A stretch of DNA of 64,000 bases from Candidatus Latescibacterota bacterium (lineage in GTDB: Bacteria; Krumholzibacteriota; Krumholzibacteriia; WVZY01), in contig CAWBQK010000010.1 in assembly GCA_963791045.1 (NCBI GenBank), positions 1 to 64,000 on the forward strand. The letters run 5' to 3'. Under the pieces are notes generated by a model. It was not told the DNA's origin and did no database searches. It was given only the letters and a program-made list of their open reading frames with translations. Each line of letters opens with the position of its first letter. The first letter of the stretch is position 1. This document shows positions 1 through 64,000 of the stretch, piece after piece. A program made the translations under genes and the position numbers.

Positions 1-1729
1 CTTGCACGGAGCGGCAACTACGCCATGCGCATGGGGATTGTCGAGCAAGAGAATGTGTCCGGCCAAAGCCAAGTTTCTCAGGTGGTCAATCTCCCGGCAG
101 ACGCTAGCTCCATCGTCCTCAGAGCCTATCAATACCCAACGATTTCGGGGACTGTTAACCCGGCGGATCTGCAATTTTTGACTATCTACGAAGCAGAGAC
201 AGGACTGGTTCTGCGGGAAGTCTTTGCGGAGCAGAGCGATGAGAAGGAGTGGCTACTCAAGACAGACGATCTGACGGAGCTGATCGGCAGGCAGATTAGC
301 CTAGAATTTGGCGTGCAGAACGATGGTGCCGATGGCACAATTGCCATGTACATCGATGATGTTTCCATGGTTTCGTGTGGGCAGAGCGCCACCGTCGTTA
401 GCCCCCCGTCATTGGTCCGACAGCGCCCGTGGCTCCGTCAGCAAGTGCAACAGAGATCGACGCCACCGCAACGGTGACATTTACAACCCCAGAGTTCAAT
501 TTAACACCCATTACTCCAGTGACGCCGACTCCGGGTGCGACAGGTTCACCAGCGGCAACACCATATCCAACATCTCCCATCGGCTGCGTGAATCTGCTGC
601 AAAATGGGAACTTCGAGACAAACGACGGTTGGATCTTTGGCGAAGATCCCGTGCCGCCCGGTTACGTAACAGAGCCCAAAGTGAGCGGCAATCGATCTGT
701 GCGGTTAGGCAACCCACCAGGCGGCGCAGCAGATGTCAAGACATTTTCGTCTGTGCGGCAGCTTGTGACCGTGCCTGCAGCGACCGATACGCTGACGCTC
801 CGATGGACGGCTCTCTACCATACCCAAGAAGCCGCGGGCAGCGCACCTAGCCCAACGTTTGACCGGCAAGATGCCATCTTGCTCACCAACTACCATCTAC
901 GGCCAATTCAGATCGTCGACCGCCAACTTACAGAAAGTGGAGGCTGGGTCAACGAGCTGGCGGTGCCGATGTTTCGTACCTGCGGGGCAAGAGTTTCTAC
1001 GTCTACTTCAATGCCTTTGATGACGGCAATGGCGCACGCACGTGGATGTTCCTGGATGACGTCGAACTGCTCTTGGCCCGCTTGGTGTCCAGCCGACGGC
1101 TGGGCCACCCACAAGCACCCCAGGAGCCACCGCAACGATGATTCCGCCACCGGCAACCACGACGCCATCTCGGCGTGACTGCCACTGGCACGGTGACGGG
1201 TACTCCTCCTAGTGGCAGTGGATCGGCTGATCTAAAGATCGTGGCCATGGATATCAGCATAGATGGCAATCCAACATGTTTGCAAACAACCCTTCCATAC
1301 GGTATCCGTGTGACGGTTCGGAATGATGGAGACACAGACGTGGTAACTCCATTTTTGGTCGATGTAAATGGCGCACGGCAGACAATCAACGGCCTTACAG
1401 CAAGTAATTCTCTCTATAATATCGTAGCCACGGCTTGGTTTACAGGCTATCAGGATGTGAATGTTGCTGTAGTCGATGTAGATAACCGCGTGGCCGAGAG
1501 CGACAAGTCGAACAACACATTCAGTCCACCAACGCTCCTCCTACCGACGGCGATTCCGGCTTGTAATGGGGTGACGCCCACACCGACAGAGAGCAGCGGT
1601 GGCGTCGTTGTAGCTCCGTCTCTCGACTTGCAGAGCCGACTTCTTGCCATGTGCGGTGGTCTGATCTTCGTCATCATACTGATTGCAACTCTTCTCCGCT
1701 TGTTCGTTCAAGCGAGGAAGAAAGAGTAG
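1..1729 (+). CDS. Secreted, C-terminally membrane-anchored Pro/Thr-rich protein with CBM4/9-like beta-sandwich repeats and a CARDB domain (5' end outside window; frameshifted)
   Basis: Three overlapping ORFs (25-477, 429-1178, 1175-1729) read as one protein. Repeats end 'MYIDDVS' and 'MFLDDV' and begin 'CVNLLQNGNFET'. PT-rich linkers, CARDB motifs 'ADLKI..VTVRNDG' and 'VDVDNRVAESDKSNN', and a C-terminal hydrophobic helix plus basic tail (RKKE) are present. Confidence 0.7.
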
Positions 1730-1799
1730 CCCTTCAATTCTGCATAGTGGAAAGCAGATCACTTGTAGAACCTACACCTCTGCACTATACTATTTGTAG

Positions 1800-1838
1800 C
1801 GCCGTTTGCACAGGTTTTCCGGTAGCGGCGTTTTTTTT
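1800..1838 (+). terminator. Probable intrinsic terminator
   Basis: CGCCGTT...AGCGGCG stem followed by T8, about 70 nt after the stop at 1729. Confidence 0.55.
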
Positions 1839-1875
1839 ATTCTCTGTCACCAACATGCCCGAAGAGGATTCGTCC

Positions 1876-3042
1876 ATGATTGCTGCGAGTGGATGCGCAG
1901 TTCGCCCAATTAGCATATCGAAGGAAGAAGAGTGCAGCTGTTTAAGTCTGGATGAGCTTGACTGTACCATCTATGGTCCGACCGATGACGGGTTTTCCGC
2001 ACTGCGTAATGGCTGGAACAAGCTGCTGCGGAGCGCTCGTTTTAACACCATCTTCTTGACTCACTAGTGGCAAACAACTGGTGGGACTATCTCGGCGATG
2101 GCGAGCAGTGGATTTTGGCCTTTACTCAGCACAGAATGAGCTTGTTGGTATCGCACCGCTCTATCGCTTTGTCCACGGGCAGAACGAGCAGAAAGATGAT
2201 GGCGGCCGTAGTGAAACACCACCAGAGCTGATCGGCAAAAGCCAGCTCTCCATCATCGGCGGCACAGAAGTCTGCGACTATCTCGATCTGATCATCGCCT
2301 GCCGGGCTGGAAGAGCAAGTTTATGGTCAGCTTATCCGTTGGCTGCAAAGCAGTGACGCACCACAGTGGGATATTCTCGATCTGCGCAATCTGCCCGAAG
2401 AGAGTTTGCTCTACCAGCTTCTTCCGCGACTGTGTGACGAAGCTGGCTTGAATGCTCAGGTTCTGCCAGAAGATGTTGCGCCCCAGTTTCAACTGCCCTG
2501 GAAGCACATACGAAGCCTATCTGCAGGAGAATGTTGACAAAAAGCAGCGCCATGAGATCCGCCGCAAGCAGCGCCGAGCCGAGCGTGAGACAGCCGTTCA
2601 TTTTGACATCGTTGGTTTGAACCCAGCTTCAGACGCCGATCGGTTAGAGCAGGAGATGACCGAGTTTATTGCGCTACAAAAGGCCAGCGCTGTAGATAAG
2701 GCCGAATTTATGACGCCGCTGATGGAGCGCTTTTTTGCGCGATTGCCAGCCGCATGAACGAGATCTGCCTTTGCGCCTCTGCACGCTCTCGCTCGATGGT
2801 CATAAGGCAGCGGCCCAGCTAACCTTTGGTTATGAAGGGCGCTTTTTGCTCTGACAATCTCTGGCTATGATCCGGGCGCCAGTGCCCATCTCAGCCCGGG
2901 CTGGGTATTGCTGGCCTACTCAATTGAATACGCCATTGCCAGCGGCTACTGGCTCTTTGACTTTATGCAAGGCGACGAAGAGTACAAATATCGCTTTGGT
3001 TGCCGCGAATACAGCGTCATACGGGTGACCGCGACTAGGTAG
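1876..3042 (+). CDS. GNAT family N-acetyltransferase, CelD/BcsL-like (broken by several indels and stops)
   Basis: Fragments 1876-2067, 2081-2356 and 2452-2757 plus the tail carry 'LVGIAPL', 'CDYLDLI', 'KKQRHEIRRKQRR', 'LSPGW' and 'FDFMQGDEEYKYRFG'. GAGGA lies upstream of ATG 1876. Confidence 0.75.
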
Positions 3043-3125
3043 CTTCCGATCTTTTCTGGTGAAGTCTTTTGTGGTACAAAGCAGTGGAACTGTTCGCTTT
3101 ATTTCGCGTCTTTAGGAGAATCCCC

Positions 3126-3543
3126 GTGAGCACAATCCAACGAATTTGCCCCGAATGTGGCAACAAGGGCGAGTTAGAGGCAGATCACTGCCCCAGCTGT
3201 GGCTTTGATATACATGCCGGATTGCCCGCCCGTCAGCTGAATCTACCGGCCACAATCGGCAAGGCAGCGGTTCCTGTGCTGGCTGGAGCTTTGGCCTAGC
3301 CGTCCGTGCTGGGTGGAAGTTTGTTCAAAATCGACTTGACGCGGCTGCAGCAAAACGCGCTCCAGGCACAAAAATCCGGTGCCCGTTGCGCCAGCCACCA
3401 ACGCGGAATCGCAACCACCCATTCAGCTAACTCAGCGCCCCAAGCGGTCATTATCCGCATTCGCTCATCGTGGGCCGTTGGCGATGCCAATGGCGCTCTG
3501 GAAGAACGGCACGTCAGAGCATACGATCGAGATCGATGATTAG
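3126..3543 (+). CDS. Small zinc-ribbon domain protein (frameshifted)
   Basis: AGGAG RBS then GTG 3126. CPECG...CPSCG knuckles, then a hydrophobic stretch. The frame continues in the 3306-3539 ORF. Confidence 0.6.
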
Positions 3544-3549
3544 GGATTG

Positions 3550-4350
3550 ATGACAAGCACTCTATCAACTTCTTGACGCCAACTCCACCAATGACGCGGC
3601 CGGGATCATGATCTGGCCGCTGTCCGGCGGCGGTGCCAAGCCTTGTATGGCGGGCTGGGCAGGATCGCCGGCTTGGGATGATTTTGCGCTGGGCATCAAA
3701 TGGATCATCCACCAATCTGAACGGCAAGCTTGACCGCAGCGGATGGGTGTGGCGTTGGCATGTACGTGAATGCGCTTCTGCCCTATGCTGAAGAGGTTAT
3801 GGGCATGGATATCGAGCCAGATCATCTCGCCCAAGCCGCTGAATCTCTGCCAGATGCCGATATCCAGCTAGCTGCGGGTGAAGCTCTTCCCTATGCCAAT
3901 GACTCGTTTGATCTGGTGTTGAGCCACGAAGTGTTGGAACATGTGCAGGACGATGCTCAGGCCGTCGCCGAGATTGTGCGGGTATTGAAGCCTAAGGGTC
4001 GGGCCATTGTCTTTGTGCCCAATCGTTGGCATCCTTTTGAGACGCACGGCCATGATCGGCGAGGCAACTATCACTTCGGCAATACTCCGCTCATCAACTA
4101 TCTACCCGATGATCCGCGCAACCGCTTGGCGCCCCACGTACGCGCGGATACGAGCCATGGTTTGCAGATGCTCTTTGCTGGTCAACCGGTGCGAATCCTT
4201 CACCATGGCCAGGTTTTCCCAGGGTACGACAATATTATCCGCCGTCGCCCAGAGTTGGGAAGTTGGTTGCGTCGGCTCACCTATGGCTTAGAACAGACGC
4301 CCCTATCCATTTTGGGGAATAGTCATCTGTTGGTGGTTGAGAGGGTGTAG
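3550..4350 (+). CDS. Class I SAM-dependent methyltransferase (N-terminus frameshifted)
   Basis: Motif I 'DGCGVG', 'LPYANDSFDLVLSHEVLEHV' and 'EIVRVLKPKG'. An upstream fragment reads 'PSLVWRAGQDRRL'. Confidence 0.8.
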
Positions 4351-4443
4351 TCGTTTAGCAAGTCAGCACTTTAGCAGGTCAGTTCCATGTCGCGTTGAAT
4401 GATCTTGAATCGAGCGCGTATATTTTTTTGCGAGGAAATAGCG

Positions 4444-5215
4444 ATGCAGCTTCGACAAAATCGAGAGGTGCAGCTCTTTTTGACCGCGGTCATGTTCTAC
4501 ACGCCGTCCGCCTGTTCCGGGCTGGTTGCCCTATTCTGGAAGAGCTGCTGAACCACTCTTCACGCTACTTCCCGTTGGTTGGACTGCTGGTGGGGGCTGT
4601 GGCTGGATCGACCTTTTGGGCTGCACAGCTCGTCTTGCCAGTGACGCTTGCCATTTTGCTGAGCATGGTGGCATCAATCTGGATAACGGGCGCTGTCCAT
4701 GAGGATGGCTTTGCCGATCTCTGCGATGGCTTTGGCGGCGGCTGGGGCAAAGAGCAGGTGCTCACGATTATGAAAGATTCGCGCCCGGGCACCTATGGCG
4801 CGGTGGGGATTGGTCTTATTGCTGGGGCTGAAGTTCTTTGCCCTGCATGAAATGGCCGAGCAGATGATTCCGCTGGTGCTGGTTGTGAGCCACTCGCTGA
4901 GCCGATTCGGCGCAATTTCGTTCGTCTACACACATGAGTATGTACAGGATGATTTACAGAGCAAGGCCAAGCCGCTGGCCATTCGCATGTCGACAGCTGA
5001 TTTCTTGCTCGTGGGCATTCTTCCGGTCTGCTGCCGCGATCTCTGCTTTCTACCTGCGTTTTCTATTGACGCTTGTGCCGCTAGCGATAGGACGTTGGTG
5101 GTTGGGGGGAAACTCTTTGTGTGCCGGATCGGCGGCTATACGGGCGACTGCTTGGGGCGCGACGCAACAGGTGCTAGAGGTGATCTTTTATTTGGGCATC
5201 GTGGCGCTGGTGTAG
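4444..5215 (+). CDS. cobS: Adenosylcobinamide-GDP ribazoletransferase (cobalamin synthase), frameshifted
   Basis: 'YFPLVGLLVG', 'TGAVHEDGFADLCDGFGGG', 'IMKDSRPGTYG' and 'IGGYTGDCLGA' are CobS signatures spread over 3-4 frames. Confidence 0.9.
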
Positions 5216-5236
5216 AGAGAGGGGAGATAGAATGCT

Positions 5237-5616
5237 CTATGCAATGGCAAGCGGAATTTCATCGACTGGCTCCGCTAGAGCTGGTGCGCTATTGCTGAGC
5301 CGATGGAAGATGTATTCGTCTACGGGCTCGTTATTTTTGAAGGGTCTCTTCACAATGCGGTCGAGTACTTCCTCATCGACGCTGTGATACCAGATACCGT
5401 CAGGGATAGACCACGAGTAGTGGACCGCCATAGCAGACGCCTAGGCAAGGCGTGATCACGCTCGACGTGCTCGGGGTTGCCGTATTCGCCTAGCTCTCCG
5501 AGCTTCTGAGCAAGCTTCCGGTAGATATGCTTGCTCTGCCCCTCTGGATCACAATATGACCCTGTGCAGATTAGGACGTGTCGGTTATAGGGCGCTTGAA
5601 TAGGTCCTTCGGGCAT
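5237..5616 (-). CDS. Thioredoxin-like [2Fe-2S] ferredoxin (frameshifted)
   Basis: '[11 protein letters not shown]' (Cx4C), then reconstructed '[23 protein letters not shown]' (Cx3C). It sits in a cobalamin cluster. Confidence 0.8.
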
Positions 5617-5747
5617 GGAAGTTATTTCCTCGTGTAGATACGCATAAAATAGCAGCAAAGCATGGAGATCGCGAAGGGGCACGAAGAAAATCTCCTTCGT
5701 TGCTTTCGTCATCCCGTTGCGTCTTGGCAGCAATCTTCATACTAACA

Positions 5748-5832
5748 ATCGGCTCATCTGCACAGGTGTGCGCTGCGCAGATTTCCTCTGGGTGCCATAG
5801 GCACTTTTGCACACTCTTGGCAGATGGGCGAA
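5748..5832 (-). repeat. ~85-bp dispersed palindromic repeat (REP/MITE-like), copy 1
   Basis: Imperfect terminal inverted repeats CATCTGCACAGGTGTGC / GCACACTCTTGGCAGATG. The reverse complement aligns with 7262-7348. Confidence 0.75.
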
Positions 5833-5836
5833 CAAT

Positions 5837-6432
5837 CAGGTAAAGCGTATTCCAAAGTGGTTCGGGTACATTCTGCTCATGGTTCTCGTAGCGGGCCATA
5901 ACAAAGAGCGCATCCGAGAGGCGATTGAGGTAAGGAATCACAAACTTCGCCGACCGATCCCCTCTGAAGCCGGTTAGTTCTGTCACTCTCACGCTCGGCG
6001 CGGCGACAGATAGTACGTGCGACGTGCAGATGCGCGGAACCAATAGATCCCCCGGGCAGGATAAAGTTTTCCAGCGGGCCCGACGATCTGAGGTCATCTC
6101 GTCAATGAGCGTCAGGGCCTGCACGTGCCGCTCTTCGATCTGGCGTGAATCTGTGCTCTCACTAATTTTTTTTCTTTGTACTTCCTCAAGAGAAGCAGAG
6201 ATCCGAGCCCAAATGGAAGAGTTCATTCTGGATCAAGCGGATAACAGCCACCTACAACAGACGGTGGAATCAGAGGTTTGACGCCACGGCCACGCCGATC
6301 TGCGAGTTAAGCTCATCGACCGAACCATAGACACCCACACGTAGTGAATCTTTTGGTACGCGCCTGTCCACCGCCGAGGGCAGTTGTTCCCTGATCACCC
6401 TTGCGGGTATAAATTTTCGTTAGACGGGGCAT
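5837..6432 (-). CDS. pduO: ATP:cob(I)alamin adenosyltransferase, PduO type (frameshifted)
   Basis: N-terminus '[17 protein letters not shown]', '[12 protein letters not shown]' and C-terminal '[15 protein letters not shown]'. The 3' end is approximate. Confidence 0.9.
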
Positions 6433-6455
6433 AATATTCCCTCTTGTGATCGAAT

Positions 6456-6489
6456 AAAAAAAGCGCAACGTCGACCATCGACAGTGCGC
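6456..6489 (-). terminator. Intrinsic terminator forming the riboswitch expression platform upstream of pduO
   Basis: Minus strand reads GCGCACTGTCGA-TGG-TCGACGTTGCGC-TTTTTTT, ending about 25 nt before the pduO ATG. Confidence 0.7.
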
Positions 6490-6610
6490 CATTGGACATA
6501 AAGCAACCTTGACAGGCTAATTTGTGTCCAGTAGATGCTTGATGACTCAGATCACCATCTCATCTACTTGCGCTCGTCTTCTCGTTCCTCGAAGCCTTTA
6601 CGAGCTAACC

Positions 6611-6825
6611 GTGCATAGGTGGGGAATCGGACTTTGACATTGGGGGTTTTCGATGAATGATTTTGGATCGACGAGTAGTTAATCAGCAGATCGTCAAGCG
6701 AAAACCCAAAATTGACATTACCGTTGCGTCAGTGCCGGACTGGTCAACCTCTGGTTACAGAGAGTTGACTTCACCAGGCTTTCCCCTTGCGCGCAGAGCA
6801 TCCGGGCATCATGCGCACCTTGCAC
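6611..6825 (-). ncRNA. Cobalamin riboswitch (variant)
   Basis: Minus strand: P1 GTGCAAGGTG / CACCTATGCAC, 'AAGGGGAAAGCCTGGTGAA', 'TCCGGCACTGACGCAACGGTAA' and 'AAGTCCGA'. It lies upstream of pduO and the ferredoxin. Confidence 0.85.
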
Positions 6826-6850
6826 ATAGCTTATCCAATTGTTAGACAGT

Positions 6851-6880
6851 ATTCTACTGGAGGCGCTATTCAGTTGTCAA
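6851..6880 (-). promoter_or_regulatory. sigma70-type promoter for the riboswitch-pduO transcript
   Basis: TTGACA-N18-TAGAAT just upstream of the riboswitch P1. Confidence 0.7.
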
Positions 6881-7261
6881 GGTGAATGATTACAGTTCGA
6901 TGGTATGATTGTCGCTCTTTCGTTAGCACAAGATTGATCGGCTCACCTGGCACAAAAGACTGCAGCGACCTTCTGCTCAGAGGGAGGCCTCATTTTGTAC
7001 TCTGAGCAGATGAGTGGAGCAGATTTCCCTAAGATTGTCGCTTGAGGAACTGCTCACAGTAAACGCTCTAGGGCACTTTGGGTATTCAGGTGGTTTGCTT
7101 GCGTAGGTCACATCTCTGGCGTGATCTACGAACAGGCCATTTTTCTTGTCAACCACACGAAATCTTATTGAACCAGTTTTGTTTGTTGATTAGAGATGGC
7201 CGCTTGGGACAAATCGTGCATAGTTTTGTATACTAACTGGGTAGTGCCACTACCTTATCTT

Positions 7262-7348
7262 TTCGTCCATCTGCCAAGAGTGTGCAAAAGTGGTTGTCGC
7301 ACTCTGAAAAAAATCTCCGCTCCGCACACTTGTGCTAGATGAACCGAT
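7262..7348 (+). repeat. ~85-bp dispersed palindromic repeat (REP/MITE-like), copy 2
   Basis: TTCGTCCATCTGCCAAGAGTGTGCAAAAGTG...GCACACTTGTGCTAGATGAACCGAT matches copy 1 in the opposite orientation. Confidence 0.75.
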
Positions 7349-7562
7349 CTTTTACATCGACACGACTTACGCAGCGATCTGCGATATCTCGAGGGAAAAT
7401 GCTTGTCAGCAGCATTCCTTCTCTCTAATGGTCACATTATTTCAACTACGTACAATCCATTGACCGTTCACTCTGAAGAAAATCGAGAAGATTGTACGAA
7501 GTTTAAGTGACTTCTCTATAAGCTTGCGTAAGTCCAAATCGAATTAAGTAACTTGGACAGAT

Positions 7563-8930
7563 ATGGATTCAAACGATTCATCGACGAGCGAAGAAAGATC
7601 GCTCAACCGCCGCGTCTCTCTCACTGGCTTGGCCGGTAATCAGCGAAAATTTCTTGCAGACCATGCTGGGGATCGTGGATACGATCCTCGTGGGGACGCT
7701 GGGTGCGGCGGCGATGGCCGGTGTGGGCGCGGCCATCCAGATCATGTTCTTTATCATTTCGGCGCTGAGCGCCATTGGGTGGGTAGTTCGGTGTTGGTTG
7801 CGCAGGCCATTGGCGCTCAGAGGGTGACGGAGCGGACCACTGGCCAAACAGTCGCTCACTTGGAGCGTGATCTCTCGATACCGCTGGTCTTCGTCGGTCT
7901 CTTTGCGGACCGGGAATCATGGGCATCTTTGGCATGGAGCCGGCGGTCACGGAGATCGGCACAGTATCTGGAAGTGACCATGGGTACTGTAGTGGCGCTG
8001 ACGTGCTGATGCTGGGCGGCGGCGTGCTGCGCGGGGCCGGCGATTCGCGTACGCCGATGAATGTAACGGCCATCGCAAAGTGGATCAATGTCGTGCTGAC
8101 CTACGGGCTGATCTTCGGTCGTTCGGGATGCCAGAACTCGGCGTGGTGGGCAGCGCCTGGGGGACTTTCCTCTCGCGGGTCGTGGGGTTTGGCTGTTCTT
8201 CTAGGCCCTCTGGCGGGGCAGAAAAGGCGTGTCCGTTCGCGGGCGGACGGCTGGCGGCCCGAGTTCCCCACAGCGAGGAATCTGCTGCGCATTGGCATAC
8301 CTGCGGCGGTGGAACAGATATTGATCTCCCTGGCCTTCCTCGTCATGATGACGGTCGTGGCGCGACTTGGCACGCACAGAAACGTTAGCTGCCCATCGGA
8401 TCGCGTTCAATGCACTGTCGCTCTCCTTCTTGCCCGGCCTGGGCTTTGCATTGGCCGCCACCGCGCTTGTGGGGCAGAGCGTTGGCGCCAACGTGAAGAC
8501 GAAGGTCAGCCGCCACGTGGATTGCCACTACCTGGGCCATGATCTGGATGGGCGTGATGGGCGTCTGCTTCATCATCTTTGCCGAACCGATCATGGCATC
8601 TTTACCACCGATCCAGAGGTGATTTCGGGCAGTTGGGGCGACTAAGCGTGGCGCTGAGCCAGCCATTCTGGGCCATTCTCTTTGTGCAGGGCGGAGCGCT
8701 TCGCGGTACTGGTAGTACCCAGTTCCCCGTTGCGAGTCAATGCTACGGGCATTTGGGTGGCGGTTGTCTTGGGAGCGGTGCTTGTCCAGTTTTTGGGCGG
8801 TGGGCTAGTGACTCTGTGGGCCGTTTTTCTGCTGGTTAGCCCCACTATGTGTCTCATGCTCTGGCGGAAGTTCCACTCGACAATGCAGCAGACATTGGGC
8901 ACCAGTTCATTCGCATTAAGCCCCCATTAG
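7563..8930 (+). CDS. MATE family efflux transporter (heavily frameshifted)
   Basis: 'GVLRGAGDSRTPM', 'LLRIGIPAAVEQ', 'LAAHRIA', 'ATALVGQSVGA' and 'GALRGTGST' are spread over several frames. Confidence 0.85.
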
Positions 8931-8960
8931 CATGGGCGAAGCTTGAACCAGATTCATCAA

Positions 8961-9002
8961 ATCAAAGAGGAGCTTGACCCATGGGCCAAGCTCCTCTTTG
9001 AT
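8961..9002. terminator. Long palindrome between convergent MATE and ABC ATPase genes (probable bidirectional terminator)
   Basis: ATCAAAGAGGAGCTTG-ACCCATGGGC-CAAGCTCCTCTTTGAT gives a 16-bp perfect stem. Confidence 0.7.
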
Positions 9003-9041
9003 CTGTGTTAAACTAGCGCTCTCTAAGCAGCAGTGAAGCCA

Positions 9042-9801
9042 TTAGTGGTTCAAAATCTGGCTGAGGAAGAGCTGGGTTCGTTCGTGCTGTGGGTTGTTGA
9101 AAAAGGTCTCTGGCTCTGCCTCTTCGACAATTTGCCCAAAGTCAAACATCGCAACACGGTGCGCAACAGCGCCGGCAAAGCCCATTTCGTGGGAGACGAC
9201 GACCATCGTCATGCCCTCTGCGGCCAGCTCGATCATCACGTCGAGCACCTCTTTGATCATCTCGGGGTCAAGGGCCGAGGTTGGCTCGTCAAAGAGCATG
9301 ATCTTGGGCTGCATGGCCAGCGCGCGGGCGATGGCCACGCGCTGCTGCTGCCCACCCGAAAGCTGCGCCGGATAGGCGATGCGCCTTTTCGGGGATGCCC
9401 ACCTTGCCAGCAGTTCCAGGGCGATCTCTTCTGCCTCGTCCGGCTTGCGCTTGCGCACGAGCTTTTGGCGCCAGCATGACGTTGTCCAGCGCCGTCAGAT
9501 GTGGAAAGAGGTTAAAGTGCTGAAAGACCATGCCCACTTCAGTGCGGATCTCACTAATGTTCCGCACATCATGGGTAAGCTCGATCCCGTCAATGATAAT
9601 GTCGCCCTGCTGATGCTCTTCTAGCCGGTTCATGCAGCGGATAAAGGTCGATTTGCCCGAGCCAGATGGGCCACAGATCACAACGACTTCGCCCCGGAAC
9701 GAGTTCATATCAATTCCGCGCAGTACGTGAAAGTCACCATACCACTTATGTACATCGCGGCAGCTGATGATCGGCTCTTTAATTATTCCATTTTGGCTCA
9801 T
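9042..9801 (-). CDS. Polar amino acid ABC transporter ATP-binding protein (GlnQ/AapP-like), frameshifted
   Basis: Walker A 'GPSGSGKS', '[12 protein letters not shown]', '[15 protein letters not shown]' and '[11 protein letters not shown]'. Confidence 0.92.
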
Positions 9802-9837
9802 AATACATTCTCGTATGGATATTCACTCGTGATTGAT

Positions 9838-11550
9838 TTACCGCACACCAAGACCAGTTCGTTCCTCTAATCGGCGGCTGTAGGCCGAGACCACAGAGCT
9901 AACGACAAAGTAAAAGACAAACATAAATGCATATAGTTCGGAGCGTAGGCCAAGCCATTCTGGGTTGGCAATAATCCCGCGCACAACGCCAACGAGATCA
10001 AGCAGCCCCACAAGTGCGACAAGCGAAGAGGATTTGAATGTGCCGATCACCGCCGCCAGCCAGCGGAGGGATCAGGATACGCAGCGCCTGCGGCAAAATA
10101 ATAAAGCGATATTTTTGCAGCGTGTTCAGGCCGAGCGGATCTGACGCTTCGTACTGCCCTTGCGGAATCGCCTGCAGACCGACCGCGCACGCAATTCGGC
10201 CATATACGCAGACGAGAAGATTGTATAGCCAATAATCACCGCCCAAAAGAGCGATCGACTTCAATCTCACCGCTCGAGAAAAATGGCGCCATAATAATCG
10301 CCATAAAGAGCAGCGTGATGAGCGGCACGCCACCAGGATGATCTCGATCGACAAGGATGCTGAACGCCTTCACAACATTGCCATCAAACGATCGCATAAA
10401 ATCGTCGGCAGAGACGATGATCAGCAGTGGCCAGAGCGAAAGGAGCTGCTCGAAATCCAATTACGCGAAGTCGTCCACAGTTCGGGCGTGCTTGTCAGCA
10501 GCAAGTATCCGGTTGAAAGCAGGGCCACGGGCCAAACAATCCAGCTGGGGATCCCCTGCATCCCTGCTCGACGCCCTAGCGCCAGAAGAATACCGATGGG
10601 AAATCGATAAGATCGTGACGAAGATGGCAAAGATCATCGTCAACAGCAAGCCACCCCAGCGATCGACGTCAATCGGCGGGAAGACCCCAGTTTGCGCAAT
10701 CATGCGCCAAATGATGTAAAAAATCGGCCATGCCAGCACCCAAGCAATGAGGCTCATTCTCGATAAATGAATCACCTTGAAGAACCACAATACCGACATG
10801 ATAGCCAGCAGGACGACAACCCCGATAGTAAGCGTTAAGCCATCAAGTCGTAGCCCACCGACCTCAAAGACAGGCTTTACCCAAAATGCACCGCCCAGAA
10901 GCGGCACTGTTTTGGAGGTTGACAGGGTATCATCAAGACCAGCCAGCAAGATGTAGGCCACAACAGGTGAAATCAACCACAGAAGATTCATAATGCGGCC
11001 AAAGAGCGGCATCGATTCCTTCACTCGTGGACGGGTGGCAATATAGGTAAACAGCCATAGACTGAGGGCAATCCCCGCTGCCAACAGAACTCGCCACGTA
11101 TGCTCTGGTGCGAGGGGGCCAGTCAGCAGTAGCTTCCGAGCGCCCCAAATCACCCCCCAGCTCGCGCCAGTGGAGCGTACATCGGGCGCGGTCAATGCTG
11201 GATCAAACGTGGCGTTGACGAATCCCCAATTCCATATTTGCGCAAAGACCTGGCCAACCACTAAAGAGACGAGCAAGGTAATCAACGTATTAGAAACGCT
11301 GTTAAACATGCTCTCTTTTAGCCAGCGTGAGACGGGCGTATGCAGCGTGAAGAGCTAACCGATCACCGATGCAAGAACTGCAACTGCCCACACGCCGATG
11401 ATGATACCCGCTCTTTGAGGAGCAGAGTTTAGCTGCGAGATAGCCACTGCCAGCGTGATGACAGTCAGAAATCCGACCCAAATCGCCAGCCACCGAGAGC
11501 CGGTGATGTTATCTTGCAGAAAGTAATTCCAATTAAAGGTTTTTGAGAAT
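9838..11550 (-). CDS. Amino acid ABC transporter permease (AapM-like), frameshifted; 5' end runs into the junction
   Basis: 'WGGLLLT', 'FPIGILLALGRR', 'GVPLITLLFM', 'LQAIPQGQYEAS..LGL' (EAA loop), 'ILPQALR' and 'FKSSSLV'. Confidence 0.85.
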
Positions 11551-11589
11551 GTTTCAGCAATACGGTTCTGTTATGTGCATATTACTGGT

Positions 11590-12502
11590 TCCAGACTACG
11601 TATTGCTGTTCTCGGCCGCCAGCGGGGTCGACCGGATCGTGGCGCTGGACGAAAAGGCCGGGATACGCGGGCTCCGTCAGATCATAGAGTCGCACGGGGG
11701 TACGGACGCAGTCGTGATCGATGCCCACAATACTATGAGGAGCCAACTCCTCGGCAGAGGCCTCGGCGGCGCCGACACGCGGCTCAAGAAGTACTATGCC
11801 GGACGGGTTGGGTTGATACTTTTCAAACGCCCGTGCACCATACCGACGATGGCACGGAGATACAGCGACCTCGGAGAGTCGCTTGGGTTTCCTCCGATGA
11901 CGGCGCGTGTCGGCGGCATCGAGATTCCCCCGTCCGCGCGGAAGTCAGTCGACAAATCGCTGACGAACATTGAGGGAAAACTGGTCTCGATCGCGGCGGG
12001 AAGCCGCTGGCCAACCAAAGAGTGGGGGCTCGACAAATATATTGAACTCACACGGCGGATCATTGATGACCGCGACATCCACGTTCTTCTCCACGGCAAT
12101 ACTGATGAGCGTGAAGACGCGGATGTCATCGCAGGACTGTTCCCCGGCCGTGTAACCAACCTCGCCGGACGGACGGGGATTCTCGAGACCGCGGCGGCCA
12201 TCGAACGGTCGGCGATCTTTGTGGGAAACGATTCGGGGCTGATGCATCTGTCCGAAGCGGTCGGCACGCCGGTTATCGCGCTTTTCGGACCGACAGTCGA
12301 GCAGTTTGGATACTTCCCGTCGCTTCCTGGGAGCAAGGTTGTCGAACGGGCGCTCAACTGTCGCCCCTGTTCACGAAACGGGCAACGCCCGTGCCCGCGC
12401 GGATCGCAGGAATGTCTGACGGGGATAACAACGGACTGGGTTGAAACCGCCGTGCGAGACGCCCTCGGCGCGCGCGGCCCGAGCCGATACATTTACAACT
12501 AA
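11590..12502 (+). CDS. GT9 ADP-heptose:LPS heptosyltransferase (WaaF/WaaC-like), N-terminus missing
   Basis: 'AGSRWPTKEW', 'NLAGRT', 'FVGNDSGLMHLSEAVGTPVIALFGPT' and 'CRPCS...CP...C'. The usual N-terminal 'R.SSxGD' motif is absent. Confidence 0.88.
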
Positions 12503-12517
12503 TTATTGACCATCAAC

Positions 12518-13816
12518 ATGGCCCGACATTCTTTCAAGAAATCTCTTTACAACCGAGTGATACTCCCCGTTCTCTACGGCGGAGTTCGCGCTGTGGCGCC
12601 GTTTCATGCAAAACTGGGAGCTACGGTCGCGGGACGCAAGGACTTCAGAGAGCGCTGGCGCGAGGCCAGAAGCGCGATGCCTGAGAGGCCGGTGTGGTTT
12701 CACGTGGCAAGTGTCGGAGAATATGAACAGGCTCGCCCGCTGATCACCGCCCTCGGGGAAAAGTATCCCGACATCCCCGTCGCGATCAGTGTGACTTCGC
12801 CGTCCGGCTTCGTATACATCAACGATAAGGAAGATCCCAAGGGCCCGGGCAACATTCGGTTTATCGACTATCTGCCCTTCGATCTCGCGTCGAACGCGCG
12901 GTTTTGTCTTGCGGCGCTCGACCCCAGGCTATTAGTTTTCGTCAAATTCGACCTGTGGCCCAATCTGGTTTGGGAAGCCGCCGAACGCAAAACACCAATC
13001 GTCCTTATCGACGCCACTCTGAGCGAAACATCAAAACGGTATTCGGCTATCGGTCAGCATATGTACTCGGCAATCTACGGCGAAATCGAAAAGATACTCG
13101 CGATCTCCGATGATGACGCCGTGCGCTTCAGAGAATCCGTCCCGGACCATCCAGGGATATCGGTCGCCGGAGACACACGCTACGACAGGGTGATGGAGAG
13201 GAAGAAGAACAACCAGGCGAGCAAACCGCGGATCGACAAGCGGGGCCGGCTCACGATCGTCGCGGGCAGCACGTGGCCAAAAGATGAAGTCCATCTTCTC
13301 GATGCACTTGCGCGCCTTGCCAAAGCCGACAAGAACCTGCTCGTCATCATCGCTCCGCACGAGCCGCGCCCCGAACGGGTCACCGAATTGCTCGGATGGG
13401 CGGAATCGAACGGCCTCGAGGCCGCGGCGCTGCGCGCGCATTCCCAGGCGCCGGGAGACGAACAGATCGTCGTGGTGGACTCGGTCGGCGTACTTGCGGA
13501 AATATATGAGTACGGTGACATTGCCTATATCGGCGGAAGTTTTTCCACCGGCGTGCACAGCGTGATAGAACCGGCCATCATGGGAATTCCGGTTTTATTC
13601 GGTCCCATACACAAGAATTCTTTTGAAGCGCTCGAACTCATAAAGGGGGGTGCCGCCATCGAGGTGAACACCGCCTCGGATATGTACGAATCGTTGAAAT
13701 CACTTTTGAACAATGACCCAAAACGAAAGCAACTCGGTCAATACGCTTACGCGTACGTCGAGTCACAACTCGGCGCCACGGACCGGTGCCTGGACGCTAT
13801 CATACCTTATCTTTAA
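12518..13816 (+). CDS. waaA: 3-deoxy-D-manno-octulosonic acid (Kdo) transferase
   Basis: 'VWFHVASVGE', 'YLPFD', 'GDTRYD', 'AGSTW', 'IIAPHEP' and 'AYIGGSF...HSVIEPA..G.PVLFGP'. Confidence 0.92.
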   Translation: MARHSFKKSLYNRVILPVLYGGVRAVAPFHAKLGATVAGRKDFRERWREARSAMPERPVWFHVASVGEYEQARPLITALGEKYPDIPVAISVTSPSGFVYINDKEDPKGPGNIRFIDYLPFDLASNARFCLAALDPRLLVFVKFDLWPNLVWEAAERKTPIVLIDATLSETSKRYSAIGQHMYSAIYGEIEKILAISDDDAVRFRESVPDHPGISVAGDTRYDRVMERKKNNQASKPRIDKRGRLTIVAGSTWPKDEVHLLDALARLAKADKNLLVIIAPHEPRPERVTELLGWAESNGLEAAALRAHSQAPGDEQIVVVDSVGVLAEIYEYGDIAYIGGSFSTGVHSVIEPAIMGIPVLFGPIHKNSFEALELIKGGAAIEVNTASDMYESLKSLLNNDPKRKQLGQYAYAYVESQLGATDRCLDAIIPYL

Positions 13817-13825
13817 CTCTGCGAC

Positions 13826-14731
13826 ATGCCGGGGGCACGTTCCCCGCAAGCGAGACCGGAGAACAACCCAGTGAACAAATTTCCCAATCCTGAATATATT
13901 CAAATTGAGACCAACATCGCCTGCAACGCGAGTTGTCCGTTCTGTCCCCAGAAAACGATGACCCGGAAACCGCACCGCATGGAGGACGCCGTCTGGGCAA
14001 AGATCATTGACGACACACGGGGGCTTGGAATCACCTACCGGCCATTCATGATCAACGAGCCGCTTTCCGACAAGCGAATGGGCGAAATCATGCAGTACAT
14101 CCGCAAGGACGATACGGCCAAAATCGAAATCAACACAAACGGCGAGCTCATGACGGAGGAAATGGCCAACAGCATCCTCGACGCCGGAATCGACGCCATC
14201 CGTTTCTCGATTGACGGTTTCTCGGAGGAGACTTTTTCTCAGTCCCGTGTCGGTGTCGACTATCAAACGACCGTCGAGAGAACGCTCAAGTTCATCAAGC
14301 TGGCAAAAAAGCGGGGTGGAGCGCGGAGAATCGAGATTCGAATGATCGAACAGGACATCAACCGCCACGAGCGCGAGGCCTACAAACGGTTCTGGACCGA
14401 CGCCGGAGCGATCCCTTTGATTACGTCGCTTTACCGCTGGCCATGGGAACCCGGAGTGGAAGGCGTCAACGTGCCCTGCGTCAAAGTGCTCAAAGAGATG
14501 TTTTTCTATGTCAACGGCAAGGCGACGCTGTGTTGCTGGGATGCGCACGAGAGGGCCGTCATCGGCGATGTAACAGAAGACCACGTACTCGACATCTGGA
14601 ATGGCGCGATCAACCGCGAGTATCGAGGATATCTCGCCGAAGGCAAACGCGACCAGATTCTTCTCTGTTCAAAATGCGAGGCCTACAAAGACCGTCAGTT
14701 CGAAGGGTTCACTCCCCCATCCCAGTCATAG
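13826..14731 (+). CDS. Radical SAM protein with SPASM/twitch domain
   Basis: CxxxCxxC 'CNASCPFC', 'NEPL', 'NTNG', and C-terminal 'C...CCWD...IW...CSKC'. The real start may be GTG 13871. Confidence 0.88.
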   Translation: MPGARSPQARPENNPVNKFPNPEYIQIETNIACNASCPFCPQKTMTRKPHRMEDAVWAKIIDDTRGLGITYRPFMINEPLSDKRMGEIMQYIRKDDTAKIEINTNGELMTEEMANSILDAGIDAIRFSIDGFSEETFSQSRVGVDYQTTVERTLKFIKLAKKRGGARRIEIRMIEQDINRHEREAYKRFWTDAGAIPLITSLYRWPWEPGVEGVNVPCVKVLKEMFFYVNGKATLCCWDAHERAVIGDVTEDHVLDIWNGAINREYRGYLAEGKRDQILLCSKCEAYKDRQFEGFTPPSQS

Positions 14732-15303
14732 CTCCCCTCACGGAGAACGACGGGAGAAGCGCCGGTGAAATCAATAAGTGTCGACGGCGCGCCCACCGAC
14801 GGCGACACTCCGGTGACAATCAGATCGACCACCCCGCCGAACTGTTTTTCGATCTCAACGATATCATCAAGCGGGGACTCCCCCGCCGCGTTGACGCTCG
14901 TCGACGCGATGGGCTCCCCCACGATTTCGATGGCACGCACCAATAGCTCAAGCGCGGGAATACGAAACGCGATCGTCTCGCCCACCCACTCAGGGCAGCT
15001 CCCACCCGAACGAAATATCGCCGTCATCGGCGCCGGCCAGATCTTCGCGAATTGGTCGCGAGAACCGCACCCCCATGACTCGATGTATCGTTCGATCATC
15101 GAGGTCGAACTTGCAAGGTACAGATAGTTTCGCCCTGCGCCGGAGCGCTTCAACGCGCGAATTCGATCGTGCCCTTTTGCGCTGGAGAGAAGTGTGCTGA
15201 ATCCGTAGAGTGTGTCCGTTGGCAGAACGACAACGCCGTCAGAGGCGAGGGACTCTTTTATGATGTCGGCGGCGCGGAGCCCGTCGCCTCGAATTGATTT
15301 CAT
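14695..15303 (-). CDS. tsaC: L-threonylcarbamoyladenylate synthase (YrdC/Sua5)
   Basis: 'VVVLPTDTLYG', 'LKR', 'FRIP', 'STSVN' and 'PSTLID'. Confidence 0.88.
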   Translation of the reverse strand: MKSIRGDGLRAADIIKESLASDGVVVLPTDTLYGFSTLLSSAKGHDRIRALKRSGAGRNYLYLASSTSMIERYIESWGCGSRDQFAKIWPAPMTAIFRSGGSCPEWVGETIAFRIPALELLVRAIEIVGEPIASTSVNAAGESPLDDIVEIEKQFGGVVDLIVTGVSPSVGAPSTLIDFTGASPVVLREGSYDWDGGVNPSN

Positions 15304-15326
15304 ATCATCTCCACCGGCGATCCGGA

Positions 15327-15788
15327 CTATTTGAATCCCTCGCGGTAAGCGTGGAGTTTTTTGAGGAGCGCATCGTCTGAAAGCGCGAGCATTTCCGCTG
15401 CAAGAACCGCAGCGTTCTTGGGGCCGTGCGATCCGACACCCACCGTGGCCACGGGTATTCCGCCGGGCATCTGCACTATCGACAGCAACGCGTCGATCCC
15501 CTTGAGCGGCCCGCCGGGAACGGGTATGCCAATTACCGGCTTGAGAGTGTGCGCGGCAATAACGCCGGGGAGCGCCGCGGCCAGACCCGCCGCCGCGATA
15601 AACACCCGGATACCTTTTGCATCCGCCGAAGTGATGTACTCACGGAGTTCGTCGGGCTGCCGGTGCGCCGACAACGCCCGCATTTCCCACGGAATTCCCA
15701 GTTCGTCGAGAATCTTGAACGCGGGTTCGAGGTGCCCTTCATCGCTCTTGCTACCCATTACAACCGAAACAACAGCATCGCTTGCCAT
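15327..15788 (-). CDS. purE: N5-CAIR mutase
   Basis: 'VMGSKSD', 'SAHR', 'AGLAAALPG' and 'SIVQMPGGIPVATV'. Confidence 0.96.
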   Translation of the reverse strand: MASDAVVSVVMGSKSDEGHLEPAFKILDELGIPWEMRALSAHRQPDELREYITSADAKGIRVFIAAAGLAAALPGVIAAHTLKPVIGIPVPGGPLKGIDALLSIVQMPGGIPVATVGVGSHGPKNAAVLAAEMLALSDDALLKKLHAYREGFK

Positions 15789-15825
15789 GCCTTTTTACCT
15801 CTCTTAAAAATCGCGACTGGACCGC

Positions 15826-17088
15826 CTAAAGCGCCCGGCGGCCGATGTCTTTTCGCCAGAATGCTCCATCAAACTTGATCTTGTCAATTCCCTGGTACGC
15901 GTGGCCGAGCGCGTCCGACAGATCGCCGCCCCAGGCGGTCACCGCGAGAACACGGCCGCCCGTAGTGACAAAACCCGCCCCTTCAGCCGCTGTGCCCGCA
16001 TGAAATACGACCCGGCTTGGATCATCAACCTCGTCGAGTCCCTCGATTTCGAAGCCCTTGTCGTACGAGCCGGGATAACCCCGCGACGCGACAACCACGG
16101 CGGCGGCCCGCCGGTCCGGGTAAAACTCGACATTGGGGGAGAGATTTCCGCCTGCCGATTCGTACAGTATCGTGAAGAGGTCGCTCTTTATCAGCGGCAG
16201 AAGAACCTGTGTTTCCGGATCGCCGAAGCGAACGTTGTACTCGAGCACCTTGGGCCCGTCGCTCGTCACCATTAGCCCCGCATAGAGAACTCCGTCAAAC
16301 GGATTTCCTTCCGATCCCATCCCGTTTACCGTCGGCATGATGACTCTGTCAAAAACATACTTCCTGAATTCATCGTCCACGAACGGAACGGGGGCGTAAG
16401 CGCCCATCCCGCCCGTGTTGGGTCCTTTGTCATCGTCAAATATCCTTTTGTGATCCTGCGATGAAGGAAGCAACACCGCTTTGCCGCCGCCACAGATCGC
16501 ATGAACCGACACCTCCTGGCCTTCGAGACACGATTCGATCACCACGCGTTTTCCCGCGTCGCCGAATTGCCGGTTCACCATGATGTCGTCGATCGCCTGG
16601 ATGGCCTTCTCGACGGTTGGTGCAACAATGGCGCCCTTGCCCGCGGCAAGTCCGTCCGCCTTGACGACGATCGGAGCCCCACGCTCGCGGATCTTCGCCT
16701 TCGCCTCATCCGCATCATCACAAACAATAAAATCAGCGGTAGGAATCCCGTGCCGTGCCATGAACTCCTTGGAAAACACCTTGCTGCCCTCGAGCTGCGC
16801 AGCTCCGCGGGTCGGGCCAAAACATCGCCGTCCCGCCTCCTTGAAACGATCGACAATACCATCAACCAGCGGAGCCTCGGGCCCGACAACCGTCAAATCA
16901 ATCTCTCTCTCGACCGCAAACTTCGTCAACGCGTCGATGTCCCCCACCGGAATGGCGACGTTTTCGGCTATCCTCGACGTACCACCGTTGCCCGTGGCGA
17001 CAAAGAGCTCATCGACGCCGGGGGATTTCTCCAGCGCCCAGGCCAGGGCATGCTCACGGCCGCCGCTTCCAACGATCAATACCCTCAC
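15826..17088 (-). CDS. purD: Phosphoribosylamine--glycine ligase
   Basis: 'GSGGREHAL', 'VVGPEAPL', 'KADGLAAGKG', 'QDHKR', 'GPNTGGMGAY' and 'EYNVRFGDPE'. Confidence 0.97.
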   Translation of the reverse strand: MRVLIVGSGGREHALAWALEKSPGVDELFVATGNGGTSRIAENVAIPVGDIDALTKFAVEREIDLTVVGPEAPLVDGIVDRFKEAGRRCFGPTRGAAQLEGSKVFSKEFMARHGIPTADFIVCDDADEAKAKIRERGAPIVVKADGLAAGKGAIVAPTVEKAIQAIDDIMVNRQFGDAGKRVVIESCLEGQEVSVHAICGGGKAVLLPSSQDHKRIFDDDKGPNTGGMGAYAPVPFVDDEFRKYVFDRVIMPTVNGMGSEGNPFDGVLYAGLMVTSDGPKVLEYNVRFGDPETQVLLPLIKSDLFTILYESAGGNLSPNVEFYPDRRAAAVVVASRGYPGSYDKGFEIEGLDEVDDPSRVVFHAGTAAEGAGFVTTGGRVLAVTAWGGDLSDALGHAYQGIDKIKFDGAFWRKDIGRRAL

Positions 17089-18371
17089 TATAAACCTCCT
17101 GAACTCAAACGCGGCAGCAGACTGTTTCCGTTTGTTATCACCGCGATCTTTTTGGCATTGTGTTTTTCAAGAGCCTCGGCAAGAAATGTCTCGGCATTTA
17201 CGCACGGTTTGATTCCACAGGAGAGAAGAACATCGACATTCATGTCGGAAACCATCCCTACATCGAACTGTTCGGTGAGTTCGTACAGCGACACCGCCGT
17301 CTGATTGTTGAGATCGTATTTCTTGTACGCCTGTCGCAGGTACTTGGACTTGTCCATCGCTAGCGCCGCGCCGAGGCTTTCCGAACCCATCCCCTCCCCA
17401 CACTCGGCAAAGTAGAGAACCGTCCCTCCCTCTCTGAGCGCACCCGCCGTGTTTCTGAGCGGTTTGTGACTCTGGAGGAAATTCATGTCGTAGGGATAAC
17501 CACCGGCGCTCAAAACGACCACGTCGTAGGTATCCAGGACCGGATACTCATGAATCTCGGCGAACCTTTTGCACGCGGCCGAGTGGGATCGTATCGGGTC
17601 TCCGGCGTTCAAGAACTGGAGGCTGCCGTCGGAATCCGCAAAAAAGTTGATCGCGAAAATTCGCTTGAGGGCCTCGAGCGTCTCGATCATGTCTTCATGA
17701 ACCGGATTGCCTTCGAGAACGCCGGGCCTGCAGCTCGGATGGAGCCTCGCCGGCCGTTCGTCGACAAGGCTCAGGCGGTGGTTCGCCAGGATCGCCGGTC
17801 GGTCCGCGCACCCGGGAAGAATCAGTTTGCGGCCGCCGCCAAACCCGGCAAAATAATGATAAGACACCGGGGCAAGTATGATGACGAGCCCCGCGTCTTT
17901 GAGCGAGAGGTTCACGCGAACCGGCGTCCCGCGATGTGTCAGGAGAAGGGCGGAAAGCCTCTCGGAATCATCACAGTCGTGTTCCTCGAAGGTCACTCCC
18001 GCAATCGCTCCCTTCTTAAAGAAATCTTTTTCCGCTTTCGAGAGTTTCCTGTGCGTGCCCCTCGCGACAACAATCTTAATCGAGATGGGATCGATCCCCA
18101 ATTTCTTGAGATGCTCGACACAGAGGGGTAGAACTTCCTCGGCGCCCTTGCTGCGGGTCAGATCGGACACGAGGATGACAACATTCCCGCCCGCCTTGAC
18201 CATCTCGTCGAGCGTCGAGCCTCCGACGGGCTCCCTGCAGGCGCTTAAGAACGCTTGCGAAACGTCACCGATCGGAGCCTCGTCCACTGGCGTGAGAAAG
18301 TCGACGTCTATTTCCGGAGGCATATGGAGCGTCTTTGTTTGCTGACCGTATGGGAGTTTAATTTCCGTCAT
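17088..18371 (-). CDS. larA: Nickel-pincer-dependent LarA-superfamily racemase/epimerase
   Basis: 'SDLTR', 'GTHR', 'HDCD', 'HYFAGFGGGRK', 'NH', 'GNPVHEDM', 'GGYPYD..QSHK' and 'AECGEG'. Substrate unknown. Confidence 0.85.
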   Translation of the reverse strand: MTEIKLPYGQQTKTLHMPPEIDVDFLTPVDEAPIGDVSQAFLSACREPVGGSTLDEMVKAGGNVVILVSDLTRSKGAEEVLPLCVEHLKKLGIDPISIKIVVARGTHRKLSKAEKDFFKKGAIAGVTFEEHDCDDSERLSALLLTHRGTPVRVNLSLKDAGLVIILAPVSYHYFAGFGGGRKLILPGCADRPAILANHRLSLVDERPARLHPSCRPGVLEGNPVHEDMIETLEALKRIFAINFFADSDGSLQFLNAGDPIRSHSAACKRFAEIHEYPVLDTYDVVVLSAGGYPYDMNFLQSHKPLRNTAGALREGGTVLYFAECGEGMGSESLGAALAMDKSKYLRQAYKKYDLNNQTAVSLYELTEQFDVGMVSDMNVDVLLSCGIKPCVNAETFLAEALEKHNAKKIAVITNGNSLLPRLSSGGL

Positions 18372-19314
18372 CGAGCACCCGTCGAATAGTGGTTCCCGCT
18401 TCGCCCCTCACCGCGGCAAGAAGATCTCCGGGTTGTGTAATAATCACGCTTTCGCCGCCGTATTCGAGAAACTCGATCGACGCCCTGATCTTCGATCCCA
18501 TGCTTCCCGCGGGAAACTGCCCGTCCGCAAAATGAGATTTTATTTCTTCGAGAGTGACGAGACCGAGTGGTTTCTGCGTCGGCTTCCCGTAATCAACATA
18601 GACCGCGTCGACATCGGTAATAATAATCAGTCTCTCGGCTTCGAGATGACGGGCGAGAAGGGACGACGCCAGATCCTTGTCTATGACGGCCTCAATACCC
18701 CGGTAATGATTGTCCTCGAATACAACCGGAATCCCGCCACCACCCACGGTAATGGCAATCGTCCCGTCACGAATGAGACTTTTGATCACCTCGATTTCGA
18801 GGATTCTCATCGGATAAGGACTGGGGACCACCCTGCGGTATCCCTGCTTCTTGTCTTTGACAATATTCCAGCCGCGTTCGTTGCGAAGCTGCACCGCCTG
18901 CGACTCGGAATAATAGGGTCCGATGGGTTTCACCGGTTTCTGGAAAGCCGGATCGTTAACATCGACAAGGACTTGCGTGATTATCGAAACCACTTCGCTT
19001 TCGTTTCCTCGCTCAACGAGCACGTTTCGCAGGGATTGCTGTATCATATAACCGATTCCACCTTGGGAATCCGCACCACACACATCCAGCGGCATCGGCG
19101 GAATAGAATCTTTCATCGCCTCGTTCCTGACAACGATATTGCCGACAATGGGGCCGTTGCCATGCGTAAGCACGACGTGTCTTCCATCCGATACGAGACC
19201 CTCGATCTCGAGCATCGCCGTCCGCGTGATCGCGACTTGCTCCTGTATCGTCCCTGTCTTGCCGACGGGAAGGATCGCGTTGCCGCCGAGTGCTATAATA
19301 TCAATTGCGCTCAT
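18358..19314 (-). CDS. arcC: Carbamate kinase
   Basis: 'ALGGNA', 'THGNGP', 'KPIGP', 'RRVVPSP', 'GGGGIPV', 'EAVIDKD' and 'GSMGSK'. Confidence 0.93.
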   Translation of the reverse strand: MSAIDIIALGGNAILPVGKTGTIQEQVAITRTAMLEIEGLVSDGRHVVLTHGNGPIVGNIVVRNEAMKDSIPPMPLDVCGADSQGGIGYMIQQSLRNVLVERGNESEVVSIITQVLVDVNDPAFQKPVKPIGPYYSESQAVQLRNERGWNIVKDKKQGYRRVVPSPYPMRILEIEVIKSLIRDGTIAITVGGGGIPVVFEDNHYRGIEAVIDKDLASSLLARHLEAERLIIITDVDAVYVDYGKPTQKPLGLVTLEEIKSHFADGQFPAGSMGSKIRASIEFLEYGGESVIITQPGDLLAAVRGEAGTTIRRVLDDGN

Positions 19315-19358
19315 CGCCTGACCTGCTCCTTGTTTCAATTCTCCGTCCCCACACCCCA

Positions 19359-20531
19359 TCAAATATTCTCGAGCGCGTGCTCCATACTCTCGAGGGCCGC
19401 GCGAATGTTCTCGCGCGAGTTCGCGTACGACAACCGAATAAAACCTTCTCCATACTCACCGAACGACGGACCCGCAACCACCGCAACACCGGCCTTATCC
19501 ATCAGGAAACTCTGCATTTCTCCCGATGTCATTCCCGTTTCGGTGATATTCGGGAAAACATAGAACGCACCCGCCGGCTTGTGACATCTGAAACCGGGCA
19601 GCTTGTTGAGTCCATCGACGAGCAAGTCCCTGCGCGCCTCGAATTCGGCGACCATCTGATCGACGCTATCCTGCGGTCCGGTCAAAGCCTCCAAACCGGC
19701 CCTCTGCACAAAACCGCACGTGCAGCTGTTCGCGTTGGAAAACAAACGCGACACGACGGGCGTGAATTCTCGCGGCATTACCGCATAGCCAAGCCGCCAC
19801 CCCGTCATGGCATAGGTTTTCGAGAACCCGTCGACGAGAATCGTCCTTTCCGCGGCGCCGGGGATCGCGTAAAAGCTCGGAACCGTTGAATCGTAGATAA
19901 TGCGCGAATAGATCTCGTCCGAAATGACGTAGAAATCATGTTTTACGGCGAGTTCGGCAACAGCCTCGAGCACGTCGGCGCCCAACACTCCACCCGTCGG
20001 ATTCTGCGGGGAATTCAAAATACAGACTTTGGTCTTGTCCGATACGAGCGACGCGAACCGGTCGGCGTCGATTGAGAACCCGGTATCCTCTTCAAGAGGC
20101 ATCGGCACACCCACACCGCCGAGAACGTCGATGGTCTCCTTGTACGCGGGAAACCCGGGATTGGGGTAGACAACCTCATCGCCGGGATCGACCAGAGCGG
20201 CCAGCGAGAAAAACAATGCGGGCTTGGCCCCCGACATGACAACAACCTGGTCCCGCCCCACCGGAACCCCACGTGTGCGGGCAACAAATTCCGCGACGGC
20301 GTCCCGAACCTCGGGCAGCCCCGCGGACGGTCCGTAATGGGTGTAACCATCCTTCAGCGCACGAATACCCGCCTCGACAATATTGACGGGAGTGTCAAAA
20401 TCCGGTTCGCCAATTTCCATGTGAATTATCTTGCGGCCCTCAGCTTCGAGAGCCTTCGCGCGGGCGAGTATTTCCAGTATCGATACCGTTTCCGGCAATT
20501 GCGCCCGCGCCGCGAAAATATTCTTGTTCAA
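19359..20531 (-). CDS. PLP-dependent aminotransferase class I/II (aspartate aminotransferase-like)
   Basis: 'GEPDF', 'NSPQNPTG', 'SDEIY' and 'GFSKTYAMTGWRLGY'. GGAGG precedes TTG 20531. Confidence 0.92.
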   Translation of the reverse strand: MNKNIFAARAQLPETVSILEILARAKALEAEGRKIIHMEIGEPDFDTPVNIVEAGIRALKDGYTHYGPSAGLPEVRDAVAEFVARTRGVPVGRDQVVVMSGAKPALFFSLAALVDPGDEVVYPNPGFPAYKETIDVLGGVGVPMPLEEDTGFSIDADRFASLVSDKTKVCILNSPQNPTGGVLGADVLEAVAELAVKHDFYVISDEIYSRIIYDSTVPSFYAIPGAAERTILVDGFSKTYAMTGWRLGYAVMPREFTPVVSRLFSNANSCTCGFVQRAGLEALTGPQDSVDQMVAEFEARRDLLVDGLNKLPGFRCHKPAGAFYVFPNITETGMTSGEMQSFLMDKAGVAVVAGPSFGEYGEGFIRLSYANSRENIRAALESMEHALENI

Positions 20532-20668
20532 CGTCCCATCCTCCATCAAAACAAAAATGTCCCAGGGGTTCCGTACACCCCCCGTTGCCCATGACCACCC
20601 ACCCGATACCGGTTCAACCGGAGCCGGCCGCCGGCCCGATGATACTCAGTTTGGGAAGGTATGTCGCG

Positions 20669-20697
20669 AGCGTAACAACAACAAACGCGTTTGTCAA
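20669..20697 (-). promoter_or_regulatory. sigma70-type promoter of the aminotransferase-arcC-larA-purD-purE-tsaC operon
   Basis: TTGACA-N17-TACGCT with an extended TG. Confidence 0.65.
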
Positions 20698-20763
20698 ATT
20701 CCCTGTTTATAGCGGGTTTCCGCATCGGCGCCCATCGTCGCAGGCTCGCCGCCCACCCCGCGA

Positions 20764-22323
20764 TCACCGCCTGAACTCGCCCCCCAGATAGACCCTTCGC
20801 CCCGAACCCGACGACCCGTGAAAGAAGACAAGCGTCGCGCCACCCCCGATTTTGAAACGAATCCTGAGCGACAAATCGGACCCGTCGCCGTAAAGCCCGG
20901 AGAAAAGCTCAAAAGATCCAACACCGGGTCGCGTTATATACACCGCCCGCCCGGGCGGCAGGGAGTGCCCGACCGCCTGAACCCGCGCGTCGACACGAGG
21001 CGAGGCGAAGCCGATGGCGAGAAGGAGGGCCGTTCCCTTTTCGATCCCGAACGTGGGTGGCAGATAGTCGAGGCGCACCTGGCACCAGGGGCCCGCACGT
21101 GTCCCGGCGCGGAACTTTCCCCGAAACCGAAGATCGCCCGTCCGTTCACTCGCGTGACTCGAGGCGACCGACCCCGTGGGGAATCTGGTTTCGGTTTGAA
21201 ATCGGTTGTAGACCGAAAGCTCCCAGGAGATGGGCCCGCTTCCACGATTCCGAAATCCGGCGAGCAAGCGCCGGTAAGAAATCCGCTTCTCGCACGACCA
21301 CAAACGGCCGGAAAGCGCCGAACCAAAAACCCTAAATTGGCGAGCCACATTCATTACCCCGTCGAATCTCGTTCCCTGATGGCTCTTCGTCATTTCTCGA
21401 ATATCCGACAGCAGATCCGACGACATCCATGGCGCGCGAAACAATAATATCTCCCAACGCCATCCGTTCGATCGGCTCCGCCCCCGAACGCGAAATGCAT
21501 AAAAAGCCCTCCCCGACGGCGTCACCACAACCTCGCCGGCGCCGCCTGTAAGCCGTCCCCGGCTCGCGGAGTGAAGGGACAACACCCAGCGGCGTCCATC
21601 CGCTCGATCGTCTTCGGAGACGAGTGACGCACCGAGCGCCGCCCCAAACGAGTAGCGTTTATCACGCATCGCCACGTCGAACCATGCGGCCGATGGATCA
21701 GCCGTCTCGATTTCGCCGGCGGGACGGACCAGCGTCGTCCGGCACGTCCAACGCGACCGGCCGATCTCAAGCGCCGCACCTGTCCTCCCCGACCACCGGG
21801 AAAGCGAGGGGGACACGGCCATTCCATCCGCGACCGAACCGCCACTCGATGTCGAATACAACCCGAATCGGCGCCCGACGATGAGACGTTGCCCCATCCG
21901 CACGCTGAGACGGCCCACGTGCAAACGGCGTATCAACCCGCTGCCGGCGAGAGCAACGTACCCGATGCGGCCGAACTCTCCGGCCCTCACTCCGGCGGTG
22001 ACATTCCGCCCCCATCCCACATAGCTTTTGAACTCTGAACGGCTTCCTGTAACACCTCCGATCATGCAATCAAAATTGTCCAATCTCGAACCAACGCTCG
22101 TCGCATCGGTCTCTCCCGCAACGGCGAGATCCGAAGCAATATCGGTCAGTTCCGCTTCCCCGCTTCCAACCGTCGATCCCGCATCAAGCAGATCCGTTTC
22201 CACGATAACCATGGAATCAGCCAGCATGCCGGCGCCGCCGGGGGAACGCCGGGAATTCTTTTCGACGACTGGGGACGAACACGAGGCCAGAATACACAAC
22301 ACCACCACACACCCAACCCTCAT
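20764..22323 (-). CDS. Hypothetical envelope protein: lipoprotein-type signal and beta-strand-rich, Arg-rich body (possible outer-membrane barrel)
   Basis: 'MRVGCVVVLCILASC' lipobox, alternating hydrophobic pattern, and C-terminal 'YLGGEFRR'. Confidence 0.5.
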   Translation of the reverse strand: MRVGCVVVLCILASCSSPVVEKNSRRSPGGAGMLADSMVIVETDLLDAGSTVGSGEAELTDIASDLAVAGETDATSVGSRLDNFDCMIGGVTGSRSEFKSYVGWGRNVTAGVRAGEFGRIGYVALAGSGLIRRLHVGRLSVRMGQRLIVGRRFGLYSTSSGGSVADGMAVSPSLSRWSGRTGAALEIGRSRWTCRTTLVRPAGEIETADPSAAWFDVAMRDKRYSFGAALGASLVSEDDRADGRRWVLSLHSASRGRLTGGAGEVVVTPSGRAFYAFRVRGRSRSNGWRWEILLFRAPWMSSDLLSDIREMTKSHQGTRFDGVMNVARQFRVFGSALSGRLWSCEKRISYRRLLAGFRNRGSGPISWELSVYNRFQTETRFPTGSVASSHASERTGDLRFRGKFRAGTRAGPWCQVRLDYLPPTFGIEKGTALLLAIGFASPRVDARVQAVGHSLPPGRAVYITRPGVGSFELFSGLYGDGSDLSLRIRFKIGGGATLVFFHGSSGSGRRVYLGGEFRR

Positions 22324-22328
22324 CACAT

Positions 22329-23123
22329 CTATCGCCTCCAGGAAACAAACACCGCCTTGGAAACGCCGAGTACGGAGTGGGCCCCCGCACCGACGTGGAC
22401 ACCCACCGAACGCACGCACACCGAAACCGAGCCTTTCAACATACCGGCGCCCTCGTCATATCCCGCAGCGGCGGATACCGCATGAGAGAACCGGATTCGC
22501 GCGCCAAAACCGGCACAGGGGACACCGTGGCGCGTAAGCGCGAGACCGGCCAGGGCACTGACCACCGCCCCAGGAAATAAAACCACCGCCGCCGATACGT
22601 CGGCGCCCGGATCGGGGTCACCGGCAATCCGAACCCGGTCGATCGTCGAGATCAGCCGGACCGTCTCTGAGAGTTCGACAACCGCCGACGCGGCGGCAAA
22701 AAACACACCGGCCGTTTCGAAACCGTCCAGGGCGGCAACATCCGCTCCCAAACCCGTCGCGACGCGGACCCTCCGCGAACCCAGGTACATGAGCGATGCG
22801 AAGTACCGGCTCTCCGCGCCAATTGGCGACGAGACAATAAGAGAAGACACAACGAGACCGAATCGAGCGCTGCGAACACCCACCTCGGCGCCGTTCGAAA
22901 CCAGATCATCGAGATCGAACAATCGCCGCTGCCCCGCTTCGACCCACCACCGCTCTCGCGGCGGATCGGGGTCGAGAAAGACCAGTGCATGCGTCGAGCT
23001 GTCGAGACCGAGAGCCGCCGCTTCGGGGCTTCGGAACCCGGAGCCGCCGGCTGCCCGGGCGGCCACCGCCAAAAACATACCGGCGGCGCACAATACGATC
23101 GACAGCGCCAGTACTCCACACAC
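22329..23123 (-). CDS. Divergent PorV/PorP-like small beta-barrel
   Basis: Signal peptide, 'SPEAAALG' plug-like motif, 'RLFDLDDL', amphipathic strands, and a C-terminal 'HSVLGVSKAVFVSW' resembling the 'HDMLGLSYLFSVG' end of 51961-52869. Start is approximate. Confidence 0.55.
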   Translation of the reverse strand: MCGVLALSIVLCAAGMFLAVAARAAGGSGFRSPEAAALGLDSSTHALVFLDPDPPRERWWVEAGQRRLFDLDDLVSNGAEVGVRSARFGLVVSSLIVSSPIGAESRYFASLMYLGSRRVRVATGLGADVAALDGFETAGVFFAAASAVVELSETVRLISTIDRVRIAGDPDPGADVSAAVVLFPGAVVSALAGLALTRHGVPCAGFGARIRFSHAVSAAAGYDEGAGMLKGSVSVCVRSVGVHVGAGAHSVLGVSKAVFVSWRR

Positions 23124-23142
23124 AATTCTCGAACGAATGACA

Positions 23143-24816
23143 CTATTGTTTCCTGCGCGCACACCCAACCACCACCTTTTCCACCCATCGAACACCGTCC
23201 GAATTCGTGTAAAATTCACATGCCAAAACGTACAAACCCGCCCGCGCGAGATTGCCGCCCGAATCGCGACCATCCCACATAAACACGGCGGGAAACGCCG
23301 TCGTCGAACCCATATCGGCAACCCGCCCACCTTCGATGTCGAAGATGCTCGCAACCACACGCACACCGGCACCGGCGTCGGGAACCGTAACGACCATGAC
23401 CTCACCCGTGTAAGGATCAAATGGGTTGGGTACCGCCGTCACGGCACTTCCCTGAGGCGGAACCGCTATCGACCCGTTCGAGATCGAACCAGGGGATGCC
23501 CCACCCGGCGCACGTGACAACGCCCACACGTGGTCGCGTGTTCCCGGAAACACGTCGACCCGCTCGAGGCTCTTGCCTTTTGTGCCCGTGGGTTGCGGCG
23601 GGTATGACACACGATCCAGTGGAATTGACCACCGGTCGGCGACGATCACCGAATCGGCGAATGACCCGGAACCGGTCGCGTTAAGCGACGGCCACGGACC
23701 TTCCATCTCGATCACCGCATTCTCAGCCAGGCCGGGAAAACACTCGAGAAGCGCTTCAGCGTCCGGCGTCACGACGATACAGCCGAACGCAGGGATATCC
23801 ACCGAACGTAATGAAATCAACTCGAAGTCATGCGCGGCGTCCCGCGCTCGGCTGCCGGACAGCCCGTGCGCCGCGCCACCGTTGTTGAAAAGTTCGATAA
23901 ACTCGGGACACGAGCCCCCCGGGTCGCACATCACTTCGCTGATCACAACCGGTGACACACCCACCCGGCGGACCAACGTCGCCGTATCGTTGGCTCCGCG
24001 TTCGTCCAACGCGCAGACAACACGAACCCTGACCCAGTGGTACCCCACCGTCATCGTGACATCAAAATCGACCGATACGCTCTCACCGGGTGCGAGCATT
24101 TGCGAGAGTTCAACCGACTGCTCGTCAACCATACCAACGTCCGTTGAATCCGAAAGCGTAACCACACCCTGCTCCATCACCACCGTCCCCAGATTCCGCA
24201 CGCAAAAAACCATGTGTTCGACAAACGAGGACTCGAGCACGTCCACCACCTTGGTTTTTTCTGGGGTCAGTTCGAGATCGTGTCTCGGGATATTGAAAGC
24301 GCCGGGCGAAGGCGCCAATACGGCGAAGTCCACACTGTTGTCATCCGTGTCGGCGCCGTCGGGGCGGCGGCAGAGGCTGAAGCCTGAGTCCACGTCGGGC
24401 GCGGGGCTCGTTTCGAAGAACCCGATTCCTTCGAGGTCTCCGTACCCGAGAACGTCGACAACGGCACCCTCGAAGGTCAGCCGTACCGCGTCGGGTCCGT
24501 TCTGCAACCCGAGTTCCTCGTAAAAATCCGGGGCGGGCGTGACGTGCTCGCCTCCGACAACGAAGAGCCCATCCGGCGGGATCGTCCGGCCGGACGCACC
24601 CCGCCAGACAACGGACCACCCGGGTGACGATCCATCGTGAAACTCGAGCGCGTACCCGCCGAGATCCATGGGCTCACCGGTCAAATTGATCAGTTCGATG
24701 AACTCGTAGCCCTCGTCACGACCGGAATGGTCGTAATAAACCTCGTTCAGGAGAACACGGCCCGATAACAAAGAAGGAATACAAAGGAGAAGAATAGCGA
24801 AGAAATACCACCGCAC
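23143..24816 (-). CDS. Secreted lamin-tail-domain (2x LTD) protein with CARDB-like Ig and FlgD-Ig/T9SS-like C-terminal domain
   Basis: 'LLNEVYYD...EFIELIN', 'VISEVMCDP...EFIELFN', 'SLER', and C-terminal 'PNPFDP...IFDIEG...WDGRD..G....GLY'. Confidence 0.8.
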   Translation of the reverse strand: MRWYFFAILLLCIPSLLSGRVLLNEVYYDHSGRDEGYEFIELINLTGEPMDLGGYALEFHDGSSPGWSVVWRGASGRTIPPDGLFVVGGEHVTPAPDFYEELGLQNGPDAVRLTFEGAVVDVLGYGDLEGIGFFETSPAPDVDSGFSLCRRPDGADTDDNSVDFAVLAPSPGAFNIPRHDLELTPEKTKVVDVLESSFVEHMVFCVRNLGTVVMEQGVVTLSDSTDVGMVDEQSVELSQMLAPGESVSVDFDVTMTVGYHWVRVRVVCALDERGANDTATLVRRVGVSPVVISEVMCDPGGSCPEFIELFNNGGAAHGLSGSRARDAAHDFELISLRSVDIPAFGCIVVTPDAEALLECFPGLAENAVIEMEGPWPSLNATGSGSFADSVIVADRWSIPLDRVSYPPQPTGTKGKSLERVDVFPGTRDHVWALSRAPGGASPGSISNGSIAVPPQGSAVTAVPNPFDPYTGEVMVVTVPDAGAGVRVVASIFDIEGGRVADMGSTTAFPAVFMWDGRDSGGNLARAGLYVLACEFYTNSDGVRWVEKVVVGCARRKQ

Positions 24817-24870
24817 ACACACCACCTCCCAAAAGGACACAACCACACACTCCACCCTACCGGCGATTTA

Positions 24871-27036
24871 TCAGATCATCCCAACCCTCTTTCTAATAAT
24901 CCACTCGATACTCAAAAGCACCAGGATCGAGACAAATACGATCACGCTCGTGCGGAGTGACATTTCGGATGTCACATCGGTCACACGTGGCTCCAGAGAA
25001 ATTCGCGCATGCAACCGTTCGGCGCCCGCGGCATCAACATACATGCCGCCCGATTTTCTCGCGATCGAGGCGAGGTTGTTCCGGTCCTGATCGACCCGTT
25101 GAAACTCGACCGATACCTCCGATACGGAAACATCAATCGGCTGCGATACAATGGTCCGACCCGGCAGGTCCGCCTCTCCCCGCAGCCGATAACGTCCCGC
25201 GGGAAGCGGAGGCAGCGATACTCTGAACCGCGGGTTGTCCGACCCTTCGCGCCTCATCGAGTAGATATCGAGCGGGACCTCTCCATTTCCACCCACCCTG
25301 GAAACTTCCACGCGAACCGGCGCGCCTGTGACGGGCTGCATTTTCTCGTTAAAAATCTCGGCGGTCAAAATCGCCGTTTCGCCCGAGTCGTAAACATTCT
25401 TTTTTGATTTCAGTACGAATCGTTCGGTCTCGCCACCGCGAGCAAGGAAGTCGAGCATTCGCGACATCAGGTCATCGTAAACCGAACCATCCTCGGCAAG
25501 AAAACCCCAGCGCCAGATGGGGCCCGCGGCGATCAAAGCGACGCGTCCACCACCCGTGTCGAAAGACACCATGGCCGGAGCGCGCGTCCCCTCTGTTTCG
25601 AGAAGGATCTCTGCGCCGGGCTTTGGCGTAACCGGGGAGTAGTGGCCAAGAAGCGGACTCCGTTGCTGCCAATCCGTCTGGCTGAGGCGTGGGACGAGCC
25701 GCGTCGTCATCGGGTTTGACATCGCCTGGGGCCCCGGTCTTACGATCGTGTACTGGTTCTGAAAACGAAGCGGTGGGTTTGCGCGGACGGGAAGAATGTC
25801 GCTAAGGCGGTTCCACGCATCGGGTCTTTCAAAGAGCGATCCCGATCCCGGAAGAACAAGAAGACCCTTTCCCTCGGTTCGAACAAACCTCTTCATCGCT
25901 TCCGCCCTCGGGTCGTTTATAAAACCGCGTTCCACCGAAATTAGCACGAGCGCGTCGTACTCGCGTAATCGTCGAACAAAATCTCCCGGCGCAACAATTC
26001 TTGCGTCATCCAGCGACGGGTGCTGGGCAACGACCGAGACCAGATCAAAATCGAAGGTTTGATCCTTGCGGAGAAATCCCGAGAGAAACCGCAGCTCCCA
26101 CGCCGGCCTTTGATCAACGACGAGAACGTTGACACCTGCTTTCTCACCTTCGATTACGATTTCGCGTCTGTTATTCTCCGGCTCGGCATCGTACCCGCGC
26201 ACATCCACATCGAGCACAAAATTTCGGCGGCCTTCCTCCCGAAAATCGACTCCAATTTCCTGTGTGATTTCCTCACCCGGTCCCACGATCAACGTGTCCT
26301 TCTCAAAAACGACACGACCGTTTTCCATCAGTCTCATACGGATTTGTTTCGCCCCACCGCCGCCACCCGTATAGTCGACGGTGGCGCGGATCAAGCTCTG
26401 CGACGGCACGCGAACCACACTGTTGTAATCAACATCCTTAATGCGAACATCCTCGGGCGCGACCGTGTCACCCACACCGACCGTGTAAACGGGAACGCCC
26501 GGCACCGCTTGTCGGATCAACCGCTCCTCGGTGTCGACACCATCGGACACAACAACCATCCCGGTGAGGTTTCGACCTTCGAACCGTTTGAACGCTTCGG
26601 CGAGCGCGGCCCGTATGTCGGTTCCCTGTCCACCCGGGTCGAGCGAATCCACGGCGGTCGTAAGATCCGCACCCGAAAAATAAAACTCGCTGTACACGCC
26701 GTTATTGTCCTCGACGTTTTGTTTCAATCGCCGTGCAAGAGAGAGCGCCGCGTCAAACCTGTCCTGGGCGCCGCCGCTCGCGGCCGGAAGCGACATACTC
26801 GCCGAGCGATCGACAAGCACCGCGATCTCGGCCGACTCGCTCTTCTTTGCGCGCAGGACGTACCGCGGATCCATCAGCAAGAAGACTATCAAAAGAAATG
26901 AAAGCACGCGCAGGCCCGTCAAAAACACCCTGAGCCGGGGCGATACCGGGGGCGTGGTGCGCCGATAGGCCAGGAATGACACCGTCAATAAGACCAGTGC
27001 GATCACAATAGTTAGAAAACTGATATTGAATGCCAT
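24871..27036 (-). CDS. Membrane-anchored vWA + Ig + class I GATase-like domain protein
   Basis: Two N-terminal TM helices, MIDAS 'DRSASM..GTD..SDG', 'ENN', 'WRWGF', and C-terminal TM 'LLSIEWIIRKRVG'. Confidence 0.8.
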   Translation of the reverse strand: MAFNISFLTIVIALVLLTVSFLAYRRTTPPVSPRLRVFLTGLRVLSFLLIVFLLMDPRYVLRAKKSESAEIAVLVDRSASMSLPAASGGAQDRFDAALSLARRLKQNVEDNNGVYSEFYFSGADLTTAVDSLDPGGQGTDIRAALAEAFKRFEGRNLTGMVVVSDGVDTEERLIRQAVPGVPVYTVGVGDTVAPEDVRIKDVDYNSVVRVPSQSLIRATVDYTGGGGGAKQIRMRLMENGRVVFEKDTLIVGPGEEITQEIGVDFREEGRRNFVLDVDVRGYDAEPENNRREIVIEGEKAGVNVLVVDQRPAWELRFLSGFLRKDQTFDFDLVSVVAQHPSLDDARIVAPGDFVRRLREYDALVLISVERGFINDPRAEAMKRFVRTEGKGLLVLPGSGSLFERPDAWNRLSDILPVRANPPLRFQNQYTIVRPGPQAMSNPMTTRLVPRLSQTDWQQRSPLLGHYSPVTPKPGAEILLETEGTRAPAMVSFDTGGGRVALIAAGPIWRWGFLAEDGSVYDDLMSRMLDFLARGGETERFVLKSKKNVYDSGETAILTAEIFNEKMQPVTGAPVRVEVSRVGGNGEVPLDIYSMRREGSDNPRFRVSLPPLPAGRYRLRGEADLPGRTIVSQPIDVSVSEVSVEFQRVDQDRNNLASIARKSGGMYVDAAGAERLHARISLEPRVTDVTSEMSLRTSVIVFVSILVLLSIEWIIRKRVGMI

Positions 27037-27226
27037 TGTCAAAGACGGCCGTTCGAGGCCGCGGGGGGAGGAAATTCAAACAATTCCAGTCCGTGTGTAC
27101 GGCATTCGCGAATACCGTAACGGACACACTCCGGTATACACCGGAATAACCTATATTGTTACAATATAGGGTTCATTGAGACGCGGGTTAAGGGCAAAAT
27201 ACGCAGATTGCGCCCGGCAGGGAGCT

Positions 27227-27589
27227 TTACTTTGCGAAAGCGTCCACGGCCTCATCGATTGACGGATAGGCCTCGAGAATGGACTGAAACTCCAGCAGCT
27301 GGAAAACCTCGAACACGTCTCCAACCATCCCCGCCAGCTTGAGGTCTCCACCGTTATTCCGGATCTTCTTAATTTCTCCGATAAATATACCCCAACCGGC
27401 CGAACTGATATATGTGACCCCGGACAGGTCGACGACGATCTTGAAAGTCGTCTTCTCAAGCAGCCCGTAAAGAGCCGCTTCCAGTTCGCTCGCGGTCGTC
27501 GTATCGAGATAACCACTTACTTTTAATATATTTACGTCGTTTCGCCCTTTGGCGGATGTAACGCTGACAACAATTCCATGCACCGTCAT
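27227..27589 (-). CDS. STAS-domain anti-sigma-factor antagonist
   Basis: 'GYLDTTT', 'IVVDLSGVTYISSAGWG', 'GGDLKL' and 'EVFQLLEF'. Confidence 0.92.
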   Translation of the reverse strand: MTVHGIVVSVTSAKGRNDVNILKVSGYLDTTTASELEAALYGLLEKTTFKIVVDLSGVTYISSAGWGIFIGEIKKIRNNGGDLKLAGMVGDVFEVFQLLEFQSILEAYPSIDEAVDAFAK

Positions 27590-27640
27590 AAATCAAACCC
27601 CTCCATTCGCCTTCGCAGCGGCGAACGTCTTGACTTTCAC

Positions 27641-28024
27641 CTAACCTTCTTCTGTTTTAGCACCTGCAGCGGACTGAAAGTCCCGCACCGCCTCCCCTTT
27701 ATCGCTATATGGCTTGAGGATGTTGTTGAACTCGAGCAAATCAAAAACTTCCCGGACCGGCGCCGTCATCGACGCGAGCTTGATATCGCCCGCATTGCGC
27801 CTGACCTTCTTGATTTCACTTATAAATATACCCCAACCTGCTGAGCTAATATAAGTTACGCCCGTCAGATCTACGACGATGCGGAAGCACGAATCCTCGA
27901 TAATCCGATTGATGGCTTCCTCGAGAGTTGACGCGTTCGTCGTCTCGATCGTCCCTTTGAGACTGAGCAATGTCAAAGGCAGAGGCGAAGTTAGCCTCTC
28001 CTCTGAAATTATCAACTTTTCCAT
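27641..28024 (-). CDS. STAS-domain anti-sigma-factor antagonist
   Basis: 'IVVDLTGVTYISSAGWG', 'GDIKL' and 'EVFDLLEF'. Confidence 0.92.
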   Translation of the reverse strand: MEKLIISEERLTSPLPLTLLSLKGTIETTNASTLEEAINRIIEDSCFRIVVDLTGVTYISSAGWGIFISEIKKVRRNAGDIKLASMTAPVREVFDLLEFNNILKPYSDKGEAVRDFQSAAGAKTEEG

Positions 28025-28058
28025 AAGATCCCCTTCTCGCTGCACTTCGATGCAAAAT

Positions 28059-29177
28059 TTAGTCCAAGAGCGCTTTCAGCAAGAGATGTATCCCCTGGCC
28101 GTCATTGACGGCAAGTTTAAGGTTTTTCTCCGCTTTTTTAAAGTTTTTGTTTATTGTAAGCGACTTATGGAACGAGTCCTTTGCTTTGTCAATATATAGT
28201 TTGCACTTCGCGGTGTAAAGCACGCCGAGATCGTTCTGCAGATCGGCGTAACCCGGATTGGCCTCCAGCGCTCTATGCGCACGCTCGACGTAACGATCTA
28301 TTTCATCTTCGGTTAGATTCTCAGAGTTGAACTTGAGAATCAAGTAGAGATCGAGCGAGAGATGGTTTTGCGACAGCCGCGATGCATCATCCTGGATCCC
28401 GGTCAAGAGCTCGTAAGCCTGATCGTACCGTTCGTTGTCGACCGCTTTGAACGCCTCCCGGAACTGCTCGGTATCAAGCGACGGCCGCAATTCGAGACAC
28501 TTACTCAATACACCTTTTAAGCGTTCCCTGAGACCCCGCGACAACTCGAATTCCTGCTTCTCCACTACATTGAGGCAAAGCGCGATCGCAAGATTGAGAT
28601 GTGCCTCGTGGTAATACTTGTTCAGTTCCACCGCACTCTCGAAAACACGCACGGCATCTTTGCACCTTTTGAGCCGCAAATAGGCACAACCAAGATCGTT
28701 GTGGAGGTCGGGGTAACTTGGAGAAAGCTCGAGACCTTTCTGGAACGACTTTATCGCCTTTTCGTATTCGCCAAGTGCAATGAGCGCGTTTCCCAAAATC
28801 GAGAATGCCTTCGATTGTTCGACGCCGAGTTTGACCGCCCTGACAACCTCCGCCATCGCCTCCCTGTACAGGCTCTGGTAGAAAAGCGCCTCACCGAGTT
28901 TGAGGTGCGATTTCCCGTCCTCGTTTTGTTGAAGCTTGGCTTTGATCTCGAGCAGTGAATTGATCCGGCTTTTTTTCTCTTCGTGATACGCTCTCACAAG
29001 GGACCGCGCCGTGTCGATCGGAAGCGACGTATCGAAACCTTCGACCTGCTTTGACAGCAGACTTCCTTCGTGAAACACCGATGTCACGATGGTCTTCTGA
29101 GCGGGGACAAGGTTTGTCTGTATGAAATACCTGTGTCCCTCGGCGACTATTTCGCTTCGGAGATCGTAATTTTCCAT
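28059..29177 (-). CDS. Cytoplasmic TPR protein with a small N-terminal alpha/beta domain
   Basis: Repeats such as 'LELSPSYPDLHNDLG' and 'LEANPGYADLQNDLG'. No signal peptide. Confidence 0.85.
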   Translation of the reverse strand: MENYDLRSEIVAEGHRYFIQTNLVPAQKTIVTSVFHEGSLLSKQVEGFDTSLPIDTARSLVRAYHEEKKSRINSLLEIKAKLQQNEDGKSHLKLGEALFYQSLYREAMAEVVRAVKLGVEQSKAFSILGNALIALGEYEKAIKSFQKGLELSPSYPDLHNDLGCAYLRLKRCKDAVRVFESAVELNKYYHEAHLNLAIALCLNVVEKQEFELSRGLRERLKGVLSKCLELRPSLDTEQFREAFKAVDNERYDQAYELLTGIQDDASRLSQNHLSLDLYLILKFNSENLTEDEIDRYVERAHRALEANPGYADLQNDLGVLYTAKCKLYIDKAKDSFHKSLTINKNFKKAEKNLKLAVNDGQGIHLLLKALLD

Positions 29178-29257
29178 GATTTCAGTCGTGTGTACCTTTT
29201 AGAGCGAATCCGACACTGCCAGGAATCAAATTCTAACCGATTCTCGCGATCAACCGT

Positions 29258-29533
29258 TCAAAAATCTTCGGCGTCCAAAAGAGATATCGCAACCCGAATC
29301 AGTGTATTGCGGGTCAGTCGTCCCCGATCCATCTTCTCAAGCTCCGCCTGCACGGCGTCTAAGTGCTTTATATCAGAAGGGGTTAGGGACACACTGACCA
29401 CGATCTCTTCCTGCTTGCGCTCCGGTTTCGAGCGCTTGCCGCCAAGGATCTTTTTCAAAGACCCCGACGCGCCTTTTTGTTTCGCGCCGCCGAAGACATC
29501 CTGTCCAAGTGATTGTTTGCGTTTAGGACGCAC
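29258..29533 (-). CDS. Small basic ParA partner, probable ribbon-helix-helix protein
   Basis: Overlaps the parA stop. Basic N-terminus 'KRKQSLG' and C-terminal 'VSVSLTPSDIKHLD...TRNTLIRVAI'. Confidence 0.6.
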   Translation of the reverse strand: MRPKRKQSLGQDVFGGAKQKGASGSLKKILGGKRSKPERKQEEIVVSVSLTPSDIKHLDAVQAELEKMDRGRLTRNTLIRVAISLLDAEDF

Positions 29534-30263
29534 GGCGCAAGAACTCCTCGGTCAATTGATAGTAGTCAAACGCGCCACGAGAGAGCGGCGAGTATTCAAA
29601 AATTGTACGGTTGAAACTGGGCGCTTCTCGCAACGACGTGTTGATCCGGATCACCGTATCGAACACGCGGTCGCTGAAATGTTTTCTCAGATTGTCCAGA
29701 ACTTCGCTCGACAACTTTGTGCGGCCGTCGAAAAACGTCGGGAGGATTCCGAGCACCCGCGTTTTGGTCGGCGAATAATCGTTGATCTCGTCAATGATCT
29801 CGAGTGTCTGTCGTGCACCCTCCTGCGCGAGATAATCCATACTCACTGGGATAATCACTTCATCTACATATGTAAGCGCATTGATGTTAATCAGGTTTAT
29901 CGTCGGCGAGCAGTCACAGAGCACGTAGTCGCAGCCATCGAGGTGTTCGAGCGCGAGGGTAAGACGCGATTCACGGTGCCGCTTTGAAGCAAGCATCATT
30001 TCGGTCTCGGCGAGATCGCGCCCTCCCGAGTCCACGACATACAGATTCTTGCGAACCTGGAGAATCTCGACCTCACCCGTTTGCAAGAGATCGCAAAGAG
30101 TCTTGCGCCCCCTCACGTCAAATGTCACCGCGACATTCCGCTGGGCGTCGCAATCGATCACCAACACTCTTTTCCCGCTTAGGGCGAGACCATGGGCGAG
30201 GTTAACCGCGGTAGTCGTCTTTCCAGTACCACCCTTCGAGGTGATAATGCCTATCTTTCTCAT
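29523..30263 (-). CDS. parA: ParA/Soj family ATPase (orphan, no parB)
   Basis: Deviant Walker A 'KGGTGKTT', 'IDCDAQRN', 'DCSP', 'DGRTKLS' and 'IRIN..LREAPS'. Confidence 0.9.
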   Translation of the reverse strand: MRKIGIITSKGGTGKTTTAVNLAHGLALSGKRVLVIDCDAQRNVAVTFDVRGRKTLCDLLQTGEVEILQVRKNLYVVDSGGRDLAETEMMLASKRHRESRLTLALEHLDGCDYVLCDCSPTINLININALTYVDEVIIPVSMDYLAQEGARQTLEIIDEINDYSPTKTRVLGILPTFFDGRTKLSSEVLDNLRKHFSDRVFDTVIRINTSLREAPSFNRTIFEYSPLSRGAFDYYQLTEEFLRRAS

Positions 30264-33200
30264 GAAGCGTCGTCGTCTTCTTTCTTATCTTTGCCGTTCT
30301 TTTTCTTGATCTTCTTCAGCTTCTGGCCGTATTGCGCCCATCCCATGTCTCTGATTTTCTTGTCCTCGGGAACGTGATCGTCGAATTCGGCTGAGTCGAC
30401 ATCGATATTGTGAGAGTCGGCGGACAAATCGACAAACACATCGTCACGAACTTCGGCCGGACCGCGGTCGGATTCGTCCTGAGCCCGATCGACTTCTTCT
30501 TTTTCATCCGCCTTCTCGAAGGACGGCGACTTCCACAGAGAGCGTGTGGGATCATCTTCTTTCACGGTCTCATCGACCGCTTCGGTCTCGACCGCCTCAT
30601 CATCATCCGCCCAGGACATCGCACCCCCTGTCAGCTCTTCTTCGTCCCATTCCGACACAGAGTCGGCGGGCCCTACTTCCGTCGGCGTGCCTGTCTCTAT
30701 CGGCCCCAGAATGTCTTCTACCGACACGTCGTCGATGGGGCTCGGAGTCGTGTCATTATGGTGGTCGATCGGCTCGACAAACGAGGGCTCGGCAGGCGCC
30801 TGAGGGCGTGGTTTCGCCGGGTCGGAACCTTGCGCGCCAAACGAGGTCAGCGCCTCGCCGCGGGTAAGGTAGGTGCTGATTATCGAGTGCAATTCGAGAA
30901 GACTGAATATTTCGTAGAGATCCTGGTTCATTCCGCATATCGCGAGCGATCCGCCCCAGCTTCTCACTACTTCGTTATATTTGGCAACAAGACCCCACCC
31001 TGTACTCGATATGTAATCAACATTCGAAAAATCAAGCATCAGGAAAATCGGTTTGGACTGGAGTTTGTCTTTCAACTCGCCGTCCAACCGATCCACCGCC
31101 ACGGCTTCGATCGGACCTCTGGCGGTCCCGACGAGGACCCCGTCAGACTCTTCCCAACGCGCCCACTCATTGCCATGACTCACTAACGGTTTCAAATTGA
31201 TTTCTCTGCGTACGGGGGCTTCGGGAATCGGTGGCTCAACCGGTGGCTCAACCGCCTTTTCAACCGGCGGCGCTTCCAATTCCGTCGTTGGCTCGAACGT
31301 CGCGGGGGCCGGCTCTACATGCGCGTCCGCCGGCGTTTGAGGATGATCTGTCGGCTTACCGCCGGCCACGCTGTCAAAATCCTCGATAGCGTCGGTCAAC
31401 ACATCGAAAGAAGAAAGTACGATGTTGAAACCAAGCATCGTAAATATGTAGAAGACGTCGGGGTCCATCCCGAAGAGCTTTATGTCGCCATCGTGTCTTC
31501 TGACGTCTCGAAGGCGCTCGGTAAATGTGCCCCAACCACCACTACTGACATACTCGACGAGCGACATGTCGATTACGATTCTGTAGATGCCGTTCTGAAT
31601 GACTTTGTCAATTGCCTGTCGCAAGTTCTCAGCGCTTACCGTGTCGATAATTCCAGTGAGGGACAATACGGCGCTGTTCCCGGTTGCCCCGACGGTCGCC
31701 GCTTCGATCCGCAGGCTGTCCCACTCGGTGACTTCGGTCTCCACCCTCTGCAGTTCTTTGGACGGCTCCGCATCCTCGCCCCCTCCGGCGAAACTCTCCT
31801 CGATCTCGGACGCAGGACCCAAAGGCTCAACGCGGGCCACAAGAGGAGATTCGACGGGCGCCGCCGGTGCCGCCGACATTCGCTCATCCACGGGCTTCAT
31901 GAAGTAACCGCACGCCGCTTCGATATCGGGCAGCGCCTTTAGAATGTCGCTAAAACCAAGAAGTTCATATACGTCATAGACTTCGGCTGACATCCCGACG
32001 AGCACCACGTCGCCACCCTGCTCACGAAGATGTTTGACCTCGCCGACCATAATACCCCAACCACCGCTCGAAATGTAGGAGACACTGGAGAGGTCCACAA
32101 CCATCTTAAGCGCGCCCCTGGCGATAATATCGTTGAGTTTCTGTTCGAGCGCGGTGGTGGACACGGAATCGAGATGACCGTCAATGCGCAGGATCGTGAC
32201 ATCGTTGGCATCCCGGACGACGTTCAACTCGAGGTCGCCGACGACTTCCATTTCTTCGTTGTCAAAAATACTGTCTATCGATGACGCATCGAATGCGGGT
32301 TCGCGAGGCGGCGGAGCGGTGACGCCATCGTCAGTGCGTGAAATGGACGTATCAATCGTGTCTGGTATAAACCGTCCCAGTTCATCGAGGAAATCGGGTT
32401 CGGGCTCCGGTTCCTGCTCCACGGCGGGCGTTTCCGCGGACGGCTCCTCGGCCTGTGGCGCTTTCAACAGGTCTTCGACCATATCGCGGCTGCTTCTCCG
32501 TGCCGCCGCCTGGTCTTCCTCGTAGAGCTGGTGCCGCTTGAGATACTCTATGCGGAGTTCTTTTGTATTGAGACCCAGACGCTTCAACTCGTCGTACACC
32601 ATTCTTTGCGTGATCTGACGCGATTCATCCTTGTCCTTGTTGAATTCTTCGGCGATTCTCTTCGCACCCAGCTCAGGGTTCGCTTTCACAACCGCGAGAA
32701 GCGCCTTGCGCTCTTCGATGCTCACCCGTTTGAGATCGACGTCCTGCCGCAATACCTTGTTTTTAACCCGCGCTCGCCCATCACCTCCATCCGCTTCCTA
32801 TATTTGTAGAACGTCGAGGGAGACACCTTCATCTTCGCGCAGGCTTCCTTGACGCTTACGCCCTCGACTTCGACCATATCGATGAGCTTTTTGCGGATGC
32901 CGGACAGAACATCGTCCGCCGTCAGCTTCTCTTTTACGGCGACGACAGTGATATCATCGTTCTGTGGCTCCCGCCGGTAAACGCTTTAATTTCCTTCTCA
33001 AGACGCTTGATAAACTCTTCGGGATGGAGATGACCGTATTTCTTTATGGTTTCGATGAGGCGGTCCTCGCCGAACTGCTCCCGTCTCTCGTTCATCGCTT
33101 CCGTGACGCCATCGGTGTAAATCAGAAGCATGTCGTCTTTTTTTAGCTTAATTTTCTCGAGACTGATCGACTTGCGGAACAGCTGGTCATCGGGAAGACT

Positions 33201-34936
33201 GATGCCGACCGGGAAACCCCTTGGGGTTGAGGAAATAGGTCTCGTTGCTCTCGGCACGGTAGAGAATCATCGGATTGTGCCCGGCGCTCGCATAGCTAAT
33301 GATCCTGTTCTTCGAATCGAGAATCACGTAGAACATCGTAACGAACATGCCCTTTCGCATGTCGTCCGTAACGAAGTCATTCATTTTGGCCATCACGTCG
33401 GAAGCGTTCTTGTTGCCTCTTGCTTCCATCCGCAGCGCCGTACGGATCATCGTCATAACCAGCGAACCGGGGACGCCCTTGCCGGATACATCCGCGACCA
33501 CGACGCCAAGGGTATCGTCATCGACCTGGACGAAGTCGTAGTAGTCTCCGCCGACCTCTTTCGCCGCCTGGTAGTAGCGGCGCGATGTCGTAGCCACTGA
33601 TGTCGGGATGCTTTTTGGGAAGCAGCGCGTGCTGGATCTGCTTGGCGACCTCGATCTCCTTCTGGAGTTTTTCATGTTCGAGGACACTCTCCTGCGCCTT
33701 TTTGAACTTCTGGGTGATTTCATTGAAAACCGACGCGATGGCACCGATTTCAGCCGGGCCCTCGACACTGATCTTTCCGTCAAGAGACCCCTGGCCGATC
33801 GCGCGGACACCATCGGTCAATACCTGGATCGGCTTGACGAATACCGACACGAGCGCCGCGATCAACAGAACGCCGATGAGGAAAAATCCAACAAGGATAA
33901 CCGACGTCAAAAGCCTTGGATCGGCGATAGTGGCTTCGACAGCATCCTCCCACACGCCGAGATGGACGCTGCCGAGGACGAGATCCTGGCCCGTCTCTTC
34001 GGCGCGGAGCCGAACACGGAAGTCGATATCCCGAACCGGCCTCTCCATGTGTTCGTAGCGGGTCCAAACCACGCGGTCGTCTTCGCGAAGGATCTGATCC
34101 CCTCCGGGATCATTGTACTCGGAATAGATCTCATCGATAATGCTCGACGAAAGTATTGTCCCCTCCGAATCAACGACTCTTACATAGCTCAACTCGTCGT
34201 TGCCCTCAAGGATTCGACTAATAAATGCTGTGAGACTGACCTGCTCGACGGAATACTCTTCGGGCTCGAGAAGAAGCGCTTTGCTTCGCTCGGAGAGGTT
34301 TTCCGCAAGCCGTCTCTTCTCGATCCATTGCGAGGTTTTTTGTTCCTTGATCGTGCCCGTTTGCCGGACAAAAACAAAACTCCAGATCGCGGCAATCAGA
34401 ATCAGAAGGCCGAGGCTCGCTCGAAGCGTAAATTTGTATCGAAGCGTACCGCGCCATCCGATACGGCCGGGCAGCGAGCGCGACAAGGCTCCCATGCTCG
34501 ACTTGCTCATAAAGAGCTCGTTACCCGATTCAGCCGCGCGGTACTGGACCTCATCCATCAGGCGGTTTATGAGAAAAACACCCAGGCCGCCCTTACGTCC
34601 CGTTTCCACGTACTGGTCGAGATCGGGATCCTTGACCCCCGCAAAATCGAACCGCTCCCCTGTATCAAACAAACGTATCGATATGTTGCCGGAAGAAATC
34701 TCGGCTTTGATGTGGATTTCGCCGACCACTTCCGAGTAAGCGTGCTTGATGATGTTGGTACACGCTTCGTCCACGGCGAGTTTGGTGTTATTCGTCTCGC
34801 GCGACGAGAACCCCGCCTCGTCACAGCATGTCGAGACAAAATCCCGGACCTTACTCAGCTGTCCCTCGTCCGCCGGGACGCGGAGTTCGCGGACTTCGAT
34901 GTGTTTGTCGACCAGGTTTGCGGGACCACTTGCCAT
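30260..34936 (-). CDS. Fused membrane signalling protein: RsbW-like HATPase, TM, periplasmic domain, TM, HAMP, SpoIIE/PP2C phosphatase, double HTH, 3x STAS (~1,550 aa; about four frameshifts)
   Basis: 'LAVDEACTNIIKHAY..D.G..GGLGVFLI..LMDEV'; two TMs; HAMP; PP2C 'VGGDYYD', 'ADVSGKG', 'YTDGVTEA', 'DDIT'; three 'Y(I/V)SSxGWG' STAS domains. Frames switch near 33580, 33215, 32965 and 32760. Confidence 0.85.
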
Positions 34937-34939
34937 GAT

Positions 34940-36865
34940 TTACTGCCGTTCCTCGAGTTGTTTTAGTCTTTCCTGCGCCTCTTCGATATTCCGCTTCACG
35001 CTCTCGTTTGTCGGATCGATTACGAGAATCTTCTCCCACTCTTCGATAGCCTTGACGTACTGGTCTTTCGCGAAGAACTGCATTCCGCGGAGGAACAGTT
35101 TGCGAATCTGATCTTCCTCATCCGTCGTTAGCGGCGTGAGTTTTCGTTTTGCCAGTGTGAGAAGCTTCTTTGCTTCCTCATGGTTCGGTTCGAGAGCAAG
35201 AAGCCGTTCGAGCCTGGTCATCGACCTCTGGTAATTCCCGACGTTGAAATCCTGAAGCGCGTCGTTATACAGATTGACAATCTCGAGTTGCTTATTCGAC
35301 TGCTCCAGATTCTGACTCTGATCTTCTATCATCTTGCGTATGCGCGCAATCGCGAGACGCGCTTCTTCATTGCCGGGCTCGATCGCCTGAACGTTGTTCC
35401 ACTCGCCGATCGCCTCGGTGAGTCTCGAGTCGCGCTCGAGCTGCCGCGCCTGTGTCTCATGACCGGCAAGCATCTCGTCAATTTTGACCTGCGTCCGGCC
35501 GAGATAATCTTCGGCTTCAGCATGGGTGGAATCGATGGCGAGAATCACTCGCCATTCCTCACGTGACCTCAGATAGTCGTTCTCCTGGTAGAGACGGAGA
35601 CCCTGCGTGAAATGAGTATTGATGGCGGTCTGTTTTTCGAGATCGCGTGCGGCGAGCTCCTGCTCCTGGACGATTTGCCGTGTCAACAGGTCGAGGTGTT
35701 CGGTCGCCTCCCCATCGCCGGGGATAAACTCGAGAACGATTTTCCATTCGTCCACGGCGCCCGGAAGATTGCCATCGTTTTCAAGAATGGTAGCCTGATC
35801 CCGATGCACCTGGACACGAGCGAGGAACGCCCGCTGGATCATCTCCTGATCCTCCCTGACACGCTGCGCGGCAAGTTCTGCGCGTTGTTCATCGAGGGTC
35901 TGGCCGTATGTCGCCGAGAACGTAACGGGGTGTGACGATCCCGCCGTTTCTCGGCTGACGAGCCCGTAATCGAATCCAAACCCGTGAGTCGTCACGCCAA
36001 GACCAAACGAGAAGTTGCTGTCATCGAGCCCGACGCGAAGCGCCACGTATTTGGAGAAAGCATACTCGGCACCCGCTCTCAACTTGCTGTCCGCCTTTTC
36101 GGGCATGTCGAGCTGGAACATCACACGAAGCGCCGAGCCATTGCCGAAACCGTGGGTGTACCCCGCGCCCGCCATGATCGTCCGCGGTGTTCGATCCGCC
36201 TCGGTGTTGAGCTTGTGTTCGGCGCCGACGAGATCCTGGAAATTGAGCCCGATCGAGAATTTGTCGGCGAAATTCGGGATATACCTGAAACCGAGGTCGA
36301 CGCCCGGTGACGTGCTCGAGAACGGGTCCACCTTCTGGTTCACGATCTTTATCGAGGTCCCCGTCGCAATCCGTCCGGCAAGCCACCTTGGAGACCGTTC
36401 AAAGGCGTACCCAACCATAACCTGGGTTTCCGAGTATTCCCCCTCCCCCAACGGGCGGCTGAACGAATCGTAGCGGTCGAACGTGTTGGCGACCCGCATG
36501 AGTCCGATGCCAAAAGCGCCGGCGTTCAACGTAGGGAAACTTGCGCCGAAGAACGTATACGTCGCCTCGGTGAAATCGCCGTAAAGCGGCATATACATAA
36601 AGCTGAGCTGCTTTGTCTGGACATTCCTGAGCGTCGCCGGGTTCCAGTAGAGCGCGCTGGCGTCGTCCGCCAGGGTTGAATAGGCCCTCCCCAGCGAGAT
36701 ACCGCGAGATCCGGCGCCAAGCGAGAACACACTCTGGGTGCCGCCGTCGCCATCCGCGGCGAACGCATGGACGGGGATCAGAAGCACACACAAGAATAGC
36801 GCCGCATACTTAAGAACGTGCTTGCTGTCCTGATACGATTTGGTCATGCCGGTTGTCTTTCTCAT
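34940..36865 (-). CDS. PorV/FadL-like outer-membrane beta-barrel fused to a C-terminal coiled-coil/TPR region
   Basis: Signal peptide, 'LGAGSRGISLGRAYSTLADDASALYWNPA' (PorV family start), 'GAEY..LRVG', then about 300 aa of TPR helices. Confidence 0.85.
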   Translation of the reverse strand: MRKTTGMTKSYQDSKHVLKYAALFLCVLLIPVHAFAADGDGGTQSVFSLGAGSRGISLGRAYSTLADDASALYWNPATLRNVQTKQLSFMYMPLYGDFTEATYTFFGASFPTLNAGAFGIGLMRVANTFDRYDSFSRPLGEGEYSETQVMVGYAFERSPRWLAGRIATGTSIKIVNQKVDPFSSTSPGVDLGFRYIPNFADKFSIGLNFQDLVGAEHKLNTEADRTPRTIMAGAGYTHGFGNGSALRVMFQLDMPEKADSKLRAGAEYAFSKYVALRVGLDDSNFSFGLGVTTHGFGFDYGLVSRETAGSSHPVTFSATYGQTLDEQRAELAAQRVREDQEMIQRAFLARVQVHRDQATILENDGNLPGAVDEWKIVLEFIPGDGEATEHLDLLTRQIVQEQELAARDLEKQTAINTHFTQGLRLYQENDYLRSREEWRVILAIDSTHAEAEDYLGRTQVKIDEMLAGHETQARQLERDSRLTEAIGEWNNVQAIEPGNEEARLAIARIRKMIEDQSQNLEQSNKQLEIVNLYNDALQDFNVGNYQRSMTRLERLLALEPNHEEAKKLLTLAKRKLTPLTTDEEDQIRKLFLRGMQFFAKDQYVKAIEEWEKILVIDPTNESVKRNIEEAQERLKQLEERQ

Positions 36866-39800
36866 TTCGCCACCGCCATTTTGATCCGCGTCGATTTCGA
36901 ACCCGCATCGAGCTGGCAGATATACATTCCGTTCCGGACTACTTCGCCCTTCATGTTGCGGCCGTCCCAGGTAACCTCCTGGGGGCCCTCCCCGGTCCCC
37001 GGTTCACCCTGTGAAAATTGCTGCTCGTAGACGAGCGAACCCCGCAGGTCGTAGACCCTTATCGAGACGGGCCCGGCGCTGTCCATAATATAGGCGATCC
37101 GCGTCAACTCGGACCCCGCCTGGAACGGGTTGGGATAGTTGTGCGCGTACTCTTCGAACTCATTGCTCAGGATAACGAGCGGCTGAGAGCGGATGCGGCC
37201 GTTGATGAGTTGGCCGGTGTCCTTGTCGACCACGGCGATCGGCCGCCCAGAGTCATCTTCCTTGACGGCGATCGAGAACGGGCCGTGGAACGAAAGGACG
37301 ATTTCATCGAGCTGGGCGTTGTCGGCGATGCTCACCGCGAAGACAAACGAGTCTGCGTCCGCCTGCTCGAGGATGATCCCGCCGGCGTCTATAATCATCG
37401 GGTTTTGCGTGATGACTCCGTCTATTTGAGATGCAGGATCACCTCGCCGATAAACGTAGAATTCGCTCAGCGTCCGCGACGGCTCGTCGACTTCGCGCCC
37501 GTTCTTGTCGAGAACGGTCACACGGAAAGTGTCGATCCGGACCCGTTCGGCACTATCGTCGAGGTTCGCCACCTCAACGGCCAACATGTCGATGTCGGAT
37601 GTGCCTTTTGGCACCACCATCGCTTCAATTCCGATGTCGCTTGAGAAATCGTCCACGGTGACGGCGTTCGACTCGGTCTGGATCGCGATCGGAACGGGTG
37701 AGCTCGAAACAACCGCGGCGGAGCCGGTGTTCTCATCGTTGGGAATCGAATCCATCACTACGCGGATGAGTTCTAGCGAAGTGAACCTGATGGGTGCACG
37801 AACTTGCCACGTTACGGTTTGGCCAACCACAAATGGCTGCAATGCATCTCCCGATACAATCGTGTATTCGAATTCTGGGTCTAGATCCGGAAGTTCGATC
37901 CTAAGCCGCGCGCCGGCCGTATCCACCGCCGCCAGGCCGAGATTATCAACCCGCGCTTCGATATCAAACACAGTGCCAAACGCCACGCGACCATCTTTTG
38001 CCTCATCGGGACTCGTGATCGATGCCGTGTACTCGAGACGCGCCTTCGTGACCGTCGTCACCGACAGCGTGTCGCTGAACGCCTCGATGTTCTCGCTCGA
38101 GTTCTGGTCGAAGCCGTCATACGTCACCAGGAATGAGACCTCACCGGGAGTCGCCGGCGCATCGATACGCCATTGCACAGCTTTTTCGCCACCATCGCCG
38201 TCACCCAGCGAACGGACGCTCGGATCGATCACCTGGCCGACGGAGCCCGACAGGACCTCGAGTGTCGCCGTGATATCCGTCGTGGTCGCCTCGGCAAGCG
38301 TCCGTGCCTGAATCGTGTAACGCTGGTCGGTGCTCACCGAATCGTCCATTGCGCCGTCCGGTGAAATCACCTCAAAGACAAGCGGTGTAAAACCTGCCTG
38401 CTCGACAATCTCGAGGGTCACGGGCGCCGTTCCGGTGGTCACGACGGCCACGTCGCCGCTGTTTCTCTCAATCGGACTGTTTGTAATGTCGACTTCGAGA
38501 ACCTGGTTCGTCGCGGGGAGTTCGGGCGCGCGGATGTCCCACTGAACCGGTGCGCCGACAACAAATGTCTGAGTCGCCGGTGATCCCGCGTCGATCGTGA
38601 ACCCCACCGGCACCGTAAGCGTGAGGGTTCCCGAGTTGTCCACCAACGACTGTCCGTTATTCGTGACGAGCGCCGTAAGTGTGAACGGCTGCTCCGTGCT
38701 CAACGTCGTCGCGTCAGGCGGGAAAGTAACGCTTGCCGCCACGTTTAGATCGGCCGGCGTCTGAATGAGCATATCGATCCAGCCGTCGTTGCTCGTGTTG
38801 TCCGACACGTCCTTGTCCCCGTCGATATCGTACCCGACGAAGGTCCCGTCAATCCGAAGCGCGCCGGACGGTCCCGTCGTCGTGCCGGTCGACTCGACAT
38901 TGAAGACGAGCGTATCAACCGCACCAGACCGAAGCGAATCATCGCCGGATATCTGGAATACCGCCACATCGGGGATCGTGTACTCGGTCGTCACGTTGCC
39001 GGCACCCGAGACACTGATAGAGAGCTTCGTGAGATCGGGCTTGAGCTGGAGCGCCGCAGCACCGTCGTTACGGACTATCATGCGCACCTGCCAATCCCTC
39101 AGCTGCCCTGCAGTGACACTGTCCTGCGAGGCCAACATATCAACAATAACGACCGCACTCTCGGCGCCGATGGTGACCCGGTCGCCCGCGAGCGTAAAGG
39201 ATTTTGAATAGTTGTTACCGTTCTCCGTGCCCACGATGTCAACGGTGACGGGGTAAACACCCTCTGTAAACGTGCTCGGGATCGGGACTTCCTCAAAGGA
39301 CAGCGTGGTATCGGTTCCCGCGAGGATCGCGCCTACCTGAGACGCGTCTAGACGCGGTTGGATCGTCGTGACTCCGTCGGTGAACGAGAACTTCGTCCGG
39401 TCCGCGTCGAGCACCAGTGTCGCCGCGCCAACGATCTGGCTTACGTCGATTCTGAATGTGGCCGGCTCGCCGGCATTGACATTCTTGGGAAGCAGGGTGC
39501 CGGCGATATAGGTCGGATTGGGCTCGAGCTGGACCTCCACGCTCCCCGCCTGCTCAGCGGGCGTCACTGGTGTACTCTGGTTGAGCTCGGTTCCCTCGAT
39601 GTGCGCGGTGAAGGGCTGATTGCCGAAGCCGTCGCTGAAATCCTGGGTTTGCGGGATCGTAAACGTAAGGATCGTCGACGCCCCACCGGCAAGCAACAGC
39701 GATCCCACAGGGCCCGTGACCCGCGCGGGAATGCCGTTCGCAAACTCGATATAGGTTCTCGCCGGATCGTTGCTCAGCTGCACCTCCGCGCCGCCGTCGT

Positions 39801-42800
39801 TTGTGACGCCGACGCTGATCGTCCAGTCGTTCTCCTGGAACTTCGTCACCGGGTCCTGCGACGGCGTGACGGACGTAATCCGGATATCCCCCGGTGTCTG
39901 AACCGTAACCTCGTCGCCCGAGACCGGGCCGACCGTCTGTTCGTCATCGGGGCTGTTTGCATCCTCGGCCGTCACCTGTCCGCTGATGGTATAGGTGTCG
40001 GGCGCTCCCGTGTCGGTCACGTCGAAGACCAGGGTATCCAGCTCGTTCTCCTCGAGCTGCACACCACCGCCCTGAAGCGCGTTCCGCGGCGTCGCGTTCC
40101 ATCCGGCATCAGCAGGATCGAACGCCACCGACGCCGAACCCGGTAGTAAGAGATCGAGCGCCGCTTCGCCGCTGTTCCGGACCACCATCCGGATCTGCCA
40201 GCTGGTCTGTCCCTCGGTGACGGTAGGCCGGCCTGGCGTGATACCGACGATCTCGAGGACGCCGGGCAGCTCGACGAAGAGCGCCCCCATCCCACCGGTC
40301 GACGTGTCGACCGAGATGGGGTCGTTGTTCACGAGATTGGTCGCATCGAGGAAACCCTCGATCGTATAGGCACCCGCAAGAGGCAGTGAACTTCCATTCA
40401 CCACGACGTCAAACGTGATGCTGCCGTTCGTGCCGCCCGCGAGGGTGTCCGAGCCTGAGTCGAAAACGCCCGGCGGCGTGAATATAAACCGGCCGGACTG
40501 GTTGACCCCCGCCCGGATGAACTCAATATCCGTGTCGTCGAGACGAATGTCCGCGCCGCCCCTGTTTTCGACGTTGAGCGTGACGGTGAAGGACGCCGAT
40601 TGATTGTTCGTGATCGTGTCCTGCGAGGTTGTGGTTGACGCGATCGCGACATCCGTCGCTTCGAGAACCTCGATCGATTGGGCAGTCAACATGAACTCGC
40701 GCTTGAATCCGTTGTCCATGCCGACCACGCGGACCCGCGGTATGTACGACGGACTGGCATCAGACGACACGAGGGTCGACTGGAAGGTCAGTGTTTCCGA
40801 ACCCGCGCCGGGAATCGTCGTCTCACCGACCAACGGGGCATCGAACGATTGGCCGTCGAACCAGAAACGTGTCGAGTCGGGAATGAGAACGAGATCGGCG
40901 CCGCCGTTGTTTGTGGCGGTAAACGAAAAGCTTACCGAGGTTTGGCGGCTCACATCGAGCGGCACCAGACCACCGCCGTATGTAATGTCGGCCGGCGTCT
41001 ACGACGTCTCACCAGGTCATCGGGATCAACATCGGCCGTGTTCAGGACCGTCGGAGAACGACCCGCCGTTCTCGTACCCTCCAGGTGAATCTCAATCGGG
41101 ATAGCTTCCCCCGTGAAAAGCCGTTGGCACAACCACATCGTCGAATACGATCGTCTGCTGGGCCCCTCCGCTGATCGCAACGGGCGCCGCCAAGAGCGCG
41201 GTATACACGTATGCCCGTGCCGTCGTTGAATGTGATGAAGCTCAACGTCTCGTCGAGCGTCACCGTGGCTTGCGCCGGTATTCTGAACGTCAAGAGAGAA
41301 TCCATAACTGTCGTCCGCGCGTCACGACAGGCGGATCGAGAGTGCTGCCGATATACGCGAGATCCGCGGCGCTTTCGATCGTCCAATTGCCGAGCGGATT
41401 GGGCGATACGTCATCGTCACTCACCGGCGCGCCGTCGACAGTCCCCGACACGGCGGCGTTGATCGTGAACGTGCCGAGTTCGGATGTCGGTCGCACGGTC
41501 ACGCTCAGGGGAATCGTGACCCTCTGCGGGGCCTGCGGGGTTCCGGGGGGAACCGAAACCGCTGGAGAAATGGTTTGTGAGACACCGTCGTACGCGCCGC
41601 CGGAGAACGTAAAGGACACAAAGTCGATGAGCGCCTCGACAGGGCCCTGGTTCTCGACGGTCACCCGGATGACTCCCGTCTGTCCGCGGCTTACCGGCGA
41701 GTCGGCGCTGATGCCCAGAATCTCGATCGCCGTCAGGCGGAGCGAATTGACCGGGAGTGAAACGCCCGCCTTGGCATAGTCGGACTCGTATTCGTCCCGT
41801 CCGACAAAATCGACGACGGGCGTGTACTGCCCCGGATCCATTGCGCTGCTGATCTGACTCGATGAAAACGTAAGAGTGTCCGTCTGCCCGTCAAGGACCC
41901 ACGTCGCCGCCGTGAGGAACGCAGTGAAGGTCTCATTCCCGTCCGAAAACTTGAAAGCCGTTCCACCGAAAAGCCGCACATTGGTGGCGTTTTCGGTCTC
42001 GACATTAACGGTGAAGCCAACTGTCTGCCCGGCCTGCACAATCGATGGGGTCGGCCCGGAAACGACAGTGAGGTTCGGCACCGGCGCGAAGTACGACGTT
42101 GCCGTCGTCGTGGCCACGGGATTATCGAACGCGGTGAGCGTCACAACCGCCGCCTGCACCGTCGTCTCCACTATCGCGCCCGACCGGAGTATGAGCGAGA
42201 CCGTCCCGTCCGACGCGGTCGCCCGCTGGTGGCCCGGCGCGGGATCGACGTCGTCCGATTGAATCGTCCCTCGATCCGTCGAGACGGTAATGAGCGTGCC
42301 CGTGCTGACAATATTTCCGTAAGCATCCTGGATGGGGTCTGTCTGAATCGTGACCTCACTCGCGCCGTTCGCCGTGATCGTATCGGGCTCCGCCGACACA
42401 ACGATGGCATCCGGTATCCCCGGCTCGATCGCAATGGGAACACTCGTTCCCGTCGCCCCACCGCCCTGGGTTTCCGCTTCGATTTGTATCGGTCCGACGG
42501 TCTCCCACGCGAGTGTTGTCGCCGCCTGTCCGCCGGCGAGCTGTATGGGGTTCGTGCCGAATCCCGTGATGGCTCCGCCCGGGAGGACGCGGAGATCAAC
42601 AAAATTTGTCGCGGTCGTCACGAGATTGTCCTGAGCGTCGAGCGCCCGGACGGTAAATCCGAACGCGGTCCCCGCTTCTTCGGTTGTCACATCGGGAATA
42701 ACTTCATAACTCGCAATGTCGCCGGCAATCGATGTCACGGTAAACGTCTTCGTCTCGAGCGCCGGTGGATTCCCGTCCTTGATGCTCGAACGCACGTTGT

Positions 42801-45800
42801 GCGCGCCGGCCTGGCCCGACACGGTTAAGTCCACGGTCGCGACACCGGACGAATTCGTGCTCGTGATCCCGCCGTCGGACAGCGATGCGGTTCCATCCGG
42901 AGCGAGTGTAATCGTGAATACGACGGGTTCACCGGATACGGGATTCCCGTACTGGTCCGTGACCGTCACCGCGAGCGGCTGAACCTGCCCGACGGGGACC
43001 AACGTACTGTCTCCGGACGTGATGGTTACCTCGTAGGCCGTTGCGGGCACAATCGTGATCGTTGTGCTTGTATCTGCCGGCTCTCCGCCGCCCGTACTCA
43101 CAGTGAGGCCGGTCTGTTCGACAACATCATCGCTTACCGATGTTGTAAACGCGCCGTTCGTTAGTTGTCCCGAGGGCGGGCTAAAAACGGGGTTCCCCGT
43201 CGTGCTTCCGAATACGACGGTGGTAGCGTCATCGTCGACGGGGTTGTTGTTTGTATCGTAGGCCTGAACGGTCACGTTGACCGATTCGCCGGCGGTCCAC
43301 GTGGTCTTGTTCGGACTGAATGTGAAGAGATAATAAGAAATCGCCGTACTCGCCTGCGTGGTCACATCGAATTCGACCGCGTCGGTATAGGTGCCGTTGT
43401 CGAAGTTTGCGCGGACGCGGTTGAGACCAACGGTTGATCCCGTCGTGAGAACCGTCGAGACCAGGCCGTTTACGTCGCTCGTATCGGAGTCCGGCGCAAC
43501 CGAGGCTCCGCCCGGATTCTGGATGACCGAGAACGACACGGTCTGGCCCTGAACGTTGTTGTCGTAAATATCCCGTACTTCCGCCTCGAGAGGAGGCGTA
43601 TCGTTTCCAGCAATGATTCCCGTAAGTGGATCCGTGATTCGCGAGAGATGGTGGGCAATATTGGGCGACACTGTGACGGTGCCGCTGTACCCCGGCGATC
43701 CCGGTGCGCCGGAGACGCGAACCTTCATCGTCCTCGCTTTGTTGTACGTTTCGCCGACGGCGGCCTGACCCGACATGAGCGTCGCGCTCCGAACCGTCAG
43801 CTGTTCTCCGGCGGGAAGCTCGGCCTGTGTCCCCGCGTCCACAGCGTCGAGATCAATCGCGCTGTTCGCCCCGAGAACAGTATTGCCGTACTGATCTTTC
43901 GCGGTGACATTCACAACGAACGGATTACCGGCTACGACACTTACCACCGTGTTCACCACATACGTGGAGATGGTACCCGTATCGGTGATTTGAATCGTTT
44001 CATCGCCGGACCCAAGCACACTGCCGTCGTCCTCCGCCAAAAAGTCCCACGTGCCCGTAATAAATCCGCGCGCGTAGACGGTGACCTGTCCGCCGCTCAA
44101 CACGAACTGCGTTGTCGGGGTTCCAAAATCCGAGGCGCTGAATACGAGACCGCTTCCCGATTCGGGGACGATGTTGACGGTACTCGTGTTGGCACCGTCA
44201 AGATTTCCCGTCCCGTCAACCGCCTCGACAAGAAACGAAAACGTCTGACCGGCGTTCTGGGGGTCGGGCGTCGGTCCCGTGATCCGCAGAAGCGTCGCCT
44301 GTCCAACAACACTCGTGAACGTGACCGGGCTCACCGCGGCGGTGGCCTGATCGCCAAAGGCATCGATCGTATCTGACTGACCCGCGGTGGCCGGCGCCTC
44401 ATAGAGCACCGATATCTGGCCATTCGAATCGGTCAAACCGTTTTGGAGCGTAGGGCCGCCACTGGTCGGGTTGGTCGATCCGGGGTCGGATTTGAGAGAA
44501 CCCTGGGCAATATCGGAAATAAAAATCGAGACCTGTTTGTTCGGAACCGCGTTTCCATACGTATCAACGAGCGTCGCCTCGACGGGCGGAGCATCCGTCT
44601 CGACGGTGACATTCTGGCTCGCGGGGGTGAGCGTGATCTGGGTTCCCGCCCCCGGCGTACCCGTCGCACCGAATAGCACATCGACGGCAGGCGAACCGGT
44701 CAAATAAGCGGTCGCCGTATTGGAGCCGGTCGTCGTGCCCAGTCGCCAATCCTGGCAGGTTGCTTCACCCAGAATGTTCGTCGTCGCCTCGTTCTCGACG
44801 GGGCCGCCCGAAATGACATCGATTAAACCGCCGCCCGACACGACTTCAAACGTCACCGACGCGCCGTCGACGAGGTTGTCGTAGTCATCCTTGACACGGA
44901 CGACGAGATCGTTCGCGACGAACTGGTTGACCACGGCGGCTTGAGTGTTACCCGAGACGATTTCGATTTGCTTCTCCGGACCATTGTCGACGACGATGGA
45001 CCCCGAATTGTCCGACACGGGACCACTCTCCGCACCGAGCGTAATCGTCTCCTTTTTGAAGACCGTCACGTTCAAGACAGCGTTCCCGCCATCGAGCGGA
45101 TCGAATGTGTAGAATTTGCCGCCGCCATCCAGTCCAATTGTCCCCGACCCCGAACCTTCGGACCAGTTCCCCTCCGTCCCCGTCGTCGTTGTCGACACGT
45201 AGACTTTTCCCGCGTAATCGGTAATCACGTTTTCTTCCGCATCCCGGGCCTCGAGCGTCACCGGCTCGGGCGTTCCCGCCACGGCGTTCCCATCCACCGT
45301 CCACACAAACGTCGCCACCGCACCCGGCGTAAAATCGATCTCGACCGTGCCGGTGATCGGCGTTCCGTCGATCGTCGCGCTTACAGTCCTCGGACCGGTC
45401 GTCGTGCTCGCGAGGCGGCCCGTCGTCGTCCCGTCGACGCCGGTCAGCGTGGTCGGCTGCGTGAGAATCGCGCCGTCACCCGGCGGGTTGATCGAAAGCA
45501 CAACGAGCGCGCCTTCGATCAAGTTGTCGAATTCGTCTTTTGCCGTGATTGTGATGATGCTCTCGTCGGAGCCGTTCGCTTCGACCGAAAGCGGATTGGC
45601 CGCAATCTCGCTCAAATCCGGGTCCGCCGCGCCCGCGATGAACGCAACCGTCGCGCTGTCCGCGATCTCCACACCGTTCGCCGTTGCTCCCACCTTGACC
45701 ATCTCGGCCTTTGTGTTCCGTACAATTCCCTGGGCCTGGCCCGTCGGATCCGTCGGAGCCGGCGGGTTCACGGGGAGCGCACTTCCCGTCACACCGAGCG

Positions 45801-47188
45801 ACACGCTGGCGCCGGATACAGGGTTTCCGAATTCATCCCTCACGATCACGCTTACGGGGCTTTGATCAACGCCGTCCGCGACCGCTTCCGGATCGGTCGT
45901 CATGACCGTGGACATAGTCGAATGGACGGAGGCCGCATCGACCATCACGGTCGTCGTGCCGCTCAAGCCCGGCAGGAGTCCGTCGTCGGTGAGCATGATC
46001 ACGCGATGCGGCTCGTTCGCGTTCGTGTCCGTATTACGGTAGTCGATCACGGCGGTCTGGTCACCCGTATTCATCTGCAGAACCGCAACCGGGGTCGTGT
46101 GATCCGACGGAAGATAAAACTGACCCGAGGAAGACTCTTCCGGAGCGGGCGAAATTTCGGAAGCGTCTGCGGTGGGGGATGACGACAACAGGACCTGGCG
46201 GTTCTGCGTCAGGTTCGTTGGATTTCCATAGGCATCGACGACATCGATCGTGTAGGACAAAAATTGTCCCGCCGTGAATGTTGCGCCGTTGGGAGAAAGG
46301 ATGAGTCTTGCCGGCGGCCCCGGAATTACCGACTGCATCTGGGTCGCGTCTCCCCAGGATTGACCATTCGCTGAAGCGGTCAGGACGGGAGAACCCGGGA
46401 TCGTATCCGCATAGAAAAACGACACACCCGAAACCCCTGCCGGCATCAAAACACTGGTGATCGGCGCGCCTTCGCTCGTCGCGGCAAAAGAACCTGTTCC
46501 CGATGTCGACGAGAGGTCGATCCACTGACCGCTCGCCATTTCGCTCACGTTTCCATACACATCGCGGGCTTCAACGTAGATCGGTCCGCCCTCGCCGGTT
46601 GTCGCAAACACAAAGGCCGTGCTTGTAAACACGAGTTCGACGGCCGGCCCGCCTTTGAGATTGATCGTCGGCATATCGTTAATCGGAGACACCGCGACGC
46701 CCGTCGGGTCGCTTTCCACAACAAACGCGACCGCTGGATTTGCCGCCGTTGGCGGGGTAACGCGTGCACCCGGATTGGCGCCGCCACTGTCGTCGCCATA
46801 GACGATGGTGATAAGTTTGGGTTCGGGAAGGTCGTCGATGCCGATTGTCAAAATCTGCCCGGAAACCGACGGAGTCAATACGGCGCCGTGATCGCTGCTG
46901 ACGGTGACATAACCCGTTGAGGCGGGGTTTGTGACCTGTGGTGGCGCCCAACCGGCGGGAAACGTTACGGCAATGGTCCCGTTCGTGAAGTTATCGTCGG
47001 GATCATAAACAATCGTCCACGTCCCCGGCGTGATCAACAACGCCCGAGTCCGGCGTTATTGTCGCATCGCCGCTCCCGGGCCCGATCAATCCCGCGATCG
47101 CGGGCGCCGTGTTGCCGAGGAGAAAGAATGCAAAGGGGATAAGTATCAACAAACCGCGTAGTGGTCTAATAGCACGCAATTGAATCAC
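36862..47188 (-). CDS. Giant secreted invasin/Big_1 Ig-repeat surface protein with FlgD-Ig/T9SS-like C-terminal domain (~3,400 aa; frameshifted)
   Basis: Signal peptide from GTG 47188. Many 'V.D.YGN.V.G..V.F' and 'ADG/ANG' Big_1 repeats. C-terminal 'NYPNPF...IRVYDLRG..V...WDGRN..G..V.NG.Y'. Frameshifts near 47040 and 40990-41320 join ORFs 47003-47320, 41290-47040 and 36862-40965. Confidence 0.85.
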
Positions 47189-47259
47189 CGTATTGGTTAC
47201 AGGCCTTCGATTCCAATTACAAATCGGATGGAGATTATAGCACGAACCCGTCAACAAGC

Positions 47260-47275
47260 TGCAAAATGCGTGCCT
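47260..47275 (-). promoter_or_regulatory. sigma54-type -24/-12 promoter of the giant-protein operon
   Basis: Minus strand AGGCACGCATTTTGCA (GG-N10-GC), about 70 nt before the start codon. An extended -10 'TGCTATAAT' lies just downstream. Confidence 0.6.
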
Positions 47276-47581
47276 TAGTTCCGGGTGGGCGCCGAGCAGG
47301 ACTTTCTCGCGCAAAATCAACGGGTTCCGTCGCCGATCGACCCCGATTTTGCACGATCGGGCCGTTTATCCGGGTGTAATCCCCCAACCGATAGCGAAAT
47401 TGCAATGAAAACGGGAAGTTAGACCCACCGGGGCCCCCTGGATCGGGCAAACCCGACCCGCGGGCTAGCATAACCCTAACCTATTGGCAAAAAATATTTT
47501 ACGCTGGAATTATTCTTGCGGATTCTGTCAGCCGGAACCCCATCCCTGAGATAGCCGGACGAGAAACAATCCCGTGACGCG

Positions 47582-47594
47582 TAACATGTTGATA
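47582..47594. promoter_or_regulatory. IHF-consensus site
   Basis: TAACATGTTGATA, whose reverse complement TATCAACATGTTA matches WATCAANNNNTTR. A related site lies at 47477-47501. Confidence 0.45.
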
Positions 47595-47601
47595 TATAAT
47601 A

Positions 47602-47985
47602 CTATCGAGGCCGAACCCGAACGACCGAGTTTTCCCCGGAGAAACCGTCTTCGACCGTCTCCGGATTGCTCGGATCCGATGTCCATTCGGTGCCGTTCAC
47701 AACGAATTTGTACTCGTAGACCCCTGGGGGGAGGTTGTAGTACAACGTCCATTGTCCATCGCCATTCTCGTCGACCATCGGGTCGGCGGTTGGTGACCAG
47801 TTGTTGAAATCGCCGACGATATAGACCTTTTTTGCATCCTGGTCGAAATACCGGAAAATCACTCCGTCCTCGACGATTTCAGGGCCCGCACCAATGCCCC
47901 CACCTTTCGAGCCGCCGAAGCAACCGGCGAGCGCAAAAGACAGGAATACAACGCCAAACACCAATCTCGTATGTTTAATACTCAT
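47602..47985 (-). CDS. CBM48 / AMPK-beta glycogen-binding-domain lipoprotein
   Basis: Lipobox 'LAGC', 'VYIVGDFNNW' and 'G.YEYKFVVNG..W..DP.NP...DG....NSV'. Confidence 0.88.
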   Translation of the reverse strand: MSIKHTRLVFGVVFLSFALAGCFGGSKGGGIGAGPEIVEDGVIFRYFDQDAKKVYIVGDFNNWSPTADPMVDENGDGQWTLYYNLPPGVYEYKFVVNGTEWTSDPSNPETVEDGFSGENSVVRVRPR

Positions 47986-47992
47986 AAGTAGT

Positions 47993-48433
47993 TTACCGGA
48001 TTTCCAGCCGGTCGCTGTCGGAGTACAAAATGACCTGCGAACACGTGCCTGTCGGGCCACCGGATACCTCTTCAGGCACCCCCGGATCAAGATGCCACGT
48101 GTTTTCGTCCACCCAAAACAAATATTTGTACCGCCCTGCCGGCAACGCAACGGATATTTCCCAGATACCGTCGCTATCCTCATCCTTCATCAAACCGATA
48201 TTGGCCTCCCCGGCGCTGCCGTCTCCTCTCGCCCAGTTATTCTCGGGCCAGTTACCGGCGAGCTGAACCCTTCGCGCCGACGGAGAGTAGAACCGGAATA
48301 CGATTTCACCCTCCTTGACGGCGGGTCCCGCGCTCAGACTTCGGGGGGCGATATATCCGCAACCGGCCATCGTGCAGATCAGCACGGCGGCGATGATCAA
48401 ACCTGTTATTGCCCGTATACGGAGCATCATCAT
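47993..48433 (-). CDS. CBM48-like glycogen-binding-domain lipoprotein
   Basis: Lipobox 'MAGC', 'VQLAGNW..NNW' and 'GIWEI...LPAGRYKYLFWVD..W..DP'. Confidence 0.82.
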   Translation of the reverse strand: MMMLRIRAITGLIIAAVLICTMAGCGYIAPRSLSAGPAVKEGEIVFRFYSPSARRVQLAGNWPENNWARGDGSAGEANIGLMKDEDSDGIWEISVALPAGRYKYLFWVDENTWHLDPGVPEEVSGGPTGTCSQVILYSDSDRLEIR

Positions 48434-48443
48434 TCGGATTGTC

Positions 48444-50477
48444 CTAGAAGAACACGATCACTTCAAGTTTTAACACCCTGTTGTCCTGAAGGGATTCCTC
48501 CTGGCGGTGAATTCCCTCGCCCAGAACCGCCGCGTCGGCACGTCCCACCCCCACAGGAATCGCCTGACGAAGATGTTCAAGACGGCCGATATCGGAATAC
48601 TCGTTGATCACCGGATCGAGTACCACGGGATCGAACCCAAACCCCACACTTGCTTCCACCCAGTCCCTCCGGTACCCGGCTTCAAGGTAGAGCGAATAAA
48701 ATGTTTTGTTGAGCGACCACGAGTCTTTGTCGTAAACGGCAATTCGCGAGTCGAGCTGACCGTAGATATATTTGTAGATCCGATGATCCACCACCGCCCG
48801 GAGATCCGCGTATTCGACACCACCAAAAAATTCCCGCATCACCAGTGCGCCGCTCGCAAATACGGAGGTCCGCGCCGCGTCGGGAATTCGCGACAACCGC
48901 GACAACACGCGCTCGTTCCATACAAACGCGCCCCCAAACTGGGTGCTTCGCGGGTTATCGAACACGACCATATTCTCCACGGTCAATTTGTCGCGGTAGT
49001 CGAGCCAGAAGTTTCTCGCGGGCGTGAAGAAGTGGAAATCATCGGGCGTGGCGCCGTAGTCCTGATCGAGATATCCAAGTCTCGCTGTTGCTTTCCATTC
49101 GTCCGCGCCATACTCGAGGTCAACGCCCGTCGTTTGAATCGTTGCATCCGCGGGCTCGTACAAACCCGCTTTAAATTCGAAACGGCTCCACGAGTAATAC
49201 GCGCGCGCCGTCCACCGCGATTTTTCGTATTCGAGCGCTCCATGCCAGCGCTTGCTCGTCTGCATTGGAATCTTCTTGTCCGACGGGTCGGTATTTTGAC
49301 CGACCGAAATGTCACTACCCGAAACGGAAACCGGGTATGTCGACACCGCGTCGGTCCGGACATCGGCCGTCGCCCTTCCCAGCCCAGCAACGGCGGCGAG
49401 ATGCGACAAAAACCTCCAACGGAGCCACACTACGTCGGCGCCCCAGAATTCACGCGTTGTGTATGCCGTCGCCACGCCACCCGAATCGCCTTGTTCAACC
49501 GAGGCCAGTGTCCCCGGTTGAAATCCCTGGTTACCGCGTTTGACATATCCGAGCTTGAAACTCCCCAGGTCGGCAAATACTTCGAACCCCCACGTATCCA
49601 TCCCGCCAAATGTATTTTCGTAACCGTACACCGGCTTATCGCTCTCGCCCGCCAACTCTGTCGAATCGACGGCAACGGGCGGACCGGGACGCGTGCCGAT
49701 CTTGTCGGTGTAGAGCGCGCTGAATTCGACGTTCAACGGGAGCGGCAGCACCGCGGCGACACCGTGGCGTTCGTATCCGGCGTTGTAATCGAACACGCCG
49801 ACTTTTCCAAAAAGGTTAAACGGGTCGGACGATGTCCAGGTGGTGTCGTTTTCGAACCCCCTCACAACCTTGTCGTCAAAATGGAGGTCGATGAACCCGC
49901 GATCGAAATCGACCTGCGCTTTCAATGGCGAGAGACTCCACGAATCGTTCAACGTCTTGAAGTCGACGCTCGCGTCAATCCGCTTGCTCGAATGTTTAAA
50001 TATAAAATCGATCCGCTGGTCGGAACTGGTAGCACCGTCATCGAGCAAAAACGCCCCCGCATACCGAAGGTGCGGTTGAAGCACCGCGACGACTTCTTTC
50101 TCTACCTCCTCGGTCGACCCGAACGCAAGCATCCCACCCCGCTCTTCGAGAACCAGCACGGATCCCTTGGCCGCGTCCACCGGCGGGTTGTCGGGATCCA
50201 CGACCCACTCCCCATCGACCACAAACTTGTAACGGTAGGTTCCCGCGAGAAGAAACAGATACACCGAGTACTTTCCGTCGACCACTTCCATTTTTTCCAG
50301 CGTGGGGTTCCAATTGTTGAAATCCCCAACAAGGAAGACGTTCTTCGCTTGGGGCGCATCGAGCGTGAAAATAACTTCATCATCGACAATACGAACCGCC
50401 GCTCCGGACGTGCCGGCAATCATAACCGCCGCGAGCACGCAGACGATGAGGCATATGCAACCGGGCCGCTTTCTCAA
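48444..50477 (-). CDS. CBM48 domain fused to a large outer-membrane beta-barrel
   Basis: Signal peptide, 'VFLVGDFNNW..YRYKFVVDGEWVVDPDNP', then about 550 aa of amphipathic strands ending in Phe. Confidence 0.75.
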   Translation of the reverse strand: MRKRPGCICLIVCVLAAVMIAGTSGAAVRIVDDEVIFTLDAPQAKNVFLVGDFNNWNPTLEKMEVVDGKYSVYLFLLAGTYRYKFVVDGEWVVDPDNPPVDAAKGSVLVLEERGGMLAFGSTEEVEKEVVAVLQPHLRYAGAFLLDDGATSSDQRIDFIFKHSSKRIDASVDFKTLNDSWSLSPLKAQVDFDRGFIDLHFDDKVVRGFENDTTWTSSDPFNLFGKVGVFDYNAGYERHGVAAVLPLPLNVEFSALYTDKIGTRPGPPVAVDSTELAGESDKPVYGYENTFGGMDTWGFEVFADLGSFKLGYVKRGNQGFQPGTLASVEQGDSGGVATAYTTREFWGADVVWLRWRFLSHLAAVAGLGRATADVRTDAVSTYPVSVSGSDISVGQNTDPSDKKIPMQTSKRWHGALEYEKSRWTARAYYSWSRFEFKAGLYEPADATIQTTGVDLEYGADEWKATARLGYLDQDYGATPDDFHFFTPARNFWLDYRDKLTVENMVVFDNPRSTQFGGAFVWNERVLSRLSRIPDAARTSVFASGALVMREFFGGVEYADLRAVVDHRIYKYIYGQLDSRIAVYDKDSWSLNKTFYSLYLEAGYRRDWVEASVGFGFDPVVLDPVINEYSDIGRLEHLRQAIPVGVGRADAAVLGEGIHRQEESLQDNRVLKLEVIVFF

Positions 50478-51967
50478 AAATCACCCCGGAGTGTAATAAC
50501 CCACTGCGAAGACCCCGAACGGAGCACGCCAAGATCCCGGTCCTCGAGAACGAACGGATCATCCCCGAAGTACGAGCGTCCATACCCGACGTACGCAAAT
50601 ATGCGGTTGCTTGGCCGGTACTCGAGACGGAAGAACGTCGCCTGAGAGACTGTAAAATCCCGACTGAGAAGAAACCGCCAGTGCAGTCCCCAATCCGGCG
50701 TAATGACCATCTTGCCGTCCCACGCAAACAACCGTTCGGAATAAACCGTGTCGAGATCCTTCCACATGATATGGGCGCCGGTATGAAGTTTCTTAATCCG
50801 GTAACGCACGGCGCCGTGAACGTAGTTCTTTTTGGTTTCGATGGGCTGTTCATCGATCCGCCCCACACCCCCCCTGAGGAAACATTCCATCCCGTTCTTC
50901 AGAGCCGTCCATGCGCCCGCTTCGACAAAATCTCTCTCTTCGTTTTCGAGCACGCTGCGGGCGCTCTTGTGATAGAGAAGGCGTCCGCTGACACTCACAT
51001 CGGTGGCGAGAAAATATGCCGCCGCCGTTTGCCCGACCTGCGACCCTCCCGGCATACCCAGGTCGCTCACAAACTCTTCGCCAACGGCCTCATACTTCCA
51101 AACGACACCCAGTCGCCCGGCATCGGTTACGGGTATCGATCTCAACCTGACTTCGGCAAACGCCGCGCCGCCGCGCGGGAGAACCTGGCTGAAGTTGGTG
51201 CCGTCGTACGCGCCCCAATCGAACGATCCACCGGGGAGAAAGAACCCCGAATCCTCGTATCCGGATTGTTGATATGACACCGAGACAAACGCGAGTTTCC
51301 ACGCCGAACTCAGCTCCGTCTTGATCAACGCGTGGTTAAGCGGACCATGAACACCGGGGTCATCCATAAGATACGACGCAGAGAACGATGCGAGTCTGTG
51401 CGAGTAGAGAGCCTTCAGATAAGAGGCGCTCCGCGCGTCGCCCGGATCGTCTCCAAAAAGAGAGTACAAACCGGTGATGTCGAAACCGGACCGGGTCTTT
51501 ATATCGACACGCGCACCGCGGTTGTCTCCCGATTCTCCCGCCCGGTCATCGTCGATAAGGGGCGTTGTAAAATCGCAAACAAAGAATCGCCGCTCGTTGG
51601 CGAAGAGGCGGATTCCGTAGTCCCACGTCTCGAGCTTCTGGCTCCACAGATAGTCGCCCTGTTCAAATCGAAATCGTTTTTGGGTGTCGTTGTCGCCCAC
51701 AAATCCCCAGTAACCTGCCCCCTTGAGATACAGGCTGCCGTAACGGGTTTCGAGCGCCTTGAGATCGAGCATCAAACGAGTCCGGTCGATCGCCGCCTGG
51801 GTGGTGGCGTTCCACGGATACGGGTTCGACTGTTCATCGAGTAACAGCTGATACTCGAACCGGCCGCCGAACTCAACATTTCCTAAACGCGCGGCCTCCT
51901 GCGCGCGGACGGCCGGCGGCGCGAGCGCGACGAGGAGAACCAGTATGGAGATACCCCTCCTTACCAC
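50474..51967 (-). CDS. Outer-membrane beta-barrel protein of unknown function
   Basis: Signal peptide (AxA), aromatic-rich alternating strands, and C-terminal 'WVITLRGDF'. Confidence 0.72.
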   Translation of the reverse strand: MVRRGISILVLLVALAPPAVRAQEAARLGNVEFGGRFEYQLLLDEQSNPYPWNATTQAAIDRTRLMLDLKALETRYGSLYLKGAGYWGFVGDNDTQKRFRFEQGDYLWSQKLETWDYGIRLFANERRFFVCDFTTPLIDDDRAGESGDNRGARVDIKTRSGFDITGLYSLFGDDPGDARSASYLKALYSHRLASFSASYLMDDPGVHGPLNHALIKTELSSAWKLAFVSVSYQQSGYEDSGFFLPGGSFDWGAYDGTNFSQVLPRGGAAFAEVRLRSIPVTDAGRLGVVWKYEAVGEEFVSDLGMPGGSQVGQTAAAYFLATDVSVSGRLLYHKSARSVLENEERDFVEAGAWTALKNGMECFLRGGVGRIDEQPIETKKNYVHGAVRYRIKKLHTGAHIMWKDLDTVYSERLFAWDGKMVITPDWGLHWRFLLSRDFTVSQATFFRLEYRPSNRIFAYVGYGRSYFGDDPFVLEDRDLGVLRSGSSQWVITLRGDF

Positions 51968-52869
51968 TCGCCCACCCCCTCTTCATCCAATTCCGGAAGC
52001 GATATCCCCACCGAAAAAAGATAGCTCAGCCCGAGCATGTCGTGCGATACGACACCGGCGTCGATTACAACGTTGGACACCTTGAGACCGATTCCGCCGG
52101 TGACGCTACCTTCGCGAAGACCGGACCGCAATCGCAGGAGCTTCCCCGCCTTGACTTCGATACCCAAGAGGTCACGCCACTTGCCGTCCTGTCCACGCTC
52201 GCGTTCATACACCATCGATACACGCCGGTCCCAATGATACGCGACGCCGATCGCGTGGACCATTTCGAGACTCGTCGGGCCGGCCCACGAGCCGCCTTCA
52301 CGTCCGTTGAGGGCGAAATCAAACTCGGGCTCACCGATGTTGCGAACCGTGTACCCGAAACCGATGACGGGAAAGGGCCGCAGGAGAACGGACAACACTC
52401 CGGAGACGGCGGTTTTCGAATCGGCTACACCGGGGTACGCGACATGGGTGACATCGATTGCGCCGCCAACCGAGAGCGAGGCGTCCTGCGACGTCCGTAT
52501 CAGATCGCGGCCGTAGGCCAGCGAAAAAAGGTCTTCGGAAGTTACTTCGGAGAGAGAGAATCGATGCCACGACAAACCAAACGCGCCGATTTTTGTCGGT
52601 ATCACGCCGGCGAGAAAATACTCGTTCAGGTCGGTCAATCCGTATGGCTGGGAAATTGTCGAGAGAACGCTCGCCGTCGGGATTTGCGTCAACCCCGCAG
52701 GGTTGTAGATGACGGCGCTCGCATCGTCCGCCACGCTGACAAACGCGCCGCCCATTGAGAACGCGCGGGAGGAAACATAGAGACGCTCGAAGTGGGCATC
52801 GGCCGTCACCGGCACGAGCACAGCCGCAAGGATAATCAGAAGAATGGTTGATCGCCGCCGAATTATCAA
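51961..52869 (-). CDS. PorV/PorP-like beta-barrel
   Basis: GGAG then TTG 52869, signal peptide, and 'SSRAFSMGGAFVSVADDASAVIYNPAGL'. Confidence 0.82.
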   Translation of the reverse strand: MIIRRRSTILLIILAAVLVPVTADAHFERLYVSSRAFSMGGAFVSVADDASAVIYNPAGLTQIPTASVLSTISQPYGLTDLNEYFLAGVIPTKIGAFGLSWHRFSLSEVTSEDLFSLAYGRDLIRTSQDASLSVGGAIDVTHVAYPGVADSKTAVSGVLSVLLRPFPVIGFGYTVRNIGEPEFDFALNGREGGSWAGPTSLEMVHAIGVAYHWDRRVSMVYERERGQDGKWRDLLGIEVKAGKLLRLRSGLREGSVTGGIGLKVSNVVIDAGVVSHDMLGLSYLFSVGISLPELDEEGVGEW

Positions 52870-52882
52870 CGTGTCACTCCGT

Positions 52883-54034
52883 TTACCGAATGACCGCAAA
52901 CGATGCCCTGGCCGTATTCTTGATCGAACCGCTTCCCGCTCCCCCGGAGACCGCGATGATATAGACACCGCCGCCGACCGTGTCGCCGCGATCATCTTTG
53001 AAATCCCACTCGATCCCGAACTCGCCTTGCGAAAAATCGACAGGTTGATCGTCGATCAAATTGCGGACGGCATACCCCGCCGATGAAAACACCTTTGCCG
53101 TCACATAGACCGGCTCCGTGTAATCATCCGTATCGAGCACCACCGGAAATGTCGCCGGGACACCGTCCGACGGCGACAGGAGTTTCTTCTCCAGCTGAAT
53201 TCTTAGCGAGAACACCTGTCTCACCGTCGTGTCCTGCGCATCCGCTGATACGGCGTACGTCGCCTCGACCCTCGGCGAGATTCCCATATCGAGGATTCCA
53301 TCCGAATCCGAATCGAGCGGAATTCTTACATGATTGTCGGTGATTGCAACGCGTGTCGAATCGTTCTCGAGGACAATAGAAGGATCGGGTGCGGCGTCAC
53401 CCGCCCCGGTGCTTTCGCCGCCCGTAATGACGGCGAGAACGCCGAGGACCGGCTGCCCGGGCGGAACACGAACCCCCTCGGGCGCACGTTCATAATCGCC
53501 AAGCTGGTCCCACGGTATCGCCACCTCGAGTGCGCCGCCGTTCACCCCATCCTGGACATACATCGACTGGTACTTCCCGTCCTCGATCAGATTGAATGGG
53601 CTGACACAATCGACATAACCCACAACCGGCTCAGGAGACGTCCGGCTTACGCGCAGCAGGAGATTCGGGGACATTCCGCCAAATTCGATATTCCTCCGAA
53701 AATACTCCTGGGTGGCGAGATTCTCGACGCCGCCACAGGACACGTCGAGAAACAACATCAAAGTGCTCGTCATGGTAACGGCGGGTACAGCCACGTATAT
53801 ATTGTAATTATCCCATGTTACGGCAATCGCTTCGACCTCGTTATCGCGTCCCCAACGGGAATCTCCTGGGCGTTCGCGAAACGCCGTCGCCGAGTCGAGC
53901 ACCCACTCGTCATCCTCAAAGTCGACGGGGCTGCCATCGATGATTATGCGGGAACGGAGGTCGGGGGCGGTCGCTCCATAAACCGCCCCTGTGTGGAGGA
54001 GCAAGGCCACAGACAGAAGAATAGCACGAATCAT
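52883..54034 (-). CDS. Secreted protein with a DOMON/CBM9-like N-terminal domain and FlgD-Ig/T9SS-like C-terminal domain
   Basis: 'IIIDG...DF', 'VTWD..NIYVA', 'LEVAIPWDQLG', and C-terminal 'VFSSAG..VRNL...WDFKDDRG..V.GGVYI'. Confidence 0.68.
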   Translation of the reverse strand: MIRAILLSVALLLHTGAVYGATAPDLRSRIIIDGSPVDFEDDEWVLDSATAFRERPGDSRWGRDNEVEAIAVTWDNYNIYVAVPAVTMTSTLMLFLDVSCGGVENLATQEYFRRNIEFGGMSPNLLLRVSRTSPEPVVGYVDCVSPFNLIEDGKYQSMYVQDGVNGGALEVAIPWDQLGDYERAPEGVRVPPGQPVLGVLAVITGGESTGAGDAAPDPSIVLENDSTRVAITDNHVRIPLDSDSDGILDMGISPRVEATYAVSADAQDTTVRQVFSLRIQLEKKLLSPSDGVPATFPVVLDTDDYTEPVYVTAKVFSSAGYAVRNLIDDQPVDFSQGEFGIEWDFKDDRGDTVGGGVYIIAVSGGAGSGSIKNTARASFAVIR

Positions 54035-54525
54035 TTTGGCGAGTCCCTCTCCTCATCCAGGCGCGTGAGACCTTCGAGCATCAGATGGTCGAGAGGGATA
54101 TCGATCCGGATTTCCTGAGACACCGGTGTCTTGCCGGTAAGAAACGTAAACGAGCCTTCCTGCCAGCGGACGACTTCAAAAATCACATCTTTGATCTGTT
54201 CGATCACTGCGCGTCGAAGATCGATTTCGTTTATGTGCCCATCTTCGATCAGGACAGCTCCTATCCGCTTTCTCTTTTTGCCGCGCTTCAAAAGCACCGC
54301 GTCAAGAAGCTCCTGATTAATGATTCCCGCCCTTATGAGATACTCGCCAATCTTCACCGGCCTGTTCTTTATCCCGGCAAAGGTAACGTTTCCATCTTCA
54401 AAGAATATGCTCGCCGAATTTTCGCTCCCCTTGAGCTTCAATTCACCCGTCGCCACGGCAAGGTTGAGCATCTGCATCACCGCAATCGGCTGGAATACCG
54501 CGAGATTTCCCTTAAGATCCGGCAT
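54031..54525 (-). CDS. DUF4388 (PATAN-like) protein with MshEN-like tandem motif
   Basis: 'LKGNL', 'TGEL', 'IFFEDG', 'W.EGSFTF', 'LMLEG..RLDE', and internal 'KIGEYLIRAGII..RIGAVLIEDGHI'. Confidence 0.82.
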   Translation of the reverse strand: MPDLKGNLAVFQPIAVMQMLNLAVATGELKLKGSENSASIFFEDGNVTFAGIKNRPVKIGEYLIRAGIINQELLDAVLLKRGKKRKRIGAVLIEDGHINEIDLRRAVIEQIKDVIFEVVRWQEGSFTFLTGKTPVSQEIRIDIPLDHLMLEGLTRLDEERDSPK

Positions 54526-55309
54526 CTTGCGTACCTTTCTTGATGTGTCTCACCCCGATGATCAGTTGGGAGACGATCACCGACCCAAATATAACCCCGA
54601 GAAACGGATACAACACCCCGCCAAACCGGGCACGCCACTCCATATCCGTTTGTGAAAGTACAATGATCAGTATACCAGCGACGGCCTGGAGTACACCAAC
54701 TATTTTGCCCACCGGCGTCGCCTTGAATTTCAACGGCCCAGCAACAATCCGCGCAACCACCGCGCCGGCCAAAAGAGTCACGTATCTCGCAAGCAGGACT
54801 ATCAGCACCCACGCTGGGATGAAGCCTCTGACAAAGAAAGCAGCAAAAAGCCCGGCGGTCGTAACAATGTCAGCCGCGGGATCCATGACGACGCCAAACT
54901 CGGTTTCCCGGTGCGTCCGCCGCGCGACAATCCCGTCGGCGATGTCCGTCAAACCCGACAACACATACAATGCGAGCGCGCCCATCATTCGATCGTGGAT
55001 GACGAGCATGACAATCGGCACGGCGAGGAGAAAACGGGAGAAGGTGAGCTTGTTTGCCCAACCGAGGACGGGTTGTCCACCGCCGGAGCAGTCGCACAGA
55101 AGCCCGATGTTGAACAGGACAAACGCGAGGAAAACCACACCGCCCACAGTGGAAAAGATCGCGATTGTTGCAAAGAGTCCGGGGCCGGACGACAAACAGG
55201 CGACCGCCAGAATGGCGAGGACCACGATGTGGCACAACATAAAAAACCGGACGATCTCGTAAACGAGCGTCCGGTTTTTGTCGATTTCAATGATCGAGCC
55301 CACTGTCAC
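54512..55309 (-). CDS. CDP-alcohol phosphatidyltransferase (PgsA-like) with extra N-terminal TM helices
   Basis: 'ANKLTFSR' and 'TDIADGIVARR...T.FG...DPAAD'. Confidence 0.88.
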   Translation of the reverse strand: MTVGSIIEIDKNRTLVYEIVRFFMLCHIVVLAILAVACLSSGPGLFATIAIFSTVGGVVFLAFVLFNIGLLCDCSGGGQPVLGWANKLTFSRFLLAVPIVMLVIHDRMMGALALYVLSGLTDIADGIVARRTHRETEFGVVMDPAADIVTTAGLFAAFFVRGFIPAWVLIVLLARYVTLLAGAVVARIVAGPLKFKATPVGKIVGVLQAVAGILIIVLSQTDMEWRARFGGVLYPFLGVIFGSVIVSQLIIGVRHIKKGTQDAGS

Positions 55310-57957
55310 TTCTTCAGCGACGCCTGTGCCGCCGCCAGCCGGGCCACGGGCACCCTGTACGGCGAGCAGCTCACATACTGCAGTCCGACATCGTCAAAGA
55401 ACTCGATAGAGGCGGGATCTCCGCCGTGCTCGCCGCACACACCAAGCTTGATGTCTGGTTTGGTCTTCTGCCCGCGCTCAACGGCAAGGCGGACGAGTCC
55501 ACCGACACCTTTTACATCGAGAGAATCGAAAGGATCCCCGGGAAGCACACTCTTCTCCACATAATCCTTGAGAAACTTGCCCGAATCATCACGGCTGAAC
55601 CCAAACGTCATCTGGGTCAGATCATTGGTTCCAAAACTGAAGAAATCGGCTACCTCGGCAATCTCGTCGGCCACGACGGCAGCCCTGGGCACTTCGATCA
55701 TCGTACCGATGAGATACGGTATATCCATGCCTTCCCTTTCGAGAACGGCGTCGCCGACCCGGGCTATCATCTCGCGGAGCAGCGCGAGTTCGGCTTTGGT
55801 TCCCACCAGTGGGACCATAATCTCCGGCTGAACGTCCACGCCCTCGCGTTTTGCCAGGACGGCCGCTTCGAGTATCGCCTCGGCCTGGGTTTCATAGATC
55901 TCGGGATAGGTAATTCCGAGACGGCATCCCCGGTGCCCAAGCATCGGATTGAACTCGTGCAAATTCTCAATCGCCGCCTCGATCTCTTCCACCGAACGCC
56001 CGATCACTTTCGCCGTGCTGGCAATCTCGGCGGCCTCTTTGGGTAGGAACTCATGGAGCGGCGGATCGAGAAGACGGATCGTCACGGGCTTGCCGTTCAT
56101 CGCCCTGAACACGCCAAGGAAATCATCGCGCTGCATCGGCTGAATCTTCTTGAGCGCGGCAATGCGCTCGTCTTGATTCGACGCCATGATCATTTCCCGT
56201 ACCACGGGAATCCGGTCTTCGGCGAAAAACATATGTTCGGTTCTTGCGAGCCCGATTCCCTCGGCGCCGAACTCGACAGCGATTCGGGCGTCTTCGGGCG
56301 TATCGGCGTTCGCGCGGACCTTCATACGACGGTGTTCGTCCGCCCATCCCATGAACTTATGATAGTAGTCGTCGAGAACAGGATCGACGGTGGGCAAGAC
56401 ACCCTCGAACACACTACCCGTGGTGCCGTCGACCGTAACTTCGGTACCGGCTTGATAGGTCTTACCATCAACCGTGAATGTTCTCTTATCGTAGTCAACG
56501 GAGAGTTTCGAGCAACCGGCGACACAGCACTTGCCCATCCCGCGGGCAACAACCGCCGCGTGCGAGGTCATCCCGCCGCGCGCGGTGACGATCGCCTCCG
56601 CCGCCTTCATTCCCTCGACATCTTCCGGGGACGTTTCGAGCCGCATCAACACAACCTTGTCGCCCGCCGCGACCCGACTCAGCGCCTCTTCGACCGAGAA
56701 GACCACGTGCCCGCAAGCGGCCCCCGGAGACGCGGGAAGCCCCTTCGCAATCGGCTCCGCTTTGATAGAAGGGTCGATCATCGGGTGGAGGAGCGTTTCG
56801 ACCTGGTTTGCATCGACACGGAGTATCGCTTCCTTTTGGTTAATGAGCCCCTCATCAACCATGTCAATCGCAATGCGGATGGCCGCGCGCCCCGTCCTCT
56901 TGCCGTTTCGGGTTTGGAGCATCCATAGCTTACCCTTTTGGATCGTAAACTCGATATCCTGCATGTCGCGGTAATGCAACTCGAGATTTTTGTAAATCGA
57001 TTCGAGTTCGCCATAGATCGACGGCATCGTTGCCTCGAGACTCTTCGCGGATAATTCGCTCGACCCGTCCTTATTTATTGGCAGCGGTGTCCGGATGCCC
57101 GCAACAACGTCTTCACCCTGCGCGTTCGCCAGATATTCGCCAAAAAACCGCTGCTCGCCCGTCGCCGGGTCACGTGTAAACGCGACACCGGTCGCACAGT
57201 CATCACCCATATTTCCAAACACCATCGCCTGAACGTTCACGGCGGTGCCCCAGTGGTGGGGAATGGCGTTCATCCCTCTGTATTTGACGGCACGGTTTCC
57301 ATTCCACGATTTGAACACCGCGGTGATGGCGCCCCACAGCTGTTCCATCGGCTCTTCCGGAAACGGAATGCCTTTTTCTCGTTTGACTATTTGCTTGTAA
57401 GTTTCGATAAGACTCTTGAGGTCATCGACGGACAATTCGTTGTCAAGATTGGCCCCAACTTCTTCCTTCTTCGCGTGGATGGCCTTTTCGAAAAGTTCAT
57501 GCTCGACATCCATCACCACATTTCCATACATGTGGATGAACCGACGATAGCTGTCGAACGCAAACCTGGGATTTTCCGTGCGATCGATAAGCGCCTGGAC
57601 CGTTGTATCGTTCAACCCGAGGTTGAGAACGGTGTCCATCATTCCGGGCATCGACGTTCTCGCGCCCGAACGTACGGACATGAGGAGCGGGTTATCGCCG
57701 TCTCCGAATTTCGAACCCATTACCTTTTCAACCTTGGAGATATTTTCCTCGACTTCTCCGGTGAGAACGTCCGGATAATTTCCATTGTTATTCATAAAAA
57801 GAGTGCACACTTCGGTAGAAATCGTAAAACCAGGGGGGACCGGTATTTCGAGGTTGGTCATCTCGGCCAGGTTGGCGCCTTTGCCGCCCAGGAGATTTCG
57901 CATGGTCGCGTTCCCCTCAGCCTTGCCTTCGCCGAAGAAATAGACGTGCTTCGACAT
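55306..57957 (-). CDS. ppdK: Pyruvate, phosphate dikinase
   Basis: 'LLGGKGANLAEM', 'SVRSGA', 'GGMTSHAAVVARG', 'FSFGTNDLTQ' and 'GVCGEHGG'. Confidence 0.98.
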   Translation of the reverse strand: MSKHVYFFGEGKAEGNATMRNLLGGKGANLAEMTNLEIPVPPGFTISTEVCTLFMNNNGNYPDVLTGEVEENISKVEKVMGSKFGDGDNPLLMSVRSGARTSMPGMMDTVLNLGLNDTTVQALIDRTENPRFAFDSYRRFIHMYGNVVMDVEHELFEKAIHAKKEEVGANLDNELSVDDLKSLIETYKQIVKREKGIPFPEEPMEQLWGAITAVFKSWNGNRAVKYRGMNAIPHHWGTAVNVQAMVFGNMGDDCATGVAFTRDPATGEQRFFGEYLANAQGEDVVAGIRTPLPINKDGSSELSAKSLEATMPSIYGELESIYKNLELHYRDMQDIEFTIQKGKLWMLQTRNGKRTGRAAIRIAIDMVDEGLINQKEAILRVDANQVETLLHPMIDPSIKAEPIAKGLPASPGAACGHVVFSVEEALSRVAAGDKVVLMRLETSPEDVEGMKAAEAIVTARGGMTSHAAVVARGMGKCCVAGCSKLSVDYDKRTFTVDGKTYQAGTEVTVDGTTGSVFEGVLPTVDPVLDDYYHKFMGWADEHRRMKVRANADTPEDARIAVEFGAEGIGLARTEHMFFAEDRIPVVREMIMASNQDERIAALKKIQPMQRDDFLGVFRAMNGKPVTIRLLDPPLHEFLPKEAAEIASTAKVIGRSVEEIEAAIENLHEFNPMLGHRGCRLGITYPEIYETQAEAILEAAVLAKREGVDVQPEIMVPLVGTKAELALLREMIARVGDAVLEREGMDIPYLIGTMIEVPRAAVVADEIAEVADFFSFGTNDLTQMTFGFSRDDSGKFLKDYVEKSVLPGDPFDSLDVKGVGGLVRLAVERGQKTKPDIKLGVCGEHGGDPASIEFFDDVGLQYVSCSPYRVPVARLAAAQASLKK

Positions 57958-58021
57958 CTGTCACTCGCTTTCGGTTGGAATGATTTTTCTGGGATAATAA
58001 ATCCGGACCTGATGGCCAGCG

Positions 58022-59851
58022 TCAACGGCGGATCAAAACCAGCTTTTTGCTCACCGAGGATCCACCAACGGATAATCTATAGTAATAAACACTCGAGGAA
58101 ACCGCAATACCCCGATCGTCTAACCCGTCCCATTCCACGACATGCTCACCCGCTGATTTTGCCCCTTCGAAGAGCCTTCTCACCAACCGCCCCTTGACAT
58201 CGTAAATAGACAGAGCCACTTGCCGCGTCTCCAGTCTGTCCGGAGCGGCCGCCGGCGCGGACACCCCCTGGGCCATTGCCGAGCCCACCAACCGGAATCG
58301 AATGGCGGCCTGGCCTGAAACGGATGGGATGAAAGGATTTGGCACACTCTGCATCAGGACGGCGGCCGGGGATATCGCCGGCGGGGCGACGGACACACCG
58401 GTGGCGCCATAGAGCGCCGCCTGGTGGGCGTCGATGACCCCCCAACCATACTCGTTGTCCGGGCTCGAAGAATGATCGCCAGACGAACGTAGCGCATCGC
58501 GAAGGTCGATCGGGCTCCAATCGAGGTTCATCTGGAGACAAAGCGCCGCGGCCCCGGCGACCAGAGGCGTGGCAAGGCTGGTGCCGCTCGCATAATAATA
58601 CGAGGTCGACCCGGTTGCCGCCGCGGCATATACCGATACGCCCTGCGCGCAGACATCCGGTTTGATGCGACCGTCAAAAGTGGGCCCCCGCGAACTTGAA
58701 GACCAGATAAGACCATTGGAATCTACGGCCCCCACGGCGACCACACTGTCACCATCGGCCGGTGCAATGAGCCCGGGCCACGGGAGAGGTCCTTCATTCC
58801 CCGCCGCCGTAATGACGAGTAATCCGCGTGCGGCGGCGATGTCCGCCGCGATGGTGGTAACCGCCGTATTGCCGTCCATATCCTCGTATGTGTACCAGTC
58901 ATAATATCCAAGAGACGTGCTGACAATCACCGCGCCGATACTGTCGGCCCATTCAAGACCTCGAACGTAGTCATCCTCTTCCTGTTGGATTTCTACGTCC
59001 ACCTGTTCGGTCTTGCCGATCGCGTAAGTCGCCCCCCACGCGGGACCCACAAGAGTTCCTGGAGCGTATCCGCCCATGGCGGAAAGTGTCGCCGTCCCGT
59101 GGTTATGCTGCCACGAGGGATCGCCCGCTTCGTTCTCGGTGACGGGATCGTTGTTTACAAAATCCCATTCGGCGATCACATCGAGATGGGCGAGTGACTC
59201 GTGCCGTCTGTTGAACCCTGTGTCGAGAATTGCGACCAGGATCCCCTGCCCGTAGAGTCCGGCATCGTGAAGAGATATCACATTGATTAAATCCAATTGC
59301 CCAAAACTTGGCCCATAGGTCAACGCTGCGGGCGACATATCCGAACCGGGACGTACCGGAGCCGTGGGAGATGATGTTTCAATTATGGATATATTCTCGG
59401 GGCGCTTGCGATGGGCCGTCTGAACCCGGTCGATCCTGCGAACAAATTCAAATCCCTGTATAACCCGGATGTCCCCGGCCGTCGCGTAGGCGCTGACCGC
59501 GTTGAGATATTTCGACCGGTGCTTCACACGGCAGCCGGCTTCAACGATCTGACGGACATACGCTTCCCGCACGGGCAGGTCGTGGATGTCGGCCAGCGGG
59601 CCGTCCGAACGGTTCACACGACGCTGGTACGCACGCTCTTCGAACGTAATCCCCGCAACCATCGACTCGAGATCGCTCTTGTCTGCTTCACCATGGTCCG
59701 CGAAATACACCCAGATTTTGATCTCATCCTGGGACGGAGACGCAAGGTAGTCCTGTACGGCCGACGAGGTTTTGTCGAGTGTTTGTGCGCCGAGAGGAAC
59801 CGCGATGCAAAAAAAGAACAGGATGAAGAGCGGAGCGATTTTCATTGTCAT
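58022..59851 (-). CDS. Subtilisin-family (S8) serine peptidase with FlgD-Ig/T9SS-like C-terminal domain
   Basis: Catalytic triad 'ILDTG', 'NHGT', 'GTSLA'; oxyanion 'AAGN'; C-terminal 'PNPF..IYDVKGRLVR..WDG.D..G..V.S.VYYYRL'. Confidence 0.93.
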   Translation of the reverse strand: MTMKIAPLFILFFFCIAVPLGAQTLDKTSSAVQDYLASPSQDEIKIWVYFADHGEADKSDLESMVAGITFEERAYQRRVNRSDGPLADIHDLPVREAYVRQIVEAGCRVKHRSKYLNAVSAYATAGDIRVIQGFEFVRRIDRVQTAHRKRPENISIIETSSPTAPVRPGSDMSPAALTYGPSFGQLDLINVISLHDAGLYGQGILVAILDTGFNRRHESLAHLDVIAEWDFVNNDPVTENEAGDPSWQHNHGTATLSAMGGYAPGTLVGPAWGATYAIGKTEQVDVEIQQEEDDYVRGLEWADSIGAVIVSTSLGYYDWYTYEDMDGNTAVTTIAADIAAARGLLVITAAGNEGPLPWPGLIAPADGDSVVAVGAVDSNGLIWSSSSRGPTFDGRIKPDVCAQGVSVYAAAATGSTSYYYASGTSLATPLVAGAAALCLQMNLDWSPIDLRDALRSSGDHSSSPDNEYGWGVIDAHQAALYGATGVSVAPPAISPAAVLMQSVPNPFIPSVSGQAAIRFRLVGSAMAQGVSAPAAAPDRLETRQVALSIYDVKGRLVRRLFEGAKSAGEHVVEWDGLDDRGIAVSSSVYYYRLSVGGSSVSKKLVLIRR

Positions 59852-59931
59852 CAGATCCTTTGGTGGACTGCGGCCACGTGTTGCCGGTTCGCCTCACACC
59901 CAAAGCGAACCGGATAAGCTGTTGTTACTAA

Positions 59932-59960
59932 ATAATATCACATTAGGGCCCGCATGTCAA
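59932..59960 (-). promoter_or_regulatory. sigma70-type promoter for the S8 peptidase-ppdK region
   Basis: TTGACA-N17-TATTAT with an extended TG. Confidence 0.7.
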
Positions 59961-60048
59961 ATAATCGAGCGGTGTCGGGCGAAAAGAGGTTGGGTTTTCG
60001 GCGTGGGGGGGGGTGCACAGGAGTGGAATCCGGACCAGGCCGAAGGAA

Positions 60049-62382
60049 TCAGTCTACCCGCGGGAGTTTCCACTCCTCGAACAAAATAACTTCAAGGGCT
60101 TCTTGGACTTGTGAGGGCTTGAAAAATACCGGCTCGAATCCCCACACGACACTTCTCGCCGCAACACCTCCGGCCCCACCCGGCAAGCGATCACCATAAG
60201 TCGAGGTCCAGAATCCAACGGGCGCGCCGTAAATAACGGACGCTGCGTCAAGACACCCATGACCGTACATCGGTTGAAAACAATCCCTCTGAGGCTGTGT
60301 TTCGGCGACCCTGCTGCAGATATCCTGGAAATACGGCGGGTTGTAAATATCGTTTACCAGTCCCCTTCTGTCCTCGGAAAACTCCTTCGTAGCGGCCGCC
60401 ACTTCCGGTCGCAATTCCAGGGTTGGGAACCGCAACGAATCTGCCGGAATCGCGAAGCGAAGACCATTCGTGCGGGACAGATGATCTCTTGTGAGAATGA
60501 CCGAGCACGAGTGTTGCGGAAACTGGCGAATGAGTTTTTTGTTCGTGATCGAACTGATATCGATGACATTCAAACAACATTCGTTATAAGCAAACGACAG
60601 CTCGCCGACACCTTCCTCGCCAATCGAAGAATCCTCATAGGATCCATCCTGATCGCCCGTGAGCTCGTACCGGAATATTACCGGATAACCGGGGGTTTTC
60701 GTCCCGCCGGCGAAAACCATCGGGTTGATGACCGCCGTCATCGGTTGTTCACCGCAGAGCAGCAAATGACCGCCCGCCGCCAAATACAGCGCTAGAATGT
60801 TGGGCTGCACTTTACCGGTGACCACACCACCAAGGCTGGGGTCGCTGGGAATGAAGTGTATCAGATCGGGGAGAACCGAGATCCCCGCCTGGATATTGTA
60901 ACCGCTGTACGCGTCCCAGATCATCGACTTGTAGTCGGCCACCGCCTGGATGGGCAGATCGTTATCCACCTCGATCATATCGACCGCGGGATCGAAATCC
61001 TTTACGTTTGCGAGAACATCGCGCCAGAACTGGTCGTGCTCCGCGTCACTGGGGACACCGCCGTTGGTCGCGGCAAACCCCGGACTACCGCCCTCGTCAT
61101 AATCATCGACCACCAGCAGGTTCTTCTGGAACGTAAACGGGACGATGTTCACACGGATTCCGGCTCTGGACGTGAAACCCGAGTTGTCTATGACCTCGAC
61201 GTGAAACGTATGGGAATCGAACTCGAACCTGCGCGACGGCGTCTCGGCCGTGTTTCTGTTCGAGAAAAACGGTGTGTAATCGATGTCCCACTGGGTTCGG
61301 TCGTTGAGATCCTGTATGTCCCACCCGTACCTGTAACCCGACACCACGCCACCATAACTGGACGCATCGGCTGAAAAGCGGAAGCTCATCGGCACTTTTG
61401 CCGGCAAATCGATAATAGTCGTCGGTGTGTTCGGGCTCGATGTAATAATCGTTCCCATATACTTATTGAATACTGTCAGCACGGGCCCGGTCAGTCTCTG
61501 CGAGACCAGGATGCGGCGGACGTTTCTCGCCTCGTCAAAAACAGGACTGACGGCGCCTGCCTCATCCATAACCTGCAGAGCGAAAACATAAGGACCAAAT
61601 TCAAGAGGACGAGTCGTCCACGTCTTGCCGGAGTCGCCAACCGCCCTGTAATACCGCCAATCCGACCACTCGGGAGCATCGAGGTTTGACCTGATATATT
61701 CGATCGTGTTGCCCCAGCTCTCGCCAAAATCCCGGGTGCTGATCATGATCCAACGCACCGAGTCGGGTTCCTGCACCTGGCGCTCGTTCGACACGTAGTC
61801 CTTCCCAACCCATCTAAACGATGAGATGGGCGGCACCTGGGCGGGGTTGGAACCCACTCGCCTGGGAACGAGAATATCCACGACGGGCGAAAGCGTCCGG
61901 GCGGTGAACGATCGGTAGGCCGGTCTTGCGGACGCCAATCCCATGTCGTCAATGGAGCGGATGAAAAAAGTGTGCGAGCGCACAAAATCAACCGGCTCGA
62001 GATTGTTCGGATCGGTGGAAGAGCTATCGGCGAGCTCATCGGCAGTAAAAGTGAATGTGGAATCGTTCGAATACACGCGATGCCACTTGTCAACCCCGAC
62101 CGTGTCGGCCGGATCGAATACACCGTTCCCGTTATCCGTAATGCAGTATTCGAAATAGGCGACATCACCATCCGGATCCCAACCACCCCAGAAAAGATGA
62201 AGCGTGTATTCCGACACGGTTCCCTCTGGCGGCGCCGAAGACAACCAAACGTCGGGTGCCTGGTTCGCCTTCTGCGTTCCGACGAGATCCTCGTTGGCGC
62301 AACCGATGGCAATAGCCACAACTGCGACACAAACCATCAACGCAAACACTGTGTTTATTTTTATGTTCTCAATCGCAATCAT
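60049..62382 (-). CDS. Large lipoprotein of unknown function (FN3/Ig-like repeats plus a C-terminal alpha/beta domain)
   Basis: Lipobox 'IAIGC', repeated 'W.G.D.DG', 'HTFFIRSIDD' and 'HTFHVEVIDN' units, then 'LLVVDD..YKSMIW..YLAAGGHLLLCG'. Confidence 0.7.
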   Translation of the reverse strand: MIAIENIKINTVFALMVCVAVVAIAIGCANEDLVGTQKANQAPDVWLSSAPPEGTVSEYTLHLFWGGWDPDGDVAYFEYCITDNGNGVFDPADTVGVDKWHRVYSNDSTFTFTADELADSSSTDPNNLEPVDFVRSHTFFIRSIDDMGLASARPAYRSFTARTLSPVVDILVPRRVGSNPAQVPPISSFRWVGKDYVSNERQVQEPDSVRWIMISTRDFGESWGNTIEYIRSNLDAPEWSDWRYYRAVGDSGKTWTTRPLEFGPYVFALQVMDEAGAVSPVFDEARNVRRILVSQRLTGPVLTVFNKYMGTIITSSPNTPTTIIDLPAKVPMSFRFSADASSYGGVVSGYRYGWDIQDLNDRTQWDIDYTPFFSNRNTAETPSRRFEFDSHTFHVEVIDNSGFTSRAGIRVNIVPFTFQKNLLVVDDYDEGGSPGFAATNGGVPSDAEHDQFWRDVLANVKDFDPAVDMIEVDNDLPIQAVADYKSMIWDAYSGYNIQAGISVLPDLIHFIPSDPSLGGVVTGKVQPNILALYLAAGGHLLLCGEQPMTAVINPMVFAGGTKTPGYPVIFRYELTGDQDGSYEDSSIGEEGVGELSFAYNECCLNVIDISSITNKKLIRQFPQHSCSVILTRDHLSRTNGLRFAIPADSLRFPTLELRPEVAAATKEFSEDRRGLVNDIYNPPYFQDICSRVAETQPQRDCFQPMYGHGCLDAASVIYGAPVGFWTSTYGDRLPGGAGGVAARSVVWGFEPVFFKPSQVQEALEVILFEEWKLPRVD

Positions 62383-62490
62383 AGTGGATCACCAAAAACG
62401 CGCAAGGCTCTCTGTTATCCGCGAGATTTCGGAATTTGTCTGGTGGGGACAGTCCTCAGTTTTCATAGCGCGGCGTGCGCGCCACGGCAC

Positions 62491-63825
62491 TCATCGGATA
62501 ATAATCAATCGACCATACACCCAGTTGCCGCTCACTGATTCCAGTCTGAATATGTAGACCCCCGACGCCACTTCGTCACCCGCCAGGTTCCTCGTGTCCC
62601 ACTCAATGGTCCCGGGTCCATCGGTCTGGGAAAACTCCCACACCAGATCTCCCGCGGGGGTATATACCTTGAGCTGACACTCATCGGGGGTATTGACAAA
62701 GCGAACCTTGTTATCGGGATAGTTATGGTAATTTTCAGTCGTGTATTGCGATGATCCCGAACGGTACGGATTTGGAACCGCGTAGACTTCCGGCAGATCG
62801 CGCTGCGGATCCACCTTCGTCGTGACCGTCACTATCTCCAACGGACACGGATAAGGCGTGCCTTCGGTAACGGGACAGTGGTCAAATTTACTTAAACCCT
62901 GAGTCGTCGACCTGACATTGTAACCGCGATCGAAGGTTGTAACAATGTATTGATATGTAAACCCGTTGAAGGCGTTTCTGTCCACCCACCACAGCTCGTT
63001 GGGACCGAGCCGCCCGTTCGGGTGAATTTCCCGGATATCAATTGTCTCGCCAACGCCGGGAATTCCACCTGGATAGTCAAAGTAACCCCTCGTTCTCAAC
63101 GCTGGGATGATATCCGCATAATAAAGCGAATCAAACGCTGCGCCGCGGAACGCTTCTTCTTTTGACGTTTCTCCGATATTAATGAAGTCGTCACCATTGT
63201 CACTGATACCCCGAAACACGTGGTTGCCCTCAAAATCCTCGACACCCAGGATAAAGATACCGTTACTGTCCACGAGCCCTTCGGTAAATGAAATCGTAAA
63301 TCCAAGATCGAGCGTGGAACCGTCGTTCGTATTTCTTAAAATACATTCGATGGGCGCCCCGGCCGTATAGGCGGCGCCAATATCCACTGTATTCGTCAAA
63401 AATTCGAACCCAATAATATCATAACGAATCCGGATATCCGGCCGTTCCAGTCCGCTGATGCCCACGCGGCCGCTGTTCTGGACGGTAAACCTGATGGTCC
63501 TGTCCACCGATCCGGAATACACACCACCGGAAACGGGTGTGGACAGGCTGTCCTGCGGGTGGGGGGAATTCTTTGCGCGCCATCCCGTGGTATCCGGAGT
63601 GTGAATCAGAGTGCCGATGTCATCCGGGATGTCCTCCCAGAAAACATGGTTGGCAAACGAGCTCCGGTCGTCATTCATCTTGGTGATGACATAAACATTC
63701 GCTGGCGCAACGAGTTGAAGGGTATCCGCCGCCGCCTGCGCGTGAGATTTCGCCGGCACGAGGCACAGGCAAAACGCCAGAAATAAATATACGACCCCAA
63801 TAGCCCTCAGGCTCTTCATCATCAC
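62491..63825 (-). CDS. Secreted protein with FlgD-Ig/T9SS-like C-terminal domain
   Basis: AGGAGG RBS, signal peptide, and C-terminal 'VPNPY..VRF..LKVYTPAGDLV..WDTRN..G..VASGVYIF'. Confidence 0.8.
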   Translation of the reverse strand: MMMKSLRAIGVVYLFLAFCLCLVPAKSHAQAAADTLQLVAPANVYVITKMNDDRSSFANHVFWEDIPDDIGTLIHTPDTTGWRAKNSPHPQDSLSTPVSGGVYSGSVDRTIRFTVQNSGRVGISGLERPDIRIRYDIIGFEFLTNTVDIGAAYTAGAPIECILRNTNDGSTLDLGFTISFTEGLVDSNGIFILGVEDFEGNHVFRGISDNGDDFINIGETSKEEAFRGAAFDSLYYADIIPALRTRGYFDYPGGIPGVGETIDIREIHPNGRLGPNELWWVDRNAFNGFTYQYIVTTFDRGYNVRSTTQGLSKFDHCPVTEGTPYPCPLEIVTVTTKVDPQRDLPEVYAVPNPYRSGSSQYTTENYHNYPDNKVRFVNTPDECQLKVYTPAGDLVWEFSQTDGPGTIEWDTRNLAGDEVASGVYIFRLESVSGNWVYGRLIIIR

Positions 63826-64000
63826 AGCTATTGTCCTCCTGTTGCGCTTAATTACGCGGCAATTGCCACTCGTCGAACAGAATAATATCCATTGCCTGCT
63901 TCACTTGAGACGGAGTGAAATATACAGGATGGAACCCGAATACGGCGCTCCGCGCCGCGACACCGCCCGCATCCGGGACGCGTTCTTCGAAAACAGTTGT

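Follow-up and report, generated by a model that had tools for sequence, protein, structure and literature searches.

A conserved gene cluster of Krumholzibacteriia as a candidate outer-membrane co-receptor feeding a partner switch

The question raised by this locus is whether a giant surface protein, an outer-membrane barrel and a set of partner-switching proteins encoded side by side belong to one signalling system. The window (the whole stretch of DNA analysed, 64,000 nucleotides) carries their genes on its minus strand, in the order giant, barrel-TPR, fused sensor, ParA, small basic protein, TPR protein, STAS, STAS; an ORF check found all ORFs of the cluster co-oriented. The cluster is best explained as a cell-surface signalling module specific to the Krumholzibacteriia lineage, and the chances that it works as an outer-membrane co-receptor that feeds into a partner switch are put at about even. 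If it does, it would be an undescribed way for surface signals to reach the cytoplasm. Literature searches found no published description of such a system, in agreement with a previous reading of this DNA from its letters (the sequence-only reading), which knew of none with this composition.

Composition and layout of the cluster

36862..47188, minus: giant surface protein gene, about 3440 codons, Big_1/Invasin_D3 Ig-like repeats
36877..37137, minus: C-terminal sorting domain of the giant (T9SS type A CTD, FlgD-Ig-like)
34940..36865, minus: outer-membrane PorV/PorQ-family barrel with TPR tail (NF033709, AF2, Foldseek)
34946..35105, minus: last TPR of the tail, residues about 587–640, predicted sensor contact surface
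30260..34936, minus: fused sensor gene (kinase, Cache, HAMP, PP2C, HTH, three STAS)
34502..34879, minus: RsbW/SpoIIAB-like serine kinase domain, N-terminal, cytoplasmic (HATPase_c_2 2.1e-28, residues 20–145)
33911..34360, minus: periplasmic Cache-like domain, residues 193–342, between two hydrophobic segments
32950..33600, minus: PP2C (SpoIIE-type) phosphatase domain, spanning three frames
32560..32930, minus: transposase-like helix-turn-helix region (HTH profiles in intact orthologue)
31907–32200, 31355–31669, 30839–31120, minus: three tethered STAS domains (Pfam STAS 2.8e-51, three stretches)
30263..30365, minus: conserved C-terminal sensor peptide, (K/R)(I/L)Rx(M/L/I)GWxxYGxxL then a basic run
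29523..30263, minus: Soj-like ParA/MinD-family ATPase (AAA_31 6.8e-38, CbiA 7.9e-21)
29258..29533, minus: small basic protein (alignment of 14 orthologues)
28059..29177, minus: TPR protein (TPR families, e.g., TPR_11 1.9e-16)
27641..28045, minus: stand-alone STAS protein 1 (STAS 2.6e-17, motif DLTGVTYISSAGWG)
27227..27589, minus: stand-alone STAS protein 2 (STAS 6.8e-20)
24871..27042, minus: VWA-like membrane protein, downstream neighbour (weak VWA matches, AF2 pLDDT 83.2)
23143..24855, minus: lamin-tail (LTD) protein, downstream neighbour (LTD 3.7e-19)

The composition and tight gene coupling claimed in the sequence-only reading are borne out by profile matches and ORF coordinates. The giant and barrel genes share an ATGA overlap (36862–36865), as do the sensor and ParA genes (30260–30263); barrel and sensor are separated by 3 nt (34937–34939, TAA ATC ATG), all three where that reading had placed them. 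ParA and the small ORF share 11 nt (29523–29533), an overlap it had also noted. Its domain order also stands, except that the RHH label of the small protein is weak. There is no sigma factor gene within the window, as it had said of the operon. A search for a conserved operator or centromere-like repeat found none, and a search for RNA data likewise gave nothing.

The giant gene likely starts at a GTG at 47188, before a hydrophobic, signal-peptide-like N-terminus; position 47275, previously taken as the gene boundary, is not a start codon. Pfam matches include Big_1 (6.3e-45) and Invasin_D3 (2.2e-35), and the CTD scores above cut-off with TIGR04183 (24.3 bits, cut-off 23) and Pfam FlgD_ig (27.7, cut-off 27), with Pfam Por_Secre_tail sub-threshold (16.9 vs 27). 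The Big_1 domains and CTD ascribed to this protein are thus present, but in no single open frame here: there are at least three frameshifts, one near 47040 and two between about 41300 and 41000, and the reading path runs from 47006–47365 to 41293–47055 and, through two compensating shifts (~41300–41000), to 36865–40998. Orthologues are single ORFs of more than 3100 aa (4540 aa in G007). A type IX secretion system is present in the genome (SprA_N, 64.1 bits, cut-off 27; PorU, 554.7, cut-off 420), together with about 50 CTD-like matches. GldM gave no TIGR03517 match, and the same search matched no control genome either.

The barrel protein has a signal peptide (residues 9–29), and its AF2 model (pLDDT 84.5) comprises a barrel (~85–320) and a helical TPR tail of ~320 residues (324–640). 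It scores 89.1 bits with NF033709 (PorV_fam, NCBIfam), 0.9 below the cut-off of 90. The best Foldseek matches in the PDB are 8gl6_F (E 4.5e-10) and 6h3i_F (E 9.4e-10), with TM by target 0.63, both chain F of T9SS translocon entries. By score the barrel is of the PorV/PorQ family; its scores as PorP/SprF are marginal (Pfam 23.3 vs 22.3; TIGR03519 20.6 vs 90.55).

The sensor was described as one polypeptide, which holds for relatives (intact orthologues of 1434–1589 aa) but not for the window copy, where it lies in five frames (33518–34936, 33187–33816, 32934–33266, 32722–32985, 30260–32797) with four frameshifts, near 33575, 33215, 32960, and 32765; in the printed sequence, three of the four breaks are at short homopolymers. 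One intact orthologue (L015:11530-15936) has HATPase_c_2 at 19–144, sCache_3_2 at 206–338, HAMP at 364–406, SpoIIE at 471–667, HTH at 680–727, and three STAS from 864. In the kinase domain, D56, E57, N61, H65, D91, G93, G116, G117, and G119 are invariant in the alignment; we take these to be the N-box and G-boxes. The Cache-like domain is sub-threshold for sCache_3_2 both in the window (20.2 vs 28.4) and in an orthologue (27.9 vs 28.4); the hydrophobic segments around it are at 169–196 and 336–375. SpoIIE model positions 1–104 fall on the piece 33187–33813 and 98–178 on the piece 32934–33257, and the PP2C motifs GGDYYDF, ADVSGKG, YTDG, and NDDIT can be read in the translations. The HTH region, 44–91% identical across families, matches HTH_29, HTH_28, and HTH_23 (680–727) and the IS481 N-terminal region (680–794) in the intact orthologue; conserved in this way, it is a candidate output that the sequence-only reading passed over. 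All three tethered STAS domains carry the motif D-L-x4-Y-[IV]-S-S-x-G-W-G, and the serine pair is retained in 45 of the 47 tethered domains compared and in 52 of another 53 STAS matches (rows partly overlapping). The window copy and all 17 long-form orthologues have the C-terminal peptide; the three short forms without ParA do not.

The ParA has a deviant Walker A motif (SKGGTGKTT), and its best sequence match in the PDB is the segregation protein 1wcv (9.6e-43). In the small basic protein, an N-terminal peptide, xKRKKSLGRDxF, is near-invariant among the 14 orthologues, and the C-terminal half reads by eye as strand-helix-helix. Its identification as an RHH protein is not upheld: RHH_1 matches one orthologue only, below threshold (E 0.01, 16.2 bits vs the Pfam cut-off of 20.5), and a sequence search of the PDB gave no match. 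The TPR protein, in which neither a signal peptide nor a hydrophobic segment was detected, is presumed cytoplasmic.

Conservation across the phylum

The cluster is genuine, and the same gene order persists well outside the circle of close relatives. A barrel match (E ≤ 1e-40) was found in 90 of 208 phylum genomes, and in the tables for these 90 Krumholzibacteriia species genomes the kinase-HAMP part of the sensor lies directly downstream of the barrel, on the same strand, in 86. The exceptions are G071, with barrel and sensor on separate contigs; G019, with the barrel at the end of a contig; G102, a paralogue match, its sensor lying at the start of a contig; and G042, where there is only a paralogue match. 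Barrel-sensor linkage extends to families f1, f2, f4, f5, f7, f8, and f9, and a synteny search within the phylum, of the kind suggested with the sequence-only reading, gave the order giant, barrel-TPR, sensor, STAS in these seven of the nine families of the phylum. Within the order the ~50-kb neighborhood is wholly collinear, so that shared gene order in close relatives says little. In distant families, giant, barrel, sensor, and STAS are kept together (eight loci). G076 (f5) was the only distant genome for which the flank upstream was retrieved, and its upstream genes are non-collinear.

Similar modules recur as paralogues. Contig C6 of the same genome has a second one, with a CTD cargo of more than 1705 aa, PorV+TPR, sCache-HAMP-PP2C, and kinase-STAS. 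Among 12 fetched loci of paralogous barrels (including three from G010), a Cache-HAMP-PP2C gene directly follows the barrel-TPR gene in 11 and a co-oriented cargo lies upstream in 10. Together they form a multi-copy family of modules that combine cargo, PorV-TPR, Cache-HAMP-PP2C, and kinase-STAS, and the cluster described here is the most elaborate of them. Distance matrices of barrel and sensor are correlated over 28 modules (Mantel r 0.83) and over 12 type-2 modules (r 0.95), values reached by 0 of 2000 permutations in each case; such co-divergence of adjacent genes is co-inheritance, not evidence of contact. At L053, a PorV-TPR barrel stands beside a CTD cargo without a sensor, and the TPR tail alone is therefore no sign of this sensor.

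The core does not include ParA, the small protein, the TPR protein, or the three tethered STAS domains: these are accessory, and genus g6 and family f7 lack them as a set. STAS protein 2 is the best-conserved STAS (54–82% identity in relatives) and occurs in every cluster variant examined. The eight-gene extent first given is too short, as the conserved block reaches two further downstream genes. The VWA-like gene, after a gap of 184 nt, is downstream in all distant loci examined; its product has an N-terminal hydrophobic helix pair, VWA-like, beta-sandwich, and flavodoxin-like domains, and a C-terminal helix, with Atlas neighbors containing GATase1_like and VWA. Its membership in the signalling system is uncertain. 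The LTD gene follows g10 in families f1, f2, f4, f5, and f7.

A predicted contact across the periplasm

The envelope-spanning topology claimed earlier agrees with the analysis: the barrel continues into a helical tail in the periplasm, and the sensor's Cache-like domain lies between two hydrophobic segments. The proposed complex of the two was predicted from tail residues 322–641 and Cache residues 193–342 with an ipSAE, a measure of model confidence only, of 0.62 (runs 0.62, 0.63, 0.61), against 0.00 for the best of three controls. Of 80 solved complexes, 58 attained that mark, as did 2 of 110 mismatched pairs; the counts are only approximate here because our own alignments were used. At least 92% of contacts agree between runs, with partner pLDDT of at least 82. 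The barrel tail's last TPR is predicted to dock on the sensor's periplasmic domain. The tail side of the interface (residues 587–629) lies in this repeat, the tail's most conserved stretch, and has a mean conservation of 0.785, compared with 0.538 elsewhere in the tail (reached by 0 of 10000 random sets); the sensor side is at 0.50 vs 0.49 for the rest of the Cache-like domain (permutation 0.43).

Proposed mechanism and alternatives

We infer the direction of signalling, the nature of the signal, the HTH output, and the role of ParA as follows. The type IX secretion system would export the giant Ig-repeat protein, which the PorV/PorQ-type barrel encoded beside it would hold at the surface or hand over. 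PorU normally cleaves type A CTDs, so that the cargo would come free of the barrel, which counts against the model. The holding step is modeled on PorV and PorQ, described in PMC5562754 as anchoring PorU and PorZ; what is seen here is adjacency, and anchoring of the giant by its own barrel would be the counterpart. Dedicated shuttle-barrel genes linked to cargo genes are reported in PMC12618676. With the TPR tail in the periplasm and its last repeat on the Cache-like domain, a change at the surface or barrel (gain or loss of cargo, binding of a ligand, or mechanical load on the adhesin) could pass through HAMP to the PP2C phosphatase. This would oppose the RsbW-like kinase fused in the same protein, the two setting phosphorylation of the conserved serine on the three tethered STAS domains and on one or two free STAS proteins. 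The output would not be a sigma factor encoded in the cluster; the best candidate is DNA binding by the transposase-type HTH, gated by the STAS/kinase switch. Most lineages add the ParA, its small basic partner, and the TPR protein, a set that probably places or clusters the sensor via the GWxxYG peptide. Positioning of the complex by ParA was also part of the sequence-only reading, as was contact sensing, which may likewise apply.

A somewhat unlikely alternative is that three units are merely co-transcribed or co-inherited: a T9SS cargo with a dedicated shuttle or anchor barrel whose tail serves secretion (docking, for example, to periplasmic T9SS parts), a partner-switching regulator that uses its Cache domain to detect a small ligand in the periplasm, and a ParA/adaptor pair with its own cargo. 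Every unit is of a known kind and able to work alone, and many Cache-HAMP-PP2C proteins are thought to sense such ligands; the sensorless barrel at L053, the lack of ParA, small protein, and TPR protein in g6 and f7, the unremarkable conservation of the sensor-side interface, and the collinear wider neighborhood all fit. Against it are the barrel-sensor pairing in nearly all paralogous loci and in the eight distant-family ones (with the non-collinear flank in G076), the small gaps, such as that of 3 nt between barrel and sensor, and a predicted contact that clears all three controls and falls on the tail's most conserved part. Control from the inside out is improbable: here the sensor's phospho-state in the cytoplasm would act through HAMP and Cache to pull or release the tail, and so gate whether the giant adhesin is secreted, anchored, or shed. 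The barrel model and predicted contact fit this equally, the cluster encodes no dedicated output gene, and kinase, phosphatase, and tethered substrates in one polypeptide suit a self-contained switch; however, Cache-HAMP modules are known as input devices, and the conserved HTH favors a cytoplasmic, DNA-directed output, as in the co-receptor model.

The window copy of the cluster may be non-functional. That the locus is a decaying pseudogene cluster in this genome, with giant and sensor no longer made, is nevertheless unlikely. At least seven frameshifts across these two genes point that way, as does the lack of any in about 20 conserved genes at 11–30 kb and 47.6–64 kb. However, the only premature stops are those created by the shifts, the pieces are still close to orthologues (e.g., 72–83% identity to G004), and homopolymers accompany most of the sensor shifts. 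CobS, MatE, and an ABC ATPase are likewise split at 4.3–9.8 kb, as is the type-2 barrel on C6, in a genome of 80.9% completeness in 21 contigs. In one public short-read contig, an additional T stands precisely at the final break of the sensor, behind 32767.

Layout and reading frames of the cluster

All long ORFs between 27227 and ~47190 lie on the minus strand, and the tight coupling described in the sequence-only reading holds at each junction it named. ATGA overlaps were read in the sequence at 36862–36865 and 30260–30263, the barrel and sensor genes are 3 nt apart (TAA-ATC-ATG, 34934–34942), and ParA and the next ORF share 11 nt. The remaining intergenic gaps within the cluster are 80, 13, and 51 nt. 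A gap of 184 nt then parts the last STAS gene from two genes that had not been included in the original set but keep their downstream place in all the families examined:

24871–27042, membrane protein of 723 aa that matches VWA weakly and that the protein atlas groups with widespread VWA/GATase1-like proteins
23143–24855, lamin-tail-domain protein, the next downstream neighbor kept with the cluster

Two palindromes (27098–27119, 22 nt; 27150–27170, 10+1+10 nt) are found in the gap at 27042–27227, just past the last STAS gene. Neither recurs elsewhere in the genome, and neither was seen in the corresponding gap of nine relatives. A comparison of repeats and palindromes in the cluster and its relatives found no conserved operator, and scans for promoters (7 sites, against 8.7 in shuffled sequences) and terminators (24 against 19.9) were judged to give no excess.

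The source genome (3.66 Mb in 21 contigs, 80.9% complete, 5.8% contamination), whose contig C10 has the window as its first 64 kb, has a number of interrupted reading frames. The sensor had been described as one polypeptide. This is the case in relatives, where it is a single ORF of 1434–1589 aa, but the copy in the window is split over five frames, with four breaks near 33575, 33215, 32960, and 32765; three of these fall at short homopolymers of the sequence as printed. In the giant gene the frame shifts near 47040, and there is a compensating pair of shifts between ~41300 and 41000; relatives have this gene as a single ORF of >3100 aa (4540 aa in genome G007). Frameshifts are not restricted to the cluster, since CobS, a MatE transporter, and an ABC ATPase at 4.3–9.8 kb are each found in two overlapping frames (4359–5295, 7871–8642, and 9045–9822), and a paralogous barrel on contig C6 is likewise frame-split. 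In some 20 conserved genes at 11–30 kb and 47.6–64 kb no frameshift was seen. A look through public sequencing runs for RNA that might show a single transcript listed none containing the sequence. Three public DNA runs, sharing only 5–7% of sampled words, gave short contigs from relatives and a single informative indel: one short-read contig has an additional T precisely where the last sensor break lies (32767). The frame breaks are taken here as mostly assembly indels. That they reflect real decay, and that the cluster in this genome is a dead copy, seems improbable, and would in any case be compatible with the other readings for the family overall.

Conservation and paralogous modules

At a threshold of E ≤ 1e-40, the barrel was matched in 90 of the 208 species genomes of the phylum that were searched, including 10/12 in family f1, 23/23 in f2, 39/43 in f5, 8/8 in f9, 1/1 in f8, 6/10 in f7, and 2/7 in f4; at this threshold no match was found in f6 (0/12) or f3 (0/91). 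The distribution of the kinase-HAMP part of the sensor is near-identical, again 90/208. When both match tables were compared, 86 of the 90 genomes had the sensor directly downstream of the barrel and co-oriented with it, in keeping with the linkage proposed from the window; contig breaks or paralogue matches account for the other four. Barrel then sensor is also the order in all 27 Krumholzibacteriia-type loci of the named collection, many of which come from the species genomes already counted, so that the two sets are not independent.

Inside the order, collinearity extends over the entire ~50-kb neighborhood, so that close relatives weigh little and the distant families are the informative ones. 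Four loci in f5, f8, and f9 have all cluster genes matched in order except the small ORF, for which there is no match. In three loci from f7, the sensor stops after the HTH, a single STAS protein is left, and there is no ParA, small ORF, or TPR protein. A joint loss identical to this is found in g6, a genus of the window’s own family. The one f4 locus has ParA, with no match to the TPR protein. The variation among distant families therefore leaves a core made up of the giant protein, the barrel-TPR protein, the kinase-Cache-HAMP-PP2C-HTH part of the sensor, and one STAS protein. The three tethered STAS domains, ParA, the small protein, the TPR protein, and the second STAS protein are an accessory block.

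The upstream neighbors at 47602–54034 encode two CBM48/AMPK1_CBM proteins, two family-less proteins, and a PorV-like barrel (51961–52995). They are collinear in genomes G007 and G015, which belong to the same taxonomic order, and not collinear in G076 (f5), the sole distant genome whose upstream flank was compared. One locus in the single-contig genome G010 (L020/L026, G010:C1:1039700–1059200) looks disrupted or rearranged, because its sensor ORF ends after the HTH (811-aa open frame) with unrelated sequence beyond; the barrel match there begins only at query residue 176.

A second, simpler module of the paralogous “type-2” kind is present in the window’s genome (contig C6:396000–411655, locus L061). 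It encodes a cargo of >1705 aa whose C-terminus is of FlgD_ig type, a frameshift-split PorV barrel with TPR, an sCache-HAMP-SpoIIE protein (519 aa), and a 371-aa HATPase_c_2 and STAS protein; the N-terminal 119 residues of this type-2 kinase-STAS protein have no family match. A prepilin-type N_methyl protein and a Lon-like protease are encoded nearby. Among 12 loci of relatives, three of them from G010, that were retrieved because they hold paralogous barrels of ~700 aa, a Cache-HAMP-PP2C gene is directly 3′ of the barrel-TPR gene in 11, a co-oriented homologous cargo is 5′ of the barrel in 10, and a kinase-STAS gene comes after in eight. At one locus (L084) the barrel alone was seen. Barrel and sensor distances are correlated, with a Mantel r of 0.83 for 28 modules and 0.95 for the 12 type-2 ones, neither of which was reached in any of 2000 permutations. 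The correlation shows that the two genes are duplicated and diverge together; it is silent on contact between barrel and sensor.

Proteins of the cluster and a predicted contact

The giant protein consists of Big_1 and Invasin_D3 repeats (Pfam) with a C-terminal sorting domain, the latter scoring 24.3 bits with TIGR04183 (cut-off 23; residues 1277–1363 of the 36862–40965 piece) and 27.7 with Pfam FlgD_ig (cut-off 27), while it is below the Pfam Por_Secre_tail threshold (16.9 against 27). A hydrophobic stretch, RPLRGLLILIPFAFFLLGNTAPAIAG, follows GTG 47188 in a frame cut off from the main ORF by a frameshift. An inverse autotransporter was considered in view of the Big_1/invasin repeats and rejected, as Pfam lists no N-terminal barrel domain and the C-terminus is a type IX secretion system (T9SS) CTD. 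The genome encodes SprA (SprA_N, 64.1 bits, cut-off 27) and PorU (NF033707, 554.7, cut-off 420), and has about 50 CTD-like matches. No GldM match was found in the genome with TIGR03517, which is uninformative, as the same model is without a match in control genomes. A subtilase (Peptidase_S8) at 58022–59851 in the window has a FlgD_ig-type C-terminal domain and is another likely T9SS cargo.

The barrel-TPR protein (641 aa) scores 89.1 bits with the PorV/PorQ family model NF033709, just under the cut-off of 90, and 66.2 with PorQ NF033711 (cut-off 220). PorP/SprF, with a marginal 20.6 on TIGR03519 (cut-off 90.55), was rejected as an assignment in favor of PorV/PorQ. An AlphaFold2 model built from a 23-row alignment (pLDDT 84.5, pTM 0.53) has a signal helix, a barrel at 85–320, and an all-helical tail at 324–640. 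The best two PDB matches to it in Foldseek, 8gl6_F (E 4.5e-10) and 6h3i_F (9.4e-10), both with a TM by target of 0.63, are chain F of T9SS translocon entries, and the next ranks are TPR proteins and FadL/TodX barrels. The predicted fold is thus a FadL-like β-barrel resembling solved PorV.

In an intact orthologue of the sensor, the order of domains is HATPase_c_2 (19–144), sCache_3_2 (206–338; 27.9, slightly below the cut-off of 28.4), HAMP, SpoIIE (471–667; 1.7e-49), HTH (680–727), and three STAS. The HTH is transposase-type, and the IS481 model carries this region on to ~794. The kinase domain is matched by HATPase_c_2 at 2.1e-28 in the window and by RsbW models at 83.7 and 76.2 bits, under their equivalog cut-offs, and its ATP-lid residues are invariant among 22 orthologues. 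The window’s sensor pieces contain GGDYYDF, ADVSGKG, YTDG, and NDDIT, which we take to be the catalytic (metal-binding Asp) PP2C motifs; the SiaA model NF038263 matches at 8.3e-19, far under its cut-off. There are five STAS domains in the cluster, three tethered and two stand-alone. The serine pair of their motif, D-L-x4-Y-[IV]-S-S-x-G-W-G, is kept in 45 of 47 tethered domains (N-S in the other two) and in 52 of 53 further STAS matches (A-S in one), with partial overlap between rows, and the conserved serine is presumably equivalent to SpoIIAA Ser58. The operon had been said to lack a sigma factor gene, and indeed no sigma-factor domain is found in the Pfam-scanned ORFs of the window. In databases the sensor carries only generic labels, “anti-sigma factor antagonist” or “SpoIIE family phosphatase.” Metagenomic orthologues number in the hundreds, with 1427 hits listed.

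Contact between the barrel’s tail and the sensor, which the sequence-only reading had proposed for structure prediction, was modeled with tail residues 322–641 and the periplasmic (Cache) domain at 193–342, each with its own alignment. An interface is predicted with an ipSAE of 0.62 (0.62, 0.63, and 0.61 in separate runs), against 0.00 for the best control. Among solved complexes 58 of 80 attain this ipSAE, and among mismatched pairs two of 110 do, counts that hold only roughly here because own alignments were used. The runs agree on at least 92% of contacts, with partner pLDDT of at least 82, and place the last TPR (587–629) against sensor residues 226–241 and 267–271. Conservation on the tail side of this interface averages 0.785, a value that none of 10,000 random sets reached, against 0.538 elsewhere in the tail; the sensor side shows no such excess (0.50 against 0.49, permutation 0.43). 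We know of no solved TPR-Cache complex that the predictor could have memorized. Overall, the models support binding of the tail to the Cache domain, short of demonstrating it.

The accessory ParA has a deviant Walker A motif (SKGGTGKTT, residues 9–17) and its best PDB match is Thermus Soj (1wcv, 9.6e-43). It scores 84.5 with NF041546 (cut-off 180), and is covered end to end by the BcsQ model, yet under the cut-off. Its presence goes with that of a peptide at the C-terminus of the sensor, (K/R)(I/L)Rx(M/L/I)GWxxYGxxL plus a basic run (30263–30365 in the window), which is found in the window and in 17 of 17 long-form sensors, all followed by ParA, and in none of three short forms without ParA. 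The small protein, a 91-aa ORF with no family match, has a near-invariant basic N-terminal peptide, KRKKSLGRDxF, in the orthologue alignment. ParB-like partners stimulate ParA ATPases by peptides of this kind. The small protein had been called a ribbon-helix-helix (RHH) protein, a fold not confirmed here: RHH_1 matches one orthologue only, below its cut-off (E 0.01, 16.2 bits against 20.5), and a profile search against the PDB found no RHH protein. The conserved pattern of the alignment fits strand-helix-helix by eye. The TPR protein of the cluster is 372 aa long, without a hydrophobic segment. A search for centromere-like repeats near ParA found only short two-copy repeats.

A possible trans-envelope relay and its relation to known systems

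In the reading favored here, held to be about as likely as not, these components make up a relay from the cell surface to the cytoplasm. The T9SS would secrete the giant protein, and the dedicated barrel would hold or handle it by analogy with PorV and PorQ, which are reported to anchor PorU and PorZ in Porphyromonas gingivalis (PMC5562754). Elsewhere, cargo genes are described as linked to dedicated shuttle genes, with such shuttles serving the linked cargo (PMC12618676). The periplasmic tail of the barrel would touch the Cache domain, as modeled; HAMP would then set the balance of PP2C against the fused kinase on the STAS serines; and output might go through the HTH, through partners encoded elsewhere, or both. 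ParA and its putative adaptor would place the sensor. Set beside the barrel-sensor order of the distant families and the predicted interface, independent neighboring units appear unlikely, while deserving to be taken seriously. A chain using the same contacts but run inside-out, to control display of the adhesin, is considered highly improbable. The surface-to-cytoplasm relay might also extend beyond this cluster. A broader proposal, held tentatively and thought somewhat more apt to fail than to stand, is that PorV-like TPR-tailed barrels are outer-membrane co-receptors of an unrecognized class of trans-envelope signaling, in which each T9SS-displayed giant signals its state via its own barrel to its own Cache-HAMP-PP2C/RsbW/STAS switch, with several per genome, in the manner of TonB-dependent transducer/ECF sigma factor pairs. 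The cluster studied here would be the most elaborate of these, with the DNA-binding HTH as a direct output and ParA and adaptor positioning the sensor through the GWxxYG peptide.

Each part of the cluster can be compared with known systems. T9SS cargo with a dedicated barrel (PorV for type A CTDs, and the anchoring pairs PorQ-PorZ and PorV-PorU) shares a CTD surface protein encoded directly upstream of a PorV-fold barrel, and SprA and PorU are encoded. Unlike PorV, whose matched chains have 345–367 residues, the barrel here has a C-terminal helical TPR tail of ~320 residues. The CTD of the cargo is type A-like, and yet the cargo has a barrel paralogue of its own; the PorP/SprF-like shuttles of Flavobacterium johnsoniae are encoded beside type B cargo. 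The lineage is outside the Bacteroidota. A PP2C sensor always follows, which also sets it apart from T9SS cargo-barrel systems.

Partner switches take several forms, including RsbU/RsbV/RsbW and SpoIIE/SpoIIAA/SpoIIAB, the bifunctional SypE-SypA and HsbR-HsbA, and the membrane HAMP-PP2C proteins SiaA (of SiaABCD) and chlamydial RsbU. The cluster shares with them a PP2C phosphatase, an RsbW-type GHKL serine kinase, and STAS with a conserved serine, and with SiaA a periplasmic sensor domain and HAMP ahead of PP2C. It differs in having kinase, sensor, phosphatase, HTH, and three substrate-like STAS on one membrane protein (~1450–1590 aa), in the lack of a cluster gene for any known target such as a sigma factor or diguanylate cyclase, and in the coupling to an outer-membrane barrel and ParA.

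The closest functional analogue is TonB-dependent cell-surface signaling, as in FecA-FecR-FecI and the SusC-like/anti-sigma/ECF systems of Bacteroidota, in which the periplasmic extension of a barrel reaches the periplasmic domain of an inner-membrane regulator whose gene is adjacent; such a contact is predicted here. Both occur as many paralogous copies per genome, each with its own surface function. A 14-strand PorV/FadL-like barrel here contrasts with the 22-strand receptor, a C-terminal TPR extension with the N-terminal signaling domain, and a proposed relay by STAS Ser phosphorylation with anti-sigma proteolysis. Domain searches found no TonB-dependent receptor, anti-sigma, or sigma domain in the cluster; with none of the defining parts present, it falls outside that family and the likeness is functional only.

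ParA/MinD positioning ATPases with a small adaptor include type Ib ParA-ParG, McdA-McdB, ParC-ParP, and BcsQ-BcsR. The pair here resembles them in its small Soj-like ParA with deviant Walker A, whose gene is overlapped by the next one, which encodes a ~90-aa protein bearing a conserved basic peptide at its N-terminus. It differs from partition pairs in being inside a signaling operon, where no centromere-like repeats were found, and in its presumed cargo, a membrane sensor with a conserved C-terminal peptide. In the cluster, a short conserved peptide may recruit a ParA-family ATPase to a signaling complex.

All parts are from known families, and the combination is absent from the searched literature. 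The statement that no system of this composition has been described agrees with what was found in the main text of openly accessible papers. Among the listed papers joining type IX secretion and partner switching there was no account of the cluster, one having the term only in its reference list, and those listed on partner switching with ParA, STAS, and PP2C describe other systems; none joined Krumholzibacteriota or Latescibacteria with type IX secretion, PorV with TPR and PP2C, or T9SS with anti-sigma factor antagonist. We know of no route in type IX secretion from a displayed cargo or shuttle barrel to the cytoplasm, and, to our knowledge, most partner-switching systems are without known physical inputs. 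Docking of the barrel’s tail on the Cache domain, if true, would supply both. The modules are small and repeated, and therefore testable with recombinant domains from uncultured bacteria. Should the reading be wrong, this is still a well-conserved, clade-marking gene cluster with only generically annotated parts.

Two loci outside the phylum have partial sets of these components. In a Leptospiraceae MAG (L056:2004–5922), a 647-aa TPR protein is encoded 4 nt upstream of an sCache-HAMP-PP2C protein that aligns with the type-2 sensor end to end at 29% identity, with a STAS gene on the opposite strand; as a TPR protein is paired here with a type-2-like sensor, the pairing may predate the barrel fusion. 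A MAG labeled Spirochaetia (L053) has no PP2C sensor and two pairs of CTD cargo and PorV-like barrel (3696–7764 and 10886–15191), one barrel being TPR-tailed (564 aa), with a T2SSE ATPase-TPR fusion between the pairs.
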